The notes under the pieces were generated by a model. The model was given only the letters and a program-made list of their open reading frames with translations, did no database searches and was not told the origin of the DNA. Shown in pieces: positions 1-64,000 of a stretch of 64,000 nucleotides of DNA (positions within the stretch are counted from its first letter, which is position 1; every line of letters begins with the position of its first letter). Origin of the DNA: Alphaproteobacteria bacterium. Its GTDB lineage: Bacteria > Pseudomonadota > Alphaproteobacteria > UBA828. The stretch is taken from positions 416,001 through 480,000 of the forward strand of contig CBDCRW010000004.1 of assembly GCA_965221125.1 (NCBI GenBank), read 5' to 3'. Position numbers and translations under genes: made by a program.

Positions 1-232
1 AGACCCGGATGATGGATGCCGTGATGTGCGGGGTAATCCCCTCGGAGCCGCCGCCCTGGGCCGCGATCTCCGGCGATTCGAAGAAGACGTCGATGAGCCG
101 CACGGCCACGGCGTCGGGCGACGGCAGGCGGGCCGGGCCGAGCCACTCGGCGAACCCCCACCAGGCGCCCAGGATGATGAGAAAGCCGTAGGTCTGGCGG
201 ACGTGAAAGCCTATGCGTCCCAGACGGATCAA
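1..232 (-). CDS. ABC transporter permease, NitT/TauT family (N-terminal part, runs off window start)
   Basis: Manual minus-strand translation from TTG232 gives LIRLGRIGFHVRQTYGFLIILGAWWGFAEWLGPARLPSPDAVAVRL...PHITASIIRV: a TM helix plus the LPSP motif typical of SsuC/TauC permeases. Lies directly downstream of the SBP gene. Confidence 0.65.
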   Translation of the reverse strand, partial: MIRLGRIGFHVRQTYGFLIILGAWWGFAEWLGPARLPSPDAVAVRLIDVFFESPEIAAQGGGSEGITPHITASIIRV

Positions 233-249
233 GGAGCGGCCGCACGGTT

Positions 250-279
250 GGGCCGGGACGCCGCGATGCGCCCCGGCCC
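250..279 (-). promoter_or_regulatory. GC-rich intergenic hairpin after SBP gene (mRNA-stabilising or attenuating stem)
   Basis: GGGCCGGG (250-257) pairs with CCCGGCCC (272-279); no U-tract. Confidence 0.35.
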
Positions 280-296
280 GTCCTCGCTAACGGGGT

Positions 297-1622
297 CTAG
301 GACCCGGACTCGTGTGCGGCCCACTCGGCGGCCGCGCGGGCGAAGCGCCCGGCATCGTAGAAGTTGTAGATCGAGTCATGGAACTCGGCCTGCGCCAGCA
401 GCTCGGCGGCCTTGGGCGTCGCGTCGGAGACCGCGGCCCGCGCCGCGACGATCGCCGCATGCGCGTCGACCTTGAGCGCCTGCATCTCGTGCCAGAACTC
501 GATGGCGTAGGAGGCGTTGTCGGGCGTCCACTTGCCTGCCTCCAGAACCCCCTGCTCCTCCCACAGCTTGATGTGGGCGCCGGTGATGTTGGCGTAGTGC
601 TCAGGGTTGGTGGAGCGATAGCGGTCCTCGTACCACACCGCCTGATCCTCGAAGGCCACGAAGGGGTTGAGCTCCTCGTAGATCACCTCGACGTCCACCG
701 GCGTGAGCGTGGACCCCATGATCGAGTTGAGGAAGTCCGTGTGCGGCGGAATCGTCTCCTGCGGCCTGTCCACCATCAGCCTGAGCGTCCGGTAGATCAT
801 GCTGGCGAAGCGGTAGAGCGTCTCCTTGTTGTTCGCGTAGTACTCCCGCGTGGTCGCCCAGCCGTCGTGGAACACGGCCCGGAGCTCCTTGGAGTCGGGC
901 GTGGCTGCCGCGAACTGCGAGATGTGCAGGGACGTCATCACCGGCACGAAGCCCTCCAGGGTCATGGAGACGCGGCCCGGCGCGGAACCCACGGCAAAGT
1001 CGGCGCGGCCGGAGATCATCTCGGCCACGATCTTCGAATCCGTGTCGAAGCTGTTGACCGTGATGTCGTCCATGCTCATGCCGGCGCTTTCCAGCGCGAT
1101 GGTGATGAAGCCGCGGATGCCGCCCTCGTTCAGCGTGGCCAGGGCCTTGCCGCGGAACTGCTCGGCAGTCGCCTTGATCGCGGCGGTGGGCTCCATGCCC
1201 TCGTCGATGAACGCGGTCACCGACTTGTAGCCCGCCTCGGGGTCGACCATGAAGCCGAAGCCCTGGAAGATGTCGCCGTGCATGAAGTCGACGTAGTTCG
1301 AGTTGGTGCTGTAGCCGGCGAGCGAGAACACGGTCGAGCCCGACGAGATGTCGACCGTGCCGGCGGTCAGCACCGAGACGATCTTGTCGGCGCCGACGCT
1401 GGTGCCGAACTTGCCGGGCGTGATCGTGATACCCACGTCCTTGTCCCATCCCTTGGTGATGGGAATGACGATATGGGTGTGGTCGATGGCGTGCAGGCTA
1501 GCGTAGCTCACCTCCACCTGCGGAATCTCCGGCACCGCCGGCTGGGCCAGCGCGGTGCCGCAGGCCACGACCATGGCCGTCGCGACCGCGAGGGACGCGG
1601 TCTTCGATGCGTAACGTTTCAT
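297..1622 (-). CDS. ABC transporter substrate-binding protein, NitT/TauT (SsuA/THI5-like) family
   Basis: Signal peptide MKRYASKTASLAVATAMVVACGTALA, GGGAGG RBS, and position in an operon with TauB/TauC-like genes. Confidence 0.75.
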   Translation of the reverse strand: MKRYASKTASLAVATAMVVACGTALAQPAVPEIPQVEVSYASLHAIDHTHIVIPITKGWDKDVGITITPGKFGTSVGADKIVSVLTAGTVDISSGSTVFSLAGYSTNSNYVDFMHGDIFQGFGFMVDPEAGYKSVTAFIDEGMEPTAAIKATAEQFRGKALATLNEGGIRGFITIALESAGMSMDDITVNSFDTDSKIVAEMISGRADFAVGSAPGRVSMTLEGFVPVMTSLHISQFAAATPDSKELRAVFHDGWATTREYYANNKETLYRFASMIYRTLRLMVDRPQETIPPHTDFLNSIMGSTLTPVDVEVIYEELNPFVAFEDQAVWYEDRYRSTNPEHYANITGAHIKLWEEQGVLEAGKWTPDNASYAIEFWHEMQALKVDAHAAIVAARAAVSDATPKAAELLAQAEFHDSIYNFYDAGRFARAAAEWAAHESGS

Positions 1623-1711
1623 GGTTCCCTCCCTTGTTTTCATGGTTGGTCGTTCGGTTCTTATGGAATTGCTGTCCCGATCCCTACCTTATGGGACCTA
1701 TCGGCGGGCCG

Positions 1712-2635
1712 CTAGATCATGGCGAGCAGTCGGATCGGAGAGCCGGTGCCGCCCTTGAAGCGGAGCGGCGCGCCGATGACGCAGAACTCGTAGACCTTCT
1801 CGCGCGCGATCTCCTCCAGATAGACGTTCTCGATGAGGCGGATGCCGGACTTGCTCAGCATCTCGATGTGAATGGGCAGGCACTCGCCCTCGGTCTCGAA
1901 GGGTATCGGGTCGACCGCGAACTGGTCGAGGCCCCACATTATGATGTCGTGGCTGTTGGCCCATTCGGCGCAGGCCTTGCCGAGGCCGGGCTCGCCGGAG
2001 AGCAGGGTCTCCGGGTCCTCCCAGTGCTTGCCCCAGCCGGTGTGAACGAACACGACATCGCCCTGGCGGACCTCGGTGCCGCCCTGGGCGGCCCGGGCGG
2101 CGTCGATCTCGTCGGGCTGGATCGCATATCCTGCCGGCAGGATGTCCTGGCCGAGGTGGCCCGCGACATCGACCAGGATGCCGCGCGCGATGAAGGCGGG
2201 CACGTTCTCCATGCCGAGTTTGCGCGTTCCGAACGTGTCGATCACGTCCTTGTTGCGGACATTGTTGTAGAGATAGTACTCGCCGTCGGCCTGCCGCTGG
2301 CCGATGTGGTTCAGGTTGTCGATGTGCGTGCCCGACTGGTCCGACATGTTGATGCGCAGGTTCTGCGCCGAGTAGCCATTCTTCATGATGCCGAGGTGCT
2401 TGTGGTGCCACTCCTCGCCATTCTCCAGCGTGAACTGGGTATTGGCGAAGAACTGCCCGTGGAAGCCCGGCACCGGCATTTCCCCCTCGAGAACGTGAGA
2501 GAGGTCGTAGGTCTTCGCCTGCTTGATCATGGCGAGCGCGGCCAGCGTGCTCTCCGGTGTAACCAGGTTCAGGGCACCCAATTCGTCGTCCGGTCCCCAG
2601 CGCGACGGAAACGGACCAGCGGTAGCGTCAGTCAT
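1712..2635 (-). CDS. Cyclase family metal-dependent hydrolase (kynurenine formamidase/isatin hydrolase-like)
   Basis: WGPDDELGALN N-terminus, QSGTHIDNLNH metal motif, C-terminal PLRFKGGTGSPIR. Confidence 0.88.
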   Translation of the reverse strand: MTDATAGPFPSRWGPDDELGALNLVTPESTLAALAMIKQAKTYDLSHVLEGEMPVPGFHGQFFANTQFTLENGEEWHHKHLGIMKNGYSAQNLRINMSDQSGTHIDNLNHIGQRQADGEYYLYNNVRNKDVIDTFGTRKLGMENVPAFIARGILVDVAGHLGQDILPAGYAIQPDEIDAARAAQGGTEVRQGDVVFVHTGWGKHWEDPETLLSGEPGLGKACAEWANSHDIIMWGLDQFAVDPIPFETEGECLPIHIEMLSKSGIRLIENVYLEEIAREKVYEFCVIGAPLRFKGGTGSPIRLLAMI

Positions 2636-2668
2636 GGCATTGCCTCCCTTAATGCGAGCCCGGCGCGG

Positions 2669-3547
2669 CTACGGCACCCAGCGGTTTACGTATCGCGATG
2701 CCGCCAGATAGAGACCGTTCAGGATCAGCGACAGGATCACGAAGATGACGACGATCACGACGATTCGGCCGATCATGAAGAAGCGCTCGGAGAGGATCAT
2801 CAGCCAGCCCAGCCCTGAGTCCGTCGCCAGCAGCTCTCCGGCGAGGACGATAGCGAAGGAAAGCCCGAGGATCACCCGGATTCCGCCGTTCAGCGACGGC
2901 AGGATGGCGGGCACGATCACCGTGCGGTAGATCTGCCGCCGCGTGGCGCCCATGCAGCGCGCGTAGTCCTGGTAGATCGGCGGCACGTTGCGGATCGCCT
3001 CCAGCGTGTTGACGATCATCATCGAGAACACGGCGAAGGAGACGAAGATCAGGATGCCGATCTCGCGCGCCCCGAACCAGAACATGAAGAGCGGAATGAG
3101 CGCGAGTATGGGGATCGTGCGCAGCAGCAGCACCGGCGGCAGCACGACATCGCGGGCCCAGCGGCTCATGCCGACCAGGAGGCCGACGCCGATGCCGAGA
3201 CCGATGCCGGCGACCAGGCCGATCACCAGCCGGCGGATGGTGACGAGCGCGTTCTCGAAGAGCACTGCCAGCGCCTGGCCGACGTTCTGGCGGTAGCCGA
3301 GCAGCCCCTCGTCGAAGCCGTAGTAGGTGGCGAACTCGGGGAACGAGACCGTGGCCACGTACTCGATGCGCGGGAACATGCGATCCGCGCGGCGCGGGTT
3401 GTCGGTGAACACCCACCAGGCGAAGGCCTCGTAGGCGACGATCAGGCAGACGAGGCCAAGGATTTGCCAGTGGTTGGGCAGGAGCTGCCGCCACTTGCGC
3501 CAGCGCGACGGCCGCGCAGGCATCTCGCTGGCCGAAATGCTCATCAC
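2669..3547 (-). CDS. ABC transporter permease, NitT/TauT family
   Basis: Several TM helices, RTIPILALIPLF, EAA-like loop ARCMGATRRQIYRTVIVP, GELLATDSGLG. Confidence 0.9.
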   Translation of the reverse strand: MMSISASEMPARPSRWRKWRQLLPNHWQILGLVCLIVAYEAFAWWVFTDNPRRADRMFPRIEYVATVSFPEFATYYGFDEGLLGYRQNVGQALAVLFENALVTIRRLVIGLVAGIGLGIGVGLLVGMSRWARDVVLPPVLLLRTIPILALIPLFMFWFGAREIGILIFVSFAVFSMMIVNTLEAIRNVPPIYQDYARCMGATRRQIYRTVIVPAILPSLNGGIRVILGLSFAIVLAGELLATDSGLGWLMILSERFFMIGRIVVIVVIFVILSLILNGLYLAASRYVNRWVP

Positions 3548-4317
3548 GCGGCGCTCAGCGCGGCCTCCTGATCCTCCGCCAGCTCGCCCCAGAGCTCTGC
3601 GAGAATCTCCCTGAATTTGGGGTCCGTGCGCATTTCAACCGTGCGCGGACGGGCGAACGGGACCTCGATCACGTTCTCGATCTGGCCGGCGCGGAGCACG
3701 AAAATACGGTCGGCCAGAAAGGTCGCCTCCTCAATGTCGTGGGTGACGAAGAGCGTCGTCTTGCGCTCCTGCGTCCAGATGCGGAGCAGCTCCTGCTGCA
3801 GCGTCACCTTGGTCACGTAGTCGAGCGAGCCGAACGGCTCATCCATCAGCAGGACCTCGGGACTGTTGGCGAAGACGGCCGCGATCTGCACCCGCTTGCG
3901 CATGCCGCCGGAGAGATCCTTGGGGAAGAAGTCGGCGAAACGCTCGAGGCCCACGAGCCGCAGGTGGTCCTCGGCGATGCGCCGCCGCTCGGCCCTGGGC
4001 ACGCCCCGCAGCTCCAGTCCGTACTCCACGTTGCGCAGCACCGAGCGCCACATCAGGATTGCGTCCTGCTGAAACACCATGCCGCGCTCGCGCCCCGGCC
4101 CGGTCACGGGCGCGCCGTCGAGCAGGACCTGGCCGGCGGTCGGCTCGATCAGCCCTGCGACGACGTTCAGCAGCGTCGACTTGCCGCAGCCCGAAGCGCC
4201 GATCAGGACGACGAACTCCTCGTCGGCGATCTCGGCATCGATGCCGCGCAGCACCTGCAGCTGGCCGCCATCCGGCGTCGCAAAGCTCTTCTCGATGCCC
4301 TGCAACACGATCGGCAT
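3544..4317 (-). CDS. ABC transporter ATP-binding protein, NitT/TauT family
   Basis: Walker A GASGCGKST, signature LSGGM, Walker B LLMDEPF, H-loop FVTHD. Start placed at MPIVLQG after a GGGGAGGG RBS. Confidence 0.93.
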   Translation of the reverse strand: MPIVLQGIEKSFATPDGGQLQVLRGIDAEIADEEFVVLIGASGCGKSTLLNVVAGLIEPTAGQVLLDGAPVTGPGRERGMVFQQDAILMWRSVLRNVEYGLELRGVPRAERRRIAEDHLRLVGLERFADFFPKDLSGGMRKRVQIAAVFANSPEVLLMDEPFGSLDYVTKVTLQQELLRIWTQERKTTLFVTHDIEEATFLADRIFVLRAGQIENVIEVPFARPRTVEMRTDPKFREILAELWGELAEDQEAALSAA

Positions 4318-4405
4318 CGCACCGCCCTCCCCAAAGCGCTGCATTATGGCACCCGCCGAAGCGCGCGATCCACCCTGCAACGCGCCGGCTCGTGACGGAC
4401 GCGCT

Positions 4406-5296
4406 CTAATCCGGCCAGCGCCGGTGCAGCCAGAGCCACTGATCTGGCCGCTCTCGGATCCAGTCTTCGAGCACGCGGTTGACGGCAACCGTGCCTGCGC
4501 GAATGCGCTCCTCCCGTGTGCCCTCCTCGGGCATGGGGAGCTTGGGGTAGACGGTGATGCGAAAGTTGGCGCCGGCCAGCCGTTCGACCCGCACCGGCCA
4601 CACGGGGCAGTCGTAGCGCAGCGCGAACGTCGCCACGGCGGGGCCGGTCATGGCATCGCGGCCGAAGAAGGGCACCGGGATGCCGTTGTTGAGCTTTTGA
4701 TCGACCAGGAGGGCCACGTGGTGGCCGGCGCCCAGCGAGCGCACCATCTCGCGGGTGCCATCCGCCCCCTTTTGCACGCGGCGTTGCGCGATCGTCCCCC
4801 TGCAGCGCTCGATCAGGCGGTCGACGATGGGGTTGTTGGCCGCGCGGTAGATGGCGGTCGCCGGAACGCCGGTTTGCTCCGGCGCGCGCGCGGCGATCTC
4901 CCAATTGCCGATGTGGCCGGAAAAGAAGATGCCTCCGTTGGCGGAGTGCTTGGCTTCCTCCAGATGGTCGCGCCCCACGAGCTCTATCCGCCCGCCCGGC
5001 GTGTCGACCGAGAAGCGATGGATATGCGGGTATTCCGCCGCGACGCGGCCGAGATGACGCCACATGCGGCGTGCGCAGCGGCGGACTTCGGACGGCGAAA
5101 GCTCCGGCAGCGCCCGGGCGAGGTTGTCGAGCCCCCGCCGGTGCACCGGGAGCAGGGGGCCGACCAGGCCGCCGAGCGCGGCACCGAGGGCCGAGGCCCA
5201 TCCCACCGGCAGCGCGCCCAGCACTGTAAAGAACGCGTAAGCGGCCGCGGCCTCGCAGACGTGCCGCGCCGCGCGCGGCCATTGCGCCCTAGCCAT
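4406..5296 (-). CDS. lpxL: Lipid A biosynthesis lauroyl/acyltransferase (LpxL/HtrB family)
   Basis: HIGNWE motif, LLVDQK, VPFFG, C-terminal PDQWLWLHRRW; sits in the lipid A cluster. Confidence 0.85.
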   Translation of the reverse strand: MARAQWPRAARHVCEAAAAYAFFTVLGALPVGWASALGAALGGLVGPLLPVHRRGLDNLARALPELSPSEVRRCARRMWRHLGRVAAEYPHIHRFSVDTPGGRIELVGRDHLEEAKHSANGGIFFSGHIGNWEIAARAPEQTGVPATAIYRAANNPIVDRLIERCRGTIAQRRVQKGADGTREMVRSLGAGHHVALLVDQKLNNGIPVPFFGRDAMTGPAVATFALRYDCPVWPVRVERLAGANFRITVYPKLPMPEEGTREERIRAGTVAVNRVLEDWIRERPDQWLWLHRRWPD

Positions 5297-6281
5297 GAGT
5301 GTCGCGCGCAAGAAGCGGCGCCAGCACATCGCGCAGCGCCGCCGGGTCACGCCAGGCGAGGGTCACGGGCAGCGTGCGAACCGCCGCCTGTGCATCCGGC
5401 GGGAGCCTGACGTAATCCTTCTCGGTCGTCACCGGCTGGGCGTCCTGTTCCTTCGCCTGCGAAACGATCGCTGCGATCTCACCCGGCTTATAGCGGTGGT
5501 GGTCGGCGAAGGCATGGCGCGCGATCACGGTGCAGCCCGCCGCCTCCAGAGTTTCGAAGAATTTTTCGGGTCGCCCGATACCTGCGAAGGCCACAACCGG
5601 ACGCGTCAGGAGCGCACGGGCCTCCTCGCCGGGGACCAGGTCGGCCTCGATAATGGGCAGACCGTGCCTCCCGAGTGCCCTGAGCGCGCCCCGCCGGTCC
5701 TCGCCCACGAGGATCAGCGCATGGGCCCGGCCGAGGCCTTGCGCGAGCGGCTCGCGCAGCGGCCCGGCGGGCAGCACGCAGCCGTTGCCGAAGCCCGCGC
5801 CGCCATCGATGACCGCGAGGCAGAGGTCCTTCGCTAGGGTCGGCGACTGCATGCCATCGTCCATGAGCAGGATATCGGCACCTGCGCTCGCCGCCGCCTT
5901 CGCCCCCGCCGCCCGGTCGCGGGAGAGCCAGGTGGGCGCCGCGCACGCCAGCAGCAGCGCCTCGTCGCCGACTGCGCGCGCGTCGTGACGGGCGGCATCG
6001 ACCCTGAGCGGCCCGCCCTCGCTGCCGCCGTAGCCGCGGGTAAGCACGTGGGGGTGAAGGCCCGCGTCAGCCAGCAGCCGGGCGAGGGCGATGACGGTCG
6101 GCGTCTTGCCGGCGCCGCCGGCGGTGAAATTGCCGACGCAGACCACCGGCACGCCTGCCTGCGCCGGCCGCGCCAGGGCGCCGCGTCCCTCGGCGCCAAC
6201 CCGGTAGAGCCAGGAGAGAGGCGTTAGAGCGCAGGCGGCGAGCCCGCCGCGCTCAGCCGCCCAGAACGCCGGCGCGCGCAT
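5289..6281 (-). CDS. lpxK: Tetraacyldisaccharide 4'-kinase
   Basis: VGNFTAGGAGKTP, TRGYGG, MDDGMQ, PAGPLRE, TTEKD. Confidence 0.95.
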   Translation of the reverse strand: MRAPAFWAAERGGLAACALTPLSWLYRVGAEGRGALARPAQAGVPVVCVGNFTAGGAGKTPTVIALARLLADAGLHPHVLTRGYGGSEGGPLRVDAARHDARAVGDEALLLACAAPTWLSRDRAAGAKAAASAGADILLMDDGMQSPTLAKDLCLAVIDGGAGFGNGCVLPAGPLREPLAQGLGRAHALILVGEDRRGALRALGRHGLPIIEADLVPGEEARALLTRPVVAFAGIGRPEKFFETLEAAGCTVIARHAFADHHRYKPGEIAAIVSQAKEQDAQPVTTEKDYVRLPPDAQAAVRTLPVTLAWRDPAALRDVLAPLLARDTHG

Positions 6282-7566
6282 CGCGGCCGCAGGGTTCGAG
6301 ATGCTCGCGGATCAGGCCGAGCGCCGCCTCGACCCCGCCGCCGAGCGCGCGGGCAGCCTCGTGGGCAGCAGCCGCGCGCGCGGCTCGCGCGGTCTCGTCG
6401 TCGAGCAGGGCGCGCACGGCTTCGGCGAGCGTGCGCGCGTCGGCAACCCGGCTGACGGCGCCGGCATCCTCCAGCGCCGCGAACGCTTCGGCGAAATTCT
6501 CCGTGTGCGGGCCGGTTACGAGCGCGCAGTCGAGCCGCGCCGGCTCCAGCGGATTGTGCCCGCCATGCGGCGCGAGCGAGCCGCCGACGAAGGCGATCTC
6601 GGCGAGACGATAGACCAGGCCGAGCTCGCCCAGCGTATCGACGAGATAGACAGCGGTCATTGGTGTGACGATGCCGCCGGTCGAGTGCCGGGCGGTGGCG
6701 AGACCGTGGCTCTCCAGCAGTTCGCTGCAGGCATCGCCCCGCTCCGGGTGTCGCGGCGCCAGGATCGTGAGCAGGTTGGGAACACTTCGGCGCAAGGCGG
6801 AGATCGCTTCGGCGACAGCTTCCTCTTCGCCTTCGTGGGTGCTCGCCGCGGCCCAGCACGGCCGGCCGCCGATGGCTTGCCTCAGCACGGCAACACGGTC
6901 CTCGTCCGCAGGCAGTGGCGGCGCGTCATTCTTGAGGTTGCCCTGCACGGTGACGTTGCGTGCGCCGAGCGCACGGAAGCGCTCGGCGTCGGCCTCGGTT
7001 TGCGCCAGCACGCAGTCGAACACCGCGAGCAACGGCCGGCTCAGGTGCGGCGCCCGGCGCCACCGCGTGGCGGAGCGCCTGGAGACGCGCCCGTTGAGCA
7101 GGAGCATCGGCGTGCCGCGTGCGGCGGTCTCGAGAACGAGATTGGGCCAGAGCTCCGATTCCACCCAGACCGAGAGGTCCGGCCGCCAGTGCCGGACGAA
7201 CTGTTTCACCGCGCCTGGCCGGTCGACCGGCACGAACTGATGATGCACGCCGGGCGGGAGGCGCTCGCGCAACAGGTGCGCCGATGTGACGGTGCCGGAC
7301 GTGATCAGGACGTGGACGTCGGGCAGCGCCTCGCGCAGTCGCGCGACCAGCGGCAGCAGGGACAGGCTCTCGCCGACGCTTGCGCCGTGCATCCAGACCA
7401 GCCGGCCGTCGGGCCGCGGCAGGCTCGGCCGCCCCAGCCGCTCGCCGAAGCGCGCCTCGTCCTCCTTGCCGCGGCTTCGCCGATAGACGAGCCAGGCACC
7501 GATGACCGGCGAGGCCAGCAGGCTGGCATAGCGGTAGCTGCGCGGCGTGATCAGGGTTTCGATCAT
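6253..7566 (-). CDS. waaA: 3-deoxy-D-manno-octulosonate (Kdo) transferase
   Basis: WMHGASVGE, ESELWPN, AASTHEGEE, APRHPER, GGHNPLEPA. Confidence 0.95.
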   Translation of the reverse strand: MIETLITPRSYRYASLLASPVIGAWLVYRRSRGKEDEARFGERLGRPSLPRPDGRLVWMHGASVGESLSLLPLVARLREALPDVHVLITSGTVTSAHLLRERLPPGVHHQFVPVDRPGAVKQFVRHWRPDLSVWVESELWPNLVLETAARGTPMLLLNGRVSRRSATRWRRAPHLSRPLLAVFDCVLAQTEADAERFRALGARNVTVQGNLKNDAPPLPADEDRVAVLRQAIGGRPCWAAASTHEGEEEAVAEAISALRRSVPNLLTILAPRHPERGDACSELLESHGLATARHSTGGIVTPMTAVYLVDTLGELGLVYRLAEIAFVGGSLAPHGGHNPLEPARLDCALVTGPHTENFAEAFAALEDAGAVSRVADARTLAEAVRALLDDETARAARAAAAHEAARALGGGVEAALGLIREHLEPCGRDARAGVLGG

Positions 7567-8315
7567 GGGCGCGCACCGGCCGGCGCCGGTCCGGCTTGCC
7601 GCTTGGCCGGCTGCGGGGTGTCCCCCGCCGGCTCGATCGGATCCACGCCCACCATGCGGTCGGCCTCAGCGGTGAGTGCGTTGAGTCGTCGCTCCAGGGT
7701 CAGGCGGGCCTCGTCGAGCGCCGCGTCGTCGGCGTCCGCGGCGACGTAGAGCGGCGGCCCCCAGGCAAAGACGCCGCGGCTGAAGGGCAGCGCGATCACG
7801 AAGCGATCCCAGCTCCGTGCCACCCTGCGCCGCGAGACCGCGAAGGTGAGCGGCACGATCGGCACGCCGGAGAGCCGCGCCAGGCCGATGATCCCCGGTT
7901 GCACGCGCATCCGGGGGCCGCGCGGGCCGTCCGGGGAGATGGCGACATAGCCGCCGTCCCTCAGCAAGCGCAGCGAGGCGCGGAGCGCCGCCGTGCCGCC
8001 CCGGGTGCTCGAGCCGCGGATCGCTTTCAAGCCCAGATTCCGCATCGCGCGGGCGATGTTCTCGCCGTCGGGATGGCGGGAGATGACGACGTGGACCGGC
8101 CGTTCGGCTTGCCAGCCATGCGGCGACATCATCAGCCGGCCGTGCCAGAAGGCGGTGATGAAGGGCTTGCCCGCCCGAAAAAACTCATCGGCATCCTCGC
8201 GCCCGTGCGTCCGCCAGCGGGTGGTCACGAAGACCAGACTCGTGAAGCGGGCGTAGAGCCAGACGAGCACGGTGCGCCCGAACCGGCTGCGCGAGACACG
8301 CTTGCCGAGACCCAT
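7563..8315 (-). CDS. DUF374 lysophospholipid acyltransferase-family protein (LpxJ-like)
   Basis: FWHGR, SRHPDGE, RGSSTRGG, SPDGPRGP, SWDRFVIALPF; located between msbA and waaA. Confidence 0.85.
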   Translation of the reverse strand: MGLGKRVSRSRFGRTVLVWLYARFTSLVFVTTRWRTHGREDADEFFRAGKPFITAFWHGRLMMSPHGWQAERPVHVVISRHPDGENIARAMRNLGLKAIRGSSTRGGTAALRASLRLLRDGGYVAISPDGPRGPRMRVQPGIIGLARLSGVPIVPLTFAVSRRRVARSWDRFVIALPFSRGVFAWGPPLYVAADADDAALDEARLTLERRLNALTAEADRMVGVDPIEPAGDTPQPAKRQAGPAPAGARP

Positions 8316-8317
8316 GC

Positions 8318-10120
8318 CTACTCGGCAGCCATGTCCGCGGCGAACTGCATGGCATGGAGCCGTGCATAGACGCCGCCCGCCGCCAGCAGCGACCGATGCG
8401 TGCCCGCTTCCGCGAGCCGGCCGCCCTCAAGGACGTAGATCCGGCTGGCGTCCTGGACCGTGGAGAGCCGGTGCGCGATGACCAGGGTCGTCCGGCCCTT
8501 CATGAGGCTGCGCAACGCCTCCTGCACCTGGCGCTCCGCCTCCGCGTCGAGCGCGCTCGTCGCCTCGTCCAGCAGCAGGATGGGGGCGTCCTTGAGCATG
8601 GCGCGGGCGATGGAAAGCCGCTGGCGCTGCCCGCCGGAGAGCTTGACCCCGTGCTCGCCGATCACCGTGTCGTAGCCGTCGGGGAGTTCACGGATGAAGC
8701 TGTCGGCGCCGGCGGCGCGGGCAGCAGCCACGATGTCCTGGTCGCTCGCCTCGATGCGGCCGTAGGCGATGTTGGCGCGGACGCTGTCGTCGAAGAGCAC
8801 CGCCTCCTGGCTCACCAGCGCCACCGCGTCCCGCACGCTCTCGACGGTCGCCTCGCGCACGTCGCACCCGTCGATCCTCACCGCGCCCTCGTCCACGTCG
8901 TAGAAGCGGGGGATCAGGTTGAGCACCGTGGACTTGCCGGCGCCTGAGGGGCCGACGAGGGCGATCGTCTCGCCCGCCGGGATGTCCAGGCTGAGATCGT
9001 GGAGGGCTGGTGCGCCGTTGGGATAGGTGAAGCGCACGCCCTCCAGCGCGACCGCGCCGCCCGCGACCCTGAGCGGGCGCGCATCCGGGGCCTCGGCGAT
9101 GCGCGGCTCGGTATCCAGCAGGTCGAACACGCGCTGGCTTGCGGCAAGGCCCTCCTGCAGGCTGGTGTTGAGATTGGCCAGCGCCTTGAGCGGCCGGTAG
9201 GCGAGCAGCATGGCGGTGACGAAGGCAAAGAAGGCGCCCGGCGTGAGCGCGCCCTCGATCACCTGCCAGCCGCCATAGAGGATCAGCACCGCGACGAAGA
9301 TCCCGCCCAGCGTTTCCATGAGCGGCGAGGCGATGGCGCGGACGCGGTGCGACTTGAAGACCAGCCGGAAGACGTTCTCGATCAGGCGATCGGTCTTTTC
9401 CGCCTCGAAGTCCTCGCGGTTGTAGGCCTTGACGTGGCGCGCACCCTGGAAAGCCTCGTTGAGCCTGGCCGTGAAGAGGCCGAGCTCGTTGAGCGCGGAC
9501 GTGGACACCTTGCGCATGCGCCGGCCGAGCTTCGCGATCGGGTAGATGGCGATGGGGAAGACGACGCAGGCGATGAGCGCGAGCTTCCAGTCCTTCTCGA
9601 ACATGACGCCGACCAGGAACAGCAGGGTCAGCGAATCCTTGACCATGCCTGTGAGCGCGTTGGAGACGGCATTGCGCATCATGTTGATGTCGTTGGTCAG
9701 CCGCGAGACGAGCTTGCCGGAGGCCGTGTCCTGGAAGAACGCGAGGTCGAAGCGGAGGATGTGGGCGAAGACCCGGCTCTGCAGGTCGGCGATGACGCGC
9801 TGGCCGACGAAGGCCATCAGCACCCCCTGCCCATAGGTCGCGACACCCCGGATCAGCGTGATCACGATGACCGCGACGGGCACCACGACGAGCAGCGTGC
9901 GGTCCTTCTCCAGGAAGATCTCGTCGAGTACCGGCTCCATCAGGTACGCGAGCGCCGCCGTGGCGCCGGCGGCGAGCACCATGCAGAGCCCGGCAAGCAG
10001 CAGTCGGCCAAGGTGCGGCCGCACATGCTCGCGGACGAGGCGGACCAGAAGCTGCCTCGTCGAACCTGGTGGCTGGGACGGATCAGGTCGTTCCACGGCC
10101 TTCGCCCGGCGCCGGGGCAA
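8318..10120 (-). CDS. msbA: Lipid A export ABC transporter (permease + ATPase)
   Basis: N-terminal TM domain, GPSGAGKST, LSGGQRQR, LDEATSALD; heads the lipid A cluster. Confidence 0.88.
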   Translation of the reverse strand: MPRRRAKAVERPDPSQPPGSTRQLLVRLVREHVRPHLGRLLLAGLCMVLAAGATAALAYLMEPVLDEIFLEKDRTLLVVVPVAVIVITLIRGVATYGQGVLMAFVGQRVIADLQSRVFAHILRFDLAFFQDTASGKLVSRLTNDINMMRNAVSNALTGMVKDSLTLLFLVGVMFEKDWKLALIACVVFPIAIYPIAKLGRRMRKVSTSALNELGLFTARLNEAFQGARHVKAYNREDFEAEKTDRLIENVFRLVFKSHRVRAIASPLMETLGGIFVAVLILYGGWQVIEGALTPGAFFAFVTAMLLAYRPLKALANLNTSLQEGLAASQRVFDLLDTEPRIAEAPDARPLRVAGGAVALEGVRFTYPNGAPALHDLSLDIPAGETIALVGPSGAGKSTVLNLIPRFYDVDEGAVRIDGCDVREATVESVRDAVALVSQEAVLFDDSVRANIAYGRIEASDQDIVAAARAAGADSFIRELPDGYDTVIGEHGVKLSGGQRQRLSIARAMLKDAPILLLDEATSALDAEAERQVQEALRSLMKGRTTLVIAHRLSTVQDASRIYVLEGGRLAEAGTHRSLLAAGGVYARLHAMQFAADMAAE

Positions 10121-10207
10121 TGCCTAAACGCTTGGAATCAGCCAAATAGCACGGCAGGGGCGCAGGCTCCAGCCGGGGCTTGCCGGCCGGGGCCGCGCGA
10201 TATGCCC

Positions 10208-11557
10208 TCAGCGGCCGGCGACCGTCATGCCGTCGATGCGCACGGTCGGGCTGTCGACGCCGTAGCGGAAGGAGAGATCGCCGGCCGGGGTGAGGTGACG
10301 GAACATGTCCTTGAGGTTGCCGGCGACGGTGACCTCGCTCACCGGGTAGGCGATCTCGCCACCTTCGATCCAGAAGCCCGCCGCGCCCCGGCTGTAGTCG
10401 CCGGTCACCTGGTTCACGCCCATGCCGATCAGCTCGGTGACGTAGAGGCCGCTCGTCACCCCGCCGATGAGCGCGTCCCGGCTCTCGGCGCCCGGTTCCA
10501 GCCAGAGGTTGGTGCAGGCGGGCGAGGGCGGCCCGCTGGTGCCGCGCACGGCATGGCCGGTGGTGGCGAGGCCGAGCTGGCGGGCCGAGCGGCTGTCGAG
10601 CAGCCAGGTCTTGAGCGCACCGTCCGCGATGATCGCGCGCCGTTCCGTCCCAACCCCCTCGCCGTCGAAGGGGAGGGAGCGCAGGCCGCGCGCGCGCAGC
10701 GGGTCGTCCACGACGGTGATACCCGCGGCGAACACCTCGGTCTCGAGCGCGTCCTTCAGGAAGCTCGTTCCGCGCGCGATGGAGGGGCCCGAGATTGCGC
10801 CGGCGAGGTGGGAGAGCAGCCCGCCCGCAATGCGCGGATCGTAGACCACCGGCATCTGGCCCGACTGCGCCTTCTGCGCGCCCAGCCTGCGCACCGCGCG
10901 TTCGCCCGCGCGCCGGCCGACCGTCGCGGCGTCGTCCAGATCGGCCTCGTGCACCGCGCTCGACCACTCGTAGTCACGCTCCATCGCCGTGCCTTCGCCG
11001 GCGAGCGCCGCGGCGCTCACCGAGTGGCTGCCGGATTCGCTGCAGCCGGCGAAGCCGGCGCTGGTGACCAGGGTCACCTCCCGCCGCCGCCAGCCGGCGC
11101 TGGCGCCTTCGGAGTTGGTAACGCCGGCCACCGCGCGGGCGGCGTCCTCCGCCTCCAGCGCGCGGGCCATCAGGCTCTCGGCGTCCGGTTCGCTATCGTC
11201 GACGAGGTCGAGCGTGGGCCAATCCCGGGCGAGACGGGCCGGGTCGGCGAGGCCGGCATAGGGGTCCTCCGGCACGGCGCGCGCCATGGCCATCGCCTGC
11301 TCGGCGAGCGGCCCGAGAGCGGCTTGCGAAAAGTCCGTGGTCGAGACGATGGCCTGGCGCTTGCCCGCAAAGACGCGCAGGCCCAGGCTGCGCACCTCCG
11401 AGCGGACGACCTCTTCCGGCTCGCCGAGCCGGCAGCTCGCGTCGAGAGCGCTGCCGCGCAGCATCACCGCGTCGGCGGCATCGGCGCCGAGCCGTCGCGC
11501 GCCCGCGATCAGGCCGTCGAGCAGGTCGGCGGCATTATCCGCCTGGGCGTTTCCCAT
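10208..11557 (-). CDS. pmbA: TldD/PmbA family protein (PmbA/TldE)
   Basis: PFDGEG, TGHA, GVNQVTGDYSRGAAGFWIEGGEIAYPVSEVTVAGNL. Confidence 0.9.
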   Translation of the reverse strand: MGNAQADNAADLLDGLIAGARRLGADAADAVMLRGSALDASCRLGEPEEVVRSEVRSLGLRVFAGKRQAIVSTTDFSQAALGPLAEQAMAMARAVPEDPYAGLADPARLARDWPTLDLVDDSEPDAESLMARALEAEDAARAVAGVTNSEGASAGWRRREVTLVTSAGFAGCSESGSHSVSAAALAGEGTAMERDYEWSSAVHEADLDDAATVGRRAGERAVRRLGAQKAQSGQMPVVYDPRIAGGLLSHLAGAISGPSIARGTSFLKDALETEVFAAGITVVDDPLRARGLRSLPFDGEGVGTERRAIIADGALKTWLLDSRSARQLGLATTGHAVRGTSGPPSPACTNLWLEPGAESRDALIGGVTSGLYVTELIGMGVNQVTGDYSRGAAGFWIEGGEIAYPVSEVTVAGNLKDMFRHLTPAGDLSFRYGVDSPTVRIDGMTVAGR

Positions 11558-11608
11558 GGTCGGTGAGGCGCAGCCGGCGGCTCTGGCGGGGGTGGAACGC
11601 CCGGCCGC

Positions 11609-12082
11609 TCAGAAGCGGAAGAGGCCGGAGCGGATGCGCCGGTTCTTCTCGAAATACTGCTGGTGGTAGTCCTCGGCCATCCAGAAATCCGGCGCCGGCT
11701 CGATCAGCGTCGCGATGGGGTGCCCCGCCGCCACGAGCTTCGCCTTGCCGGCTTCCGCCGCCTCCTTCTGGGCTTCGGAGCCACAGAAGATGACCGAGCG
11801 GTACTGGGTGCCGATATCGGGCCCCTGGCGGTTCACCTGGGTCGGGTCATGGGCCTGCCAGAAGAGCTTCAGCAGCGTCTCGTAGCTCACCCGCTCAGGG
11901 TCGAAGACGACCCGCACCACCTCGGCGTGGCCCGTCATGCCGCTGCACACGTCGTGGTAGGTGGGCTCGGCCGTGGTGCCGCCCGCGTAGCCCACGGCGG
12001 TCTCGACGACGCCATCGACCCGGCGAAACGCGGCCTCGACGCCCCAGAAGCAGCCCGCTCCGAATATCGCCGTTTCAGTCAT
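11609..12082 (-). CDS. msrA: Peptide-methionine (S)-S-oxide reductase
   Basis: GCFWG active site, [26 protein letters not shown]. Confidence 0.96.
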
Positions 12083-12165
12083 CTCGCCCTCATACCCGTC
12101 GTCTCCTTGTGTGATAGATAGCACCTCGCGCAGACGCGGCAAACAAAAGCGGCAGGAGTCACGGC

Positions 12166-13428
12166 ATGGTGAACGGAATTGAGACAGAAGGCGACTACGA
12201 GGCCTATCGCAAGCGGGTGTTCGACTTCCTCTGGCGCGAGGTCGAGCCCAGGGCGAGCGAGATGGAGCGGACGGGCACGTTCCCGCAGGACGCGCTGTTC
12301 CCGAGGTTCCGCGAGCTCGGCCTCTTCGCCGCCGTGATCCCGGAGGAGTACGGCGGCATCGCGCTCTCGTGCGCCCAGTACCTGCCGCTGCTCGCCGAGT
12401 TCTCCAAGGTCTCCGGCGTCGTCCGGGTGCTGCTGCACGTCCACAACACGAGCGCGCGTGCGGTCGTCGCCTACGGCACGGAAGCGCAGAAGAAGGCGCT
12501 GCTGCCGGCGCTGGCCACCGGCGAGCAGTCGCTCACCTTCGCCATCACCGAGCCCAACTCCGGGAGCGGCATGGATGTCGGCACCCATGCCAGGCGCGAG
12601 GGCGACCGCTGGATCGTCAACGGAGCCAAGCACTACATCACCAATGCGGACTTCGCGACGGGCCACCTCATCTGCTGCCGCACCGGCGCGCGGGGCGACC
12701 GCCGGGGCCTCACCGCGCTGGTGGTGCCCACCGGCTCGCCCGGCTTCACCATCGAGCCCATGCCCGACATGATGGGCAACAACGGCCCGCCCCACGGCAT
12801 CCTCCGCTTCAAGGACACGCCGGTGCCGGCGGACAGCATGGTGGGCGCCGAGGGCGACGGCCTCGACGTCTTCCTCGGCGAGCTGGAGCCGAGCCGCGTC
12901 TTCGTCGCCGCCAGCTCGCTGGGCACCGCCGAGCGCGCGTTGGAGATCGCCCTTCACTTTGCCGGCGAGCGCGTCACCTTCGGCCGGCCCATCGCCGCCC
13001 GCCCGTCCGTGCAGTCCGAGCTCGCGGACATGGCGCGCGACGTCTACGCGCTCCGCCTCATCCTGGATGACGTGGCGGCGAAGATCGACCGCGAGGAGCC
13101 TTGCGCGGTGGAGGCCTCCATCGCCAAGCTGTTCGGGCTGGAGACCGTGATGCGAGTGACCGACAAGGCGATGGACGTGGTCGGCGGGCGCGCCTACTTC
13201 ACCGACTATCCCTACCCGCTGGAGCGGCTCTACCGCGAATGCCGCATCAACATGCTGGAGGAGGGCACGCCCTCGATCCAGCGTCTGGTGATTGCGCGGA
13301 GCCTGCTCAAGCAGTCGGTGCCCCTCGATATCGGCACGCTGGGCGCACCCTATCAGCCGGCGGGCACCGACCCCGCGCTCGGCGACCGTCCGCCCCACGA
13401 CCTCACCTACGCCCACGCGGAGGAGTGA
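12166..13428 (+). CDS. Acyl-CoA dehydrogenase family protein
   Basis: [21 protein letters not shown]-x-[27 protein letters not shown]. Confidence 0.9.
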
Positions 13429-13452
13429 GGCGCCGCTGCGTCTTGCGCCGTG

Positions 13453-14085
13453 TCAGACGTCCGGGCCGTGCTCGGCGATCAGGCGCTCGGCCTCCGCCAG
13501 GTCGTCCTCGCGGTTGGCGTTGAAGAAGGGGTCCACGGGAGCGCAGGGGAAGGCGACCTCCACCAGCCGGTGGCTCGTGGTCCAGCGGTCGATCTTGCGC
13601 TCGCCCTGCTCGACCAGGGCCTCGCGCAAGTCGGCGCGAAGCTCCACCGGCCAGAGCCCGAAGACCGGATGTGCCCTGCCGTCCGAGGCGGCGCAGGCGA
13701 GATCGGCGCCTGCGAGGTCGCGGGCCTCTGCCATCGTCTCGACCAGGTCGCGCGGCAGGAACGGCGCATCGGTGGCGAAGCTCGCCACGAGCGGGCAGCG
13801 GGGCGCATTCTCCGCCGCCCAGTCGAGCGCGGTCAGGATGCCGGCGAGCGGCCCGGCATGGCCCTCCACCATGTCGGCCACCACCGGCAAGCCGTAAACC
13901 GCGAAGCGTTCGGGATCGCCGTTCGCGTTCAGGATCAGCGGGCCGACTTGCGGCGCCACCCGCGCGACGACCCGTGCCAGCAATGTCTCGCCCGCGAGCG
14001 GCCGCAGGCACTTGTCGCCGCCCCCCATGCGCCGCGCGAGGCCGCCTGCCAGCAGCACGCCTGCGATCTCACTCATGGCTGCCAC
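13453..14085 (-). CDS. mobA: Molybdenum cofactor guanylyltransferase
   Basis: [32 protein letters not shown]. Confidence 0.93.
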
Positions 14086-14145
14086 CTCGTCCCTGCTCCG
14101 CGAGTGTACGCGCCCGGCAGCAGTTCCGTATCGCGCGAAGGAGCC

Positions 14146-15396
14146 TCAACTCTTCTCCGTGCCTGGGCCGCCTTCGGCCCAGAGCATCGCGGCGAGGGTG
14201 GCCAATCCCGATACGGCGAAGGCGCCGACCAGGGCGTACAGGGTCCCGTCGAAGCTCTGGCCCACCACGGCTCCCAGCGGCACCGAGACGAAGGTGGACA
14301 CCGACGCGATGACCGCGGCTCCGATGCCGGCGATGTGACCGAGCGGCTGCATGGCGAGCGCGTTGAGGTTCCCGAACAGCAGGCTGACGCTCACGAACAC
14401 GCTGAGCAGATAGACCATGAAGAGCCAGAACGGCGGCAGCCCGTCGAACGCGAAGACGGCCACCGACGCGATCAGCGAGATGACCGCGATGAACGCTGCC
14501 GAGGCCTTCGAGAGCCGGCGCATGCCGTACGTCATCACGAGACGGCTGTTCACCAGGGAGCCGGCGCCGAAGGAGAGCGCGAGCACCCCGAAATAGAGCG
14601 GGAAGAGCGCGCCGGTCCCGTAGGCGCCCTGGAAGATCTGCTGGGCCGAGCCGAGATAGGCCACGAAGGGCGCGAAGACGAAGCCCGTGGCGAGCGTGTA
14701 GCCGATCGCCGGCCTGATCCTCACGATCTCGCCCACGGCCCCGCCGATGGCGCGCGGCGAGAAGGGCCTGCGCCGGGCCACGGGCAGGGTTTCCGGCTGA
14801 CGTATTCCGAACCATACGAGGACGATCGCGGCGATCACGAGGAAGGTGATGAAGATCGCGTGCCAGCCTCCCAGGAAGAGGAGGCCCTGCCCCAGCGCCG
14901 GGGCGATCGTTGGGACCAGGATGAAGACCGCCATGGCGAACGACATGAGCCGGGCCATCATGCGCCCCTCGTACTGGTCGCGCACGAGGGCGATGGAGCA
15001 GATGCGCGGCCCCGCCACGCCGATGCCCTGCAGCACGCGGCCCGCGATCATGATTTCGAACGTCGGCGCGAATATGCTGACGAAGCAGCCGATCATGAAG
15101 AGGACCAGGCCGGCGTGGATGGCGGGCTTGCGGCCGATGCGGTCGGAGAGCGGGCCGAACAGAAGCTGGCCCACGCCCATGCCGAGAAAGAGCGACATGA
15201 CGACGAGCTGCACGTCGTTGGTGCGCGCCACGCCGAGGTCTCGGCCGATGGCGGGCAACGCCGGCAGCATCGCGTCGATCGCAAGCGCGACCAGCGACAT
15301 CAGCAGGCCGACGAGGGCCACGAATTCGGCGGGGTGAAGGGCGCGCCTGCCCTCCGCCCGGCTCGTTCCGCCGTCTTGCGCCTCGTCGCGGTTCAT
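14146..15396 (-). CDS. Bcr/CflA family MFS drug-efflux transporter
   Basis: AIDAMLPALP, GPLSDRIGRKP (MFS motif A), about 12 hydrophobic segments. Confidence 0.9.
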   Translation of the reverse strand: MNRDEAQDGGTSRAEGRRALHPAEFVALVGLLMSLVALAIDAMLPALPAIGRDLGVARTNDVQLVVMSLFLGMGVGQLLFGPLSDRIGRKPAIHAGLVLFMIGCFVSIFAPTFEIMIAGRVLQGIGVAGPRICSIALVRDQYEGRMMARLMSFAMAVFILVPTIAPALGQGLLFLGGWHAIFITFLVIAAIVLVWFGIRQPETLPVARRRPFSPRAIGGAVGEIVRIRPAIGYTLATGFVFAPFVAYLGSAQQIFQGAYGTGALFPLYFGVLALSFGAGSLVNSRLVMTYGMRRLSKASAAFIAVISLIASVAVFAFDGLPPFWLFMVYLLSVFVSVSLLFGNLNALAMQPLGHIAGIGAAVIASVSTFVSVPLGAVVGQSFDGTLYALVGAFAVSGLATLAAMLWAEGGPGTEKS

Positions 15397-15563
15397 CGTT
15401 CACCTGCAACCGCACGTGGCAGCCGGAGTGCGGGCTTCAACTGTCGGCCCCTCCCATACACCGCTATTCGATCCCGCCCAAGCGATGCGGCAGGGACGGC
15501 CGCCGCTTCATTGCCAGCATGGGCCACCGTGGCATACTGAGACCGGGTCGGAGGAGACAGCCG

Positions 15564-15842
15564 ATGCAGACGGACAGTCACATACTCGACGACGTGGCGC
15601 GTGTCGCCACCGGGGCCATGGGGGCCGCGAGCGGGCTCAAGGGCGAGCTCGACGCCATGGTCAAGCGCCGGCTCGAAGGGATCCTGGCGCACATGGATCT
15701 GGTGCCGAGGGACGAGTTCGACGCGGTCAAGGAGATGGCGGCCAAGGCGCGGAGCGAGAGCGAGGCGCTAGCCGAGCGCGTCGCCCGGCTGGAGGCGCGG
15801 CTCGCGGCGGATGGCGCCGGGGAGGCAAGCGATGGACGATAG
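15564..15842 (+). CDS. Accessory factor UbiK / BMFP family protein
   Basis: MDLVPRDEFDAVKEMA followed by a C-terminal coiled coil. Confidence 0.8.
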   Translation: MQTDSHILDDVARVATGAMGAASGLKGELDAMVKRRLEGILAHMDLVPRDEFDAVKEMAAKARSESEALAERVARLEARLAADGAGEASDGR

Positions 15843-16134
15843 GACTCAAGTCGAGCTGGAGGCTGCCGCCTTCCGCACCCTGGTGGCCCACCTGCGCAAG
15901 CGCACCGACGTGCAGAACATCGAGCTGATGAACCTCGCGGGCTTCTGCCGCAACTGCCTCTCCAAGTGGTATCGCGCCGCGGCGGAAGAGAAGGGCCTCG
16001 ACATGGACCTGGAGGAGGCGCGGCAGCTCGTCTACGGCATGACCTACGCGGAATGGAAGGAGCACTTCCAGACCGAAGCCACGCCCGAGCAGAAGCGCAA
16101 GTACGCCGAGGAGGCTGCGAAGCACGGCTTCTGA
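15832..16134 (+). CDS. DUF1244 family protein
   Basis: RTDVQNIELMNLAGFCRNCLSKWY and YGMTYAEWK. Confidence 0.88.
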   Translation: MDDRTQVELEAAAFRTLVAHLRKRTDVQNIELMNLAGFCRNCLSKWYRAAAEEKGLDMDLEEARQLVYGMTYAEWKEHFQTEATPEQKRKYAEEAAKHGF

Positions 16135-16206
16135 GTTGCAAGTTCATATCCCTTGGTTGTCGGGGCGTTGAACCCCGCACCACCCCCTGAAAGAGCGAGG
16201 CCGTTC

Positions 16207-17295
16207 ATGACGAAACCTGTCGGTGTCGGGTTCCTGGGTTCGCAATTCGTGAGCGGCATCCACGCCCGCGCGCTGGTGCGCAACCCCCATGCGAAGCTGA
16301 TCGGGGTCGCGTCGCCGACGCCGGGCAATGCCGAGGCCTTCGCGGAGACCTACGGCCTGCCCCACCACTGGACCGACCATCGGCCGCTGCTGGAGCGCGA
16401 CGACATCGACATGGTGGCGATCGGCACGCCCAACGACACCCACTATCCGCTGGTGCTGGACTGCGCCGCCGCCGGCAAGCACGTCGTGCTGGAGAAGCCG
16501 ATGTGCCTGAACCTCGCCGAGGCCGACGGCATGATCGCCGCCTGCAGCGATGCCGGCGTGCTCTTCATGTATGCCGAGGAGGTGATCTTCGCGCCCAAGT
16601 ACGTGCGCATGAAGTCGCTGCTGGATTCAGGCGCGCTCGGCACGCCCACCCTCATCAAGCAGTCGGAGAAGCACGACGGCCCGCACGCGCCCCACTTCTG
16701 GGACGTGGACCGCGCCGGCGGCGGCGTGCTCGCGGACATGGGCTGCCACGGCATCGCCTTCGCCCGCTGGATGATGGACCGCACGCCCATCGTCTCGGTC
16801 TACGCCCAGCTCTCGCGCCAGGTGCACGGCGACAAGACCAGGGGCGAGGACAACGCGCTGCTCATCCTCGAGTTCGAGGGCGGCTGCCTCTTCCTCAACG
16901 AGACGAGCTGGACCAAGCCGGGCGGCATGGACGACCGGGCCGAGGTGCATGGCTCCGAAGGCGTGGCCTACGCCGACCTGCTCCACGGCAACTCGATCGA
17001 GACCTACAGCCGGAGCGGCTACGACTACGCGGTGGAGAAGGCCGGCGGCACCCAGGGCTGGAGCTTCACCATCTACGAGGAGGAGTGGAACTACGGCTTC
17101 TGGGCCGAGTTCGACCACTTCGTGGACTGCGTGCAGAACGGCACGGCGCCGCTGGTGACCGGCGAGGACGCGCGCGCCGTGCAGGAGGTGCTGTTCGCGG
17201 CATACGAATCGGCCCGCACCGGCGCCAAGGTCGCCCTCCCGTTCACGTCCGACGCGGCCAGGCCCTGGGACCTCTGGCAAGGCGGCGCAGGCTGA
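16207..17295 (+). CDS. Gfo/Idh/MocA family oxidoreductase
   Basis: N-terminal Rossmann fold, AGKHVVLEKP, GGGVLADMGCH. Confidence 0.9.
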   Translation: MTKPVGVGFLGSQFVSGIHARALVRNPHAKLIGVASPTPGNAEAFAETYGLPHHWTDHRPLLERDDIDMVAIGTPNDTHYPLVLDCAAAGKHVVLEKPMCLNLAEADGMIAACSDAGVLFMYAEEVIFAPKYVRMKSLLDSGALGTPTLIKQSEKHDGPHAPHFWDVDRAGGGVLADMGCHGIAFARWMMDRTPIVSVYAQLSRQVHGDKTRGEDNALLILEFEGGCLFLNETSWTKPGGMDDRAEVHGSEGVAYADLLHGNSIETYSRSGYDYAVEKAGGTQGWSFTIYEEEWNYGFWAEFDHFVDCVQNGTAPLVTGEDARAVQEVLFAAYESARTGAKVALPFTSDAARPWDLWQGGAG

Positions 17296-17299
17296 CGCG

Positions 17300-18028
17300 G
17301 TGCGCGTTACCGTCCTGCCGGACCGGGAAGCGCTGGATCGGCGCGCGGCGGCGCTCATCTGGGCCGCGGCAGAGTCCAGGCCCGACCTCCTGATCTGCCT
17401 CGCGAGCGGGGACACGCCGACCGGCACCTACGCGCTGCTCGCCGGTGAAGCGGAGCGTCTTGTCAGCGCGCGTTTCATCCAGCTCGACGAGTGGGCGGGC
17501 CTCGCTGCGAACGATGCGGCGAGCTGCGCCGCCTACCTGGAGCAGACGGTGCGCGGTCCCCTCGCGGTGCCGCCGGAGCGCTGGATCGGCATTCAGGGCG
17601 ACGCAAGCGATGCAGCAGCAGAGTGCCGGCGGGTGGCGGCGGCGCTCGACGAGGCCGGTCCCATCGACCTCTGTATCCTCGGGCTCGGGCTGAACGGCCA
17701 CCTGGGGCTCAACGAGCCGGCGGAGAGTTTTGCGCCCTTCTGCCACGTCGCGACGCTCAGCGCGCAATCGCGCGGGCACCCCATGCTGGCGGATACCGGC
17801 GGGGCGGTGCGCCAGGGGCTGACGCTCGGCCTCGGCGACATCCTGCGTTCGCGCCAGATCCTGCTGCTGGTCTCCGGCGCCGCCAAGCGGGTGCCGATGG
17901 CGCGGCTCGCGGAGCGCCGGGTCACGCCACAGCTGCCGGCATCCTTCCTCTGGCTGCATGGGAACGCCGTCTGCCTCTGCGATGAAAATGCCGCAGCCGG
18001 CACCGGGCTCGGCGAGGCGGACGCTTGA
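17300..18028 (+). CDS. Glucosamine/galactosamine-6-phosphate isomerase (NagB/AgaI family)
   Basis: LASGDTP, QLDEW, LGLGLNGHLGLNEP, LPASFLWLH. Confidence 0.85.
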   Translation: MRVTVLPDREALDRRAAALIWAAAESRPDLLICLASGDTPTGTYALLAGEAERLVSARFIQLDEWAGLAANDAASCAAYLEQTVRGPLAVPPERWIGIQGDASDAAAECRRVAAALDEAGPIDLCILGLGLNGHLGLNEPAESFAPFCHVATLSAQSRGHPMLADTGGAVRQGLTLGLGDILRSRQILLLVSGAAKRVPMARLAERRVTPQLPASFLWLHGNAVCLCDENAAAGTGLGEADA

Positions 18029-18936
18029 GCCGCATCGCCATCGGCGTCGATATCGGCGGCACGAAGATCGCGGTCGGCGCCATCGACGAGGTGGGCGCGG
18101 TGCACGCGCGGCGGACCATTGCAACGGATGTCGAGGCGGGCTTCAAGGCAGGGCTCGCTCGGCTCGCGCGGGCGATCGACGAAACCATGGCCGAGGCCGG
18201 CGTTGAGCCGGCCGCGCTCGCGGGCATCGGCCTCGGCTGCCCCGGCCCCTTCGACGAAGAGAGCGGGCGGATCGACAATTTCTACACGCTTCCCGGCTGG
18301 GAGGGGAACGTCATCGTGAGCCCGCTCGCCGCCCGCTTCGGCACGCCGGTGCGCCTCGTCAACGACGCCGATGCGGCGCTTCTCGGCGAGGCGCTGGCTG
18401 GCGCCGCCCGCGGCGCGCGTATCGCGGTCATGCTGACCGTCGGCACCGGCATCGGCGGCGCGGCGCTGATCGACGGCGCCATCCTGCGTGGGGCTAACGG
18501 CGAGCATCCCGAGATCGGCCATCTGATCGTCGACCCGGCCGGCCCGGCGTGCTACTGCGGAAGCCGGGGCTGCATCGAGGCGCTGGCCGCGGGGCCGGCG
18601 CTCGCGCGGGCCGGGACTAAGCACGGCTATGCGGATGCCGAAGCCGTCTTCGCCGCGGCCGCGGCCGGCGCGGAGCCCGCCAGGGCGATCGTCGCCCGCG
18701 GCGCGGATGCGATGGAGACGGGGATCTGGAGCCTCATCCACTGCTTCCTGCCCGAGGTGATCCTCATCGGCGGCGGCATGGGCGAACGGCACTTCGCGCT
18801 CTTTCGCGAGGCCGCCGAGCGCGCCATCGCGCGCGCCGTGCTGGCGCCCAAGGGGGCGATACACGTGATCAAGGCGGCGCTCGGTAACGACGCGGGCATG
18901 GTCGGCGCGGCCGCGCTGATGCTCGACGCCGCGTGA
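18025..18936 (+). CDS. ROK family sugar kinase
   Basis: GVDIGGTK, NDADAA, GTGIGG, EIGH, CYCGSRGCIE. Confidence 0.92.
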   Translation: MSRIAIGVDIGGTKIAVGAIDEVGAVHARRTIATDVEAGFKAGLARLARAIDETMAEAGVEPAALAGIGLGCPGPFDEESGRIDNFYTLPGWEGNVIVSPLAARFGTPVRLVNDADAALLGEALAGAARGARIAVMLTVGTGIGGAALIDGAILRGANGEHPEIGHLIVDPAGPACYCGSRGCIEALAAGPALARAGTKHGYADAEAVFAAAAAGAEPARAIVARGADAMETGIWSLIHCFLPEVILIGGGMGERHFALFREAAERAIARAVLAPKGAIHVIKAALGNDAGMVGAAALMLDAA

Positions 18937-18992
18937 CCGTGGCGAGGCGTCCAGGCTAGACTTTACCCTCTGAAGCAACGGGCAGGTGGGTC

Positions 18993-20639
18993 ATGGTCAC
19001 GCCGTCGACAGGCGAGGGTTCCGGCAAGCGCCGCTCATCCGCTGCCGCGCCGGATTTTGACGCGGTGGTGGTGGGCGCTGGGTTCTCCGGCCTCTACATG
19101 CTCCATCGGCTGCGCGAAGTCGGCCTCTCCGTGCGCGTGCTCGAGCGGGGCGACGGGGTCGGCGGCACCTGGTACTGGAACCGCTATCCCGGCGCGCGCT
19201 GCGACGGCGACAGCGTCGAGTATTCCTACCAGTTCTCCGATGCGCTGCAGGATGAGTGGCGCTGGACCGAGCGCAACGCCTCGCAGCCGGAGATCCTGCG
19301 CTATCTGGAGCATGTGGCGGACCGCTTCGACCTTCGCCGCGACATCAGCTTCGAGACGACCGTCACCGAAGCCGCCTTCGACAAGGCGGCGGGATGCTGG
19401 CGCATCGCGACCGACGACGGCACGCGGCTCAGCGCCACCTATTGCATCATGGCCACGGGGTGTCTCTCGGCCGTCAACCGGCCCGCCTTCGAGGGTCTCG
19501 AACGCTTCGAGGGCGCGTGGTACCACACCGGCGCCTGGCCCCATGAGCCGGTCTCCTTCGCCGGCCAGCACGTCGGCATCATCGGTACCGGCTCCTCGGC
19601 CATCCAGTCGATCCCGCTGATCGCGGCGGAGGCACAGCACCTCACCGTCTTCCAGCGTCAGCCGAACTACACCATCCCCGCTCGCAACGGGCCGCTCGAC
19701 GAGGCGGAATACGCCGCCTTCAGGGCCGACTACGGGGAGCACCGGAGGCGGGCCAAGACGACGCCGACCGGCTCCATGTGGGCCGTGAACCCGGCGACCT
19801 GCGCCGAGATGACTTCCGAGGAGCGTCGGCGCGAGATGGAGGCTCGCTGGCAGAAGGGCGGCCTCAGCTACTACGGGGTCTTCGCCGACCTCCTGGTCAA
19901 TGCCGAGGCGAACAACATCGCCACCGAATTCATCCGCAGCAAGATTCGCGCCGAGGTGAACGATCCGGAGCTTGCAGAGCTGCTCTCGCCGCACTCATAC
20001 ATGGGATGCAAGCGCATCTGCCTCGATACCGACTACTACGCCACCTTCAACCGGCCGAACGTCACGCTGGTCGATATCAGCGACGCGCCGATCGAGGAGA
20101 TCACGCGCACCGGGCTCTGCACCGGCGGCGAGGAATACGCGCTGGACACCATCGTCTTCGCCATCGGCTTCGACGCGATGACCGGGCCGCTGCTCAGGAT
20201 CGACATCCGCGGCAGGGACGGGCGGACGCTCCGGTCCAAGTGGGCCGAGGGCCCGCGCACCTATCTCGGCCTCGCGATCGAGGGCTTCCCCAACCTGTTC
20301 ACCGTCACGGGCCCGACCAGCCCCTCGGTGCTCACCAGCATGGTGCCCACCATCGAGCAGCACGTCGAATGGATATCTGACTGCATCGCCAATGCCCGCG
20401 CCTACGGACGCCCGCGCATCGAAGCGACGCGCGAGGCGGAGGATCGCTGGATGGACCACCATGAGGAAGTCGCGGCGGAGACGCTCTTCCCCTCCTGCAA
20501 CTCCTGGTACGTGGGCGCCAACGTGCCCGGCAAGCCGCGCACGGTGACGCCGTATACCGGCGGCATGCCGACCTACATGGAGAAGTGCGAGGCGGTGGTC
20601 GCCAACGGCTACGAGGGATTCGCGCTCACCGCCGGGTGA
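18993..20639 (+). CDS. Baeyer-Villiger monooxygenase (cyclohexanone/phenylacetone monooxygenase family)
   Basis: GAGFSG, GGTWYWNRYPGARCD, BVMO fingerprint FEGAWYHTGAWP, GTGSSAIQ. Confidence 0.93.
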   Translation: MVTPSTGEGSGKRRSSAAAPDFDAVVVGAGFSGLYMLHRLREVGLSVRVLERGDGVGGTWYWNRYPGARCDGDSVEYSYQFSDALQDEWRWTERNASQPEILRYLEHVADRFDLRRDISFETTVTEAAFDKAAGCWRIATDDGTRLSATYCIMATGCLSAVNRPAFEGLERFEGAWYHTGAWPHEPVSFAGQHVGIIGTGSSAIQSIPLIAAEAQHLTVFQRQPNYTIPARNGPLDEAEYAAFRADYGEHRRRAKTTPTGSMWAVNPATCAEMTSEERRREMEARWQKGGLSYYGVFADLLVNAEANNIATEFIRSKIRAEVNDPELAELLSPHSYMGCKRICLDTDYYATFNRPNVTLVDISDAPIEEITRTGLCTGGEEYALDTIVFAIGFDAMTGPLLRIDIRGRDGRTLRSKWAEGPRTYLGLAIEGFPNLFTVTGPTSPSVLTSMVPTIEQHVEWISDCIANARAYGRPRIEATREAEDRWMDHHEEVAAETLFPSCNSWYVGANVPGKPRTVTPYTGGMPTYMEKCEAVVANGYEGFALTAG

Positions 20640-20641
20640 GT

Positions 20642-20668
20642 CGCCCGCGCCTGAAAGGTCGCGGGCGC
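20642..20668. terminator. Hairpin between convergent BVMO and cupin genes
   Basis: CGCCCGCG ... CGCGGGCG inverted repeat immediately after the BVMO stop codon. Confidence 0.4.
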
Positions 20669-20700
20669 GAAAGGGGATCGATCCCGCTAGAGCAGGCGCT

Positions 20701-21141
20701 CTATTTGTCTCCGCGCCAGCCCGGCGGCTGGTCGCAGGGCTCGGTGCCCATGTCGGCGGGCACCGAAATCTCGATCAGGTCGAAGGTATCAGAAGTCGCG
20801 ACCTCGTTGTGCGGCGTGCCACCCGGGATGTAGAGCGAATCCCCTTCCTCGATGCGGATGGTCTCGGTCTCGAAGGCGAGGTCGATCCAGCCGCTCAGCA
20901 TGTAGACGAGCTGCCCCTCGCAGATGTGCGTGTGCCAGCCGGTCGGCCGCGTGAGCCCCTGCTTGGCCGAGGTGATCTGCGCGCGGATGGTCCCGCCGCT
21001 CGCTGCCGTGACGCCGAGGTCGCGGTAGGTCATGAAGTCGCGCCGTCCGGGGACGAAGGTGGGGTCGTCCTTCCTGACGAGGGTGAACGGCGGCTCCGGC
21101 GTGGCCGGGCTTGCCGCTTCTGCAGTCTGGGCCTTGGTCAT
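20701..21141 (-). CDS. Cupin domain protein
   Basis: YRDLGV, TGWHTHICEGQLVYMLSGW, IPGGTPHNE. Confidence 0.85.
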   Translation of the reverse strand: MTKAQTAEAASPATPEPPFTLVRKDDPTFVPGRRDFMTYRDLGVTAASGGTIRAQITSAKQGLTRPTGWHTHICEGQLVYMLSGWIDLAFETETIRIEEGDSLYIPGGTPHNEVATSDTFDLIEISVPADMGTEPCDQPPGWRGDK

Positions 21142-21226
21142 GAGCTTCTCTCCGCCGGGCGCGTGAGCGGGCATGGTAGGAAGCGCCGGACGGCCTGACA
21201 AGCCGGTCGCTGCCGCCCGCTGCGCG

Positions 21227-22687
21227 TCAGGCGGGATAGACGTCGGCGCGGAGTGCGTCCGCGAGCGCGGCCACCGCAGGGCCCATCGCCCGGCCCATCG
21301 CCCGGCCCTCCGTCGGCTCGCAAACGATCTCCCTGGCCACGGCTTCGAGCCCGGCCAGCGGCGCGGGCACCGGGCGCTCCGTGACATCCAGGGCGCGCAG
21401 CGCGATCGGCACGAGGCTCGCGAGCGCCATGTCGAGGCAGCGCCCGGCGCGGTCCTGCTTCGACCACGCGAGGAAGACCGGGCTCGCCACGTCGTTCTGC
21501 CCGAAGCCGCCGGATTCGCTGCCGGGCAGCAGGGTGGCCTGGGCGTAGAGGCGGGCCTCCTCCTCGTAGCCGGTCTGGGCCATCGGCAGGCATCCCAGGT
21601 AGGCGCGGGGAGCATCGTCGTCGTCGAGCGCGTTCAGCTGGTGCGGCAGCAGCGAGACGGCGCCGTCCAGGAGCTTCGCGCCGTGGCGTTCGGCAAGCAC
21701 GCAGAGATTGGCCGACGCGGCGGCCACGGCGTCCATGGCGAGCACCGCGTGGGGGTTGTGATAGCCGCCGCTGGTCACGAAGCGGCCGAAGGGATGATCC
21801 TCGTCGGCGTCGTCGACCCAGACCGGGTTGTCCGTCACCGCCTGGAGCGATTCCGACGCGACCTCGGCGGCAAGCGAGGCCGCGCGCCGGGCCTGGCCCA
21901 GCATGCGGGGCAGGATGCGGTAGCTGACGGGCGCCTGGTAGGGGCGCCGGTCTGCGCCGTGGCCGCCCGCCACCAGGTCGCGAAGGCGCTCCAGCGCCCA
22001 GACGTCGTGCGGGTTGTTCCAGTAGTCGGCGAGCGCGGGGTCGAGATGGCTGAGCGGCGCGTCGAAGGCCTCGAAGGAGAGCGCGAAGACCCGCGCCGCC
22101 ACGTCGAGCCGCCGTTCGGCGACGAGTGCAGCATCGGTGACGAGGCCCGTGGCCGCCGGCGAGCCGTTGACCAGGCACATCACGTCCTTGATCGCGGGCT
22201 CGGCGTCCTCGGCGAGGGCCATGAAGAGGTGGCTCAACGACAGGATCTCGCCGGCGCCGCCCTGGCCCATCGCGGGCACCACGGGCATCGCGTCCGCATC
22301 CAGCATGGCGGCGACGCGCCGGGCGATCTCCGGCGAGATGGCGGCGTGGCCTTCCACGAAGTTGGCAAGCCGCGCCAGCACGATGGCGCGGACGACCCGA
22401 TCGGGTAGAGGGTCGCCCCACGACGTGGCGATCCGCGCCGGAGACATGCCGGCCCAGCGCTCGCGCTGCGCGGGCGTCAGCGTCTTGCCGGCGAGCTGGC
22501 CCGGACCCGTGGTCACGCCATAGATGGTGACGTCAGGGTCATGCGCGAGAATGCGTTCCAGACGCTCCCGGCCCTTCGCCATGGCGGCGAGCGCCGTGGC
22601 GCCGAGCTCGACTCCCTCGCCCTCCCAGGCCACCCGGCGGGCGGCTTCGAGCGTGAGATCGGCACGGGTTTGCACGAGTACCGTCAT
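21227..22687 (-). CDS. Aromatic amino acid lyase (HAL/PAL fold) lacking the Ala-Ser-Gly MIO tripeptide
   Basis: YGVTTG, LVNGS, QAPVSYR and TDNPV are present; the MIO segment reads GQGGAGEIL instead of GSVGASGDL. Confidence 0.82.
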   Translation of the reverse strand: MTVLVQTRADLTLEAARRVAWEGEGVELGATALAAMAKGRERLERILAHDPDVTIYGVTTGPGQLAGKTLTPAQRERWAGMSPARIATSWGDPLPDRVVRAIVLARLANFVEGHAAISPEIARRVAAMLDADAMPVVPAMGQGGAGEILSLSHLFMALAEDAEPAIKDVMCLVNGSPAATGLVTDAALVAERRLDVAARVFALSFEAFDAPLSHLDPALADYWNNPHDVWALERLRDLVAGGHGADRRPYQAPVSYRILPRMLGQARRAASLAAEVASESLQAVTDNPVWVDDADEDHPFGRFVTSGGYHNPHAVLAMDAVAAASANLCVLAERHGAKLLDGAVSLLPHQLNALDDDDAPRAYLGCLPMAQTGYEEEARLYAQATLLPGSESGGFGQNDVASPVFLAWSKQDRAGRCLDMALASLVPIALRALDVTERPVPAPLAGLEAVAREIVCEPTEGRAMGRAMGPAVAALADALRADVYPA

Positions 22688-22747
22688 GATCGGAAATGCT
22701 GCTCGGCGAGGCGCGTGGACCCGGAAGTCGGCCGCCCGATGCGGGCC

Positions 22748-23326
22748 CTACTCTGTCTCGGTGCGCCGCAGCTCTTCGAGCTGGGCTGCGGTGTACTGGA
22801 AACCGATGAGTGTCTCGTACCCCAGCCCGAACTCTCCGGGCCTAAGGGGGATCCACTGCTCGATCTCCTCCACCGTCCGTGCGCGCGGGCCGTCATCTTC
22901 GAAGACGATCTCCGCCGTGAAGACTTCCTTGGCCACGATCTGCCGGTCCGGTCTGGCGATGGCGACGAAGAAAGGCACGCTCAGCCGGTCCGTCTCCGCT
23001 GCCGGCCCGCGGGTCGCATCGATGGAGAGCGCGAATTCGACTTCGACGCCGCCGCCTTCCTCGTCGTCGATGCTGTGGTCGCAGTCCGACGCCACGTCGC
23101 GCAGCTCGAGCGCGAAGGCCACGTTCGCGTCGTCGCGTCCCGGCCCCTCGCCGTAGAGGGTGAGCTGGCTGGTCTGCTTGAGCACGCTGACCCTGGGGCA
23201 GGGCGGGGGGTCGTCGAACGGGTTGCAGCCGGCGAGAACGACAAGCACGGCCGCGGCGAGAGCCGCCCTGCCCGCACTCGCAAGGCTGCGGCGCCGACGC
23301 AGAGACCCGGTGGCGGTGGGCAGCAT
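22748..23326 (-). CDS. Hypothetical lipoprotein
   Basis: Lipobox LAGC followed by PPPCPRVSV; GPAA...VPFFVAI and IGFQ segments. Confidence 0.7.
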   Translation of the reverse strand: MLPTATGSLRRRRSLASAGRAALAAAVLVVLAGCNPFDDPPPCPRVSVLKQTSQLTLYGEGPGRDDANVAFALELRDVASDCDHSIDDEEGGGVEVEFALSIDATRGPAAETDRLSVPFFVAIARPDRQIVAKEVFTAEIVFEDDGPRARTVEEIEQWIPLRPGEFGLGYETLIGFQYTAAQLEELRRTETE

Positions 23327-23343
23327 GTCGGGTTAGCGCGCGC

Positions 23344-23583
23344 TCAGAGCGTGTTGTGGGTGCCGTCGCAGTGCGGCTGGCTCCCGGTCCGCTTGCAGCC
23401 GCAGAGCCACGCGGTCTCGCTCTCCTCCGCGGTGAACATGATGGGGCGGATGTCGGTTTCCTTGTGCGAGCCGTCGCAGAAGGGCTGGGTGGCGCTGAGC
23501 CCGCAGGCGCACCAGAAATATTTTTTTCCGGCGACGAGCTCAGTCTCGTAGGGTTCCGCCTGGGCGACGACGGGTTCGCTCAT
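23344..23583 (-). CDS. CDGSH iron-sulfur domain protein (two motifs)
   Basis: WCACGLSATQPFCDGSH and LCGCKRTGSQPHCDGTH. Confidence 0.92.
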   Translation of the reverse strand: MSEPVVAQAEPYETELVAGKKYFWCACGLSATQPFCDGSHKETDIRPIMFTAEESETAWLCGCKRTGSQPHCDGTHNTL

Positions 23584-23735
23584 GGTGGGCTGCCTCGACG
23601 GTCTGAAGGGTTGGATTGGACGGGCTCACTCTAGCCGCGCACCCCATGGCGGACAAGGCTGCCCATGCAGATCGCTTGATCCTGCCTGGAGTTGCGGGCT
23701 AGGGTGCGCCGCCTTTTGCGGGGGCGTGGAGCGCC

Positions 23736-24758
23736 ATGACAGCAGCACCTGGCTTTGTCGAACTGATCGGAAACACGCCGCTGATCCGGCTGCAGGGCGC
23801 GTCCGACGCGACCGGCTGCGAGATCCTCGGCAAGTGCGAGTTCCTGAACCCCGGCGGCTCGGTCAAGGATCGGGCTGCGCTCTTCATCATCCGCGATGCC
23901 GAGCGCCGCGGCGTGCTGAAGCCGGGCGGGACCATCGTCGAAGGCACGGCCGGCAACACCGGCATCGGGCTTGCGCTGGTGGGCAACGCCCTCGGCTACC
24001 GCTCGGTGATCGTGATTCCGGAGACCCAGAGCCAGGAGAAGAAGGACATGCTCAGGCTCTGCGGGGCCGAGCTGATCCAGGTGCCGGCGGTGCCCTATCG
24101 CGATCCCAACAACTACGTGAAGTATTCCGGCCGGCTCGCCGACGAGCTCGCCGGGAAGGAGCCGAACGGCGCGGTCTGGGCCAACCAGTTCGACAACATC
24201 GCCAACCGCCAGGCTCACATCGAGACCACGGGCCCCGAGATCTGGGAGCAGACCGGCGGCAAGGTCGACGGCTTCATCTGCGCCGTCGGCACCGGCGGCA
24301 CGCTGGCCGGCGTCGGCATGGCGCTCAAGGAGCGCAATCCCTCGGTCACGATCGGCCTCGCCGACCCGATGGGGGCCGCGCTCTACAACCACTATGCCCA
24401 CGGCGAGCTCAAGGCTGAGGGCAGCTCGATCACGGAGGGGATCGGGCAAGGCCGGATCACGGCCAACCTCGAGGACGCGCCCATCGACGTGCCGTTCCAG
24501 ATTCCGGATGCCGAAGCGCTACCCGTAATCTTCGATCTGGCGCAGAACGAAGGCCACATCATGGGCGGCTCGACGGGCATCAACGTGGCCGGCGCGATCA
24601 GGCTGGCGAGCGAGATGGGCCCCGGCCACACCATCGTCACCGTGCTCTGCGATTACGGCACCCGCTACTTCAGCAAGCTCTTCAATGCCGCGTTCCTGCG
24701 CGAGCGCGATCTGCCGGTGCCGCCCTGGCTCGACGACGCCCCCGATGCCGCAGACTGA
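23736..24758 (+). CDS. cysK: Cysteine synthase A family protein
   Basis: NPGGSVKDR (PLP lysine), EGTAGNTG, GTGGT, TEGIG. Confidence 0.88.
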   Translation: MTAAPGFVELIGNTPLIRLQGASDATGCEILGKCEFLNPGGSVKDRAALFIIRDAERRGVLKPGGTIVEGTAGNTGIGLALVGNALGYRSVIVIPETQSQEKKDMLRLCGAELIQVPAVPYRDPNNYVKYSGRLADELAGKEPNGAVWANQFDNIANRQAHIETTGPEIWEQTGGKVDGFICAVGTGGTLAGVGMALKERNPSVTIGLADPMGAALYNHYAHGELKAEGSSITEGIGQGRITANLEDAPIDVPFQIPDAEALPVIFDLAQNEGHIMGGSTGINVAGAIRLASEMGPGHTIVTVLCDYGTRYFSKLFNAAFLRERDLPVPPWLDDAPDAAD

Positions 24759-25461
24759 GCTGCTGTTCCGCGCCGATCCCTACGCGCGCTCCTGCGAGGC
24801 GACAGTCAGCGCGGTGGAGGCCGGAGCGGTGCAGCTCGACCGCACGGTCTTCTATCCCATGGGCGGCGGCCAGCCCGGCGATACCGGAGTCCTGCGCGCG
24901 GACGACGGCACCGAGTTCGCCGTGCACGACACGCGCAAGGGCGAGGGCGCGGACGAGGTGCTGCATCTGATCGACCCCGACTCCGCGCTGGCGCCGGGAA
25001 GCCGCGTGGTCGCCGAGATCGACTGGGAGCGCCGCTACCGCCACATGCGCATGCACACCTGCCTGCACCTGCTGAGCGCCGTCATCGACGCGCCGGTGAC
25101 CGGCGGGCAGCTCACGGCGGAGAAGGGACGGCTCGACTTCGATGTCGATGTCAGGCTGGAGAAGGCAGCCGTTCAGGACGCGCTCAATGCCCTCATCGCG
25201 CGGGACTTTCCGGTCGCGGCGCGCTGGATCAGCGACGAGGCGCTGGCGGCACAGCCCGAGCTGGTGCGGACCATGCGGGTCAAGCCACCGAGCGGTCAAG
25301 GCCAGGTCAGGCTGATCGACGTGAAGGGCATCGACCTGCAGCCCTGCGGCGGCACCCACGTCGCGCGTACCGGCGAGATCGGGCCGGTCATCGTCCGCAA
25401 GATCGAGAGCAAGGGTAGGCAGAACCGGCGCGTCTCGCTCGCCTTCGGAGACCCCGCATGA
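24745..25461 (+). CDS. Alanyl-tRNA editing protein (AlaX)
   Basis: FYPMGGGQPGD, HTCLH, QPCGGTH. Confidence 0.92.
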   Translation: MPQTELLFRADPYARSCEATVSAVEAGAVQLDRTVFYPMGGGQPGDTGVLRADDGTEFAVHDTRKGEGADEVLHLIDPDSALAPGSRVVAEIDWERRYRHMRMHTCLHLLSAVIDAPVTGGQLTAEKGRLDFDVDVRLEKAAVQDALNALIARDFPVAARWISDEALAAQPELVRTMRVKPPSGQGQVRLIDVKGIDLQPCGGTHVARTGEIGPVIVRKIESKGRQNRRVSLAFGDPA

Positions 25462-26327
25462 GCGGCGACGGGACGCCGCTGGTCGTAACGACCGCCTGGC
25501 TCGCCGCAGAGAGCGGCGCCGGCAGCGCGGTGCGGGTGCTGGACGGCTCGTGGCACCTGCCGGCCGCGGCGCGCGATCCGGCCGCCGAGTTCCTGGCGGC
25601 CCACATCCCCGGCGCGGCCTTCTTCGATATCGACGGCATCAGCGACCCCGACTCGTCGCTGCCGCACATGCTGCCGTCCCCGGCGCACTTCGCGGAGAGC
25701 GTCTCGGCGCTCGGGGTCGGCAACGACTCGCATGTCGTGGTATACGATACCGTCGGCCTCTACAGCGCGGCGCGGGTGTGGTGGATGTTTCGCGTATTCG
25801 GCCACGAGCGCGTTTCGGTTCTCGCCGGCGGTCTGCCCCGCTGGCAGGCGGAAGGCCGCCCGGTTGAGCGCGGCACGCCCGCGATCGCGCCGGGCGCGTT
25901 CACGGCCCAGGCCGCCGACGAGACGATGGTGCGCTCGTTCGAGCAGGTGCGCGCGACGCTCGGCACGGGCGGCGCGCAGATCGTGGATGCGCGCGCGGCC
26001 GCCCGCTTCACCGGCGAGGATCCGGGGCCCCGGCCCGATCTCCCGCGCGGCCACATTCCCGGTAGCCACAACGTCCCCTTCGACGCCGTGCTCGACGATG
26101 ACGACGGCGCGCTGGGCGATGCCGCGGCGATACGCCGCGCGTTCGCGGAGGCCGGCGTCGATCCCGCCCGGCCGGTCATCGCCACGTGCGGGTCAGGCGT
26201 CACCGCGTGCACACTGGCGCTCGCGCTTGCTGCGATCGGGGCCGAGCAGGTCGCCGTCTACGACGGCTCCTGGTCCGACTGGGGCAGCCGCGCGGACGCG
26301 CCGGTGGAAAGCGGCGGCCCCGCCTAG
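25458..26327 (+). CDS. sseA: 3-mercaptopyruvate sulfurtransferase
   Basis: HIPGA, two rhodanese domains, active-site CGSGVT, YDGSWSDW. Confidence 0.92.
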   Translation: MSGDGTPLVVTTAWLAAESGAGSAVRVLDGSWHLPAAARDPAAEFLAAHIPGAAFFDIDGISDPDSSLPHMLPSPAHFAESVSALGVGNDSHVVVYDTVGLYSAARVWWMFRVFGHERVSVLAGGLPRWQAEGRPVERGTPAIAPGAFTAQAADETMVRSFEQVRATLGTGGAQIVDARAAARFTGEDPGPRPDLPRGHIPGSHNVPFDAVLDDDDGALGDAAAIRRAFAEAGVDPARPVIATCGSGVTACTLALALAAIGAEQVAVYDGSWSDWGSRADAPVESGGPA

Positions 26328-26339
26328 ACGAGACGAAGG

Positions 26340-27296
26340 ATGCGACGGCGGACGGCATTCACCATCGCGGCCGTGTTGACGGCGTGGCTCACCGTGGCGG
26401 CGACAGGCGGCGCCACGGCGCCGGAGCCAGAGGGCTCGGCCCCGCCCAGCGACATGATCGGCCAGATGCGCCACATCGTCGCCGATTACGAGGACACGCT
26501 GCTGGACCTCGCACGCGCCAACGGTCTCGGCTACGTCGAGATGATCGCGGCCAACCGCGGCATCGATCCCTGGGTCCCCGGCAAGAGCACGTCGGTCGTC
26601 CTGCCCACCGCGCACGTGCTCCCCGATGCCGAGCGCGTCGGCCTGGTGGTCAACCTGGCCGAGCACCGCCTCTACTATTTCGGCCCGCCGGGCACGGAGC
26701 CCGTGACCTTTCCCCTAGGCGTCGGCAGGGAGGGGTGGTCGACGCCCCTCGGCACGACCGAGATCGTCCGCAAGAAGGAGGCGCCGAGCTGGTACCCGCC
26801 TGAATCGATCCGCGCCAAGAAGCCGGATCTGCCCAAGGTCGTGCCGCCGGGGCCCCACAATCCCCTCGGCAGTCATGCGCTCTATTTCGACTGGCCAGCC
26901 TACCTGATCCACGGCACCAACCGGCCGTGGGGGATCGGCCGGCGCGTGAGTCACGGCTGCATCCGCCTCTACCCCGAGGACATCGCCCGGCTATACGAGC
27001 TCGTGCCGATCGGCACGCCGGTCCAGGTCATCAGCCAGGCGGTCAAGATCGGCTGGTACGAGGGAGAGCTCTACATCGAGGCGCACCCCGAGTCCGGTCA
27101 GGCGGACGAGCTCGAGAGCACCGGCCAAATAAGGAGCGTCGACGCGCGCTCCCGCGCCGACGCTCTTTACCGGATCACAACTTTGGCAGGTGCCGACCGG
27201 GACCGACTTAACTGGCACCTTATCCGAAAGGCTTTCGAGGAACGGTCGGGCGTCCCCGTCCGCGTCACCCTGGACCGAACCGGGCCCTCGGCCTAG
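26340..27296 (+). CDS. L,D-transpeptidase (ErfK/YbiS/YcfS family)
   Basis: Signal peptide, LysM-like segment, PPGPHNPLG, IHGTN...SHGCIRL catalytic motif. Confidence 0.92.
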   Translation: MRRRTAFTIAAVLTAWLTVAATGGATAPEPEGSAPPSDMIGQMRHIVADYEDTLLDLARANGLGYVEMIAANRGIDPWVPGKSTSVVLPTAHVLPDAERVGLVVNLAEHRLYYFGPPGTEPVTFPLGVGREGWSTPLGTTEIVRKKEAPSWYPPESIRAKKPDLPKVVPPGPHNPLGSHALYFDWPAYLIHGTNRPWGIGRRVSHGCIRLYPEDIARLYELVPIGTPVQVISQAVKIGWYEGELYIEAHPESGQADELESTGQIRSVDARSRADALYRITTLAGADRDRLNWHLIRKAFEERSGVPVRVTLDRTGPSA

Positions 27297-27336
27297 CCCC
27301 GGCCGGGCGGCGCGCGATGGCCGCCCGCCCGAACTG

Positions 27337-27645
27337 CTACTTGCGCATCCCCTTCTGGAAGATGCGGTCCGCCTTGTCCGCGGCCGCCTGCGCTGCCTCG
27401 GCCGCTTCCTGAGCCGCCGCAGCCGCAGCCGCAGCGTTCTGGTTGGCCTCTTCCACCGCCGCTCTCAGCTCGTCGACGGCGACCATCGCGGCGTTGGCGG
27501 TCTGCATGGCTTCCGTCGCCATCGCTTCCGCGCCGGCTATGGCGGCTGCCGTTTGCTCCTGCTCGGCAGCAGATTGGCAACCCGCGGCAACCGCCAGCGG
27601 AAGGGCGACAATCGCAATCCGCAGCGCCCACGATTTGTTGAGCAT
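27337..27645 (-). CDS. Lpp/OprI-like alanine-zipper lipoprotein
   Basis: Lipobox AAGC, Ala-rich coiled coil, C-terminus KADRIFQKGMRK ending in Lys. Confidence 0.78.
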   Translation of the reverse strand: MLNKSWALRIAIVALPLAVAAGCQSAAEQEQTAAAIAGAEAMATEAMQTANAAMVAVDELRAAVEEANQNAAAAAAAAQEAAEAAQAAADKADRIFQKGMRK

Positions 27646-27812
27646 GGCCTCCTCCTGGCTCCAATGGGTCGCTCGGAGTTGACGGCGATTCGCCTAATGG
27701 AGTCAAGGAAATCCCCCGTAATTCTGCCGGATTGCGCCTCGACCTGCGAATTTTCCGCACGCCCCGAGCCTTGTGCTTTACCCAGGCAGGGCGAAGCCCT
27801 TACTCTCGCATT

Positions 27813-28394
27813 ATGGACCCAACGTCTCCGCACCCTTCGGGCGAAGCCGCCGACGGTGGCAGGTCCGGCGCGCCGGCTCTCTTCGATGCGGTGCTGGCGC
27901 CCAACCGCTCGCTCGGGCGCGCCGGCTTCGTTGCGGTCATGGCCGGCGTCATCGTGGTGAGCGTCGGCCTCGGCACCTACTTCCTGCTCCAGGGCGCGTG
28001 GCCGGTGTTCGGCTTCTTCGGCCTCGACATCCTGCTGCTCTATCTCGCCTTCCGGCTGAGCTACCGCTCGGGCCGCCTGCGGGAGACCATACGGGTCACC
28101 GCCGACGAGGTCGTCGTCCGCCGCATCGCGCCCAACGGGCGCGTGACGGAGTGGCGCTTCAACCCCTACTGGCTTCGCGTCGCCCTCGCCGAGCCGGTGG
28201 AGCACGCAAGCCAGATCACGCTCACCTCGCACGGACGTTCCATCGTCGTCGGCCACTTCCTCGCGCCGGAAGAGCGGGCGAGCCTGGTGAAGGCGCTGCG
28301 TGACGCGCTCGGCGAGGCCAACCGGCGCTACGCCGGCGCTCCGCTGGAGCAAGGCGCGCCGGAAGGAGACGCGGCAGCGGCCCGGCGCAGTTAG
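27813..28394 (+). CDS. DUF2244 family membrane protein
   Basis: PNRSL, GAWPVFGFFGLD, FNPYW, GHFLAPEERASL. Confidence 0.88.
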   Translation: MDPTSPHPSGEAADGGRSGAPALFDAVLAPNRSLGRAGFVAVMAGVIVVSVGLGTYFLLQGAWPVFGFFGLDILLLYLAFRLSYRSGRLRETIRVTADEVVVRRIAPNGRVTEWRFNPYWLRVALAEPVEHASQITLTSHGRSIVVGHFLAPEERASLVKALRDALGEANRRYAGAPLEQGAPEGDAAAARRS

Positions 28395-28406
28395 AGCGTT
28401 TCCGTC

Positions 28407-28418
28407 CTACACGGAAAC
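28407..28418 (+). repeat. attL core (12-bp direct repeat CTACACGGAAAC)
   Basis: Identical to 56718-56729; preceded by AGAGCGTTTCCGT, the left arm of the rebuilt palindrome. Confidence 0.85.
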
Positions 28419-28537
28419 ACGCACCTTCGGTGCTAAGCAGCTGATTCGATTGCGATGATCTTCCATTTCTATTGCCACCGGGCGCGGAATTCAAGCCGAT
28501 TCCGCACTCCGCTGCAACAGATCGGAGACGCGCAATC

Positions 28538-29665
28538 ATGCCAACCATCCGCCTCACCCAGCGCAGAGTCGACGCCCTTCGTCCCCGCCGCAAGGTGCGC
28601 GACATCCGGGACGCCGAGCTGAAGGGGTACGGCGTCCGGGTCATGCCCTCCGGCACCCGGCGCTACTTCATCCACAGCCAGCACAGGGGCAAACGAGTTT
28701 GGAAGATCATAGGCGACGCGGCGGCGATCGCCGAGCCCGAGGCGCGGGTCAGGGCCAGGTCGATGCTCGCCGCGTTGCGCGACGGCCGGGAGCCCGATGC
28801 GGCGGACCCCGGCGGCACCCTCTTCGAGACGGTCGCCGAGGAGGTCTTCGACCGCTACGGCCGCCGCTGGAAGCCGCGCACCCTGGACGTAAACCGGGCC
28901 TACCTCCGCCGGCAGATATTGCCCTTCTTCGCGGGCAAGCCCATCGGAGAGATAACCAAGGAGGACGTGCGGGCCTGGTTCCGCTCTCTTCACGCGACGC
29001 CCGCCGCCGCGAACCGCTCGGCACCGATCCTCTCGGTCATCATGCAGCAGGCCGAGGTCTGGGGATACCGCCCGGAGGACAGCAACCCCTGCGCCGGGAT
29101 CCGCCGCTACCGACAGGGACGGTCCGAGCGCTTCCTCACCCCCGAGGAGTATCGCCGCCTCGCCGCAGTGCTGGGCCGGCACGAGGCCGACCGCCCCCTG
29201 CACGTGGCCGCCCTGCGTCTGCTGCTGCTCACCGGGTGCCGCAAGTCGGAGATACTGACCCTTCAATGGCGCTCCTACCGGGAGGGGCGGCTCTATCTGC
29301 CCGACAGCAAAGTCGGCCCACGCACGGTCTGGCTGTGCGAGGCGGCGCGCGATGTTCTCGATAGCATGCCCCGATCCTCCGGATGGATCTTCCCGGTCGC
29401 CGGTCGGCGCACCCCGTGGATGTGGCTGGATTACTTCTGGCGCGGCGTGAGGGAGGAAGCCGGGCTGCAGGATGTCCGCCTGCACGACACCAGACATTCC
29501 TACGCCAGCATGGCACTGCTCTCCGGCGAGAGCGTGCGCACCGTCGGCCGCCTGCTCGGTCACGAGAAGGCGTCGACCACGCTGAAATACGCTCACCTGT
29601 CCGACGCCACGGTCCGCGACGCAGTCGAGACCCTGTCTCCCGTCCTGTCGGGGAACCGGCCATGA
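28538..29665 (+). CDS. Tyrosine recombinase/integrase 1 (with N-terminal arm-binding domain)
   Basis: N-terminal RDAELKGYGVRVMPSG; catalytic TGCRKSE, DSK, LHDTRH, LGH, KYAH. Confidence 0.93.
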   Translation: MPTIRLTQRRVDALRPRRKVRDIRDAELKGYGVRVMPSGTRRYFIHSQHRGKRVWKIIGDAAAIAEPEARVRARSMLAALRDGREPDAADPGGTLFETVAEEVFDRYGRRWKPRTLDVNRAYLRRQILPFFAGKPIGEITKEDVRAWFRSLHATPAAANRSAPILSVIMQQAEVWGYRPEDSNPCAGIRRYRQGRSERFLTPEEYRRLAAVLGRHEADRPLHVAALRLLLLTGCRKSEILTLQWRSYREGRLYLPDSKVGPRTVWLCEAARDVLDSMPRSSGWIFPVAGRRTPWMWLDYFWRGVREEAGLQDVRLHDTRHSYASMALLSGESVRTVGRLLGHEKASTTLKYAHLSDATVRDAVETLSPVLSGNRP

Positions 29666-30849
29666 AGGGGCGGAGGGTCCGGCTGACGGACGCGGGCGTC
29701 GGCAAGTTGAAGCCGCACACGACGGAATACGCGGTCTGGGACAGCGAGGTGCCCGGCCTCGGCGTGCGGGTACGCCCGTCCGGGCATCGCAGCTTCGTCT
29801 GGCACGGGCGCGTCCAGGGAGAGCCGGTCAGGGCGACCCTCGGCCCGGCCGCGCTCATGACCGTCGAGGACGCCCGGAAGGAAGCCCTGGCGCTCCGCTT
29901 GGGAACCGCCCCGCACAAGGCGGAAGGACGTTTCGGCGCTCCCCTGTTCCGCGACTTCGTCCAGAACGAGTGGATGCCGGCGTACCGCGGTCGCTGCGCC
30001 CCGTCGTCCTGCCGGTTCGCCAATCGTGTGCTTGAACGGCAGTTGATCCCCGCCTTCGGCCAACTCCCGCTGGACGCCATCCGGCGGATCGGCGTCGAAC
30101 GCTGGTTCGACGCCTACAGCCGTACCGCGCCGGGCGGAGCAAACAAGGCGCTCGAGATCCTCGGCCAAATCATGAACGCCGCCCTCGCCGCCGGCCATGT
30201 CGGGACCGCTCCCGTGAAGGGCATCGCGAAGAACCCCCGCCCGAAACTCACCCGGTTCCTCTCCGCCGAAGAGATCGAAAGGCTTCACCGCGTCCTTGAT
30301 CGGCTGGTCGGGGAGCGGCCCTCCCGCCGGCAGCAGGCCGACGTCATCCGGCTGCTCCTGCTCACCGGCTGCCGGGTGGGCGAGATCCTCAAGCTCCAAT
30401 GGCCGGAGGTCGACGGCGACCACCTCAATCTCGCCGACACCAAGACCGGGCCGCGCAGGGTCTGGCTGAGCCAGGCCGCGCAGGCCATCCTTGCCCGCCA
30501 GCCGCGTGCCGCAAGCCTCTACGTGTTCCCCTCCCCAAGGCATCCTGACAAGCCACTTTCACACGCACTTCACCTCTGGCGCCGGGCGCGGAAGGAAGCC
30601 GGGCTCGACGACGTTCGCCTGCACGATCTCAGGCATACCGTTGCCAGCCAGGCCGTCGCCCGGGGCGTTCCGCTCTCCACCGTCGCGCGCATGCTCGGCC
30701 ACGCCGACCCCACAATGACCCTGCGATACGCCCATGTCGGCGACCGCGATCTGCAGGCCGCCGCCGAGCGCATCGGAAAGTCCATCGGGGCCGCAATGGC
30801 GGGTGGCGAGGCGCCAACAGCACCATCAGTCCATAGGGTGCACGGTTAG
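29662..30849 (+). CDS. Tyrosine recombinase/integrase 2 (with N-terminal arm-binding domain)
   Basis: ATGA overlap with integrase 1; WDSEVPGLGVRVRPSG; catalytic TGCRVGE, DTK, LHDLRH, LGH, RYAH. Confidence 0.93.
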   Translation: MKGRRVRLTDAGVGKLKPHTTEYAVWDSEVPGLGVRVRPSGHRSFVWHGRVQGEPVRATLGPAALMTVEDARKEALALRLGTAPHKAEGRFGAPLFRDFVQNEWMPAYRGRCAPSSCRFANRVLERQLIPAFGQLPLDAIRRIGVERWFDAYSRTAPGGANKALEILGQIMNAALAAGHVGTAPVKGIAKNPRPKLTRFLSAEEIERLHRVLDRLVGERPSRRQQADVIRLLLLTGCRVGEILKLQWPEVDGDHLNLADTKTGPRRVWLSQAAQAILARQPRAASLYVFPSPRHPDKPLSHALHLWRRARKEAGLDDVRLHDLRHTVASQAVARGVPLSTVARMLGHADPTMTLRYAHVGDRDLQAAAERIGKSIGAAMAGGEAPTAPSVHRVHG

Positions 30850-30880
30850 CAGGCGGGAAATCAGGGTCTCTTCCCAACGT

Positions 30881-30910
30881 GACCCCGGAGGCTGCCATTG
30901 TTCCGGGGTC
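30881..30910. terminator. Strong hairpin downstream of the integrase pair
   Basis: GACCCCGGA (30881-30889) pairs perfectly with TCCGGGGTC (30902-30910); no U-tract. Confidence 0.45.
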
Positions 30911-30936
30911 CCCCAGCTCAGCTTCTCGCAAGCACC

Positions 30937-30966
30937 TTGACCGCCGCCTGATCCCGACTCTACGCT
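30937..30966 (+). promoter_or_regulatory. Candidate sigma70 promoter
   Basis: TTGACC-N18-TACGCT; the predicted start site (~30972-30974) coincides with the 5' end of a long stem. Confidence 0.55.
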
Positions 30967-30973
30967 TACCCCC

Positions 30974-31126
30974 GCTAACGACCACGGGTGCCCGCTCCGT
31001 CGGGTTGCCCGCTGAATACAACAGCCTCTTGACCCGGCCAGGGTCGCTCCTTGGCCCAGGTGAATAGGTGGGGACCTCACACACCCGTGTGTCGTTAGCA
31101 ACGGCCCGGCACCAGCCGGGCTGGCC
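30974..31126 (+). ncRNA. Candidate structured 5' leader / cis-regulatory RNA
   Basis: GCTAACGACCACGGGTG (30974-30990) pairs with CACCCGTGTGTCGTTAGC (31082-31099, one bulge) and encloses several hairpins; a GCCCGGC-ACCA-GCCGGGC hairpin follows, just before the RBS. Confidence 0.5.
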
Positions 31127-32114
31127 TGCAAGGGAGCAAAGATTCATGAACAAGACTATGCTGGCGGTCACCCTCGGCGGTCTCCTTACTCTTTCGGCGT
31201 GTGGTGGCAGCGGTGGCAGCGGTGGCAGCAATACACAACCCGTCACGTCCCTGCCGCCCGCCAATACTCCGACGTTCAACGAAACGCTTGCAGCCGATCC
31301 GACCGCGAACCGAAGTGCCGTAACGCGAGCGGCCACGTCGCTGCCTGCATTCGGGAGTGTCACGCAATCCACAAGCCATAACGTGGCTGGGATATCATCC
31401 GACGCTGCGAGCACCACATTCGATGGGCAGAGACTGATCCTGCGGATTCAGCGCGATGACGCCAGCGCCCTCACCCTGGATACAGCCTCCGACACGCTCG
31501 AGAGTGACGCCCTCGACTCTCTTATTCCCGGGCATGGCGGACGCGGCTGGATTCAGTTGGATGCTAACGCGGCGGGCGCGACGTTAGCCTACACGGGCGT
31601 TTCCTGGTCTAACAGCGATCCCACCGATTACCTGGCGGGCGGCTATTGGCTGCATGCCGCCGGGGACGTCCTCAACGGTTCGGTCACAGGTGTAGAGGTT
31701 GGTGCCTTCGTCGATGGCCCCGAGCTTGATATCGGCAATCCGCCGACCATGCCGATGCAGGGCACTGCCAGCTACAACGGGCTTGCAGAGGGTGTCTATG
31801 CTGGCCGGTATGGCAGCATTGTTCCGGGACAGACCTTGTCGGAAGGGAGCACGGAGACTGGAGTTTGGAGTTCGACCATCGGACTCGCTGCCGACTTCGG
31901 TACCGGCACGATCTCGGGCTGCATCGGGTGTCAGGCTCCCGTCTATGTGACCGGTGTGTACCAAGATGCCGTAATGGGGCTCGGCGCCAATCGGTACCAT
32001 CGGAGCCTGTCCCGATGACGACGAATCGGGTGTCGTTGCCCTTGCACGCTCAGCGTGCTCACGGGGTCTTGCCGGAAGGCGCGCCCCAATCCTTCGAGAG
32101 GAAAGGGCAACGAC

Positions 32115-33158
32115 ATGGCTGTCTATATCGGGCTGGATGTATCGCTGGCAAGCACGACAATCTGCGTGATCGGCGACAAGGGCAAGATCGTGACCGAGGC
32201 TCAGGTCGCCAGCACGCCTGACGCGTTGGTTGCGTTCATGGGCAAGCTGGAGCACGAGATCGCCGTGATCGGTCTTGAGGCCGGTCCCCTGTCCCACTGG
32301 TTGCACAAGGGGCTGACCGACGCCGGCTTCGAGGCCGTCCTTATGGAGACCCGGCGGGTGAAGGCGGCGCTGAAGGCGATGCCGATCAAGACGGATCGCC
32401 GGGATGCCGAGGGCATCGCACGGCTCTTGCAGATGGGCTGGTTCAGGCCGGTGCACTGCAAGTCGGTATCGTCGCAGGAGATGCGCGCACTGCTGACCTC
32501 GCGCAGGTCCGTGAAGGGCGCGCTCACCGATATGGAACTCTCGCTGCGCGGCGTGTTGCGCAACTTTGGCCTGAAGCTGGGCCAGGTCTCGAAGGGCCGC
32601 TGGGAGGCCCGCGTCCGGGAGTTGATCGCAGGCAACGCGATGCTGGAGGCCGCCGCCGAACCGATCCTGCGCGCGCGGGTGGCTCTGCGCCGCGAGCTGG
32701 CCGGCCTGGAGAAGCTGGTCCGCGATCTGGCCAGGGAGGATCCGGTATGCCGGCTGCTGATGACCATGCCCGGCGTAGGCGCGGTCGTGGCCCTGACCTT
32801 CAAATCGGCGATTGACGATCCCGGGCGGTTCCGGAGATCGAAGGATGTCGGCCCCTGGGTGGGACTGACGCCGGGCCGGGACCAATCCGGCGAGCGAGAT
32901 ATTGTCGGCGGCATCACGAAGTGCGGCGACGCAGGTCTGCGTACCGCGCTCTATCAGGCCGCCACGGTGATGCTGAACGGCACCGCCGGGCCGAACTGGC
33001 TGAAGGCCTGGGCGCTTCGTCTGGCGAAGCTCCGTGGCAAGAAGCGTGCGACCGTCGCCCTGGCCCGGCGCATCGGCGTGGTACTTCACCGGATGTGGCG
33101 GGACGGCACCGAGTTCCGCTTCACGCGCGAGGAGGCGATGGCGCTCCAGACGGCATAG
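32115..33158 (+). CDS. IS110 family transposase/recombinase (DEDD RuvC-like + Tnp20 domain)
   Basis: YIGLDVS, IGLEAG, KTDRRDAEGIA, MPGVG, GLTPGRDQSGE (catalytic Ser), GITKCG, VALARR. Confidence 0.96.
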   Translation: MAVYIGLDVSLASTTICVIGDKGKIVTEAQVASTPDALVAFMGKLEHEIAVIGLEAGPLSHWLHKGLTDAGFEAVLMETRRVKAALKAMPIKTDRRDAEGIARLLQMGWFRPVHCKSVSSQEMRALLTSRRSVKGALTDMELSLRGVLRNFGLKLGQVSKGRWEARVRELIAGNAMLEAAAEPILRARVALRRELAGLEKLVRDLAREDPVCRLLMTMPGVGAVVALTFKSAIDDPGRFRRSKDVGPWVGLTPGRDQSGERDIVGGITKCGDAGLRTALYQAATVMLNGTAGPNWLKAWALRLAKLRGKKRATVALARRIGVVLHRMWRDGTEFRFTREEAMALQTA

Positions 33159-33229
33159 GCGCGGCTGCATCCCACCGGCAATCGGAAGCGAGAGGAGGAA
33201 AGAGCCGCGCCTGAAGGTGGCGATCCACC

Positions 33230-33410
33230 GGTGTCCCCTCGCCGGGACGCGGTTCCCGTTGATGCACGCGCTGCGTCTTGTCGGCCGAACCGTTTCATCG
33301 CGTTCGAGCACGCGACCAAGATCGGCACTCGGGAATCGTTTGGACCAGGCATGACGTTGGCAGCCGCTGCGCTGACCACGGACGGAAGCGAGAGCCTGGC
33401 GACGGACACA
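33230..33410 (+). ncRNA. Candidate bridge/seek RNA of the IS110 element (ends approximate)
   Basis: Two stem-bounded internal loops; one contains matches to the target (33269-33280, 33315-33322), the other to the donor junction (33348-33352, 33382-33388). Confidence 0.7.
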
Positions 33411-34053
33411 TCCGGGAATCCCGCTTCCTTCTTTGCCGCGCAGACGAGTCAGTTAGCCGCTCCCGCCATGGCAATCCGCTATGTTGACCGCGCCTGTGAT
33501 TCGATTTGCAACAGGCTACGGTGCTTCATGTGCGAGCCACCGTGCCAGGCCGGAAGATCGTGAAGATCGGTGTTTGACATCAACCGCCCCATTACGGAAG
33601 ATGCGGCGACGGGGGAGGTCGGTGATTTTGCCGACGTAGCGACCGCTTATCGGGTTCACCTGGGCGCAGCGTCGTTTGATCCGAATGGAACCTTCCGCAG
33701 TCAGGATGTGAGCATGAGTCTTGGCGGAGTGCCGTTGAGCGGGGGCGGCGCATGGGGAGGCCAGTTCTCCAACATCCCCGACGGCGACGGCGATCCACGT
33801 CTTGTTGCCGGAACTGCTGGCGGTGAATTCACCACGCCTGTCGGCGGCGAGGGCGCATTCATCGGCGCCTATTACGGCACTACGGAATAATGCAGCGGCT
33901 TGAAGAGTCTGGGAACTTAAGGTCGGAGGCCAAGCACTAGGCGGGGCGAGTTGCGCTGATGGACAGTGGGTCGCATGGCCATGAGAGCCATGCCGTCCCC
34001 CAAAATCCTGAACGGCGGTCTGACCTCCTCGTGCGGGAGGATCAGGCCGTAGA

Positions 34054-35058
34054 GGGTCTATCCCCGCGCGGGCGGGGGAGCCGCAATCCGCCCCGTATTC
34101 CACGCGCCCCAGGAGGGTCTATCCCCGCGCGGGCGGGGGAGCCGGATCGGGGGCGGACAAGAGCCTGGCGATCAAGGGTCTATCCCCGCGCGGGCGGGGG
34201 AGCCACGTAGTTTCGGAACTCGCCGTCGCCAGTGGCGGGTCTATCCCCGCGCGGGCGGGGGAGCCTTCCTGCAGCTCTTCGGCTCGGCGGCCGAGTGGGG
34301 TCTATCCCCGCGCGGGCGGGGGAGCCTCCGCCAGCTCAGCCACCAGGCTATACGCCTCGGGTCTATCCCCGCGCGGGCGGGGGAGCCACGATGTACGGGC
34401 GCTGGCGGGCATATCGCCAGGGTCTATCCCCGCGCGGGCGGGGGAGCCGTCTCGCCGGGGATGTAAGGTTCGCCGCGATAGGGTCTATCCCCGCGCGGGC
34501 GGGGGAGCCAAATCACTACGAAACAGCCTCACCGTAATGTTGGGTCTATCCCCGCGCGGGCGGGGGAGCCACGACCGGGGCGGTGGTCCCGACATCGGTG
34601 GCGGGTCTATCCCCGCGCGGGCGGGGGAGCCATCGGACGATACAGGAGCAGGCCGTTCTTCTCGGGTCTATCCCCGCGCGGGCGGGGGAGCCGCGTAGGC
34701 CACACTGATGTTGGTCAGTGGGCGGGGTCTATCCCCGCGCGGGCGGGGGAGCCAATTCGTGGTGCGAACCCTGGTGTCTGATCTGGGGTCTATCCCCGCG
34801 CGGGCGGGGGAGCCGGTTGAGACCGGCGTTCGCGAATGCATCCGCCGGGTCTATCCCCGCGCGGGCGGGGGAGCCGCCTCCTTACCAAGATCAGCACCAA
34901 TTGGATTGGGTCTATCCCCGCGCGGGCGGGGGAGCCGTAAGCAAATCCGTCCACTTCAACGTAAGCCGGGGTCTATCCCCGCGCGGGCGGGGGAGCCAGG
35001 TCGATGGCGTACTCAAGACCGCCCTCGCCGGGTCTATCCCCGCGCGGGCGGGGGAGCC
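34054..35058 (-). CRISPR. Type I-E CRISPR array, 17 repeats and 16 spacers
   Basis: 29-bp repeat GGGTCTATCCCCGCGCGGGCGGGGGAGCC (+ strand) at an exact 61-bp period with 32-bp unique spacers; leader on the cas2 side implies minus-strand transcription. Confidence 0.98.
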
Positions 35059-35100
35059 TCTAGCGATCAACACTTTGATGTATTTACGATGTCAAAGAGC
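35059..35100 (-). promoter_or_regulatory. CRISPR leader with IHF-like site
   Basis: AT-rich; minus strand reads GCTCTTTGACATCGTAAATACATCAAAGTGTTGATCGCTAGA and contains ATCAA-N4-TTG; overlaps the cas2 stop codon. Confidence 0.7.
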
Positions 35101-35415
35101 AGTGGGCGATGTACGCGAATCCCCTTGCCGTTTTACGAGAAGGACACCGTCTGCGTCCACGATCTCTTTGGGAGGCGCGCCGAGCGTCCGTATGCGGAGA
35201 TTTCCGACGGCTTGCGTGTCCCTCCATACCAGGACGATCGATCCTGTGCGCAGTGCCGACCACCATGCCGACAGCACGTCCCACACCCGTGTCCGCACGC
35301 CCGCCGACAGGTCGGGCGCCACGTAGACTCCGGGTGCAACTTCAAGCATGACGGAGGTCAGAAAGCCGCGATAGCGAGGTTCCACGTTACGGGTGACGAC
35401 CATTGCCATGGGCAT
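35092..35415 (-). CDS. cas2: Type I-E CRISPR-associated Cas2
   Basis: VVTRNVEPRYRGFL...MLEVAPGVYV...VRTRVW...DADGVLL. Confidence 0.93.
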   Translation of the reverse strand: MPMAMVVTRNVEPRYRGFLTSVMLEVAPGVYVAPDLSAGVRTRVWDVLSAWWSALRTGSIVLVWRDTQAVGNLRIRTLGAPPKEIVDADGVLLVKRQGDSRTSPTAL

Positions 35416-35422
35416 CGTCCGA

Positions 35423-36307
35423 TCACTCCTCCCCGGAGGGGTCCTCGAAAAGAGATTTTATTCGCTCGATCATCGCTGGGATCACATGTTCGCGTGCCAA
35501 TGTTTCCCCCGTCAGCCGGCGGGCAAGCCGCTCGATGTTTTCATCCGGGCGTTCAGTGATCCGCTTGGCGGCACGGAAAGCGGAGGGAATGGTAATGCTG
35601 TCGCGATGAAGGTCAGCGATGTCCAGAACGAACGACTGCCCCGGATCCTCGTGGATGAAGCCGAGTTGCGGGATCGTCGCGGTAGCGGCGACGGCGATGG
35701 CGGCGGCGCCCTCGACCGCGCTCGATGCGTGGTTGAGGGCCTGATTGGGAAAGTCCGCCGCTCCCGGGTCAGCGCGATCATAGCGGCGTCCACGCCACTC
35801 GATCCGGGCTCGCTGGGCGTGCAAGCGATAACTCTCCTTCATTCGCGCGCCCTCGATGCCGCGCAGAACGTCCAGCGAGCGATGCGGCAATATTTCGCCC
35901 AGTCGCCAGGCATACATGCGACGGGCGACGGCAATACGTTCGGCGTCGTCGGCCCATAGCCGCGCTTGCCGCCGCGCCAGGCCGGAGCGGTCGGGAATCA
36001 GCGGCGGGGCGGTGTAGAGACGAACCCCATCCTCTCCCACCGCCGCGAGCCCGGTGCGCGCGTAGGCAAGTAGACGCAACGCGTCATGGCTGACCGTGGA
36101 GCCGGGGCCGAGCAAAATCATCGATACCCCCTGAAGCGGGATCGCGTAATCCCCGGGCCCGAGCGCGTCCGCCGCGGTCGCTTGCCCTTGCAGGAAGGCG
36201 AGCGTGCCGTCTCGGGCTGTCAACGCGCCGCGCGCAAGATAGAGCAACCCGGCCCGATCCCTGTGCGGGACCTTGGCGCTGTCGAGTCCAAGCCGGCCCT
36301 TCAGCAT
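35423..36307 (-). CDS. cas1: Type I-E CRISPR-associated Cas1
   Basis: LLGPGSTVSHDAL, LRGIEGARMK, NQALN, LGFIH, SFVLDIADL. Confidence 0.96.
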   Translation of the reverse strand: MLKGRLGLDSAKVPHRDRAGLLYLARGALTARDGTLAFLQGQATAADALGPGDYAIPLQGVSMILLGPGSTVSHDALRLLAYARTGLAAVGEDGVRLYTAPPLIPDRSGLARRQARLWADDAERIAVARRMYAWRLGEILPHRSLDVLRGIEGARMKESYRLHAQRARIEWRGRRYDRADPGAADFPNQALNHASSAVEGAAAIAVAATATIPQLGFIHEDPGQSFVLDIADLHRDSITIPSAFRAAKRITERPDENIERLARRLTGETLAREHVIPAMIERIKSLFEDPSGEE

Positions 36308-37087
36308 CTACCGCACCGGAACCGGGCGGCCGGGCGGGCGCAGCAGCAGCATGCCGTAGCCATAGGCTCGATGCCGCCCAACGCCCCGCATCAGCAGCGC
36401 GGAGAACGCCGTCGGATCAGCCACGACGAGAACGCCGTGCACGGTCGCGTCCGGCCCCTCAGAATCGTGATTCTCTCGTGCGACCCGCTGGCGTCGGAAA
36501 CGAACAAGACGAGTTGCTGAACGGTCGAGCGTGGCCGTGGGGGTCAGCCGTTCGGCCAGCCAGTCGAGATAGACCTCCTGCCGTGTCCGGCCCTCGTTGC
36601 TCATGCCGTCCGGCGCTTCGGGGTGGCCGCGCAAGGCCTCTACCAGAAACGCATCGACCTCGCGGCCAGCGCGCACCCGCTCTCTCGAGCCGTTCAGGTC
36701 GCGCCGCAGGCGTCGGATCGGTCGAGCCCGCAGATCGAAGCCCAACCGTTGCCCCGCGCGCCAGTCCGCCGGCATCAGCTTGCTCTCCAGCCCTTCGAGG
36801 CGCAGGACCTTCAAGTGTTCCGGCAGGGCCTGGACGTCCGCCGCGGCGCACAAGGCTTCCGCGTCCATTGCCGAGTACGCGTAGAGATTGCCGGCCCGTC
36901 TGCGGGGCGGGACGAGAAACCTGAAGCAGGGGAGGACTCCCGGTCCCCAGACTTCGGTCACGAGATGGTGCAGGGCGCGGCCTTCGTCATACACGGCGTC
37001 TTTCGATCCGGTCCAACCGCGTTCGCCGGCCCATCGACCTAACTGGCCGGTGTCGACGGGAGCGCGGACCAGATGGAACGCCGTCAT
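36308..37087 (-). CDS. cas6e: Type I-E Cas6e/Cse3
   Basis: C-terminal G-loop GVGRHRAYGYGML; position between cas5 and cas1. Confidence 0.92.
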   Translation of the reverse strand: MTAFHLVRAPVDTGQLGRWAGERGWTGSKDAVYDEGRALHHLVTEVWGPGVLPCFRFLVPPRRRAGNLYAYSAMDAEALCAAADVQALPEHLKVLRLEGLESKLMPADWRAGQRLGFDLRARPIRRLRRDLNGSRERVRAGREVDAFLVEALRGHPEAPDGMSNEGRTRQEVYLDWLAERLTPTATLDRSATRLVRFRRQRVARENHDSEGPDATVHGVLVVADPTAFSALLMRGVGRHRAYGYGMLLLRPPGRPVPVR

Positions 37088-37806
37088 GCCGCTGCGGCCG
37101 GAACGATCCAACCCTCTACCACCCGGCGCGTCCCGCCGTGCAGACCGGTGCGCCAGTTCCGCAGGTCGGCCAAATCGGCAACGCGATCCACGTTGTCACC
37201 CGACTCAGGCCCCTGGCCGGAGGGCCATTGGGCGCGCGCTGGCGTTCCGGCACCGGGTACGGCGCGGAGTGCTTCCCAGGCGGTGCCGGCGCTCACCCAC
37301 CGCTCGTCTCCACTCGCTAGCAGCAGTGCTGAGGGCAGGCACGGCTTGCGCCCCAGGAACAGCGGCCGCGCGGGTCGGTCGAGCGCCTCCGCCACCGCGA
37401 CGAGAGTCGGCGCTTCCTCGGCCGGATCCAGACGCAGGACGATGCGCAGCAATGCGTCGGCTAAGTAGTCTCGAAACCGCCTGTGCGGCGCGTCGTAACT
37501 GGCACCTGTCCGTCCCTCCGGCGCGCCATGGGTCGTCCAGCCCTTGTCCTTCCCGGCGAGTTGCGCATTCTGCGCGTCGGTCAACACCGCACCCTCCCGG
37601 TCGCAACGGGCCGCGAAGACCAACCGATCCTGCGTCGCTTGATGCGCGTCCCGGTCCGACCAGTGCCAGCCAAGTGCGTTGCCTATCAGCCCTGTCAGCA
37701 TCGAGGCGGCCGGGAAGTTCCGCGTCGGGCCGACCTGGTCGATGGCCACGCCGCCATAGGCCATCAGGGGCGCTTCGAGGCGCAGGATCAGCCAGTGGTG
37801 CGTCAC
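37084..37806 (-). CDS. cas5: Type I-E Cas5/CasD
   Basis: GTG start; LILRLEAPLMAYG, PAASMLTGLIGNALG, RDYLAD, LFLGRKPCLPS. Confidence 0.93.
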   Translation of the reverse strand: MTHHWLILRLEAPLMAYGGVAIDQVGPTRNFPAASMLTGLIGNALGWHWSDRDAHQATQDRLVFAARCDREGAVLTDAQNAQLAGKDKGWTTHGAPEGRTGASYDAPHRRFRDYLADALLRIVLRLDPAEEAPTLVAVAEALDRPARPLFLGRKPCLPSALLLASGDERWVSAGTAWEALRAVPGAGTPARAQWPSGQGPESGDNVDRVADLADLRNWRTGLHGGTRRVVEGWIVPAAAA

Positions 37807-38933
37807 GGCATAGCCCTTTCCGGCAGGGTTCGGGCCCATTCGGCCAAATCGGCCAGCGTACCGCGCTCGGCGCCAGGGAGATTGGTCTCGTTCGCCAGCG
37901 ACATCGCCCGCCGCTCCTCGCCAGTAGCGTAGGCTTGGTCTAGCGCGACGAGATGATTTGTGAGCGCCTCGATTGCCGGGCCCACGTGCGGAGCGCAAGG
38001 TGTCCGGTATGCCTCGGCGAGGCTGCGCGGCTGCCGGTCGCCGGCCTCCAGTAGCATTAGGGCCGCCCGGCCGTAAGGGGCGGTCGAGCCCAGCTTGGCG
38101 CCCGGTGAGACCTCGGCGATCAGGTAGACGAGATTGTGCAGCACGCTGCCCGCCATGCCGGTGTCGCAGCCGAGATTTGTCGCGAGGCCGGACAGATCGA
38201 CCGCGACGTAGCCATAGAACAGGCCGGAAGTGAGTTCGGTCTCCTGGATCGTGTCCGCACCGGGCTCGTCCTCCCCAAGATCGTCGACCGCCGTGAAGTA
38301 GTCGCTCTCCGGCTCTTCCTCGTGGACGGTGAAGGCATGGGCGACATGCACGGGCGCAGTGATGTTGGCTTCCGGATCGGATGTGACCATGCGCCCGAAC
38401 AACGCGGAGACCAAGCCGGCAGGCAGCGATGCGCCGTCGCGCATCGTCTTGATGTTCGCCTTGAAGTCCTTTCGCCATTTCTGGGCGCCGTCTGCCGCCG
38501 CTTTCGCATCGTCAGACGCCTGTTGCGCCAAATCCTCGGCCTGCTTCTTGAGCCAATTCAGCTCCGGTTCGCCCAACAGCAGTGTCTGGCGACTCGCCCT
38601 GTCGCCGCCCTTGTCACCATAGACTGCCACTTGAAATTCGCCTTCAAGAGCCGCGACAACGTCCTCGGAGAAGTTATCGCGCAAGGGACCGATGACCTTG
38701 CGTGTGACCAACTCGCGCGAACGGAACGCCGCAGTCGCTCCGTCAATCCTGTCCAGCCCGTGCGGATCATCGGCGATGCGCCAATGCCGCTTCAGGCACT
38801 GTGAGGAAATCCGCGTGCGCAGCGCTCTGCCGTAGGGTAACCGCTTGGCCAATCCGCTGTCGTCGCGGTTGAGCAGCGCGGCTGTATAGGAGGTCAAGGT
38901 GTGAACTTGGAGAAAACGGGGACGGGTCATCAT
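37803..38933 (-). CDS. cas7: Type I-E Cas7/Cse4
   Basis: LNRDDSGLAK, RISSQCLKR, ALFGRM, VAHAFTVH, DYFTAVDD. Confidence 0.96.
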   Translation of the reverse strand: MMTRPRFLQVHTLTSYTAALLNRDDSGLAKRLPYGRALRTRISSQCLKRHWRIADDPHGLDRIDGATAAFRSRELVTRKVIGPLRDNFSEDVVAALEGEFQVAVYGDKGGDRASRQTLLLGEPELNWLKKQAEDLAQQASDDAKAAADGAQKWRKDFKANIKTMRDGASLPAGLVSALFGRMVTSDPEANITAPVHVAHAFTVHEEEPESDYFTAVDDLGEDEPGADTIQETELTSGLFYGYVAVDLSGLATNLGCDTGMAGSVLHNLVYLIAEVSPGAKLGSTAPYGRAALMLLEAGDRQPRSLAEAYRTPCAPHVGPAIEALTNHLVALDQAYATGEERRAMSLANETNLPGAERGTLADLAEWARTLPERAMP

Positions 38934-39511
38934 TCCGTTCCTTCCTCTGATTCCTGGGCCGCGAGCTCTGCGTGGTCGAGCCGGCGGTAGTAGGGTTCGG
39001 CCAGTTGACGTCGGTTATCGGGCGCCAACAGTGTATAGGCGATATCGATGACATTGATGCCGCCGCTTGGGTCGCGGCTCCGGGCCAGGGCGCGGGCCGC
39101 GCGCGTCAGCAGGACGGCGCGCTGCGGCCCACGCGCTGCCATAAGTTGCGCGAGACGCCGTTCGCTGAACACGGGTCTGGGAGGTCCATCGCCCGGCGGT
39201 GGCCATTTCTGGTCGCCTCCGTCACACAACACTTCACCGAGAGAGCGTCGGCGATCGTGCAGAGGGCGGCGCCTGGCGGGATTGCCCTTCTCGGTGAGAA
39301 TCGCAAGGACACGCACGATGGCGGTCCATTCGTGGTGTTGCTTTCGGTTTCCGATGGTGTCGGGATGCCGCGCGGCCAGTCGCCAGAATTCCGGCGCCGC
39401 CGCCTCTTCGGTCATCAGGCGCAATTCTGCAAGTGGGCCAGGTGGTAGGTGCTGCAACCTCTTGGCGGCGGCGCACGCGGCTTCCGCCGGTTTGTCATCA
39501 GACAGCGTCAT
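38930..39511 (-). CDS. cse2: Type I-E small subunit Cse2/CasB (Cas11)
   Basis: PGPLAELR, FWRL, SERRLAQL; located between cas8e and cas7. Confidence 0.8.
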   Translation of the reverse strand: MTLSDDKPAEAACAAAKRLQHLPPGPLAELRLMTEEAAAPEFWRLAARHPDTIGNRKQHHEWTAIVRVLAILTEKGNPARRRPLHDRRRSLGEVLCDGGDQKWPPPGDGPPRPVFSERRLAQLMAARGPQRAVLLTRAARALARSRDPSGGINVIDIAYTLLAPDNRRQLAEPYYRRLDHAELAAQESEEGTE

Positions 39512-41042
39512 CGGCCCCCTCCCGGTCGAACAACTCGGGGTAGTAGTGTTTCCACATTCGGTTACGGAGCGCCCGCCGTGCCCGTGCCTCAGCCCTCGGA
39601 CGCAAGGCCGTCGGGCAGGGGATGGACGGAAGCGCCGCCTCGAATTCTGTCTTCGCCGATTCCCACAGATCGGCAAGGAATGCCCGCCTCGTCTCGAAGG
39701 CCGCGTCGTCGCTTTCGGTTGCCGCGCCGGTCCGACGCCACAGGCTTGGAAAGAAGAGCCGGTCGGCGGCCTGATCGAAGCGCTTTCGGGCGGGCCCGGC
39801 ATGAGCGAAGTGTTTTTTTCCAATGGCGCCGTCTTCGGTCTTGCCGCCCGCAGCCGTCAACGCGAGCGCATATGCCAGCGCCTTGTCGAAGCTCTCGATC
39901 TCCTTTAGCTGCTCCGAGGCAAGTCTTCCGATGTCGCCGGACGAGAATAGCGGCACGACTCTTCCGGGCACCGGCACCACGCGCGACTTGAAGCCTCCGG
40001 TCTTGCTGTTGCCGCGCGCGAACGCCTCCGCCACGACGAGCATGTCGCCGGTCTCGTCGTCCCCCGGACAAGCGAGAAGCGGCCTGTTCCAATTGCCAGA
40101 GAACAGCAAGTCGTAGAGGCGGCGATAGTGGAAGTCGCCACTCTCGCTGAGGGTCAGGCTCTTGCCACTGTTGTCGACCGGCGTCCAAGGATCGCCGGTA
40201 TTGCCCCTGAGCGCCTTTGCGTCGATGCGCGTTCCTTTAGAAGTAGCGCGGTGCGCCGATAGTCGCCCGCCCGACTCTGTCAGGCGCACGCGGCGGCAAG
40301 TCTCGATGAACCAAGGATCGAGTGTGCGAATATCGAGCTGTCGGCCCTCCGGCCAGTCAAGGCACCAAAGCAGTGCTGGTCCGCCCCGCGTGCCGAGTTC
40401 GCCATGCGCGCCCTTCTCCCGTGCGGTCAACAACAGCTTCACGTCCCGCGCCCACCAAGCTGAGTGATCGATGGATATGCCCTCTCCTCGGGTCGGCGCG
40501 AGGCCCAGCAACGGGCGGCTGGACGAACCGCCGTTCATGCGCGCAATCCCGTTGTTCCCTCTGCCGCCGTATCCTTCGCAGGTCTGCAGCGACACCAGGG
40601 CGTAGACCCAGTCTTCGGCCGCCGCCTGCCGCGCGACCGCCTGCTTCAAGTCGTGATTGCGCGCGGTGATTAGCATGTCGAGTGCGTCGGGGGTGGGGAC
40701 CTCGGACCACTTCAATCCGCCCGGTGCCGGGGCCTGCAGGAAGGCGGGCTCGCTCCGATCCGCAACCGCTAATCGCCAAGGTGAGTCGTCCGGATGGTCC
40801 GCTGTCAGTCCACGCAGGGCAGCCATCCAGGACTCGACGTCCCGCGGCAGGTCGCTGCGGTCCGCGGTCCACAGCGCAAGCGCGCCGAGCTGAACGAGGA
40901 ACATATGCAAAGCCGGCCGCTGGTGAGGGCGCAGCGCCGTGAATCCTCCTACCTCGCCACGCACCAACGCGGCGAACAGGACAGGGAGCGAGGTCCTGGT
41001 GCCGTTGGAAACAGAGAAAACCGGATCGTGGAGCAGGTTCAT
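39498..41042 (-). CDS. cas8e: Type I-E large subunit Cas8e/Cse1
   Basis: MNLLHDP start, LRPHQRPALHMFLVQL, ARMNGG, FIETCRRVRL, DPWTP. Confidence 0.88.
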   Translation of the reverse strand: MNLLHDPVFSVSNGTRTSLPVLFAALVRGEVGGFTALRPHQRPALHMFLVQLGALALWTADRSDLPRDVESWMAALRGLTADHPDDSPWRLAVADRSEPAFLQAPAPGGLKWSEVPTPDALDMLITARNHDLKQAVARQAAAEDWVYALVSLQTCEGYGGRGNNGIARMNGGSSSRPLLGLAPTRGEGISIDHSAWWARDVKLLLTAREKGAHGELGTRGGPALLWCLDWPEGRQLDIRTLDPWFIETCRRVRLTESGGRLSAHRATSKGTRIDAKALRGNTGDPWTPVDNSGKSLTLSESGDFHYRRLYDLLFSGNWNRPLLACPGDDETGDMLVVAEAFARGNSKTGGFKSRVVPVPGRVVPLFSSGDIGRLASEQLKEIESFDKALAYALALTAAGGKTEDGAIGKKHFAHAGPARKRFDQAADRLFFPSLWRRTGAATESDDAAFETRRAFLADLWESAKTEFEAALPSIPCPTALRPRAEARARRALRNRMWKHYYPELFDREGADDAV

Positions 41043-41185
41043 CCGGGGGTCAGTTTCGTTCACCGTGCTGCGAGTGACAAACTGCCGGCTGCTTGCGCGG
41101 CAATCCTGATCGCATCGACAAAATACCAGAACCAACGGTTTCGGAACAAACAAGAAACACTGTCCTTGGGCGGGGACAGTAGGTC

Positions 41186-43735
41186 CTACGGGTCGTCTGC
41201 GACCCGGTGCAACCCCTCGCGGGAATAGCGAAACCGCCGCTCTCCGACCGACAGGACCAGGCCTTCCCCATTGGCGCTTGCTTTTACGGGCTCGTTCATG
41301 CCGATACCGCGGGACCAGCGTGCCGGCAGGGTGATCTGCTCTATCTGGCGACCGAAGGGGCCGACGGCCGGCGAATCGAGCCTCAGCACGACTCCCTCCT
41401 CACCGAGCCGTGTAACGATCCGCTCGTCCGAATCAGGAAAGATCGCGTCTTCAAATCTCTCCTCGCGGTCCAGGGAGTTGAGGCCGGCGATCATGCCTTC
41501 GGCCAACGCCGCGCCGCCGACCTTTCTCTCGTAACGCTTCCAATCGTGGCCTTTCTCTTCGATCAGCGCGGCGATGTGCTCGGGATGGGTAGCACCCTCG
41601 ACCAGCGCACGGTTCATCTGCGGTATCCGCCATTCCCGATTCTTTGCGATTGCTCGCCAAGTCAGCTCGAGCCCCGCGAGATCGCGATAGATTCCGTTGA
41701 TACCCTCCGGCGTCTCCCACGCGCCAAGTCCGTTCTTGAACGCCGGTTTCGCGAGTGGGTCCAGCCCATCCTCCGGTAACAGCACCGCAATGCGGGCACT
41801 ATCGAAATCAGACGGTCGCCGGCTAATGTCATGCCGGTGAAGCCGACCGATTCGTTGCAGCAGCACATCCATCGGGCACAAGTCCGTGACGAGGAAATCG
41901 GCGTCGATATCGAGCGACTGCTCCAGCGTCTGCGTGCCGATGACGATGCAGCCTTTGCATTCCCGGTCCTGTTCCGGCTTCAGCGCCGCCTCCACGGCTT
42001 GATCCAGGAGGAAGCGGTCCTCTGCGGCGAACCGCCCGTGATGCAACGCCGAGTGCCCTTCGACCTGCATGAGCAGGGTCTCCGCTTCGGCCTCCAGAAT
42101 CGCACGCCACGTCGCCACCGCCGCCGCCACCGTGTTGCGGATTACCAGGACCCGAGCGCCGTGCTTCGCCGCTGAGATCGACCGCGCCGCCGCCGCCACC
42201 GGGTCCATCGTAGACACGGTCTCCAAATGCGCTGTCTTTGAGCGCTCCGTTTCGGCGGCGGCACGTGGTCCGAGTTCTCCCCTCACCCACACCGCCGGGT
42301 AGGGCGCCGCATGAGCGGTCATGGAATCAGGCAAGGTCTCGCCGGTCCAGCGGACTCGAGCTCGCGCGCCGAGTGTGGCGGACATCAGCATCGCGTATCC
42401 GCCAATCGCGAGATGTCCATCGAGAAGCCGCTTCAGAACTTCTGTCATGTAGGCATCGGAGGCATGAACCTCATCGATCACCAGAATGCTGCGACTGAGC
42501 GCGCTGCCCCGCAGATGCGCGTGCTTGACCCGAAGGCCCGCGAGCATGGCTTGGTCCACCGTGCCCACGGCAATCGTCGCGGCGAGGAATCGGGTCGCGT
42601 GTTCGGCCGCCCAGCGCTGGGCAGCCGTATCCCTGTCGTCGTCCCATCGCACCTCCCATCCGGGCAGGCGATGGCCGTCGAACTCGCCCGCCCGCAACAT
42701 GCCGGGGATGGCCAGTACTGGGTCCGGCGCGTCCTCGCCGAAAGTGCGCTGCATCGCCTCGACGACGCGCCGGTGCAGCTGGCGCGCCGCCGCGCGCGTG
42801 GGCACAGCGAAATAGAGACCGGAAACCTTGCCTGCCGCAAAGAGTTGAGCAAACCGCCACAGCGCAGCTTCGGTCTTGCCCGATCCGGTCTCGGCTTCGA
42901 GAATGACCAGTCGGGCCTCAGCCCCCACCGCACCCACTACGTCCTGCGCGGGCCTCGGCGCTGCGAAACCCGTCATCTTCGTGAAATCGGGCGCAGACTC
43001 TTCGGCAAGCGTGCGAACATCCAGGCCAACCGTACTTAGTGCCAATGCCGCCTGACGATGCGCAGTGACGTCGTAGCAGGGATCGAATGGCGCCTGGAAC
43101 TCGAAAAACCGCTGGTCTGATCCAATCCAGTCGGCAAGGGCGGCGAGTCCGGCGACCGCATGGTGGAACCGGGGAGTATCCGGCAACGGCTCCGCGGCCG
43201 TATCGAAGGCTCCGGCAAACCACCGGGTAAACGCGTCGGCTATTGTCCGTGCCTCGGCTCGCCAATCGTAGTGCAGCAATGATCGCCCATTCCAGTCCCT
43301 GAGCGTCGGGCTGGCCGGCGGCGACACGGGTCGGCCGTGGTGCGCGACCGCTGCGGCCAGGAGAGGGCCGACCGCCTCACCCCATGTCATTATGCGGTGC
43401 ATCGTCCCATTGAATGGATGCTCCGGCCACTTGAGGGCGAGGGTCAAGAACGCCCAGCTTTCCTTCAGGTGGCCACGCACCGGCCCGGACCATGCCCTGT
43501 TTGGCCAGCCCTTGGCCTGAAATCCCGGATGCAGCTTCCCGATGTCGTGCAGGAACACCAACGCCGACAGCCGGTGTCGTTGCACGTCGTCCAGCGGCAC
43601 TCCGACCGCCTTGTCCAACCGGTCGCGAACGACCGGCAGTTCGATCATCCGCGCAAAGACCGCGGCGACATCCATGCAATGATGCGCGAGTGGATGAGTC
43701 CTCTCGCCGTCAAATTTGCCCCACGCCTCACGCAT
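41186..43735 (-). CDS. cas3: CRISPR-associated HD nuclease/helicase Cas3
   Basis: HHCMDV and LHDIGK (HD domain), ADWIGS, ETGSGKTE, DEVH, SAT, QRIGRLHRH. Confidence 0.96.
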   Translation of the reverse strand: MREAWGKFDGERTHPLAHHCMDVAAVFARMIELPVVRDRLDKAVGVPLDDVQRHRLSALVFLHDIGKLHPGFQAKGWPNRAWSGPVRGHLKESWAFLTLALKWPEHPFNGTMHRIMTWGEAVGPLLAAAVAHHGRPVSPPASPTLRDWNGRSLLHYDWRAEARTIADAFTRWFAGAFDTAAEPLPDTPRFHHAVAGLAALADWIGSDQRFFEFQAPFDPCYDVTAHRQAALALSTVGLDVRTLAEESAPDFTKMTGFAAPRPAQDVVGAVGAEARLVILEAETGSGKTEAALWRFAQLFAAGKVSGLYFAVPTRAAARQLHRRVVEAMQRTFGEDAPDPVLAIPGMLRAGEFDGHRLPGWEVRWDDDRDTAAQRWAAEHATRFLAATIAVGTVDQAMLAGLRVKHAHLRGSALSRSILVIDEVHASDAYMTEVLKRLLDGHLAIGGYAMLMSATLGARARVRWTGETLPDSMTAHAAPYPAVWVRGELGPRAAAETERSKTAHLETVSTMDPVAAAARSISAAKHGARVLVIRNTVAAAVATWRAILEAEAETLLMQVEGHSALHHGRFAAEDRFLLDQAVEAALKPEQDRECKGCIVIGTQTLEQSLDIDADFLVTDLCPMDVLLQRIGRLHRHDISRRPSDFDSARIAVLLPEDGLDPLAKPAFKNGLGAWETPEGINGIYRDLAGLELTWRAIAKNREWRIPQMNRALVEGATHPEHIAALIEEKGHDWKRYERKVGGAALAEGMIAGLNSLDREERFEDAIFPDSDERIVTRLGEEGVVLRLDSPAVGPFGRQIEQITLPARWSRGIGMNEPVKASANGEGLVLSVGERRFRYSREGLHRVADDP

Positions 43736-43868
43736 CTCGCTTCATTCAGCCACCTTGTTGCTACTCGTAGAACTGCCATCTCGCGCATGAATTCGCGTTC
43801 AGGAGCCACTCCAATGCACGATCGGATTTGGCCGCGATTTATTCCACGGGCCGCTATGATCTTGCGTC

Positions 43869-46800
43869 ATGGTCGCGACGGTCCGCAACCTGACCTCTTC
43901 GTCTGCCACCTCGGAGTATTTCCGCCAGGACGGCGGCTACTATCTCCGGGATGGCGAGGACGCAGCGGACCTTCGCGCCAAACGGGCCGAGCACCGAAAC
44001 GCAAGCACCTGGCACGGCAGCGGCGCTCTTGCCCTGGGATTGCATCCCGGCAAGCCGGTCGCGGCCGGCGCCTTCGAGAAGCTTCTTCAGGGCCACGTGA
44101 TCGGGACGAAGCAGCGCCTCGGTCGCCTGCGCGACGGGCAGCACGAGCACCGTCCGGGCTTCGACATCACGTTCTCGGCGCCGAAGTCTGTGTCGCTGGC
44201 GGCGCTTCTACCGACGGAAGAGCACCCGCACGGCGACCGGATGGTGATTCGCGCGCACAATGCGGCGGTGCGCGAGACGCTCGACTGGATCGAGGGTTCG
44301 CTTCTGGAGACGCGTGGCTGGGACCCCGCCACCGGCAGGCGGCCACGGGTGAAGGCGCCCTCGATGGTGGCCGCGCTGTTCCGCCACATCGCGAGCCGCA
44401 ACCTCGATCCGCAGCTCCACACTCACGCGGTGATCGCCAACATGACCCGGGACGGGGAGGGGCGGTGGAAGAGCGTGGAGCCGACGCTGCTGCACCGCAA
44501 TGCGAGACTGATCGGGGCGTATTACCGCGACCGGCTGGCACGGCAGCTGATGGAGAGGGGCTATTCGATCGTGCCGGCGATGGTGGGCCGGCTGCCGAGC
44601 TTCGAGCTTGCAGGCTATGGCCGGGAGCTGCGGGAAGCGTTCTCGACGCGCCGGCACGAGATCCTGGCCTATGTGGACGAGAAGGGCTGGGATCGCAGCG
44701 GGGTGGCGATGCAGGCGGCGACGCTGGCGACGCGCAAGCGGAAGGCGGAGCCGGTGCGGGCTCAGCTGCAGGAGCTGTGGCGGGAGCGCGCACAGGAATT
44801 GCGCCTCGACACGGCGCTCGCAGAGGCGCGCGCCGGGCAGGCGATCGTGCTTCCGGAGAGTCCGTCGGCGCTGGCGATCGTTCGCCGCTGCATGCGCCAG
44901 CTGGAGGAACGGCGATCGGTCTTCTCCGAGCACGATCTCGAGGCGCTGGCTCTCGGCCATTCGCCGGGCCGGCATTCGCTCGGGGAGATCCGGGACGCGA
45001 TCGCCTGGCTGGTCCGCGACGGCCACCTGGTCGAGGCCGAGCTGCGGCGCGCCGACCGGGCCTTCGTCACCGACCGCGCGCTGAAGGCGGAGCGGTCCAC
45101 GATCGCCATGATGAAGGCCGGGATCGGCGCCGGCGCGGTGCTGGCGCGGGAGAAGGACGTGGCGTCCCACCTCGACGGCGCCGGGCTCACCGAGGGACAG
45201 GAGGAGGCGGTTCGCACGATCCTGCTGGCGCACGACCGGGTCGTCGGCGTGCAGGGCCGGGCCGGGACCGGCAAGACGACGATGCTGCGCCAGGTGCGGG
45301 CGCTTGCCGGGGAGAAGCCGGTGATCGGCCTGGCACCCTCGACCGCCGCTGCCGCTGTGCTGGGGCGCGAGACCGGCATTCACGCCCGCACGCTGCAGTG
45401 GCTCCTGGCGCGCCGCCGGGCGGCGGGCGGCAACGGACAGGCGCTGGAGGCGTTGAAGGAGATTTTTGGGGGCGCGGTGCTGGTGCTGGACGAGGCATCG
45501 ATGGTGTCGACCGACCAGATGCGCTCGCTCCTGCGTGCGGCCGACGAGCTCGACACTGCCCGCGTGGTGCTGGTGGGCGACAGCAGCCAGCTCCGCGCGG
45601 TGGAGGCGGGGCAGCCGTTCCGGCTGTTGCAGCGGGCGGGGATGACGACGGCGGCGATGGACGACATCCTGCGCCAGCGGAACCCGGAGCTGCGGGCGGC
45701 GGTGCAGGCGGTTCTGGCGGGCGATCCCGGCGAGGCGGTGGAGTTGCTCGGCAGCAGCGTGCACGAAGTGGCGCACGAAGAGCTCGGTGAGAAGGCGGCG
45801 CAGGCCTGGCTGGCGCTCGACCCCGCCACCCGCGACAACACCCTCCTGGTCGCGCCCACCCATGCGCTGAGGGAAGAGATCAACCGGACCGTCCGGGAGG
45901 CACTGGCGAGCGAGGGGGTGCTCCGGGGGAAGGCGCTCGGGATCGAGCGCCTGGTCAGCCTGGGCTTGACCCGGACCGAGAAGGGGGACGTGCGCAACTA
46001 CCGGGAAGGGGACCTCGTGGTGTTCCACCACGACCTGGTGAACTACCGGCTGAAGAAGGACGAGATCCTGACGGTGACCGGGATCGAGTACGACCGGGTG
46101 ATGCTGCTGCATCCTGACGGCAAGCCGCGCTGGATCCGGCCTGCGGGCTCGGTCCGATACCAGCTCGACGTCTACGAGACCCGTCCCATGGAGATCCGAG
46201 CGGGCGACCGGGTCCGCTGGACCCGGAACGACAGGAAGCGGTCGCTCGTCAACGGCGAGCGGGCCGAGGTGGAGGGGATCGCCAAGGGCCGTGTGCGGTT
46301 CCGGCTGGATGACGGGCGGGGGCTGTCGCTGCGGGTGGACGATCCGCAGTTGCGGCATATCGACCACGCCTGGAGCTCGACGGTGCACGGCGCGCAGGGG
46401 AGCACGGCGGAGGGGGTGATCGCGGTGCTGGATTCGAGCCACGGCGCGCTCACCGACCAGTCGACCTTCTACGTCGAGATCAGCCGGGCGCGAGACCGGG
46501 CGGTGGTGCTCACCGACAACGCCGAGGAGCTGGTGAAGGTTCTGGCCGACAACACCGGGGAACGGCCGACGGCGCTTGAGGCGGTCGACGCGCCGATCGA
46601 GCTCGAGCCGGAGGAGATCGTCCGGCTGCTGGCGGAGGGGGAGCCGTCCTGGTCGCTGCGCGACGAATGGCAGGCGCTGGAACGGCAGGCGTGGCGCGAG
46701 GGCACGGTGCTGTTCCTGATGGAGGGCTACGGGGCGCTGATCGGACGGGCGCGGGAGCTCGCCGGGAACCCGGACCTGTCGGCCGCGACCAGGGAGGTGG

Positions 46801-49346
46801 TGGACGGGCTGTTGGCCTATGACCGCGCCTGCCGGGAGGGGGACAGGGCGGCGGTGGAGTTTCTCGGGCTTCTCGATGGGCATGACGCGAGGAGGCGCGG
46901 GCTGGACGAGGCCGCCAACTCTGCAACGTGCCCGGTTGCCGGGCTGGAAGACTACCCGGACTGGCGGGAGATGTCGGGGCGGCTCGCGGCGAACGGCGAG
47001 GTCCTGCTCGCGGAACTCGGCGAGCGCGCGGGCGAGGCCGGCGGCACGATCTCCCGGCGCCTCGGGCTGCTCGACGACCTGCTGGCGGTCGACGACGCGG
47101 TCCTCGAATTCGACACGCTGCACCGCGAGGTCGTGGCGCGGGCCGCGGCGGAAGGCACGATTCCGTTCTACGCCGATGGGCATGACGATCTCGCCGAGCG
47201 CGCCAGGAAACTCACGGAGCGGTCCCCACTCCCGGCATGGGCGCTCGGGGCGGCCAGGGAGGTTCTCGACCATGCAGAGGCCTGCGAAGAACGGAAGGCG
47301 GCAATCGTCGCGCTTCATGCTTCGGCGGCCGGGCTTCTGGACGAGCGCACGATGCTGGAGGACCGCGCCCGCACGGCTGGCCCGCCCCTGTTCACCCCGC
47401 CCACCGAATTGGCGGGCTATGCCGGCTGGTTGGCGCGTTGCGGGGAGGCGGGCGAGCGCTGGCGCGCCATGCGTGAAGAGCCGGATTCCAAGCGTGAAGA
47501 TCCAGATACATGGCGGCCCCATGATACATGGCAGCCCCATCTCGAGCGGCTGAAGGATGAAGCGGGGGAGATCGCAGCCGCCGTCGATCGGCTCGACCGG
47601 CTCCGCGGCCACGACCTGGCCTGGGCGGGGGTGTTCGAAAAGCGTCTGGCGATGGCGGAGCGGGCGAAGGCGGAGGGAGTCATCGCCTTCTATCTGCCGG
47701 GCTGGAAGGAGCTCGTCGACGAGGCCCGCGCGCTCGGCCGGCGGGAGGGCTTGCCGGACCAGGCCGGGGAGATGGCGCGGCGGGTGCTGGACTACGACCG
47801 CGAACGCGGCAGGGAGCGCGCCACCGTCGACGGTTTCCTCGACGGGGCCGGGCAACATGGGCAGTACTGGGACACCCTGCAGGAAGAGGCGAAGCGGCGG
47901 ACCGGGCAGGAGCCGGACTTTCTCGTCACCGAGCTGCCCGGCTACCGGTCCCTCACCGACTCTTGGGCGAAGCTGCTGACGACGGGACGTTCGATCCACA
48001 AGGACGAGGACACCTATGCTCCCCATCTCGACCGGATACCGGACGTCAGGGAAACGCTGGCTGCCGCGCTGGAGCGGATGGAGAGTCACCATCTGCTCGA
48101 CCGCTTCGTCTCGGTGAAGGCCCAGATCGAGGGTGCGAAGCACAGCGCGCTCGCGCAGGGCATATCGCCCGCCGACGACGAGGAGTGCGGCAAGGCCATG
48201 CGCCGAGCGGAGCGCCTGGCCAGGGAACCCGACCTTGACGAAGCGGCCCGGCGCTGGCTGCAGGCACAGATTGACGATCATGCTTCGCTGTCAGTCCATT
48301 GGACGGCGTTCCAGCGCCTGTTCCGGGAGGCGAACGAGCTGGACGAGCAATACCGTCAAATCGAGGAACGCGCGAAGCGAGAGAACGTGCCGTTGTCGCT
48401 GCTGGCCGAATGGCCGGCATGGCAGGAACGACACCGCGCGTTCGAGGAAGACGTCCGGTGGGCGCTGAACGGGGACGAAGACACCCAGGAGCGCTGGCAA
48501 GGCCGCCCCGAGCTGCTTGAGCGCATCGATAAGGGACTCCGGCTCTCACGCGAGCGGGAAGCCGTTCCGAAGCTGGAGGCGGCCCGGATCGCGGACATGG
48601 TGGGTGCCGAGCTTGCCCGGCTCCGCGACCCCGGCGCCTCTCATACATTCACCATCCCCTGGACGGGGCAGGAGCCGCTGCTCGCGGGCGAGCGGATCAG
48701 TCTGCAGCTACCGGAAGACGGGCCGCGTCTCGAAGCGGTGGTGCGCCGGCCGGGACGGGCCGGTGAATGGGCCCCCGAAGACGAGGTGGAGCTCGAGTGG
48801 GTTGCGGCGGTGACGGGCCAGATGCCGGAGGAACCAGTAAAAGAAATGTCCTGGCTGGAGCTCGCGGGCTGCGACGTCCTTCAGGCGGAGTGGAGTGACG
48901 AGAGGCTCCGGCAGGCGGAACTGGAGCGCCAGCGGCCGGAACCCCCGGACCGCTATGCGCTTGCCTGCTCACGGGATCTCACCGTGGGCGACCGGTTGTG
49001 GTGCAGCGAGGTCGTCGATACGGAGACGGCTGCGCCGGAGAGCACGCACCTGGGCCACCCGGCGGTCGTGCAGGTCGAGCTGGAGGCGGTCTACAGAACG
49101 GCGGGGAAGACCGAAGCGGAGGACATCTGCACGCTTCGCGAGCTCTCGCGTTCGGACGACGAGCCCTGCCGGGAGATCGACCTTTCGCTCCACGAACTTA
49201 TGGCGTTCGCGCGCGCGCGCGCATTCCGGGACGACGAGGACGAGCGCTGGTCCGAGGCGCTCGCCCAGAAGATGGAGCTGGACCAGAGACGGGCCATATT
49301 GCAACAGGAAGGACTGCACCGTGTCATGAGTATGAAGCCCTGGTGA
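43869..49346 (+). CDS. MOBF (TrwC/TraI-like) relaxase-helicase with ~900-aa C-terminal extension
   Basis: EYFRQDGGYY, DITFSAPKSVS, HIASRNLDPQLHTH (HUH); helicase motifs GRAGTGKTT, LDEASM, GDSSQL, TVHGAQG, YVEISRAR. Confidence 0.93.
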   Translation: MVATVRNLTSSSATSEYFRQDGGYYLRDGEDAADLRAKRAEHRNASTWHGSGALALGLHPGKPVAAGAFEKLLQGHVIGTKQRLGRLRDGQHEHRPGFDITFSAPKSVSLAALLPTEEHPHGDRMVIRAHNAAVRETLDWIEGSLLETRGWDPATGRRPRVKAPSMVAALFRHIASRNLDPQLHTHAVIANMTRDGEGRWKSVEPTLLHRNARLIGAYYRDRLARQLMERGYSIVPAMVGRLPSFELAGYGRELREAFSTRRHEILAYVDEKGWDRSGVAMQAATLATRKRKAEPVRAQLQELWRERAQELRLDTALAEARAGQAIVLPESPSALAIVRRCMRQLEERRSVFSEHDLEALALGHSPGRHSLGEIRDAIAWLVRDGHLVEAELRRADRAFVTDRALKAERSTIAMMKAGIGAGAVLAREKDVASHLDGAGLTEGQEEAVRTILLAHDRVVGVQGRAGTGKTTMLRQVRALAGEKPVIGLAPSTAAAAVLGRETGIHARTLQWLLARRRAAGGNGQALEALKEIFGGAVLVLDEASMVSTDQMRSLLRAADELDTARVVLVGDSSQLRAVEAGQPFRLLQRAGMTTAAMDDILRQRNPELRAAVQAVLAGDPGEAVELLGSSVHEVAHEELGEKAAQAWLALDPATRDNTLLVAPTHALREEINRTVREALASEGVLRGKALGIERLVSLGLTRTEKGDVRNYREGDLVVFHHDLVNYRLKKDEILTVTGIEYDRVMLLHPDGKPRWIRPAGSVRYQLDVYETRPMEIRAGDRVRWTRNDRKRSLVNGERAEVEGIAKGRVRFRLDDGRGLSLRVDDPQLRHIDHAWSSTVHGAQGSTAEGVIAVLDSSHGALTDQSTFYVEISRARDRAVVLTDNAEELVKVLADNTGERPTALEAVDAPIELEPEEIVRLLAEGEPSWSLRDEWQALERQAWREGTVLFLMEGYGALIGRARELAGNPDLSAATREVVDGLLAYDRACREGDRAAVEFLGLLDGHDARRRGLDEAANSATCPVAGLEDYPDWREMSGRLAANGEVLLAELGERAGEAGGTISRRLGLLDDLLAVDDAVLEFDTLHREVVARAAAEGTIPFYADGHDDLAERARKLTERSPLPAWALGAAREVLDHAEACEERKAAIVALHASAAGLLDERTMLEDRARTAGPPLFTPPTELAGYAGWLARCGEAGERWRAMREEPDSKREDPDTWRPHDTWQPHLERLKDEAGEIAAAVDRLDRLRGHDLAWAGVFEKRLAMAERAKAEGVIAFYLPGWKELVDEARALGRREGLPDQAGEMARRVLDYDRERGRERATVDGFLDGAGQHGQYWDTLQEEAKRRTGQEPDFLVTELPGYRSLTDSWAKLLTTGRSIHKDEDTYAPHLDRIPDVRETLAAALERMESHHLLDRFVSVKAQIEGAKHSALAQGISPADDEECGKAMRRAERLAREPDLDEAARRWLQAQIDDHASLSVHWTAFQRLFREANELDEQYRQIEERAKRENVPLSLLAEWPAWQERHRAFEEDVRWALNGDEDTQERWQGRPELLERIDKGLRLSREREAVPKLEAARIADMVGAELARLRDPGASHTFTIPWTGQEPLLAGERISLQLPEDGPRLEAVVRRPGRAGEWAPEDEVELEWVAAVTGQMPEEPVKEMSWLELAGCDVLQAEWSDERLRQAELERQRPEPPDRYALACSRDLTVGDRLWCSEVVDTETAAPESTHLGHPAVVQVELEAVYRTAGKTEAEDICTLRELSRSDDEPCREIDLSLHELMAFARARAFRDDEDERWSEALAQKMELDQRRAILQQEGLHRVMSMKPW

Positions 49347-49501
49347 CCGATCCTGCCCGCACCGTCTGCATCGACGAGGGTTCTCAGGACCTGTCGCTCG
49401 TGTCTTGCACTCTCTGCCGTGAAGGAGGCCGGCGAACATATTGAAAGCGCCTTCTTTCCGATCGCCGGGTCGCCGCATGCGCAGCGCCGCCGGCGAGATG
49501 C

Positions 49502-50526
49502 TCACGACTTGATCCAGCCCGCCCGGTGCCTGGCCGCGCCGCCAAAGAAGGCAAGGCACGCCCGCGCCAGCGATCTCCGCCTTCCCGCCGTCGTGAGCAC
49601 GGCATGGAAGCTCCTGCCTGTCTCGACGAAGCCGCCCGCCTGCATCACCAGAGTGCCGGCCTCCACGTGCCGTCCGATCAGATGACGCCAACCGAGCACG
49701 AGGCCGCGGCCGGCAACGGCTGCGTCCAGCGCCTGGGCGTGGCTCTCGACGACTTCGTACCGGGGGTCCGGGGGCGGACGCCCCGCGGCCTCGAACCAGC
49801 GCTCCCAGGACGCTCCGCCCTCGTCAGGCCCTGCGAGATCGAGAAGGGTCAGCCCCTTCCAGCCCGCCGCAGGTCCATTCAGAACCTGCGCATGAGCGGC
49901 GGCGTAGCCGGGAGAGCAGAAGGCGCCAACGGCTCCCCCGGCAACCGTCACGCGGTGCTGGGTGCGGCAGTCTCCGCGTCCCAGGTCAGCATCAGATCGG
50001 CGGCGGTCTCGGACGGCGCGGGCGCTGCTGCGTTTGTGTGGGCGAGAATGCGGATCCGGACGTGATCTCCAAGCGCCGCTTTCAGCGCCTCATAGCGCTG
50101 CATCGCGAAGAGTTGCGACAACTCGTCCGGACAGGCGATCGCCACTTCCGTCCCGTCCTCGCTGGAGTGTTCCGCAATCTCCGCGGCCCCGTCATGGAGA
50201 GCGTCGAGAGCCACAAGGACCGCCTTGTGAAAGCGCAGCCCCGCGTCGGTCAGGCTCACCCCGGTCCGGGAGCGCTCGAACAGCCGTGCCGAGAGCTGGT
50301 CCTCCAGGCGCGCAATGAGTCGGCTGATCGCCGACTGCGAGGTGCCGAGCTCCCGCGCCGCATGGGAGAAGCTGCCGTGTCGCGCCGCGCTCTCGAAGGC
50401 GATCAGGGCGCTCATGGAGGGAAGCCGGTAGGGACTGCGATCGCTCAAGGGCGCGCGGGCGCGGCCGGAGCGCACGTTCCCGTCCCCGCGTTGCGCCACA
50501 TGGCGCGGCTCTCCGTCGTTGGCCAT
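49502..50526 (-). pseudogene. LysR-family (GcvA-like) regulator, split by a frameshift near 49950
   Basis: HTH LPSMSALIAFESAARHGSFSHAARELGTSQSAIS in 49948-50526; the substrate-binding half (WERWFEAAG, ALDAAVAGRGLVLGW) is in another frame at 49502-49951. Confidence 0.78.
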
Positions 50527-50609
50527 GCCTCCCTCCCCGGCACGTATGGCCGCGTGCGCCCGGTCTCCGCAGCCGCCAGGCGCTCAGGCCGCGAGAACCC
50601 CGCCGGGCC

Positions 50610-51055
50610 TCACTCCGCCTGCGCCGGCGCCACGCGCTTCGTCAGCATCACCACGTTGCGCCCGTCCTGCCGCCGGCAAGCCACCGTGTCCATCGTCTTC
50701 TGCACGAGATAGATGCCGAGACCGCCCTTGGCGCGATCCTGCAGTGCGGCGCGATATCCGGCGCCGGCGCCCGCAGCGGGTCGAACGCCCTGCCGTCGTC
50801 CGCGATCTCGATCGCCAGCGCTCCGGCCTCAAGGCGGAGGACGAGATCGATCCGATGCTCCCGGTCGTCGTCGTAGCCGTAGCCGATCGTGTTGGTCACC
50901 AGCTCGTCAGCCGCCAGATTGACCTCAAAGGCAATCTGCTTCGCCATCCCGTGCTCTGCACGGAACGCGCCGACGTTCTCGGCGGCGACGGCGACATTCC
51001 GCAGATCGTTGACCGGCGAGAGCTCGAGAGCGTCGCCGGTACCGGCGGCAGCCAT
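50610..51055 (-). pseudogene. RsbW-like anti-sigma factor/ATP-binding protein, frameshifted near 50750
   Basis: NLAADELVTNTIGYG and DDGRAFDP in one frame; DRAKGGLGIYLVQKTMD...GRNVVML continues in a different frame to TGA at 50610. Confidence 0.78.
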
Positions 51056-51114
51056 TTCCCCCGGGCCCGCCTGATGCAGCACGCGCCCGCCGCAGCTTGC
51101 GTCTCCGGCGGCCG

Positions 51115-51396
51115 CTACCGCGTAGCCGGCTCGACAATGATGCGCCCGCGGCCGCGCCTGACGAAGTAACCGCCACGCGGGATAGCGAGCGTGCCCTGCT
51201 GAACCAGCGGCCAGAGAGTATCGACGATCAGGGTCGCATTCTTGTCCGGCGCCGACCCCGCGGTCCCCGGCTGGGCCGCGAGCCATTCCAGGAAGGCCCT
51301 GTCGGCGATATCTCTGCCGATGGATTTTCGCAGCGCATTCAGTTTGCGCGCCTGCCCCCTGGTCAGGCCGCTCTCGTCAATCTCGATACCGGGCAC
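51115..51396 (-). CDS. Small hypothetical protein
   Basis: GGAGGGAG RBS, GTG start, 93 aa of protein-like composition. Confidence 0.6.
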   Translation of the reverse strand: MPGIEIDESGLTRGQARKLNALRKSIGRDIADRAFLEWLAAQPGTAGSAPDKNATLIVDTLWPLVQQGTLAIPRGGYFVRRGRGRIIVEPATR

Positions 51397-51856
51397 GGCA
51401 ATCGCTCCCTCCGATGTCGCTCAAGGGCGAGCGTTATAGCAGATCGCGCCGACAGGCATCTCCAGCGGTTTCACGGTCACGCAACCCGGTGTCGCTGCCA
51501 CGGGATGGGGTGCAGGAAGAAGACGGGCCACGCGCATGAGCGGGGCCGTCCGCATGTTCTCGCGCCCAGGCGGGCGTGGCGCACCGGCGTACGCGGCGCA
51601 CCGGCGTATGCGGCGCGAGCCATGTCCGCCATGCCGGTTTCGTGCTCGACCCGGCTCCCGGTGCCGCCGAGGACCGGGCCGTTCCCCCGGCGCACGGCCT
51701 CCCCGTCTCCCGCCGTATTTCTCTTTCTGCGCCGCCTTCACTTCGGCACGCCGCCAGGAGTCGGAGGCTGGCCGAAACGAGGGCGCGGCGGGTCGCGTCC
51801 CGGGAGAGGGGGGCGTCCCCGCCGTCTCCACCAACCTGCCAACGGGAGGCGGCACC

Positions 51857-52174
51857 ATGCGGACATCCGGGACAGTTCATCGAAGCGCACAAACGTTTCT
51901 GACCCATGTGTTCGGGCGCGGTCTCGACGACGAGCGCTATGTCGTCGAGAGATACGAGTCCGATTTCGAGGGCCAGATCCGGCCCTGGCGGCCGGGCAAG
52001 GGATCGAAGGACGCGCGCAAGGCAGCGCGGAAGGTGATGAGCCTTCGCGCCGTGCAACGGCTCCGGCCGGAGCGGAACGAGATCATAATTGCCACCGGCG
52101 TCGAGCTTGCCGGCGGCGTTCAGTACTACGGCGAGCATGCCATCTGGCCCCATATGTCGCGGCGGCATCGGTGA
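51857..52174 (+). CDS. Small hypothetical protein
   Basis: GGGAGG RBS before ATG51857; 105 aa of protein-like composition. Confidence 0.5.
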   Translation: MRTSGTVHRSAQTFLTHVFGRGLDDERYVVERYESDFEGQIRPWRPGKGSKDARKAARKVMSLRAVQRLRPERNEIIIATGVELAGGVQYYGEHAIWPHMSRRHR

Positions 52175-52286
52175 TCGAAGGATTGGCCGGGGCGTCCCTA
52201 CCGGGCGCTCCGGCCCTCGTCTTGCGCCGGAATACCGGTGGAAAGGCGCGCTCCTTGATCGTCGTCAACACGAAGGATCGCAGATC

Positions 52287-53093
52287 ATGCCCTACGCCGA
52301 CATCGAGAGGCGGAGAGCGCTCCAGCGCGAACGTCACCGGCGCCGTATCGTCGAGCGGGCCGCTCTCGGGCTCTGCACCCGATGTGGGATCCGCGCCGTG
52401 GCGCCCGGCCGGCGGCAGTGCGAGCCCTGCCGCAGAAAGGCGCGCGCCGCCGAGCGTGCGCGCTATGCTGCCGGCAAAGCCAGGGGCGAGCTCTACGGCG
52501 GCCGCCGGGTGGCAACCCGCAGGCGCGACAGCCGTGAGCGGGGCAGAGAGCGCCATCGCGCCCGGCGCGCGGCTGGAACGTGCACGATGTGCGGCCGGAT
52601 GCCACCCATGGTGGGCGCCGCCGTCTGCGAGGGTTGCAGGTCCGACCGTCGCGCCCGCGAGCGTGAGCGCTACGCCCGCCGCAGGGCCGAGGGCCGTTGC
52701 GTCCGCTGCAACGACGCGGCGCCGGCTGGGTCCTCCCGCTGCCGGCAGTGTGCGGCCATGGAGGCGTCGCGGCCGAAAGGGCGGAAGAATGCCCAAGACC
52801 GCAAGCGGTACGCGCGCCGTCGCGCCCGGAAGCTCTGCTCACGATGCGGGGCCTGGGCGGGTGCCGCCAGCACGTGCGACTCCTGTTCGCGGCAAGCCCG
52901 CGTGCGCTCGCCCGAGTATCGAGGAGTGCCGTTGTCCGGGCCCCTCTTCACCGTCGTCGAGATCGCGACCGGTCGAGAGTTGGACACGTTCGAGACCGAG
53001 GCCGAGGCGGCGGCCGCGCTGGCGTTTGCCGGCCTCGGCCCCGGCGATGTCGAGATAGTCTCGGACAACACGGCCGCACTGACCGCGTGGTAG
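52287..53093 (+). CDS. Arg-rich protein with four CxxC-x(9-11)-CxxC repeats
   Basis: CTRC..CEPC, CTMC..CEGC, CVRC..CRQC, CSRC..CDSC, each preceded by a basic helix. Confidence 0.7.
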   Translation: MPYADIERRRALQRERHRRRIVERAALGLCTRCGIRAVAPGRRQCEPCRRKARAAERARYAAGKARGELYGGRRVATRRRDSRERGRERHRARRAAGTCTMCGRMPPMVGAAVCEGCRSDRRARERERYARRRAEGRCVRCNDAAPAGSSRCRQCAAMEASRPKGRKNAQDRKRYARRRARKLCSRCGAWAGAASTCDSCSRQARVRSPEYRGVPLSGPLFTVVEIATGRELDTFETEAEAAAALAFAGLGPGDVEIVSDNTAALTAW

Positions 53094-53587
53094 CCAGCGG
53101 CGATGCGTCCGCCGCGCCGCGCGCCATCCCTCAGCGCCTTGCGAGACCCTGGCCGGTGACGCCCGGAGCCCGACCGCAGCCCACGGCGGACACGCGCTCC
53201 AAACTCGACGGAATGCGCGGGAGCCGGCCAAAACAGGGATCACCGGCTCCCGCGCTCTCCTCGCGGAGACCCTCATGGGCAATCGGAGGTTACATCCCGG
53301 TGCGGACCTCCGGCAAGGCGCCGGCCGCCCCCGTGCCGGCCGCGCCGGCGATCCGCTTCCCGGAACTTGCGAGGCGGGTTAATGACACCACCCGGCGCGC
53401 CGGAACCGGCGCCGCCTGTCCGGTGAGTGCGTCGGCGCCACCGGCAAGCCCGAGCGGAACGTCACCGTGCAGGTCACGGGCAGGTCGCGGGCAGCCACCC
53501 GCGATCGCCGGCCTCCCCTGACGCGCCGCCGGTTCGGCAATTTCAGGGCAGGGGGTCCCGGCGCCACGGCAACCGGCACCGCCGGCT

Positions 53588-54922
53588 TCATGTCCACCGC
53601 CACAGGAGGTCCTTCGAGATCTGCCTCGCGATCCTGTCGCGCTGGCGCTCCAGGCCGTTGTGCGCCGACCCGAACTGCCCCCCCTCCAGCCGGATCACCC
53701 TGCCGATCCGCTTCATCAGGCGGTGGGTCTCTTCCTTCTTCTTCTCGTATTCCTCGCTGCCAAGCCCCATGACCTCGATCACGTAGCGCACCTTGTCGCT
53801 GCCGTCGGTGGAGCCGCCCGGGCGGCTGACGGTGAGAAGGCCGTCCGGATGACAACGGCCGTCGCGCACCCTTATCGGGAAGAGCGGCCTCTCAAGCTCG
53901 ACCCGGACGACACCGCCGAGCGCCTCCCGCAGCTCCTTGCCGCTTCGCAGATCCTCGACCAGTCGTGCAAGCGACAGGAGCGCCTGGCGCTCGTAGTCAG
54001 AGTCGACCGGGATCGGCAACTCCGGCGCGGCAATCGGCTCCGCGTAGGCCATGCGGCACTCCCATCCGTGCATGTCTGCGGACTGCGCCAGCGCGCCCAG
54101 GAAGAGATAGGGCCCCTCCACCCTGTTGTTGTGGATGAGCCGGGAGACCACGGGAGACGTCACCCTCACATGGCCGGCGCCCCCGGTCCTGCCGTTGATG
54201 TCGTGGCCCTCCACATCGTGCGCGACCCAGCACAGGTAGCCGCAGGGCGGGGGATCTTTCGGCCAATGCCGCGCGCGCTCGTCCAGCCTTTCCCGGAACT
54301 CACCCGAGTGCCAGCTCGCGGGGGCCGTGCACAGCACCTCCGACGCCGGAACCCCCGGCGCGACGGGGAACGCAACTGCGGCGCGTCTGAGTTCCGCGAG
54401 CCAGTCCTCCGATGACGGAAACCGCTCCACACCGGCCAGTGTGTGCAGCCGCGCCTCCCGGATGAAGCACTTGAGCATGTAGGCCACGACCGGGACCGAC
54501 CGGCCCGTCCCGCTCCAGGGCTTGTGTTCCAGGTCGCGTTCTGCCGAAGCCTCGACGTCCCGCTCGTGCGAGAGCGGATTGAAGAAGAACCGGGAGGCGC
54601 CTTGCAAGTGTTGCAGGCGGAAGACGCAGTTCCCGGCATGCGGCACGGAAGCGTCGGGAAGGTTGCCGAGACGCATGCTGCGCCGTCCCCGGCCGGGCAC
54701 GATGACAGGCTGCTCCAACCCATCGGGCAGACAATCGCACAACATCCAGCAATCCGCGTCGCAGAGGGCCCTGATCACGGCGTCGTGGAGCTTTCGCGCC
54801 GCCGGGTCCTCCTTCCGGCGCCTTACTCTTGCGTCCTTGACCTTGCGCAGGGCGTATTCCTCGAGAGACTCAAGCCAACGGACGTGCTCCCGGCTGAACG
54901 CCCTTATGACCTCGAGAGCCAT
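53588..54922 (-). CDS. Hypothetical protein with N-terminal Cys/His motif and C-terminal PD-(D/E)xK-like motif (DUF1173-like)
   Basis: LCDC...HAGNC at the N-terminus; HPDGLL...YVIEVMG...EYEKKK at the C-terminus; GGAGGGAGG RBS. Confidence 0.6.
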   Translation of the reverse strand: MALEVIRAFSREHVRWLESLEEYALRKVKDARVRRRKEDPAARKLHDAVIRALCDADCWMLCDCLPDGLEQPVIVPGRGRRSMRLGNLPDASVPHAGNCVFRLQHLQGASRFFFNPLSHERDVEASAERDLEHKPWSGTGRSVPVVAYMLKCFIREARLHTLAGVERFPSSEDWLAELRRAAVAFPVAPGVPASEVLCTAPASWHSGEFRERLDERARHWPKDPPPCGYLCWVAHDVEGHDINGRTGGAGHVRVTSPVVSRLIHNNRVEGPYLFLGALAQSADMHGWECRMAYAEPIAAPELPIPVDSDYERQALLSLARLVEDLRSGKELREALGGVVRVELERPLFPIRVRDGRCHPDGLLTVSRPGGSTDGSDKVRYVIEVMGLGSEEYEKKKEETHRLMKRIGRVIRLEGGQFGSAHNGLERQRDRIARQISKDLLWRWT

Positions 54923-55230
54923 GATCCTCCCTCCGATGCCCCCCGCTGCACTTCACCGACAGGAGCGCCGGGACGCCGGCGCCCGAAACGATCGCGGGAA
55001 GGGTGCCAGCGCCTGGCCCCGGCCCGCTCGATCCAACGCGGCGAGCGCTCCAGCCATTCGTCGACCAGGTGAATCCCGTCGGCCCCGGCCCTCGCCTCGG
55101 TGATCAGGGGACGCCATTGGAAGTGTCCCCGTCTTCTCAGCCGAAACCATCGACAGCACAAGCCCTCTCGGGTCGACCTGGCCCTCTCACCGGACCGCCG
55201 CACTTGTTCGTCCGATCTGCTTGCCTGCAA

Positions 55231-55746
55231 TCAGAACAGCTCCTTCTGACCGGAGTCGCCGACCCTTTTCCTTGGGCGCGCCGGCTTCTGCGGTTTCTTC
55301 GGCTCCTGCGGTTTCTGTGCCGGCGCCGGCGCCGTGCGCATATTCTGCATGAAAGCGGCGGCGATGATTGCCGCCCGCTCGTCGCCGAACACTTGCCGCA
55401 GGAGCGCCTCCGCGTCGCTGCTCCGGCCCTGCCGCACCATCGTCTCAAGCCGCGCCTTCAGCAGCGCGCCGAGGCCGTCCGTGACCTGCGAAGGCGCGTC
55501 GATGTCCGAGCGCAGGCTCCGCGCATGCTCGCTCACGGCCCGAGACACGGACTTCTGCTGTTTCTCGTCGAGCACCAGCCGGCGATGTTTCCGCGGCAAG
55601 GGATCCACCGTCAGCGCGCAATGGACCACCCAGGCCGACACCGACATTCCGGCCTCGTCCGCCCCCGACTCGACGTCGGCCCACTCCTCGTCGGTCGCGG
55701 AAATCGTCTGCGAGGTCCCCGCCCTGCGCACGCGCCGCCTTTTCAT
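55231..55746 (-). CDS. Ribbon-helix-helix (MobC/NikA-like) protein 3
   Basis: QTISATDEEWADVESGADEAGMSVSAWVV. Confidence 0.68.
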   Translation of the reverse strand: MKRRRVRRAGTSQTISATDEEWADVESGADEAGMSVSAWVVHCALTVDPLPRKHRRLVLDEKQQKSVSRAVSEHARSLRSDIDAPSQVTDGLGALLKARLETMVRQGRSSDAEALLRQVFGDERAAIIAAAFMQNMRTAPAPAQKPQEPKKPQKPARPRKRVGDSGQKELF

Positions 55747-56069
55747 GGCCCCCGCTCTTCTTCGCAGAGCAGCAGAAAGCGCACCACTTCATGGATCGCC
55801 AGGGTCGTCTTCCCGCCGTCCTGCGCATCGACAACGATGCTCTTCGACCGGGCGAGAACGCGGCTGTCCTCGTAGAGGCGACGCTGCGCGTCTTCGGCGA
55901 GCACCAGCGGATGACCAAGCGGTTCCGGAGGAGCGCTCGCGCTCGCAACCCGGCGGCAGCACAGAATGACCAGGCGCGAGAGCGATATCCCCGCCCTCTT
56001 GGCCCGCCGCCGCATCTTCTCCCGCGCCTCTGGCGAGCAGTAGATGCAGCGCTTCTTCGCCAGGATCAC
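55743..56069 (-). CDS. Ribbon-helix-helix (MobC/NikA-like) protein 2
   Basis: RCIYCSPEAREKMRRRAKRAGISLSRLVI; ATGA overlap with the next gene. Confidence 0.65.
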   Translation of the reverse strand: MILAKKRCIYCSPEAREKMRRRAKRAGISLSRLVILCCRRVASASAPPEPLGHPLVLAEDAQRRLYEDSRVLARSKSIVVDAQDGGKTTLAIHEVVRFLLLCEEERGP

Positions 56070-56082
56070 GGCACTTTCCGCT

Positions 56083-56415
56083 TCATCCCAGATCGCCCTC
56101 GCCCTCGATCCAGGCGTCCACCGCGCCTACCGCCCTCCGCCACAGCTCTTCGCCCATCTCGCCGTCGTTCACGAGACGCAGCCTTTGCAGTTCTTCGAGG
56201 ATCAACACCGCCTTTGCCGCTCGCTGCAGCACCGGCGAGGGCAGAGCGGCATCGGTCGTGGCGGCCTGCGCCTTGCGGTCGAGGCAGCACCTGATGACGT
56301 AGTCGGAGTTCGACAATCCCGCCGCTTGTGCGCCCTCGTTGATCTCGGCCCACTCGGCATCGGTTGCACCGACCCAGCGCTGCTTCCGCTTTTCGCCCTT
56401 TTGTCTCGCCGGCAT
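56083..56415 (-). CDS. Ribbon-helix-helix (MobC/NikA-like) protein 1
   Basis: RWVGATDAEWAEINEGAQAAGLSNSDYVI. Confidence 0.68.
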   Translation of the reverse strand: MPARQKGEKRKQRWVGATDAEWAEINEGAQAAGLSNSDYVIRCCLDRKAQAATTDAALPSPVLQRAAKAVLILEELQRLRLVNDGEMGEELWRRAVGAVDAWIEGEGDLG

Positions 56416-56536
56416 CGGCCCGCCCGCGTCCCTATGGTGGATATCCGACTATATCCGCAAATGAACAGATAAAACCATACGTCCTGCATATCGACCTTCA
56501 GCCGTCATCCCACAAGCCGCAGATTACTGCGCAGAT

Positions 56537-56568
56537 GATAGACACATCAACACCCGAGTGTCACTATC
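56537..56568 (-). other. Candidate oriT/nic site
   Basis: Minus strand GGTGTTGATGTGTCT^ATC resembles the R388 TrwC nic (GGTGCGTATTGTCT^ATAG); lies in an imperfect hairpin in AT-richer DNA upstream of the RHH genes. Confidence 0.45.
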
Positions 56569-56717
56569 GCAACAAGAAAGACCTCTCCTGCCATGGAAAT
56601 ATGACCGTTACTTCCATAGTTGACTTCAGTATAACCATATGATGTAACACGCATGCAACGGATGACCATCGCATAACGAGTCTAACCACCGAACCACCGA
56701 ATCGTCGGTATTGTTTT

Positions 56718-56729
56718 CTACACGGAAAC
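56718..56729 (+). repeat. attR core (12-bp direct repeat CTACACGGAAAC)
   Basis: Identical to 28407-28418; followed by GCTCTGA, which completes the right arm of the rebuilt palindrome. Confidence 0.85.
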
Positions 56730-56873
56730 GCTCTGACTCTTTGTCGCTCACGGCAGCCGGTCTTCGACCGGCGCCTCCGCGTCGCGCGGCCACGCGCGCA
56801 GGGGCGCGCGATGTGCGCCGCATTCGCGGCCTATCGCGCGTCCGTCAGAGTCGGACGCGCTCCGACGCCGCTT

Positions 56874-57359
56874 TCAGCCGATGGGCGGGGTGCGCACCGT
56901 CATCTTGCCGCGCATCGCCGTCGGCGTCTCGTCCTCGGGGACCTCGCCGGTCGCGCTCGCCTGGTAGGCGCGGGCGTAGGCGATGACGTCCGCCGCATGG
57001 TCCGGCGTCAGGTGGCTGAAGCGCACGTGGTGCTTGCCGGCCTCGCGAAAGCCCACGTTGCACGGGCTCTTGCAACCGTTCAGGCAATAGACCGCGCGCA
57101 GGTTCAGGCTCTCCGGCAGCGGCTCCGCGTCGACCAGGTCCCTCACCGCGTCCAGCAGGAAGGTGCCCTGGCGCTTGCCGTCGCGCTCCCGCGCGGATTC
57201 GGACCAGACGCAGGAGCGGCAGACGTAGAACGTCGCCGGCGCATTCCCCGGCGGCTTCGCGGCTGGCCTCCTGCGCGCGGACCCCTTGCCGGTGCCGGCC
57301 CGCGCCCTGCCCGCGCGCGGCCGTGCGGCGTCGCGCTTCCCCGGTTTCCGCTCCGCCAC
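56874..57359 (-). CDS. DUF1636 family metal-binding protein
   Basis: YVCRSC and VYCLNGCKSPCNV motifs; C-terminal VRTPP. Confidence 0.8.
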   Translation of the reverse strand: MAERKPGKRDAARPRAGRARAGTGKGSARRRPAAKPPGNAPATFYVCRSCVWSESARERDGKRQGTFLLDAVRDLVDAEPLPESLNLRAVYCLNGCKSPCNVGFREAGKHHVRFSHLTPDHAADVIAYARAYQASATGEVPEDETPTAMRGKMTVRTPPIG

Positions 57360-57367
57360 GGGTCGGC

Positions 57368-58141
57368 CTAGCTGAAGCTGAAATAGAAGTTGAGAAGCAG
57401 GCCGTTCACCTGCGTCGGCTTCTCGACCGGGGTCCAGTGGCCGCAGCCGGGCAGGATGGCGACGCGGGAGCCGGCGATCCGGCCGCCGAGTGCCTTCACC
57501 GCCGGCGGCGGCGCGACGCCGTCCTCGTCGCCCGTGACCAGCAGGGTCGGGCAGCGGATGCCGGCGAGGTCCGCGCTCCTCGCGTCGGCGAGCGCCTCGC
57601 AGGTGCGCGCGTAGCCCTCGGCATCCTGGCGCATGAGGATCTCGCGCACGAATGCCGCCGTCGCCGGCTGGTGCGACCGGGTCTCGGCGGAGATCGCGAC
57701 CTCCACCAGGGTGTCGGCGATGGGCACCATGCCGTTCTTGCGCGCGACGCCCGCGCGGTCGCGGATTGCCTGGCGCGCGGGCTCCGGCGGCTCCGCCAGC
57801 GGACCCAGGAGTGCCAGGCTCTTCACCCGCTCAGGAGTCTCGGCGGCGAGGTGCTGGCAGACGATCGTGCCCATGGAGTGCCCGCAGAGGTGGGCGGTCG
57901 GGATGTCGAGCGCATCCATCACCGCGCGCACGTCGGCGACGAAGGAGGCGATGGAGAGCGCCCCCGTGGCGGGCGAGCGGCCCGAGCCCTCGAGGTCGAG
58001 CCGGACCACGCGGAAGGAGCGGGCTAGGGGGCCCGCCTGCGGGTGCCAGGTGTTGGCGGTGCCGCCGAGGCCGTGGACCATGACCACCGCGTCGCCGTCG
58101 CCCTGCTCCTCGACCGCGATCTGCTTGCCGTTAACCTCCAT
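57368..58141 (-). CDS. Alpha/beta hydrolase (3-oxoadipate enol-lactonase-like)
   Basis: HGLGG, GHSMG nucleophile elbow, GDEDGVAP, GHW. Confidence 0.9.
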   Translation of the reverse strand: MEVNGKQIAVEEQGDGDAVVMVHGLGGTANTWHPQAGPLARSFRVVRLDLEGSGRSPATGALSIASFVADVRAVMDALDIPTAHLCGHSMGTIVCQHLAAETPERVKSLALLGPLAEPPEPARQAIRDRAGVARKNGMVPIADTLVEVAISAETRSHQPATAAFVREILMRQDAEGYARTCEALADARSADLAGIRCPTLLVTGDEDGVAPPPAVKALGGRIAGSRVAILPGCGHWTPVEKPTQVNGLLLNFYFSFS

Positions 58142-58232
58142 CGCCCTCGCTCCCGTGACCGGCAGGCCCAGCACATAGCATGCGGCGCCGCCGGCCGGGT
58201 AGGCGTTTTCCGCCGCCGCTCAGGGATTGCCG

Positions 58233-59930
58233 TCAGTCGAGGTGGGAGGTTTCGATTCTCTCGTATGCGGCGAGCGGGCGGAAGAAGCGCTGCCCCTTGC
58301 TCTCGCCGGGCCTGGGCGGCCCCGGCGCCGCCAGCTCCTGCGCGGCGAAGAGGCGGGCGACAACGGCCTTGCGCGCATCGCCGGCGCCCCAGTCGGCGGC
58401 CGCCTCCTCGATCAGAAGGGCCGCGGCAAGCCCTCTCGCCATGCGGTCCATCAGCCGGTACGCCTGGCGCGGCCCCTCGGCTTCGTCCTCCTGAATGAGC
58501 GCCGTCAGCGCAGCCACCTCCCGCCGGGCCTGAAAGACGAGCGCCCGCGCCCGCACGAGGGCGGAGTGATTGGCGGCAAGGGGCATGTTGAGAATGGCGT
58601 CGAGCCTGGCGTGGAAGGCCGCGAGCCCCGGCGACTCCGCGCCTGCGAGGCGCAGCACCTCCAGCGCCTGGATGTTGGGCGGGCCTTCCCACACGGTGAG
58701 CACCTGGGCATCGCGGTAGAGCCTGGCCGTGGGGTATTCCTCGGTGTAGCCGTTGCCCCCCAGGATCTCGATGGCGCGGCTGGTCGCGGTGATCGCCCAT
58801 GCCGCCGTCAGGTACTTGGCGAGCGCGGTGACGAGCCGCATCCAGGGCTGCTCCTCTGGTGCGCTCTGCGCCGCGTCGAACGCGCGGGCCGCGGCGAAGG
58901 CCAGCGCCACGCTCGCCTCCAGGCGCACCTGCATCTCGACGAGCTGATCCTGCACCATGGGATAGGCGGCGAGGCGATTGCCGAAGGCCTGGCGCGTCTC
59001 GGCATGGGCGAGCGATTCGGCGAAGGCACGGCGCTGTATGCCGGCCGACGCCATCGCGTTGTGGATGCGGCTGTAGCCGAGCGCCGCCATCATCGTCCTG
59101 AGACCGTCCGGCGGCGGCGTCACCTCCACCGCGTGGGCGCCCTCCAGCTCGATCTCTCCGGTCGCGAGCCCGCGCGTGCCGAGCTTCTCCTTCAGCCGCC
59201 TGATCCGGTAGCGGTTGGGCCCGCCGTCGGGACTGCGCGCCGGCACCAGGTAGAGGCCGAGCCCGGCGCCGCCACCGGCCGCCCCCTCGGGCCGGGCGAG
59301 GGTGAGCGCCAGCCCGCCGTCCACGTTGCTGGCGAACCACTTGAGACCGCTGAGCACGATGCCTTCGTTGGTGCGCCGCGCAACGGTCTCTGTGGCGCCG
59401 ACGTCGCTGCCGCCCAGCTTCTCCGTGACCCAGGTGCCGCCGGTCGCCGCGCTGCCGTCCATGCGCACGAGGGCCGGCAGGTGGTCATCCCGCACCTCCT
59501 CCGGCGCGAAGCGGTCGAGCACGTGGGCGACCGCGCCGGTGAGCGTCACCGGGCAGTGGACCGAGATGTCGGACTGGGCGAGCAGGTAGCCCATCGCGAA
59601 GGTGAGCGTGAAGGGGCGGGGCTCAGGGCCATAGTTGAGGCCGACGATGCCGCGCTCGTAGACCTCGCGGTGAACTGCGGCATAGAGCGGGTTGTGGCGG
59701 ACGACCGAGCGCGGGCGCCCGCCCTCGTCCAGGGTTTCGAGAACCGGCGGGGCGAAGCGGTTGGTGTAGTCGGCCTGCTCGTCGACGGCGCTCACCACCC
59801 AGCCGCCGAAGCTGCTCAGCCGCTCGGCATCGTCCTCGCTGAGCCAGGACGCGCTGCGGCCCAGCAGAGCCTGGAGGTTCCGGTCGCTCCGGTAGGCGTT
59901 ACCTCGAAGTCCGCCGTTCCCGTCCGCCAT
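58233..59930 (-). CDS. AidB-like acyl-CoA dehydrogenase
   Basis: CPVTLT, TEKLGGSDV, GLKWFAS, RLKEKLGTRGLATGEIE, GGNGYTEE, VWEGPPNI. Confidence 0.88.
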   Translation of the reverse strand: MADGNGGLRGNAYRSDRNLQALLGRSASWLSEDDAERLSSFGGWVVSAVDEQADYTNRFAPPVLETLDEGGRPRSVVRHNPLYAAVHREVYERGIVGLNYGPEPRPFTLTFAMGYLLAQSDISVHCPVTLTGAVAHVLDRFAPEEVRDDHLPALVRMDGSAATGGTWVTEKLGGSDVGATETVARRTNEGIVLSGLKWFASNVDGGLALTLARPEGAAGGGAGLGLYLVPARSPDGGPNRYRIRRLKEKLGTRGLATGEIELEGAHAVEVTPPPDGLRTMMAALGYSRIHNAMASAGIQRRAFAESLAHAETRQAFGNRLAAYPMVQDQLVEMQVRLEASVALAFAAARAFDAAQSAPEEQPWMRLVTALAKYLTAAWAITATSRAIEILGGNGYTEEYPTARLYRDAQVLTVWEGPPNIQALEVLRLAGAESPGLAAFHARLDAILNMPLAANHSALVRARALVFQARREVAALTALIQEDEAEGPRQAYRLMDRMARGLAAALLIEEAAADWGAGDARKAVVARLFAAQELAAPGPPRPGESKGQRFFRPLAAYERIETSHLD

Positions 59931-60047
59931 GGGGGTGCGACCTTTTGCGACGCAGGCGGTGCCTGCGGGGTATAGTCTCCCATAGTATCCCTATTGGCCA
60001 TGCACCGGGCGACATAAGCGATGCCCGTGCGCGGTATGAGGCGGGCG

Positions 60048-60821
60048 ATGGCGAGACTGGCTGGCAAGGTGGCGATCGTGACCGGGGCGACCAGCGGGCT
60101 CGGCGCCGCAGCGGCGGTGCGCATGGCCGAGGAAGGCGCGGCCGTGCTGGTGACGGGGCGCGACGAAGGCCGCGGCCAGGCTGTCGCCCAAGCCATCACC
60201 GCGGCGGGAGGCACGGCGCGGTTCCGCCCCCTCGACGTGACGGACGAGGCTGCCTGGCAGGAGACGGTGGACGGCGTGGAGGCGGAGCACGGGCGCCTCG
60301 ACATCCTCTTCAACAACGCCGGGGCTACCCGGGCCGAGCCCATCGCTGACGTCACGCTGGAGACCTGGCGGCGGATCATGGCGGTCAACGCGGACGGCGT
60401 CTTTCTCGGCACCAAGGCCGCGATTCTCGCCATGCGGCGCTCCGGCGGCGGCTCCATCATCAACATGTCGTCGGTGCTCGGCATCGTCGGCACGGCGCAT
60501 CTCGCCGCCTACACGGCGTCGAAGGGCGCGGTCCGCTACTTCACCAAGTGCGTGGCGCTGGAATGCGCGCGCGACGGCAGCGGCATCCGCGTCAACTCGA
60601 TCCACCCCGCCTTCATCCACACGCCGATGATGGACGAGACGGCGATCCGCATGTTCGGCGACGCAGAAGCGGGACCGGCGGAGTTCGGCAAGCTGCACCC
60701 GGTGGGCCACGTCGGCGAGCCCGACGACGTCGCCAACGGCGTGGTCTATCTGGCCTCGGACGAGGCGAAGTTCGTCACCGGCACCGAGCTGGTGATCGAC
60801 GGCGGCTACACGGCGGAATAG
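60048..60821 (+). CDS. Short-chain dehydrogenase/reductase
   Basis: TGATSGLG, NNAG, YTASK, IRVNSIHP, DGGY. Confidence 0.93.
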   Translation: MARLAGKVAIVTGATSGLGAAAAVRMAEEGAAVLVTGRDEGRGQAVAQAITAAGGTARFRPLDVTDEAAWQETVDGVEAEHGRLDILFNNAGATRAEPIADVTLETWRRIMAVNADGVFLGTKAAILAMRRSGGGSIINMSSVLGIVGTAHLAAYTASKGAVRYFTKCVALECARDGSGIRVNSIHPAFIHTPMMDETAIRMFGDAEAGPAEFGKLHPVGHVGEPDDVANGVVYLASDEAKFVTGTELVIDGGYTAE

Positions 60822-60856
60822 GTGCAGCTACGCGCCGCCCGTCGGGGAGAGCGATC

Positions 60857-61639
60857 ATGGCAGACGACTTCAAGGTGTACTGGCAGCCGGGATGCTCGAG
60901 CTGCCTCCGGGCCAAGGAGTTCCTGGCCAAGCGCGGGATCGGCTACGAATCGATCAACGTCCGCGCGAGGCCGGAGGCGATGGAGGAGCTCGCCGGCCTC
61001 GGCGCCCGGTCGGTGCCGGTGGTGGCGCTGGGGAAGCGCTTCGTCTTCGCCCAGGATTTAGGGGATCTCGCGCGCTTCATCGGCGTCGAGCTGGACCGGA
61101 CGCCGTTGCCGCCGGCGGAGCTGGTGCGGAAGATCGACCTGGTCCTCGCCGCGACCCAGCGCTACCTCGGCCAGTTCCCCGTCGCCGACCTGGAAGAGGG
61201 GCTGCCCGGCCGCGAGCGCACCATCCTCGATCTCGGCTACCACATCTTCGTGATCCCCGCCGCATTCCTCGACGCCGCCCACGGCGCCCGGCTCACCTTC
61301 GACTATTTCGAGCGCACGCCCGGCCCCGACATGCGGAGCGCAGCCCAGGTGGCCGCCTACGGCCAGACCGTGCGCGAGGCGCTTGAGTCATGGTGGCGCG
61401 GGGCGGACGCAGGGCGCCTCGGCACGCTCGACACCTACTACGGCATCCACCCGGCGGAGAGCGTGTTGGAGCGGACGGCGTGGCACGCCGCCCAGCACGC
61501 TCGTCAGCTCATGGCGCTCCTGGAGCAGCGCGGCATCGCGCCGGACGGCGCCCTGGGCGACGACGAGCTGGACGGCCTGCCGCTGCCGGAAGAGATCTAC
61601 GACGACGAGGTGAAGCTCGGGGCCGGCGCCGGCGCCTGA
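60857..61639 (+). CDS. Glutaredoxin (NrdH-like) domain fused to a DinB-like domain
   Basis: YWQPGCSSC and RSVPVV at the N-terminus; LGYH and RTAWHAAQHARQL in the C-terminal part. Confidence 0.78.
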   Translation: MADDFKVYWQPGCSSCLRAKEFLAKRGIGYESINVRARPEAMEELAGLGARSVPVVALGKRFVFAQDLGDLARFIGVELDRTPLPPAELVRKIDLVLAATQRYLGQFPVADLEEGLPGRERTILDLGYHIFVIPAAFLDAAHGARLTFDYFERTPGPDMRSAAQVAAYGQTVREALESWWRGADAGRLGTLDTYYGIHPAESVLERTAWHAAQHARQLMALLEQRGIAPDGALGDDELDGLPLPEEIYDDEVKLGAGAGA

Positions 61640-61666
61640 TCCGGGCGCGAAAGCGGACTCCGCCGG

Positions 61667-62269
61667 CTACCAGCCGCCGGTTTCGAGCCAGCGCTCGACC
61701 ATGTCCAGCCGGTCGTGGCCCCAGAACATCTCGTCGCCGACGAAGACCGTGGGCGAGCCGAAGACGCCGCGCTCGATCGCCGCATCGTTCTCGGCGCGCA
61801 GGCGGTCCTTCACCGCCTGATCCTGCACCGCCGCCACCAGCGCGTCGCCGTCGACGCCGAGCGTGCTCGCGGCCTCGACCACCGTCTCCGGCTGGCTCAG
61901 GTCGCGGTTGTCCACGAAGTAGCCGCGATAGAGCGCGAGCGCGAAGTCGTGCGCGGTGCCGGGGTCGCCATCCGCCAGCCAGTAGTAGGCGCGGCAGGCG
62001 GCGATGCTGTTGACCGGGAAGTTGTCGGGCACGTTGAAGGCGATGCCGTGGAGGCGCGCCGAGCGCAGCATGTCGTGGCGCGAATACGGCCCCTTCAGGG
62101 GTTGGTTCACCAGCGGGCTGCCGCCGATCTTCTGGAAGACGGCGCCGAGCAGCATCGGCCGCCATGTCGCCGTGCGCCCGTGCTTCGCCGCAAGGGCGTC
62201 GATGCGCTCGGCCGCAAGGTAGCCGTAGGGCGATGAGAAATCGAAGTAGAAGTCGAGGCTGTCGCTCAT
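61667..62269 (-). CDS. 2-hydroxychromene-2-carboxylate isomerase / kappa-GST (DsbA family)
   Basis: FYFDFSSPYGY, GVFGSPT, FWGHDRL. Confidence 0.9.
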   Translation of the reverse strand: MSDSLDFYFDFSSPYGYLAAERIDALAAKHGRTATWRPMLLGAVFQKIGGSPLVNQPLKGPYSRHDMLRSARLHGIAFNVPDNFPVNSIAACRAYYWLADGDPGTAHDFALALYRGYFVDNRDLSQPETVVEAASTLGVDGDALVAAVQDQAVKDRLRAENDAAIERGVFGSPTVFVGDEMFWGHDRLDMVERWLETGGW

Positions 62270-62275
62270 GGCCGC

Positions 62276-63427
62276 TTACTCCCGCGCGAGCGCCCGGCTG
62301 ATGACCAGCCGCTGGACGTCGCTCGTGCCCTCGTAGATCGTGCAGACGCGCTGGTCCCGGTAGATGCGCTCGACCGGGAAATCGCTCAGGTAGCCGTAGC
62401 CGCCGAGGGTCTGAATCGCCTTGGAGCAAACCCGCTCGGCGGTCTCGGAGGCGAAGAGCTTGGCCATCGAGGCTTTCTTCAGGCAGGGCTCGCCGGCATC
62501 GCGGAGCTGCGCCGCCTGCAGCGTGAGCAGCCGCGCCGCCTCGATCTCTGTCGCCATGTCGGCGAGCCGAAAACCCACCGCCTGATGCTCGATCAGCGGC
62601 TTGCCGAAGCTCGTGCGCTCCCTGGCGTAGGCGAGCGCGGCCTCGTAAGCCGAGCGCATGGCCCCGGTGGCCTGGGCGGCGACGCCGATGCGCCCGCCTT
62701 CGAGATTGCCGAGGGCGATGGCGTAGCCCTGCCCCGGCTCGCCCAGCATGAGGTCGGGCGTAAGCCGCACGTCCTCGAAGACGATCTGGCAGGTGTCGTG
62801 CGCCCGCTGGCCCATCTTGGTCTCGTGGCTCGCGACCGTGTAGCCCTCAGCGTCGGTCGGCACGAGGAAGCAGCTGATCCCCTTCTTGCCCGCGTCCGGG
62901 TCGGTCACGGCGAAGACCATGGCGAGGTCCGCCTTCGAGCCGCTGGAGACGAACTGCTTGGTGCCGCTCAGGCGGTAGCCGTTGCCGTCCGCCACCGCAC
63001 GGGTCCGCAGGTTGGACGCGTCCGAGCCCGCCTGCGGCTCGGTGAGGCAGAAGCAGCCCAGCATGTCGCCCCGCGCGAGCGGGCGGAGGAAGCGCTCCTT
63101 CTGCGCCTCGGAGCCGCCCCTGAGAATGCCAGCGCAGACGAGCGAGTTGTTGACGCTCATCGCCGTGGACGTGCCGACGTCGCCGGCCGCGATCTCCTCC
63201 ATGGCGAGCGCGTAGGCCACGTGGTCGGCGCCGGCGCCGTCCCATTCCGGCGGCACCAGCATCCCCATCAGCCCGAGCCGGCCCATGCGGGGCAGGATGT
63301 CGTCCGGGAAGCCGCCGTTCAGGTCCCACGTGCCGGCATGGGGCGCGAGCTCGTTCGCGGCGAAGTCGCGCGCCATGTCGCGGATCATGCGCTGCTCGTC
63401 GGAGAGGAAGATGCCGTTCGCTGCCAT
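62276..63427 (-). CDS. Short/branched-chain acyl-CoA dehydrogenase
   Basis: FCLTEPQAGSD, GTKQF, LEGGRIGVAAQ, GGYGYLSDFPVERIYRD, IYEGTSDVQR. Confidence 0.93.
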   Translation of the reverse strand: MAANGIFLSDEQRMIRDMARDFAANELAPHAGTWDLNGGFPDDILPRMGRLGLMGMLVPPEWDGAGADHVAYALAMEEIAAGDVGTSTAMSVNNSLVCAGILRGGSEAQKERFLRPLARGDMLGCFCLTEPQAGSDASNLRTRAVADGNGYRLSGTKQFVSSGSKADLAMVFAVTDPDAGKKGISCFLVPTDAEGYTVASHETKMGQRAHDTCQIVFEDVRLTPDLMLGEPGQGYAIALGNLEGGRIGVAAQATGAMRSAYEAALAYARERTSFGKPLIEHQAVGFRLADMATEIEAARLLTLQAAQLRDAGEPCLKKASMAKLFASETAERVCSKAIQTLGGYGYLSDFPVERIYRDQRVCTIYEGTSDVQRLVISRALARE

Positions 63428-63438
63428 GGCCTTGGCCC

Positions 63439-64000
63439 TCAGAGCCGCTCGTAGGCGGCGTCCACCGGCGTACACGCGACGCCGTTGATGGGGAGGATGT
63501 CCTGCGGGCAGCAGGAGAACGCGAGCACGATATCCATCTCCGCCCGCAGCACCACGTGATCGCCGGGGCTGGCGACGCCCGCCTCGAATGAGACCGAGCC
63601 GTTCGCGCCCACGGGGATGTTCATCCACATGTTCCAGGGTGAGGGCGTCTTCGGCGCCCTGAGGCCGAGGTCGCCAAGCGCGTCGTGTAGGTTGTCCTCG
63701 CAGTTGTCGTGGTCGTCGCCCGCGCCGAGCAGGATGTAGCGCCAGCGGTCGCAGGCGGCGATCAGCGTGTCGTGGATGCCGGGCGAGGTGTCCTCGACGA
63801 GGGTGAGGATGGGGCGCCGCTTGCCCGTGACCATGGTGTCGCCGGGTTTGGGGAAGATCCCGCCGATGGCGACGCGGGAGTGCTCCATCGACATGCACTC
63901 GGCCATGTCGTCGGCGTTGAAGGCCCAGGTGTCGACCACCTGGGTGCCGTGGGTGTTGATGAGCCTGAGCGACTCGCCCGCGCCGAGCCGCACCGCCCGG
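63439..64000 (-). CDS. DUF1989 / urea carboxylase-associated family protein (5' end outside window)
   Basis: GTQVVDTWAF, HDTLIAACD, NCEDNL, NMWMNIP, FSCCPQD. Confidence 0.85.
   Translation of the reverse strand, partial: RAVRLGAGESLRLINTHGTQVVDTWAFNADDMAECMSMEHSRVAIGGIFPKPGDTMVTGKRRPILTLVEDTSPGIHDTLIAACDRWRYILLGAGDDHDNCEDNLHDALGDLGLRAPKTPSPWNMWMNIPVGANGSVSFEAGVASPGDHVVLRAEMDIVLAFSCCPQDILPINGVACTPVDAAYERL

Follow-up and report, generated by a model that had tools for sequence, protein, structure and literature searches.

A putatively mobilizable island with tandem integrases and type I-E CRISPR-Cas, inserted in a dispersed REP-like palindrome

In the window, which is the whole 64,000-nucleotide stretch of DNA that was analysed, a large island lies between two convergent host genes and splits a small palindrome. 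This arrangement raises the question of whether the palindrome is the target of the island, and what the island would recognize in it. The borders are formed by the 12-bp direct repeat CTACACGGAAAC, with two exact copies at 28407-28418 and 56718-56729; at least two matches were found in 0 of 100 shuffles of the window. The original prediction had placed the repeat at these two positions; they are the only copies in the window, and they bound an island of 28,311 bp. With AGAGCGTTTCCGT-CCTAC as the left flank (28393-28410) and ACGGAAACGCTCT as the right (56722-56734), the rebuilt empty site is a perfect inverted repeat with 13-bp arms and a 5-nt loop (13-5-13), again as predicted. The features at the borders are as follows.

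27732..28394, + strand: left flanking host gene, DUF2244 (Pfam PF10003, E 1.2e-48)
28393..28405, no strand: left arm of the split REP-like palindrome (AGAGCGTTTCCGT), host DNA, from sequence
28407..28418, no strand: attL copy of the 12-bp direct repeat; the 10-bp family core ACACGGAAAC is 28409-28418
28419..28537, + strand: element left arm, with the conserved end A-CGCACCTTCGGTGCTAA and the 5-3-5 palindrome GCACC-TTC-GGTGC at 28421-28433
56416..56717, no strand: element right arm, ending in ...GTTTTCT, with the TTTCT before the core conserved in related elements; probable attP arm and/or oriT region
56718..56729, no strand: attR copy of the direct repeat (12-bp repeat match)
56722-56734, no strand: palindrome right arm (ACGGAAACGCTCT), from sequence
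56722..56873, no strand: palindrome right arm and the rest of a ~150-bp composite host repeat, with a second hairpin at its end
56874..57359, - strand: right flanking host gene, DUF1636 (Pfam PF07845), convergent with DUF2244

The DUF2244 gene ends in a TAG stop at 28392-28394 that overlaps the left palindrome arm, and ARAGORN found no tRNA in the whole window, both in agreement with what had been claimed. The string predicted for the circle junction would likewise follow from the two ends as read. The conserved left end, about 120 nt upstream of int1, is also present in four paralogs of the same genome and in most of 28 related loci scanned from other species.

Two parts make up the conserved backbone of the island: an integrase pair at the left end and, at the right, a relaxase together with a DUF1173-like protein and three RHH genes.

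28538..29665, + strand: int1, arm-domain tyrosine integrase (Pfam; R, HxxR, H and Y present in the translation)
29665..30849 (start codon approximate), + strand: int2, second arm-domain tyrosine integrase (Pfam; catalytic residues in the translation)
43869..49346, + strand: MOBF relaxase-helicase, 1825 aa (TrwC + AAA_30 + UvrD_C_2; PF08751, E 4e-74)
53588..54922, - strand: conserved backbone protein, 444 aa, DUF1173-like as a lead only, with an endonuclease-like C-terminus
55231-55746, - strand: NikA/MobA-like RHH gene 1 (PF21983, 25.3 bits)
55743-56069, - strand: NikA/MobA-like RHH gene 2 (PF21983, 22.4 bits)
56083-56415, - strand: NikA/MobA-like RHH gene 3 (PF21983, 36.5 bits)

Both integrases match Arm-DNA-bind_3 and Phage_integrase and show the P4-type layout of arm, SAM-like central and catalytic domains with R..HxxR..H..Y; Int2 is 39% identical to Int1. 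In the source genome, the first and second integrases of the family pairs fall into separate clades (SH-aLRT 99 and 100), and their gene order is conserved. The backbone is common to elements in three other genomes (G018, G011 and G005) at 85-90% on the nucleotide level; the C-terminal ~900 aa of the relaxase have no family match. The 444-aa protein has no match in Pfam, NCBIfam or PHROG, and its protein-atlas feature score to DUF1173/PF27227 clusters is 0.97. At the PF21983 cut-off of 27 bits, only 56083-56415 passes among the three RHH genes, which also have a weak NCBIfam match to MobA. Five matches to the coupling-protein family PF02534 were found in the genome, none within the island, and VirB4 (PF03135) has no match anywhere in the genome. 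Two integrases, a TrwC-like relaxase, three RHH genes and the lack of coupling-protein and VirB genes had all been read from the sequence earlier, and these readings stand, the last of them for PF02534 and VirB4. Integrases with direct-repeat att borders, a TrwC relaxase and the absence of PF02534 and PF03135 from the island are what is expected of an integrative mobilizable element (IME), and the gene content thus supports the interpretation of the island as a putative IME with tandem integrases and a MOBF relaxase.

Between the two backbone ends lies cargo that can be exchanged; in the window it comprises an IS110 element together with a complete CRISPR-Cas system of type I-E.

31964..33363, + strand: IS110-family insertion sequence (PF01548, PF02371; transposase ORF 32055-33158)
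34054..35058, no strand: CRISPR array, 17 repeats of 29 nt and 16 spacers
35092..43735, - strand: type I-E cas operon (Pfam)
35092-35415, - strand: cas2 (Pfam)
35423-36307, - strand: cas1 (Pfam)
36308-37111, - strand: cas6e (Pfam)
37084-~37800, - strand: cas5 (Pfam)
37803-38933, - strand: cas7 (Pfam)
38930-~39500, - strand: cse2 (Pfam)
39498-41153, - strand: cse1 (TIGR02547 only, 55 bits, under the 70-bit cut-off)
41186-43735, - strand: cas3 (Pfam)
49347..53500, no strand: variable accessory region including ORFs without assignment, shared only in part with the G011 element
49948-50526, - strand: LysR-type HTH fragment (profile match)
50648-51286, - strand: HATPase_c_2 anti-sigma-like gene (profile match)

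A full I-E system had been predicted, and the eight cas genes and the array bear this out, with cse1 under its curated cut-off. TRF detected the array only in part. The segment 31964-33363 has an 84% nucleotide match to an insertion sequence at locus L089 of genome G013; the transposase gene at 32055-33158 was not mentioned in the original prediction.

The palindrome is a real, dispersed and genus-specific repeat. A genome-wide count, which had been proposed as a check, gave 66 copies in the source genome (66-77 by the definition used), mostly with a 5-nt loop, and the reversed pattern used as a control gave 0. Of 20 other species in the genus, 18 have the palindrome, with 1-51 copies each, and it was found in none of 23 genomes from nine other genera of the family. 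The rebuilt site of the island matches the repeat family exactly in its 13-bp arms, its 5-nt loop and the fixed 17-nt spacing of the family. Two properties of REP/BIME-type repeats were found, namely a short imperfect palindrome in many dispersed copies and a composite mosaic arrangement, in which solo copies typically lie inside a ~150-bp composite repeat. An extension motif has 107 copies, 84 of which have the palindrome right arm within 60 nt, and the listed copies show a second hairpin about 110 nt further on. A third property, the RAYT (Y1 transposase, PF01797), has no match in the source genome, which is 92% complete; the same search gave matches in 6 of 14 genomes as a positive control. 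Most palindrome copies start with nTAGAGCG, and some with GTAGAGCG. Among 20 sites with the core ACACGGAAAC in the source genome, 17, including both att copies, lie in repeat-like hairpins according to a tally by eye from flanking sequence. About 15 more repeat-embedded copies of the 10-bp core are unoccupied, and the best-fitting palindrome copy (TTCAC loop, C4:542775) is also unoccupied.

Comparison within the genus revealed that insertion in the repeat is recurrent in the lineage of the window element. A search of 21 genomes of the genus with ACACG-N6-CGCACCTNCGGT as the pattern detected 14 left ends, and none in controls; eight of these ends carry ACACGGAAAC, and G008 adds a one-base variant. 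In total, the ACACG-type ends represent 15 elements, nine of which, from five species, sit at the identical position of the palindrome. All nine are preceded by the left arm and loop of the repeat, and their outer flanks all differ, though such kin are not independent and some of the nine could share ancestry within a genome. For these nine, the comparison of homologous loci that had been suggested earlier yields one repeat position at different loci. The right ends in G018, G005 and G011:C3 run into the repeat right arm and its composite extension. The site rebuilt for G018 is perfectly palindromic, with arms of 14 bp, and the flanks of the G018 element are contiguous in the source genome. 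Elements of the family are 28-56 kb islands accompanied by long TrwC genes, and up to 35 Int1 matches occur in one genome. Meanwhile, we notice that four of the five G013 element copies are interrupted by insertions.

On the other hand, six of the 15 ACACG-type ends lie outside the palindrome. Elements with 90-94% identical Int1 use other 10-bp cores, in which ACACG is shared and the next five bases differ: ACACGTGCTC in three elements, and ACACGATGCC in one that is nested within the int1 gene of another element. For ACACGTGCTC in G011, the left end (L045/L086) and the right end (L064) lie about 87 kb apart, and we nowhere assume that they pair as one element. Paralogs with Int1 at 56-64% identity sit in DNA that looks coding, and none of the ACACC-type ends listed is in the repeat. 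The type of target does not track the Int1 tree but is interleaved on it. The predicted role of the dispersed palindrome as attB thus holds for one lineage, with many landing sites, but not for the whole family. In all five elements in which both ends were compared (those of the window, G018, G005 and G011:C1, and one on C6 of the source genome), the five variable core bases are the same at both ends. The flanks of a G011 element, 94% identical, are contiguous in the source genome and overlap by an 11-bp repeat at C7:307053-307063, which places the palindrome arms outside the element. This exact empty-site control exists for a non-repeat insertion only.

We consider it likely that 28419-56729 is a 28.3-kb IME, integrated by a tyrosine-recombinase crossover in a core shared by attP and target. 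The common core would be ACACGGAAAC, lengthened to 12 bp at the window site by chance. The target would be the loop-proximal part of the right arm in one copy of the genus-specific REP-like hairpin, itself part of the ~150-bp composite intergenic repeat between the two convergent genes. As a family rule, we propose a core of ACAC(C/G) plus five variable bases (ACACS+N5), identical in attP and target, where the variable bases differ among closely related elements. The core of the window lineage is a sequence found in many repeat copies, which would provide many landing sites, used repeatedly. The crossover may fall among the variable core bases, which would serve as an overlap region and need only match between the partners, and Int1 and Int2 may act together as a hetero-oligomer. 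The oriT probably lies in the right-end/attP region, and transfer would rely on a T4SS and a coupling protein provided in trans.

Alternatively, the integrases may read the structure of the palindrome, as a hairpin or cruciform, rather than short identity, and the repeat would be the true specific attB of the lineage. All nine repeat insertions at one hairpin position fit this reading, as does the TTC before the core in eight of the nine, where GTTTC-ACACG-GAAAC forms a small inverted repeat resembling the attP sequence GTTTCT-ACACG-GAAAC. However, kin with 90-94% identical Int1 occupy sites that are not palindromic, with core differences confined to the five variable bases, the interleaving of target types on the Int1 tree argues against it, and the repeat copy in the window has another loop, CCTAC. 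We regard structure recognition as unlikely.

The terminal 5-3-5 palindrome suggests another route. R388 TrwC can integrate DNA into an oriT copy, and a TrwC-type relaxase of the island could insert at a nic-like site by this palindrome, with the integrases secondary. Each element read has a conserved small palindrome at a distance of 1-2 nt from the core, namely GCACC-TTC-GGTGC or, in a distant genus, GCACA-GAA-TGTGC. This palindrome would face the RHH genes in the circular form, like an oriT, and the long TrwC genes travel with the elements. The small palindrome may resemble the R388 oriT. Against this route, every family member read has two intact arm-domain integrases at ~120 nt from the junction, and the distance from the small palindrome to the far core end is not constant (12 nt here, 8 nt in G202). 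Relaxase-driven insertion is therefore quite improbable here, although TrwC-mediated site-specific integration is reported (PMC3264647).

At 16 loci of relatives that contain both flanks, the DUF2244 and DUF1636 genes are neighbours and the island and the repeat are both absent between them. Adjacency without the island was thus found as anticipated, but the intact palindrome was not. The original prediction had counted the lack of a palindrome in island-free relatives against itself; this lack is observed at the locus, yet it does not refute the idea, because the ~150-bp composite repeat was inserted as a whole at this locus in a lineage-specific manner, and an empty palindrome cannot be expected there in other species. 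Similarly, at six source-genome loci orthologous to insertions of other species, the repeat is absent from five, and the sixth (L090) has a degenerate repeat-like hairpin. This lack of empty palindromes at the insertion loci counts against our main reading. These absences could suggest that the palindrome halves are terminal inverted repeats of the element itself and the solo palindromes its derivatives or scars: at the window and G018 loci, neither the repeat nor the island is present in other species, so the two insertions are inseparable there. We find this highly implausible. Such a reading is contradicted by the 94%-identical element, which lacks palindrome arms at both ends and for which an exact empty site exists; the source genome has 66 solo copies against one occupied, and solo copies typically lie in the ~150-bp composite repeat with its own second hairpin. 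That this is an ordinary island whose only site is the 3' end of the DUF2244 gene, with the palindrome incidental, has next to no likelihood: the island adjoins a stop codon, as many islands do, but this reading is contradicted by orthologous elements at eight other loci with unrelated flanks, none of the eight other left flanks listed matches the DUF2244 flank, and the DUF2244 genes of relatives end differently, without the repeat.

The integrated form was the only one seen when we looked for the attP circle and the empty attB, as had been suggested: contigs of four runs from one sample bridge attL as integrated DNA and contain no circle or empty-site joint, and rare forms are invisible to contigs.

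The proposed recombinase-driven insertion at a short core in the repeat resembles several known systems in part. Neisseria filamentous prophages integrate in dRS3 repeats. Like the island, they are larger mobile elements in a dispersed short repeat, but they are phages with an IS110/Piv-like recombinase, whereas the island is putatively mobilizable and has tyrosine integrases. IS1397, ISKpn1, IS621, ISPpu9, ISPpu10, ISPa11 and ISPsy8 are REP-targeting insertion sequences, and five IS families are named in PMC1525189. Like the island lineage, these sequences insert at one set position of an extragenic palindrome that occurs in dispersed copies, which provides many equivalent, mostly harmless landing sites (PMC1525189; PMC12288879; bioRxiv 10.64898/2026.03.19.712850). 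They are 1-2 kb long with DDE/DEDD transposases, in contrast to a 28-56 kb island with tyrosine integrases, a relaxase and a shared core.

As in the IMEs reviewed in PMC5704250, the island has integrases at one end, a border direct repeat, relaxase and RHH genes and variable cargo, and no mating-pore gene was found in it in the VirB4 search. The island family differs from described IMEs in its conserved integrase pair and in one lineage that targets a dispersed repeat. In most IMEs described so far, integration is at a tRNA gene or a gene end and depends on one integrase. Two tyrosine recombinases are found in Tn554 (TnpA/TnpB), strand-biased circularizing integrative elements (IntA/IntB) and XerC/XerD. 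In these systems, as in the island, two diverged recombinases stand side by side and are kept together, but both recombinases of the island are arm-domain, P4-like proteins, and a relaxase is carried. While Tn554-like transposons have TnpA, TnpB and TnpC, no border repeats and one fixed site, the island family has border repeats and many sites. Such dual tyrosine-recombinase elements are treated in PMC9345347 and PMC10214605.

The heterology-tolerant integration systems of Tn916/CTnDOT, like the island family, have a short conserved motif beside about five variable junction bases, and one recombinase lineage uses many targets. In Tn916/CTnDOT, the variable bases (coupling sequences) differ between the ends after integration. 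In contrast, the variable bases are identical at both ends in the five island-family elements read, which indicates that the exchange depends on homology, as it does with overlap regions of the lambda type.

The window has exactly two copies of the 12-bp sequence CTACACGGAAAC, at 28407-28418 (attL) and 56718-56729 (attR), and none of 100 shuffles contained two matches. Outside the two copies, the left flank reads AGAGCGTTTCCGT-C and the right flank reads GCTCT. Taking 28,311 bp out between the flanks as read thus yields the rebuilt site AGAGCGTTTCCGT-CCTAC-ACGGAAACGCTCT, so that the direct repeat and the palindromic empty site of the original prediction are borne out. A DUF2244 gene borders the island on the left, its TAG stop overlapping the palindrome's left arm, and a DUF1636 gene convergent with it borders the island on the right. 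No tRNA gene was found within the 64-kb window, which agrees with the predicted lack of tRNA at the ends. The island's two ends have no common 8-mer that could serve as an arm-type repeat, and only the 7-nt likeness TTCGGTG was observed between them.

The gene content of the island is as follows.

28538-29665, first integrase gene (int1)
about 29665-30849, second integrase gene (int2)
32055-33158, IS110-family transposase
34054-35058, CRISPR array of 17 repeats and 16 spacers
35092-43735, minus strand, type I-E cas set
43869-49346, TrwC relaxase-helicase of 1825 aa
inside the island, LysR-HTH fragment and anti-sigma-like ATPase
444-aa protein, near DUF1173/endonuclease-like clusters by protein atlas alone, a lead rather than a finding
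three NikA/MobA-like RHH genes, one of which passes the Pfam cut-off

The two integrases, the TrwC-like relaxase and the I-E CRISPR-Cas system are present as originally predicted; the three predicted RHH genes are there as well, with the limit that one passes Pfam's cut-off. The predicted lack of coupling and VirB genes also holds as regards T4CP and VirB4, as the five matches of the genome to the T4CP family all locate outside the island and PF03135 (VirB4) has no match in the whole genome. Both integrase proteins keep the R, HxxR, H and Y residues. No Pfam family matched the C-terminal ~900 aa of the relaxase (46600-49346). Long TrwC proteins (1600-1830 aa) recur in this genome and in four other genomes of the genus, G004, G005, G011 and G013; in these five genomes, in that order, TrwC proteins number 10, 13, 23, 35 and 6.

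Comparing the island with the orthologous elements of G018 (46.6 kb), G011 (about 40 kb) and G005 (about 42 kb) revealed that only three of its parts are common to them, at 77-92% nucleotide identity.

28393-30800, left end with int1 and int2
43850-49330, relaxase
53500-56730, DUF1173-like gene, RHH genes and right end

The segment with IS110 and CRISPR-Cas is cargo of the window copy. The CRISPR spacers gave self-matches only against this genome and a single 15-nt match, taken as chance, against all loci fetched from the genomes. A plasmid search returned only three weak matches.

The palindrome at the rebuilt site belongs to a dispersed repeat. Across its 4.58 Mb, this genome contains 16 copies of the 13-mer GAGCGTTTCCGTC. 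The genome-wide count called for by the original prediction gives 66 to 77 hairpins according to definition, so the repeat is dispersed and not unique: 66 when both 10-nt arm cores are allowed at most one mismatch each at fixed spacing, 66 again with a single 27-nt pattern at up to two mismatches in all (the reversed-pattern control gave 0), and 77 with 12-nt arms at up to two mismatches, the attL junction itself being counted in. The loops are mostly 5 nt long and variable in sequence. Most copies are the terminal part of a composite of ~150 bp, in which hairpin 1 (the palindrome) is followed first by TTGTCGCTCACGGCAGCCGG and its GC-rich hairpin and lastly by a second hairpin, GCGCGTCCGT..ACGGACGCGC. 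The neighbouring middle motif has 107 copies genome-wide, 84 of them with the palindrome's right arm within 60 nt, and the composite copies printed continue into the second hairpin. The right flank of the island (56735-56873) is one such composite. The repeat is present in 18 of the 20 other species of the genus, at 1-51 copies each, and in none of 23 genomes from nine other genera of the family; it is genus-specific among the genomes searched. A search of this genome (92% complete) for RAYT genes (PF01797) had no match.

In relatives, each species being represented by one genome, 16 of the 19 loci compared have the two flanking genes side by side, with only about 10-25 nt between the stop codons in 14 of the 16. 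The adjacency of DUF2244 and DUF1636 that was to be checked in relatives is thus present; an intact palindrome between them was seen in none of the 16, nor was the island. The composite is therefore a lineage-specific insertion, which the island then entered, and other species consequently cannot supply an empty palindrome at this locus. In the closest relative (G020, 88% nucleotide identity), different DNA follows DUF2244, and DUF1636 is not found within 1.5 kb. The reverse comparison located six orthologous loci of other species' insertions in this genome; none has an intact palindrome, and the one for locus L090 is degenerate. Since repeat positions are species-specific, these six loci are unusable as empty sites.

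Insertion into the repeat has recurred in the genus. The pattern ACACG-N6-CGCACCTNCGGT identifies 14 left ends, spread over 8 of the 21 genomes, and its reversed control identifies none.

Left ends of the ACACG-N6-CGCACCTNCGGT pattern, by core
ACACGGAAAC, 8 left ends, in this genome, G018, G005 and G013 (five)
ACACGTGCTC, 3 left ends, in G015, G011 and G004
ACACGATGCC, 1 left end, in G011
ACACGAGCGC, 1 left end, in G020
ACACGGTCTG, 1 left end, in G004

The core in G008 is a one-base variant, ACTCGGAAAC. All nine left ends of the GGAAAC type directly follow the left arm and loop of the repeat, each with a different outer flank. The right ends of the G018 and G005 elements continue into the right arm of the repeat and the composite extension, as does a further right end on contig C3 of G011, which was located alone. 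The rebuilt site is a perfect palindrome with 14-bp arms in G018 and has two arm mismatches in G005, and the flanks of the G018 element are contiguous in this genome, with neither repeat nor island. In four of the five repeat-type copies in G013 (L085, L088, L089 and L090), other insertions interrupt int1 or lie immediately in front of it; the one in L089 is an IS with 84% identity to the IS110 of the window, and the one in L088 contains an ORF that resembles a reverse transcriptase. Of the 20 ACACGGAAAC sites in this genome, 17, counted by eye and with both att copies among them, are located in repeat-like hairpins, leaving about 15 unoccupied candidate sites. One of them, at C5:459895, is a second exact 12-mer.

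Other members of the family use other targets. G004, G011 and G015 each have a sister element at the ACACGTGCTC site, and this genome has two empty copies of it, on contig C4 near 31,710 and near 639,800, in both cases within multi-copy DNA resembling other mobile elements. These empty targets read CCATTGTGCC-ACACGTGCTC-C and lie upstream of a conserved small ORF (MIFDIDTIEKRGQ...). Rfam matched no family in four loci around this site or in the window. A left and a right end in G011 have this same core about 87 kb apart and could belong to separate elements. The element on contig C1 of G011, whose Int1 is 94% identical to that of the window, lacks palindrome arms. Both of its flanks map to a single uninterrupted stretch of this genome with an 11-bp overlap at C7:307053-307063, which fixes the element's ends at the direct repeat. 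This stretch lies within the int1 gene of another family member, and the insertion in G011 is itself such a nested arrangement (L029/L057, G011:C1:614,725-654,620). The sequences thus compared indicate that the palindrome is the target of the element and not its terminus. Its proposed role as attB stands for the lineage of the window, with nine ends in the repeat and differing flanks, and is too broad for the family, which also uses other cores and sites.

The border repeat is ACAC(C/G) plus 5 bases, lengthened by chance matches; it reaches 12 bp at the window island because the loop of this repeat copy ends CT-AC. The 5 variable bases are identical at both ends in all five elements with both ends read, unlike the coupling sequences of Tn916 and CTnDOT. 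In the Int1 tree, elements at least 90% identical form a poorly resolved group in which three target types are interleaved. We infer that the variable bases would lie in the overlap region, where they must match between the partners and are not read by the protein. A lineage acquiring an overlap present in the repeat would then gain many landing sites.

The wider Int1 family has 38 matches in this genome at E <= 1e-5, with at least nine tandem pairs within 400 bp. In four own-genome paralogs (56-61% identity), int1 lies about 120 nt downstream of the same left end, CGCACCTTCGGTGCTAA, before which all four have ACAC(C/G) and six more bases. The 'first' and 'second' integrases of the pairs in this genome fall into separate clades (SH-aLRT 99 and 100), and their gene order is conserved. 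When the 400 nt upstream of all 33 integrase matches in this genome were searched, repeat half-sites appeared at the window's integrase only. A 56-kb paralogous element (C6:182,270-238,653) has the 10-bp repeat ACACCGCCTA, and its rebuilt site ...GWHQDTAYCDIRPIVV reads as if a PhyH-like dioxygenase gene had been interrupted. A sixth own-genome element proposed at C7:523067 was rejected; its 11-bp repeat is 8.5 kb off, the segment has no integrase, and we regard it as a chance likeness. Two ACACC-type pairs from different species have the same flank and core (L002 on C7 of this genome with L037 in G006; L048 in G015 with L049 in G013), which suggests either that gene-internal target sites are fixed for those lineages or that a single insertion was inherited. 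At E <= 1e-100, the Int1 family occurs in 15 of the genus's 20 other species, the highest count being 35 matches, in G011, and it was found in none of the 23 genomes searched from other genera of the taxonomic family. At E <= 1e-90, it was recovered from 2 of 200 further genomes drawn from across the class, one of which has this same layout, with ACACC followed by five bases, an A and a 5-3-5 palindrome.

It could be supposed that the conserved small palindrome adjoining the core is where the relaxase acts. We consider this unlikely, because intact integrase pairs always accompany the small-palindrome end and the spacing between small palindrome and core is not conserved. As a tentative and on balance doubtful reading, we speculate that the dual-integrase elements are in effect homology-guided transposons. 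The integrase pair would recognise little beyond ACA(C/G) and the element's own arms, and about 5-7 bases of the attP overlap would set the landing site. A rare mismatched event would rewrite the overlap, by which a lineage would retarget itself. Once the overlap matched a dispersed repeat, dozens of safe intergenic sites would open and the lineage would multiply, and whole defence systems such as CRISPR-Cas might be moved from site to site, and from cell to cell via a helper.

Dispersed palindromes are established targets of insertion sequences from five families (PMC1525189), and further reports concern the palindrome-targeting ISPpu9 and ISPpu10 (PMC12288879; bioRxiv 10.64898/2026.03.19.712850). 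These known palindrome users are small insertion sequences, whereas the element here is a large mobilizable island with integrases. In the openly searchable literature, we found no large integrase-borne, conjugatively mobilizable island using a dispersed palindrome, no integrative element or tyrosine recombinase using such repeats, and nothing of that kind among tandem-integrase IMEs; the words 'tandem' and 'palindrom' are absent from a classification paper (PMC8138268). What is new is the kind of element, palindromes being already known as IS targets. Between convergent genes, such a repeat offers a safe landing place in dozens of copies, which would account for the high copy number of one island family and would let cargo, here a full CRISPR-Cas, move without need of a tRNA gene. 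Near-identical integrases with cores differing only in 5 bases offer a natural experiment on target choice by tyrosine recombinases, which could guide the design of retargetable integration tools. Island finders keyed to tRNA or gene-end sites would miss these elements.

Contigs of four runs from one sample run through attL in the integrated form, and none has a joint or a loose end at 28406-28419; such contigs cannot reveal rare circles. Loose ends at 28114 and 28435 were dismissed as signs of excision, as they come from one unrelated 4.5-kb contig with 18-20 bases in common. In sequencing runs X20 and X21, a unitig break falls between the 31-mers that begin at 28408 and 28409 (28408-28438). 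We do not take this break for attP, since a circle junction would break at 28406/28407 instead. X21 also contains a variant contig with 10 differences over 28583-28859, and a second copy or strain with the same 30-mer in the sample may lie behind the break.

Follow-up and report, generated by a model that had tools for sequence, protein, structure and literature searches.

An intact IS1111-group insertion sequence whose 3′ non-coding end very probably encodes a two-loop guide RNA

Results

The element, its transposase and its boundaries

The window, a stretch of 64,000 nucleotides from an alphaproteobacterial genome, carries an insertion sequence that lies within a lipoprotein-like gene (Table 1). 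A transposase gene is flanked by non-coding ends of 149 nt on the 5′ side (31966–32114) and 440 nt on the 3′ side, downstream of the gene (33159–33598), and extensions of ATG on the left and A on the right lie outside the subterminal inverted repeats. Pfam places the protein among the IS110-family DEDD transposases (PF01548, 2.6e-16, residues 4–149; PF02371, 6.8e-22, residues 211–286). It is homologous to the transposases of IS621 (8wt6, E 3.8e-13) and ISCro4, both of which have solved structures, and its motifs YIGxD, E, KTDxxDA and GLTPxxxxSG align with theirs, the last reading GLTPRRYESG in IS621. An earlier note on this DNA had called the recombinase intact, and the reading frame, the two domains and these homologies agree with it.

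Elements of the IS1111 group have subterminal inverted repeats of 7–17 bp and a transposase of 330–350 aa with a GL-P----S(T)G motif. The element has 12-bp subterminal repeats with short extensions, a 347-aa transposase with this motif and a long 3′ non-coding end; matches in a plasmid search were labelled just "IS110 family transposase". The IS1111-type assignment made earlier is borne out by the repeats, by the unequal lengths of the two ends and by the strand matches, of which the one to the top strand is the more 5′.

The homologue search kept 80 of 479 relatives, and 87 loci were analysed in all. Both ends were found in 63; the other 24 have no recognisable end pair (truncated contigs or divergent ends), and L084, whose right end was mis-called, was left out, which leaves 62 elements. 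All 62 have a left junction LT-AG-AT(G/A)... and a right junction ...GA-AG-RT, where LT and RT are the left and right halves of the target, and the left junction reads LT-AG-ATGCC in all six copies in the genome of the window. Because AG is what the two junctions share in every one of the 62 elements, we take it as the core, with ATG and A as terminal extensions. The earlier note had taken AAGATG as the core, which is wrong; its rebuilt target and circle-junction strings are right as sequences. The core of IS621 is CT. The boundaries of the element are fixed by two empty paralogous sites, uninterrupted paralogues of the gene that copy L003 interrupts, in which LT-AG-RT is contiguous. The flank alignments to these sites overlap by exactly the 2-nt core, so there is no target duplication beyond it. 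For the gene disrupted in the window, a search of 40 related genomes for an intact orthologue returned only weak partial matches (71–85% identity, at most 154 nt) and yielded no empty site for the window's copy.

Partial copies were seen beside some relatives of the element. Of 59 insertions of homologous elements, 18 (representing 6 of the 34 distinct 3′ ends) consist of a full copy with a 3′ partial copy behind it, and in all 18 the partial copy starts directly after an internal AG. In the genome of the window, the element itself has no 3′ partial copies.

Table 1. Features of the element and of its predicted guide RNA (window coordinates)
Feature	Position	Strand	Remarks
Insertion sequence proper	31966–33598	+	1633 bp; 1635 bp with one core copy
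AG core, left copy (crossover dinucleotide)	31964–31965	+	left target half (LT) ends at 31963
Right donor half (RD), ATGCC	31966–31970	+	first 5 nt of left end; partner of donor guide GGCAU
Left subterminal inverted repeat CCGTAATGGGGC	31969–31980	+	perfect 12-bp inverted partner of 33586–33597
Transposase/recombinase gene	32115–33158	+	347 aa from ATG at 32115; DEDD RuvC-like domain and C-terminal domain with GLTPGRDQSG
Hairpin GUCCC/GGGAC, 5 bp	33233–33248	+	helix 1, directly 5′ of target-loop module; 98.8% of cells paired
Target-binding module, about 91 nt	33249–33339	+	internal loop holds both target guides; helices 2 and 3 conserved
Target module, outer helices	33249–33258/33330–33339 and 33261–33265/33325–33328	+	helices 2 and 3; 98.2% and 97.3% paired; 5 and 4 pairs changed on both sides
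Right target guide	33270–33280	+	33270–33276 pairs with top strand RT1–7 (ACGCAGC), 33277–33278 with AG core, 33279–33280 with last two LT bases
Target module, inner hairpin	33284–33289/33303–33309	+	
Left target guide, GACCA + AG core + AU	33314–33322	+	same sense as LT, hence pairs with bottom strand; GACCA matches 5/6 copies
Donor-binding module	33340–33399	+	closing helix 33340–33343/33396–33399 or 33345–33350/33394–33399
Right donor guide, GGCAU	33348–33352	+	complementary to top strand of ATGCC at left end
Donor module, inner hairpin	33356–33364/33371–33379	+	helix 5; 99.6% paired; one pair changed on both sides in 13 sequences
Left donor guide, ACGGA + AG core	33382–33388	+	same sense as right end and core, hence pairs with bottom strand
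TTGACA, candidate −35 box of outward/junction promoter	33574–33579	+	circle junction would give GAAGAT 17 nt downstream; not called by generic promoter scan
Right subterminal inverted repeat GCCCCATTACGG	33586–33597	+	partner of 31969–31980
AG core, right copy	33599–33600	+	right target half (RT) starts at 33601

Copies in the genome and their insertion sites

The genome holds six full copies at 98–100% identity and one 258-nt left-end fragment. All six agree fully over their last 460 nt, and four copies differ from that of the window by 0–2 substitutions. The transposase frame is intact in five copies, which differ from one another by 0–3 substitutions over 1635 bp; in the remaining copy it is broken by indels at element positions 269–306, leaving an ORF of 57 aa. 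Two copies sit in paralogous HU-like genes whose flanks are only 78% identical, and the flanks of the six copies are unrelated to each other apart from the site that matches the guides. The left flank of one copy also contains an exact, AG-bounded tandem duplication of about 71 bp.

The earlier note had proposed looking for a similar target at the other copies. All six sites resemble GACCA-AG-ACGCAGC, the sequence that the two target guides specify: ACCA-AG stands to the left in six of six and GACCA-AG in five, the window's copy having TACCA, and the right flanks (RT1–7) are ATGCGGC, ACGCGCT, ACGCCGC, ACGCAGT, GCGCAGC and ACGCAGC. Set against the guide at 33270–33276, the 42 right-flank positions give 34 Watson–Crick pairs, 6 wobbles and 2 mismatches; six of the eight deviations from ACGCAGC are thus wobble-compatible. 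The window's copy occupies an off-consensus site, with one mismatch in LT and two wobbles in RT (ATGCGGC against the ideal ACGCAGC). The wobble pairs that had been noticed in this natural target are real, since the 12-mer CGCTGCGTCTTG at 33269–33280 pairs with the top strand with exactly two of them, rG:dT and rU:dG. On RNA-library contigs from another study, the right end continues into A-CGCAGC... of an HU-like gene, a 7/7 match to the guide, and one such contig also carries the matching left flank.

Structure of the guide RNA

The motifs picked out earlier are all present where they had been placed. ACCAAGAT at 33315–33322 is the match to the left side of the target plus core, GGTTCCCG at 33251–33258 faces CGGGAATC at 33330–33337, CCAGGC at 33345–33350 faces GCCTGG at 33394–33399, and GGCAT and ACGGAAG lie at 33348–33352 and 33382–33388. 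Within the sequence of the window alone, the guide matches are only suggestive because shuffles produce them too: among 500 mononucleotide shuffles of the 440-nt non-coding end, 65 contain an 8-nt sense match, 9 a 12-nt antisense match with wobble and 1 both. The deciding support comes from the five other genomic copies and from the homologues. Folding of the single sequence gave a stability no better than that of shuffles (z 0.28; 121 of 200 fold as well), and the conserved structure was not recovered in the minimum-energy fold; for these reasons we dropped single-sequence folding in favour of comparative analysis. An Rfam scan of 31800–33800 at E up to 1 returned no family.

Thirty-four distinct 3′ ends were available, 32 of which make up the scaffold alignment (L050 and L058 were left out as near-identical to L034 and L056). 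In this alignment 98.5% of the cells are paired and 12 of the 35 pairs are changed on both sides in a compensatory manner. None of 500 shuffles equalled the real value, and controls in which the structure was slid gave 28–40% paired. Variation in the RNA is concentrated in the four guide segments, which change with their DNA partners. The stem GGTTCCCG/CGGGAATC proposed around the target guides falls within the conserved outer helix of the target module, where compensatory changes occur. As there are no double changes in the hairpin at 33233–33248, it is backed by conservation only. The second stem proposed earlier, CCAGGC/GCCTGG, stood in part: four of its six pairs are kept in 29–31 of 32 sequences, whereas the other two are kept in only 15 and 13, and it overlaps the donor guide. 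A 4-bp alternative, 33340–33343/33396–33399, is paired in 31–32 of 32. The donor module thus has an ambiguous closing helix, without a clear double compensatory change. Three features proposed by RNAalifold (a long-range 3-bp helix at alignment columns 76–78/246–248, a 3-bp helix at 293–295/306–308 and a lone pair at 204/214) were left out of the tested structure because there was no rationale for them.

Covariation of guides with targets and donor ends

For the comparison of guides with targets, L073, L086 and L087 (flanks too short) and L053 (a duplicate) were left out. The left target guide reaches an exact run of at least 4 nt in 28 of 58 cognate pairs against 18 of 1722 non-cognate ones, and the right target guide in 20 of 58 against 6 of 1722; the guide–target covariation that the earlier note had named as a test is therefore present among the homologues. 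By a tally from the per-family output, 25 of 31 families reach at least 4 nt on the left or at least 5 nt on the right. Matches are poor in the other six families, three of which (L016, L058, L067) match badly because their right flanks are internal element sequence. All but two of the 34 distinct elements have a left target guide that ends in AGAT; in L028 it ends in AGAA and in L056 in AGAC.

At 5 nt and 5 nt plus core, the donor guides are short; they follow the ends of the element. Over the 34 distinct elements, the right donor guide is fully Watson–Crick paired in 28, paired with wobbles only in 4 and mismatched in 2; the left donor guide is fully Watson–Crick paired in 33 and has a wobble in 1. 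Ten elements have a variant right donor half, and the guide changes to match it exactly in six, is wobble-compatible in three and is mismatched at another position in one. Seven have a variant left donor half (LD), with the identical change in the guide in six and a G:T wobble in one. The ends ATACC, ATGTC and ATGCT are accompanied by the guides GGUAU, GACAU and AGCAU, and the ends ACAGA, ACGAA and ACCGA by the same changes in the guide. GGCAT and ACGGAAG had been matched to the donor ends from a single sequence, and this covariation upholds the match. It amounts to roughly 3–4 independent changes per side, because most homologues share their ends and related elements are not independent.

Transcription

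Contigs from three RNA libraries of two studies cover 33209–33601; as assembled contigs they show no strand, ends or level, and DNA carry-over is possible. The assembled contigs of four runs contain neither the circle junction nor a precisely excised site, and such contigs cannot speak to absence. A promoter and terminator scan of the element called no sigma-70-like promoter and no intrinsic terminator. CTTGAC or ATTGAC is aligned in all 34 right ends except L024, where the motif is shifted. By analogy with Pjunc, the promoter of ISEc11 (cited in PMC11187229), the TTGACA at 33574 may form part of a junction promoter.

Discussion

We conclude that 31966–33598 is very probably an intact IS1111-group insertion sequence with a two-loop guide RNA of about 170 nt encoded in its 3′ non-coding end (about 33233–33400); this would be a bridge RNA, corresponding to a "long seekRNA". 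That the element is complete, was active recently and has RNA guides that fit its insertion sites as well as its own ends is well supported, and those checks named in the earlier note that computation can address all turned out in favour of its reading. The anatomy, the exact boundaries, the site specificity at six of six insertions, and the covariation of the scaffold, of guides with targets and of guides with donor ends are observed directly.

On this anatomy, a mechanism can be proposed. By analogy with the rest of the family, the RNA would be made and bound by the transposase, and the element would pass through a circular intermediate. At the circle junction, TTGACA-N17-GAAGAT would drive the transposase gene and the RNA as a single transcript that is later processed. 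In the target loop, the 5′ strand (33270–33280) would pair with top-strand DNA over the target's right half, the AG core and two left-half bases, and the 3′ strand (33314–33320) with bottom-strand DNA over the left half and core, so that together they would specify GACCA-AG-ACGCAGC. In the donor module, GGCAU would pair with the top strand of the first five bases of the element (ATGCC) and ACGGA-AG with the bottom strand of the last five plus core, and the two would recognise the circle junction ...ACGGA-AG-ATGCC.... The DEDD recombinase (32115–33158) with its RNA would then exchange strands at AG and insert the circular element with no duplication beyond the core. The AU that follows the left target guide (33321–33322), identical to the first two bases of the left end, is likely to be a handshake dinucleotide, as judged from the family. 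A more far-reaching reading combines three points, namely that the second module is the true donor-binding loop in this IS1111 clade, that rG:dT and rU:dG wobbles are tolerated in RT during natural insertion and that the recombinase carries out half-site reactions in nature, as the 3′ partial copies beside homologous elements and the AG-bounded tandem duplication of about 71 bp would suggest; we offer it tentatively and would put the combination at a little short of an even chance.

The evaluation of the second module is made more difficult by the short seekRNA of ISEc11, since the account in PMC11187229 has this 82-nt form supporting transposition alone, and better than the long form, whose role is left open in that account. 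The first module might accordingly guide the target by itself, the second being a structural or processing part, with the protein reading the ends through the inverted repeats and GGCAU and ACGGAAG guiding nothing; the shortness of the donor matches (5 nt; 5 nt plus 2) and the ambiguous closing helix would suit such a role. However, the guides track variant ends exactly in 6 of 10 cases on the right and 6 of 7 on the left, the rest being wobble-compatible except for one, and it is hard to explain why a loop with only a structural role should follow the terminal 5 nt at both ends. Donor-complementary loops are, moreover, reported in IS1111 members by Durrant et al. (PMC11208160). We consider a second module with no guiding role very unlikely. 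A chance origin of the matches is extremely unlikely. It would make the non-coding end a DNA-level feature, either protein-binding sites or the short ORF at 33231–33563 (110 aa) that overlaps the RNA region, and the target matches coincidences or remnants of old junctions; the frequency of the 8-nt sense match in shuffles (65 of 500) and a fold that is not unusually stable point that way. It leaves unexplained the fit of all six insertion sites to the guides, the excess of cognate over non-cognate matches and the compensatory changes in 12 helix pairs. The 110-aa ORF has no Pfam family, and its conserved coding is excluded because the homologue alignment has gaps of 1–2 nt inside it.

A different doubt concerns mobility. 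The system could be a genuine bridge-RNA element that no longer moves in this genome, its copies being relics spread by duplication or homologous recombination. The copy with a broken transposase gene (one of six), the 258-nt left-end fragment and the circle junction not being seen in assembled contigs, which cannot speak to its absence, are what such relics would look like. Yet the five intact-ORF copies are nearly identical (0–3 substitutions over 1635 bp) while the flanks in the HU-like genes are only 78% identical and the six flanks are otherwise unrelated, and near-identical copies in divergent flanks imply recent independent insertions. We regard immobility as very unlikely and retain the reading of a recently active, RNA-guided element.

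This reading explains the disrupted lipoprotein-like gene in the window and two disrupted HU-like genes elsewhere in the genome. It reveals no new mechanism, the element belonging to the known bridge/seekRNA recombinase systems. It does add a natural example, with a 347-aa enzyme and a guide RNA of about 170 nt, to the RNA-guided recombinases under development as genome-writing tools. Its target code (GACCA-AG-ACGCAGC) and donor code (ACGGA-AG-ATGCC) are directly readable, its six natural sites reveal the mismatches and wobbles that are tolerated, and some 30 relatives are naturally reprogrammed.

Among known systems, ISPpu9 of Pseudomonas putida, as presented by Pares-Guillen et al. (2025, PMC12288879), is likewise an IS110-family element with a small-RNA gene downstream of the transposase gene, a likeness that comes from description and not from sequence. 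Its copies of the RNA module apart from full elements recall the full and partial tandem copies in the homologues studied here, although the window's element has no partial 3′ copies in its own genome. The IS621/IS110-group bridge RNA (structures 8WT6–8WT9), as described by Durrant et al. (2024, PMC11208160), is similarly bispecific, with target and donor loops that each hold one guide per DNA strand flanking a dinucleotide core, a total target of about 14 bp and a guide-adjacent dinucleotide that can pair after strand exchange (the handshake guide), and the recombinases are homologous. The element differs from IS621 in that its RNA lies on the 3′ and not the 5′ side of the gene, its strand matches come in the opposite order, AG is its core, its subterminal repeats, at 12 bp, are long and its right donor guide lacks the core.

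There is also a close likeness in description to ISEc11, ISPa11, ISKpn4 and ISPst6, as characterised by Siddiquee et al. (2024, PMC11187229). They are distant relatives, compared here by description, and our element is described from computation. Shared are the DEDD transposase, which is about 340 aa long and has the GL-P----SG motif, subterminal repeats with short extensions, a long non-coding region 3′ of the gene, strand matches that overlap at the insertion point and the lack of an evident internal promoter. IS1111 seekRNAs have the top-strand match 5′ of the bottom-strand match (PMC11187229), and 93% of IS1111 elements have a predicted RNA in their right end (PMC11208160). Sizes agree as well: the short seekRNAs are given as 82–96 nt and the long ones as 148–172 nt (PMC11187229; Table 1 of PMC13604230), which the first module (about 91 nt) and the two modules together (about 170 nt) fit. 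The target differs, GACCA-AG-ACGCAGC having its best match at the starts of HU-like genes and not at REP, attC or other sites. The second module, whose role the account in PMC11187229 leaves open, can be read here as a donor-binding loop with covariation; were it the true donor-binding loop, this would reconcile the seekRNA and bridge-RNA descriptions.

Structure and boundaries of the element

An IS1111-type bridge RNA, that is, a guide RNA of two modules, is the best-supported reading of the non-coding 3′ end of the insertion sequence. The element consists of the four parts that passages of PMC11187229 and PMC11208160 give as hallmarks of the IS1111 group, and its transposase shows sequence homology to those of IS621 and ISCro4, whose structures are solved. 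Rfam holds no family matching the non-coding RNA region, and the single-sequence fold of the non-coding end is not unusually stable. The window's copy interrupts a lipoprotein-like ORF that picks up in frame on the far side; a Pfam search assigned this ORF to no family, and no close intact orthologue was found among 40 related genomes.

Features of the insertion and its putative guide RNA in the window
Feature	Position	Strand	Remarks
Insertion sequence	31966-33598	+	
5′ non-coding end of element			149 nt
Transposase ORF	32115-33158	+	347 aa; Pfam DEDD_Tnp_IS110 and Transposase_20 domains
3′ non-coding end of element			440 nt
Subterminal inverted repeat	31969-31980 and 33586-33597		perfect, 12 bp
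Putative right target guide	33270-33280		
Putative left target guide	33314-33322		
Putative right donor guide	33348-33352		GGCAU
Putative left donor guide	33382-33388		ACGGA+AG
Disrupted lipoprotein-like gene	31068-31965 and 33601-33890		N-terminus …LSACGGSGGSGGS…

Upstream lies a 488-aa ORF (29383-30849, +) with …HDLRHT… and …LGHADPTMTLRYAHV… at its C-terminus, which by eye looks like a candidate tyrosine recombinase/integrase; no tRNA gene is present in 27000-36000. Some 580 nt downstream of the element is an array (34176-34754; 61-nt period, 9.5 copies) in which each unit includes a palindromic, GC-rich repeat (about 29 nt) that we take to resemble a type I-E CRISPR repeat.

The gene hit at one element locus, L003, has two uninterrupted paralogues, and the alignments of its left and right flanks to them, each including an AG, overlap by exactly two bases; we therefore conclude that insertion occurs without duplication beyond the shared AG. 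The same junctions, LT-AG-AT(G/A)... on the left and ...GA-AG-RT on the right (LT and RT being the target halves), recur in every one of the 62 homologous elements for which both ends were located, so the core is AG. The core AAGATG proposed in the earlier note is incorrect: it comprises the last LT base, the AG core and the element's own ATG extension, a misreading that was hidden because the RT of the window's copy also begins with ATG.

Conserved scaffold and donor guides

Homologues were sought in species-representative genomes, and 80 of 479 relatives were kept; their transposases are 69-95% identical and most come from alphaproteobacteria. Of 87 loci, 63 had two recognisable ends; one of these was dropped as mis-called, and the rest gave 34 distinct 3′ ends. 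Their alignment reveals a strongly conserved scaffold broken by four short variable segments, with which the four guide candidates of the earlier note coincide exactly. The structure evaluated, which is the RNAalifold output minus three unsupported elements and plus one added helix, is paired in 98.5% of cells across 32 of the 34 sequences, with both-sided change in 12 of 35 pairs; none of 500 shuffles matched it on any of five measures, and slid partners gave 28-40% pairing. The alignment confirms the proposed GGTTCCCG/CGGGAATC stem, which belongs to helix 2. Four of the six pairs of the proposed CCAGGC/GCCUGG stem are kept; the other two are not, and the stem overlaps a donor guide. Instead, a 4-bp helix may close the second module; its pairs are kept in 31-32 of the 32 sequences but lack convincing double change.

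GGCAU pairs fully with the first five left-end bases in 28 of 34 elements, with a single wobble in four and a mismatch in two, and ACGGA equals the last five right-end bases in 33 of 34, the exception being a G:T wobble. Elements with the variant left ends ATACC, ATGTC and ATGCT carry the guides GGUAU, GACAU and AGCAU (exact in 6 of 10 variants, wobble-compatible in three more), and those with the variant right ends ACAGA, ACGAA and ACCGA show identical guide changes in six of seven cases. Allowing for close relationships among some elements, this comes to about three to four independent events on each side. Donor-loop covariation is clear in this clade.

Target recognition

All strings quoted in the earlier note lie where it placed them, and direct reading of the window's copy bears out the two wobbles it described, both of them in RT; the copy also has T instead of G at LT-5 and is an off-consensus insertion. 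Within this single sequence the string matches are only suggestive; shuffling the non-coding end 500 times produced an 8-nt sense match to the rebuilt target in 65 cases, a wobble-tolerant 12-nt antisense match in nine, and both at once in one.

In the genome (7 contigs, 4.58 Mb) the element is present as six full copies, plus a left-end fragment of 258 nt. Four of the other copies are within 0-2 substitutions of the window's; the remaining one, L006 (G000:C5:718286-719941), carries at element positions 269-306 about 21 additional nt and a cluster of substitutions, which cut the transposase ORF to 57 aa. The isolated fragment, L007 (G000:C6 ~220871-221126), ends at about position 262, near the L006 lesion. 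No differences occur among the six copies in the last 460 nt of the element.

The copies share target-like sites. The left flank reads ACCA-AG in all six and GACCA-AG in five, and the right flanks are ATGCGGC (window), ACGCGCT, ACGCCGC, ACGCAGT, GCGCAGC and ACGCAGC. The reverse complement of 33270-33280 is CA-AG-ACGCAGC and 33314-33320 is GACCA-AG, so the two RNA segments spell the consensus site. Over the 42 positions of the six right halves, the guide makes 34 Watson-Crick pairs, 6 wobbles and 2 mismatches. Two paralogous HU/IHF-like genes (Bac_DNA_binding, E 4.3e-11), both disrupted, contain the best-matching sites (7/7, and 6/7 with one wobble), which fall at codons 3-4 of the HU fold and are occupied by L004 (G000:C5 ~55460) and L006 (~718285). 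These are independent insertions, because the flanks are only 78% identical compared with 98% for the elements. In RNA-library contigs from another study, the right end of the element is joined to A-CGCAGC... of a diverged HU-like gene. A different repeat, found at 99% identity in at least five other places, interrupts the L004 gene remnant once more, 16 nt downstream.

Across the homologues, the guides covary with their targets. By a deliberately strict score, an uninterrupted exact run anchored at the core, LT runs of at least 4 nt were found in 28/58 cognate versus 18/1722 non-cognate pairs, and RT runs of at least 4 nt in 20/58 versus 6/1722. By our tally of per-family results, 25 of 31 families have LT of at least 4 or RT of at least 5. 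Three of the six poor families (L016, L058 and L067) have internal element sequence as right flanks, and in another, L030, the low score is due solely to a guide without the AG anchor that the scoring demands.

Partial copies

In 18 of 59 homologue insertions (among the L016, L034-L051, L054, L058 and L067 loci), a partial second copy directly follows a full one. These insertions represent 6 of the 34 distinct 3′ ends, and 14 of them come from one Kordiimonas MAG, in which 18 copies were examined. All 18 partial copies start right after an internal AG, at many internal positions, and mostly run to the right end. Directly left of the L004 element (G000:C5:55317-55460), a stretch of about 71 bp is exactly duplicated in tandem; each unit begins just past an AG and ends GACCA-AG. 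By analogy, the partial copies and the duplication look like products of recombinase half-site reactions, which a 2026 preprint (10.64898/2026.08.31.748434) describes for IS621. Self-insertion followed by homologous recombination may also account for them.

Mechanism and expression

The target module (~33249-33339) would correspond to the short seekRNA, and the donor module (33340-33399) would form the remainder of the long form; in both, the top-strand guide is placed 5′ of the bottom-strand guide. In 32 of 34 elements the left target guide has AGAU at its end, and this AU is identical to the two bases that open the element's left end. On the model of the IS621 handshake guides (a passage of PMC13626964), we suggest that AU may act as a post-exchange handshake dinucleotide.

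A TTGACA is conserved at 33574-33579, and the circle junction would put GAAGAT 17 nt downstream, an arrangement that would fit a junction promoter driving both the transposase gene and the RNA, as proposed for ISEc11 (cited in a passage of PMC11187229). A generic scan called no promoter in the element. Metatranscriptomic contigs from three libraries (two studies) span 33209-33601 as well as most of the element; strand and transcript ends cannot be read from them, and they may stem from DNA carry-over. One RNA-library contig (run X16) lacks the 61 nt between stop codon and guide RNA (33158-33218), with a junction ambiguous by 4 nt; it could reflect RNA processing or an element variant carrying a deletion.

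Comparison with known systems

RNA-guided IS1111 elements are already known as a kind (Durrant et al. 2024; Siddiquee et al. 2024). The window's element has every testable feature of the IS1111-group seekRNA/bridge-RNA elements and, judged from its sequence, would work alike. The novelty would lie in the individual member, with its target, AG core, natural record of tolerated wobbles and the donor-loop covariation within its clade.
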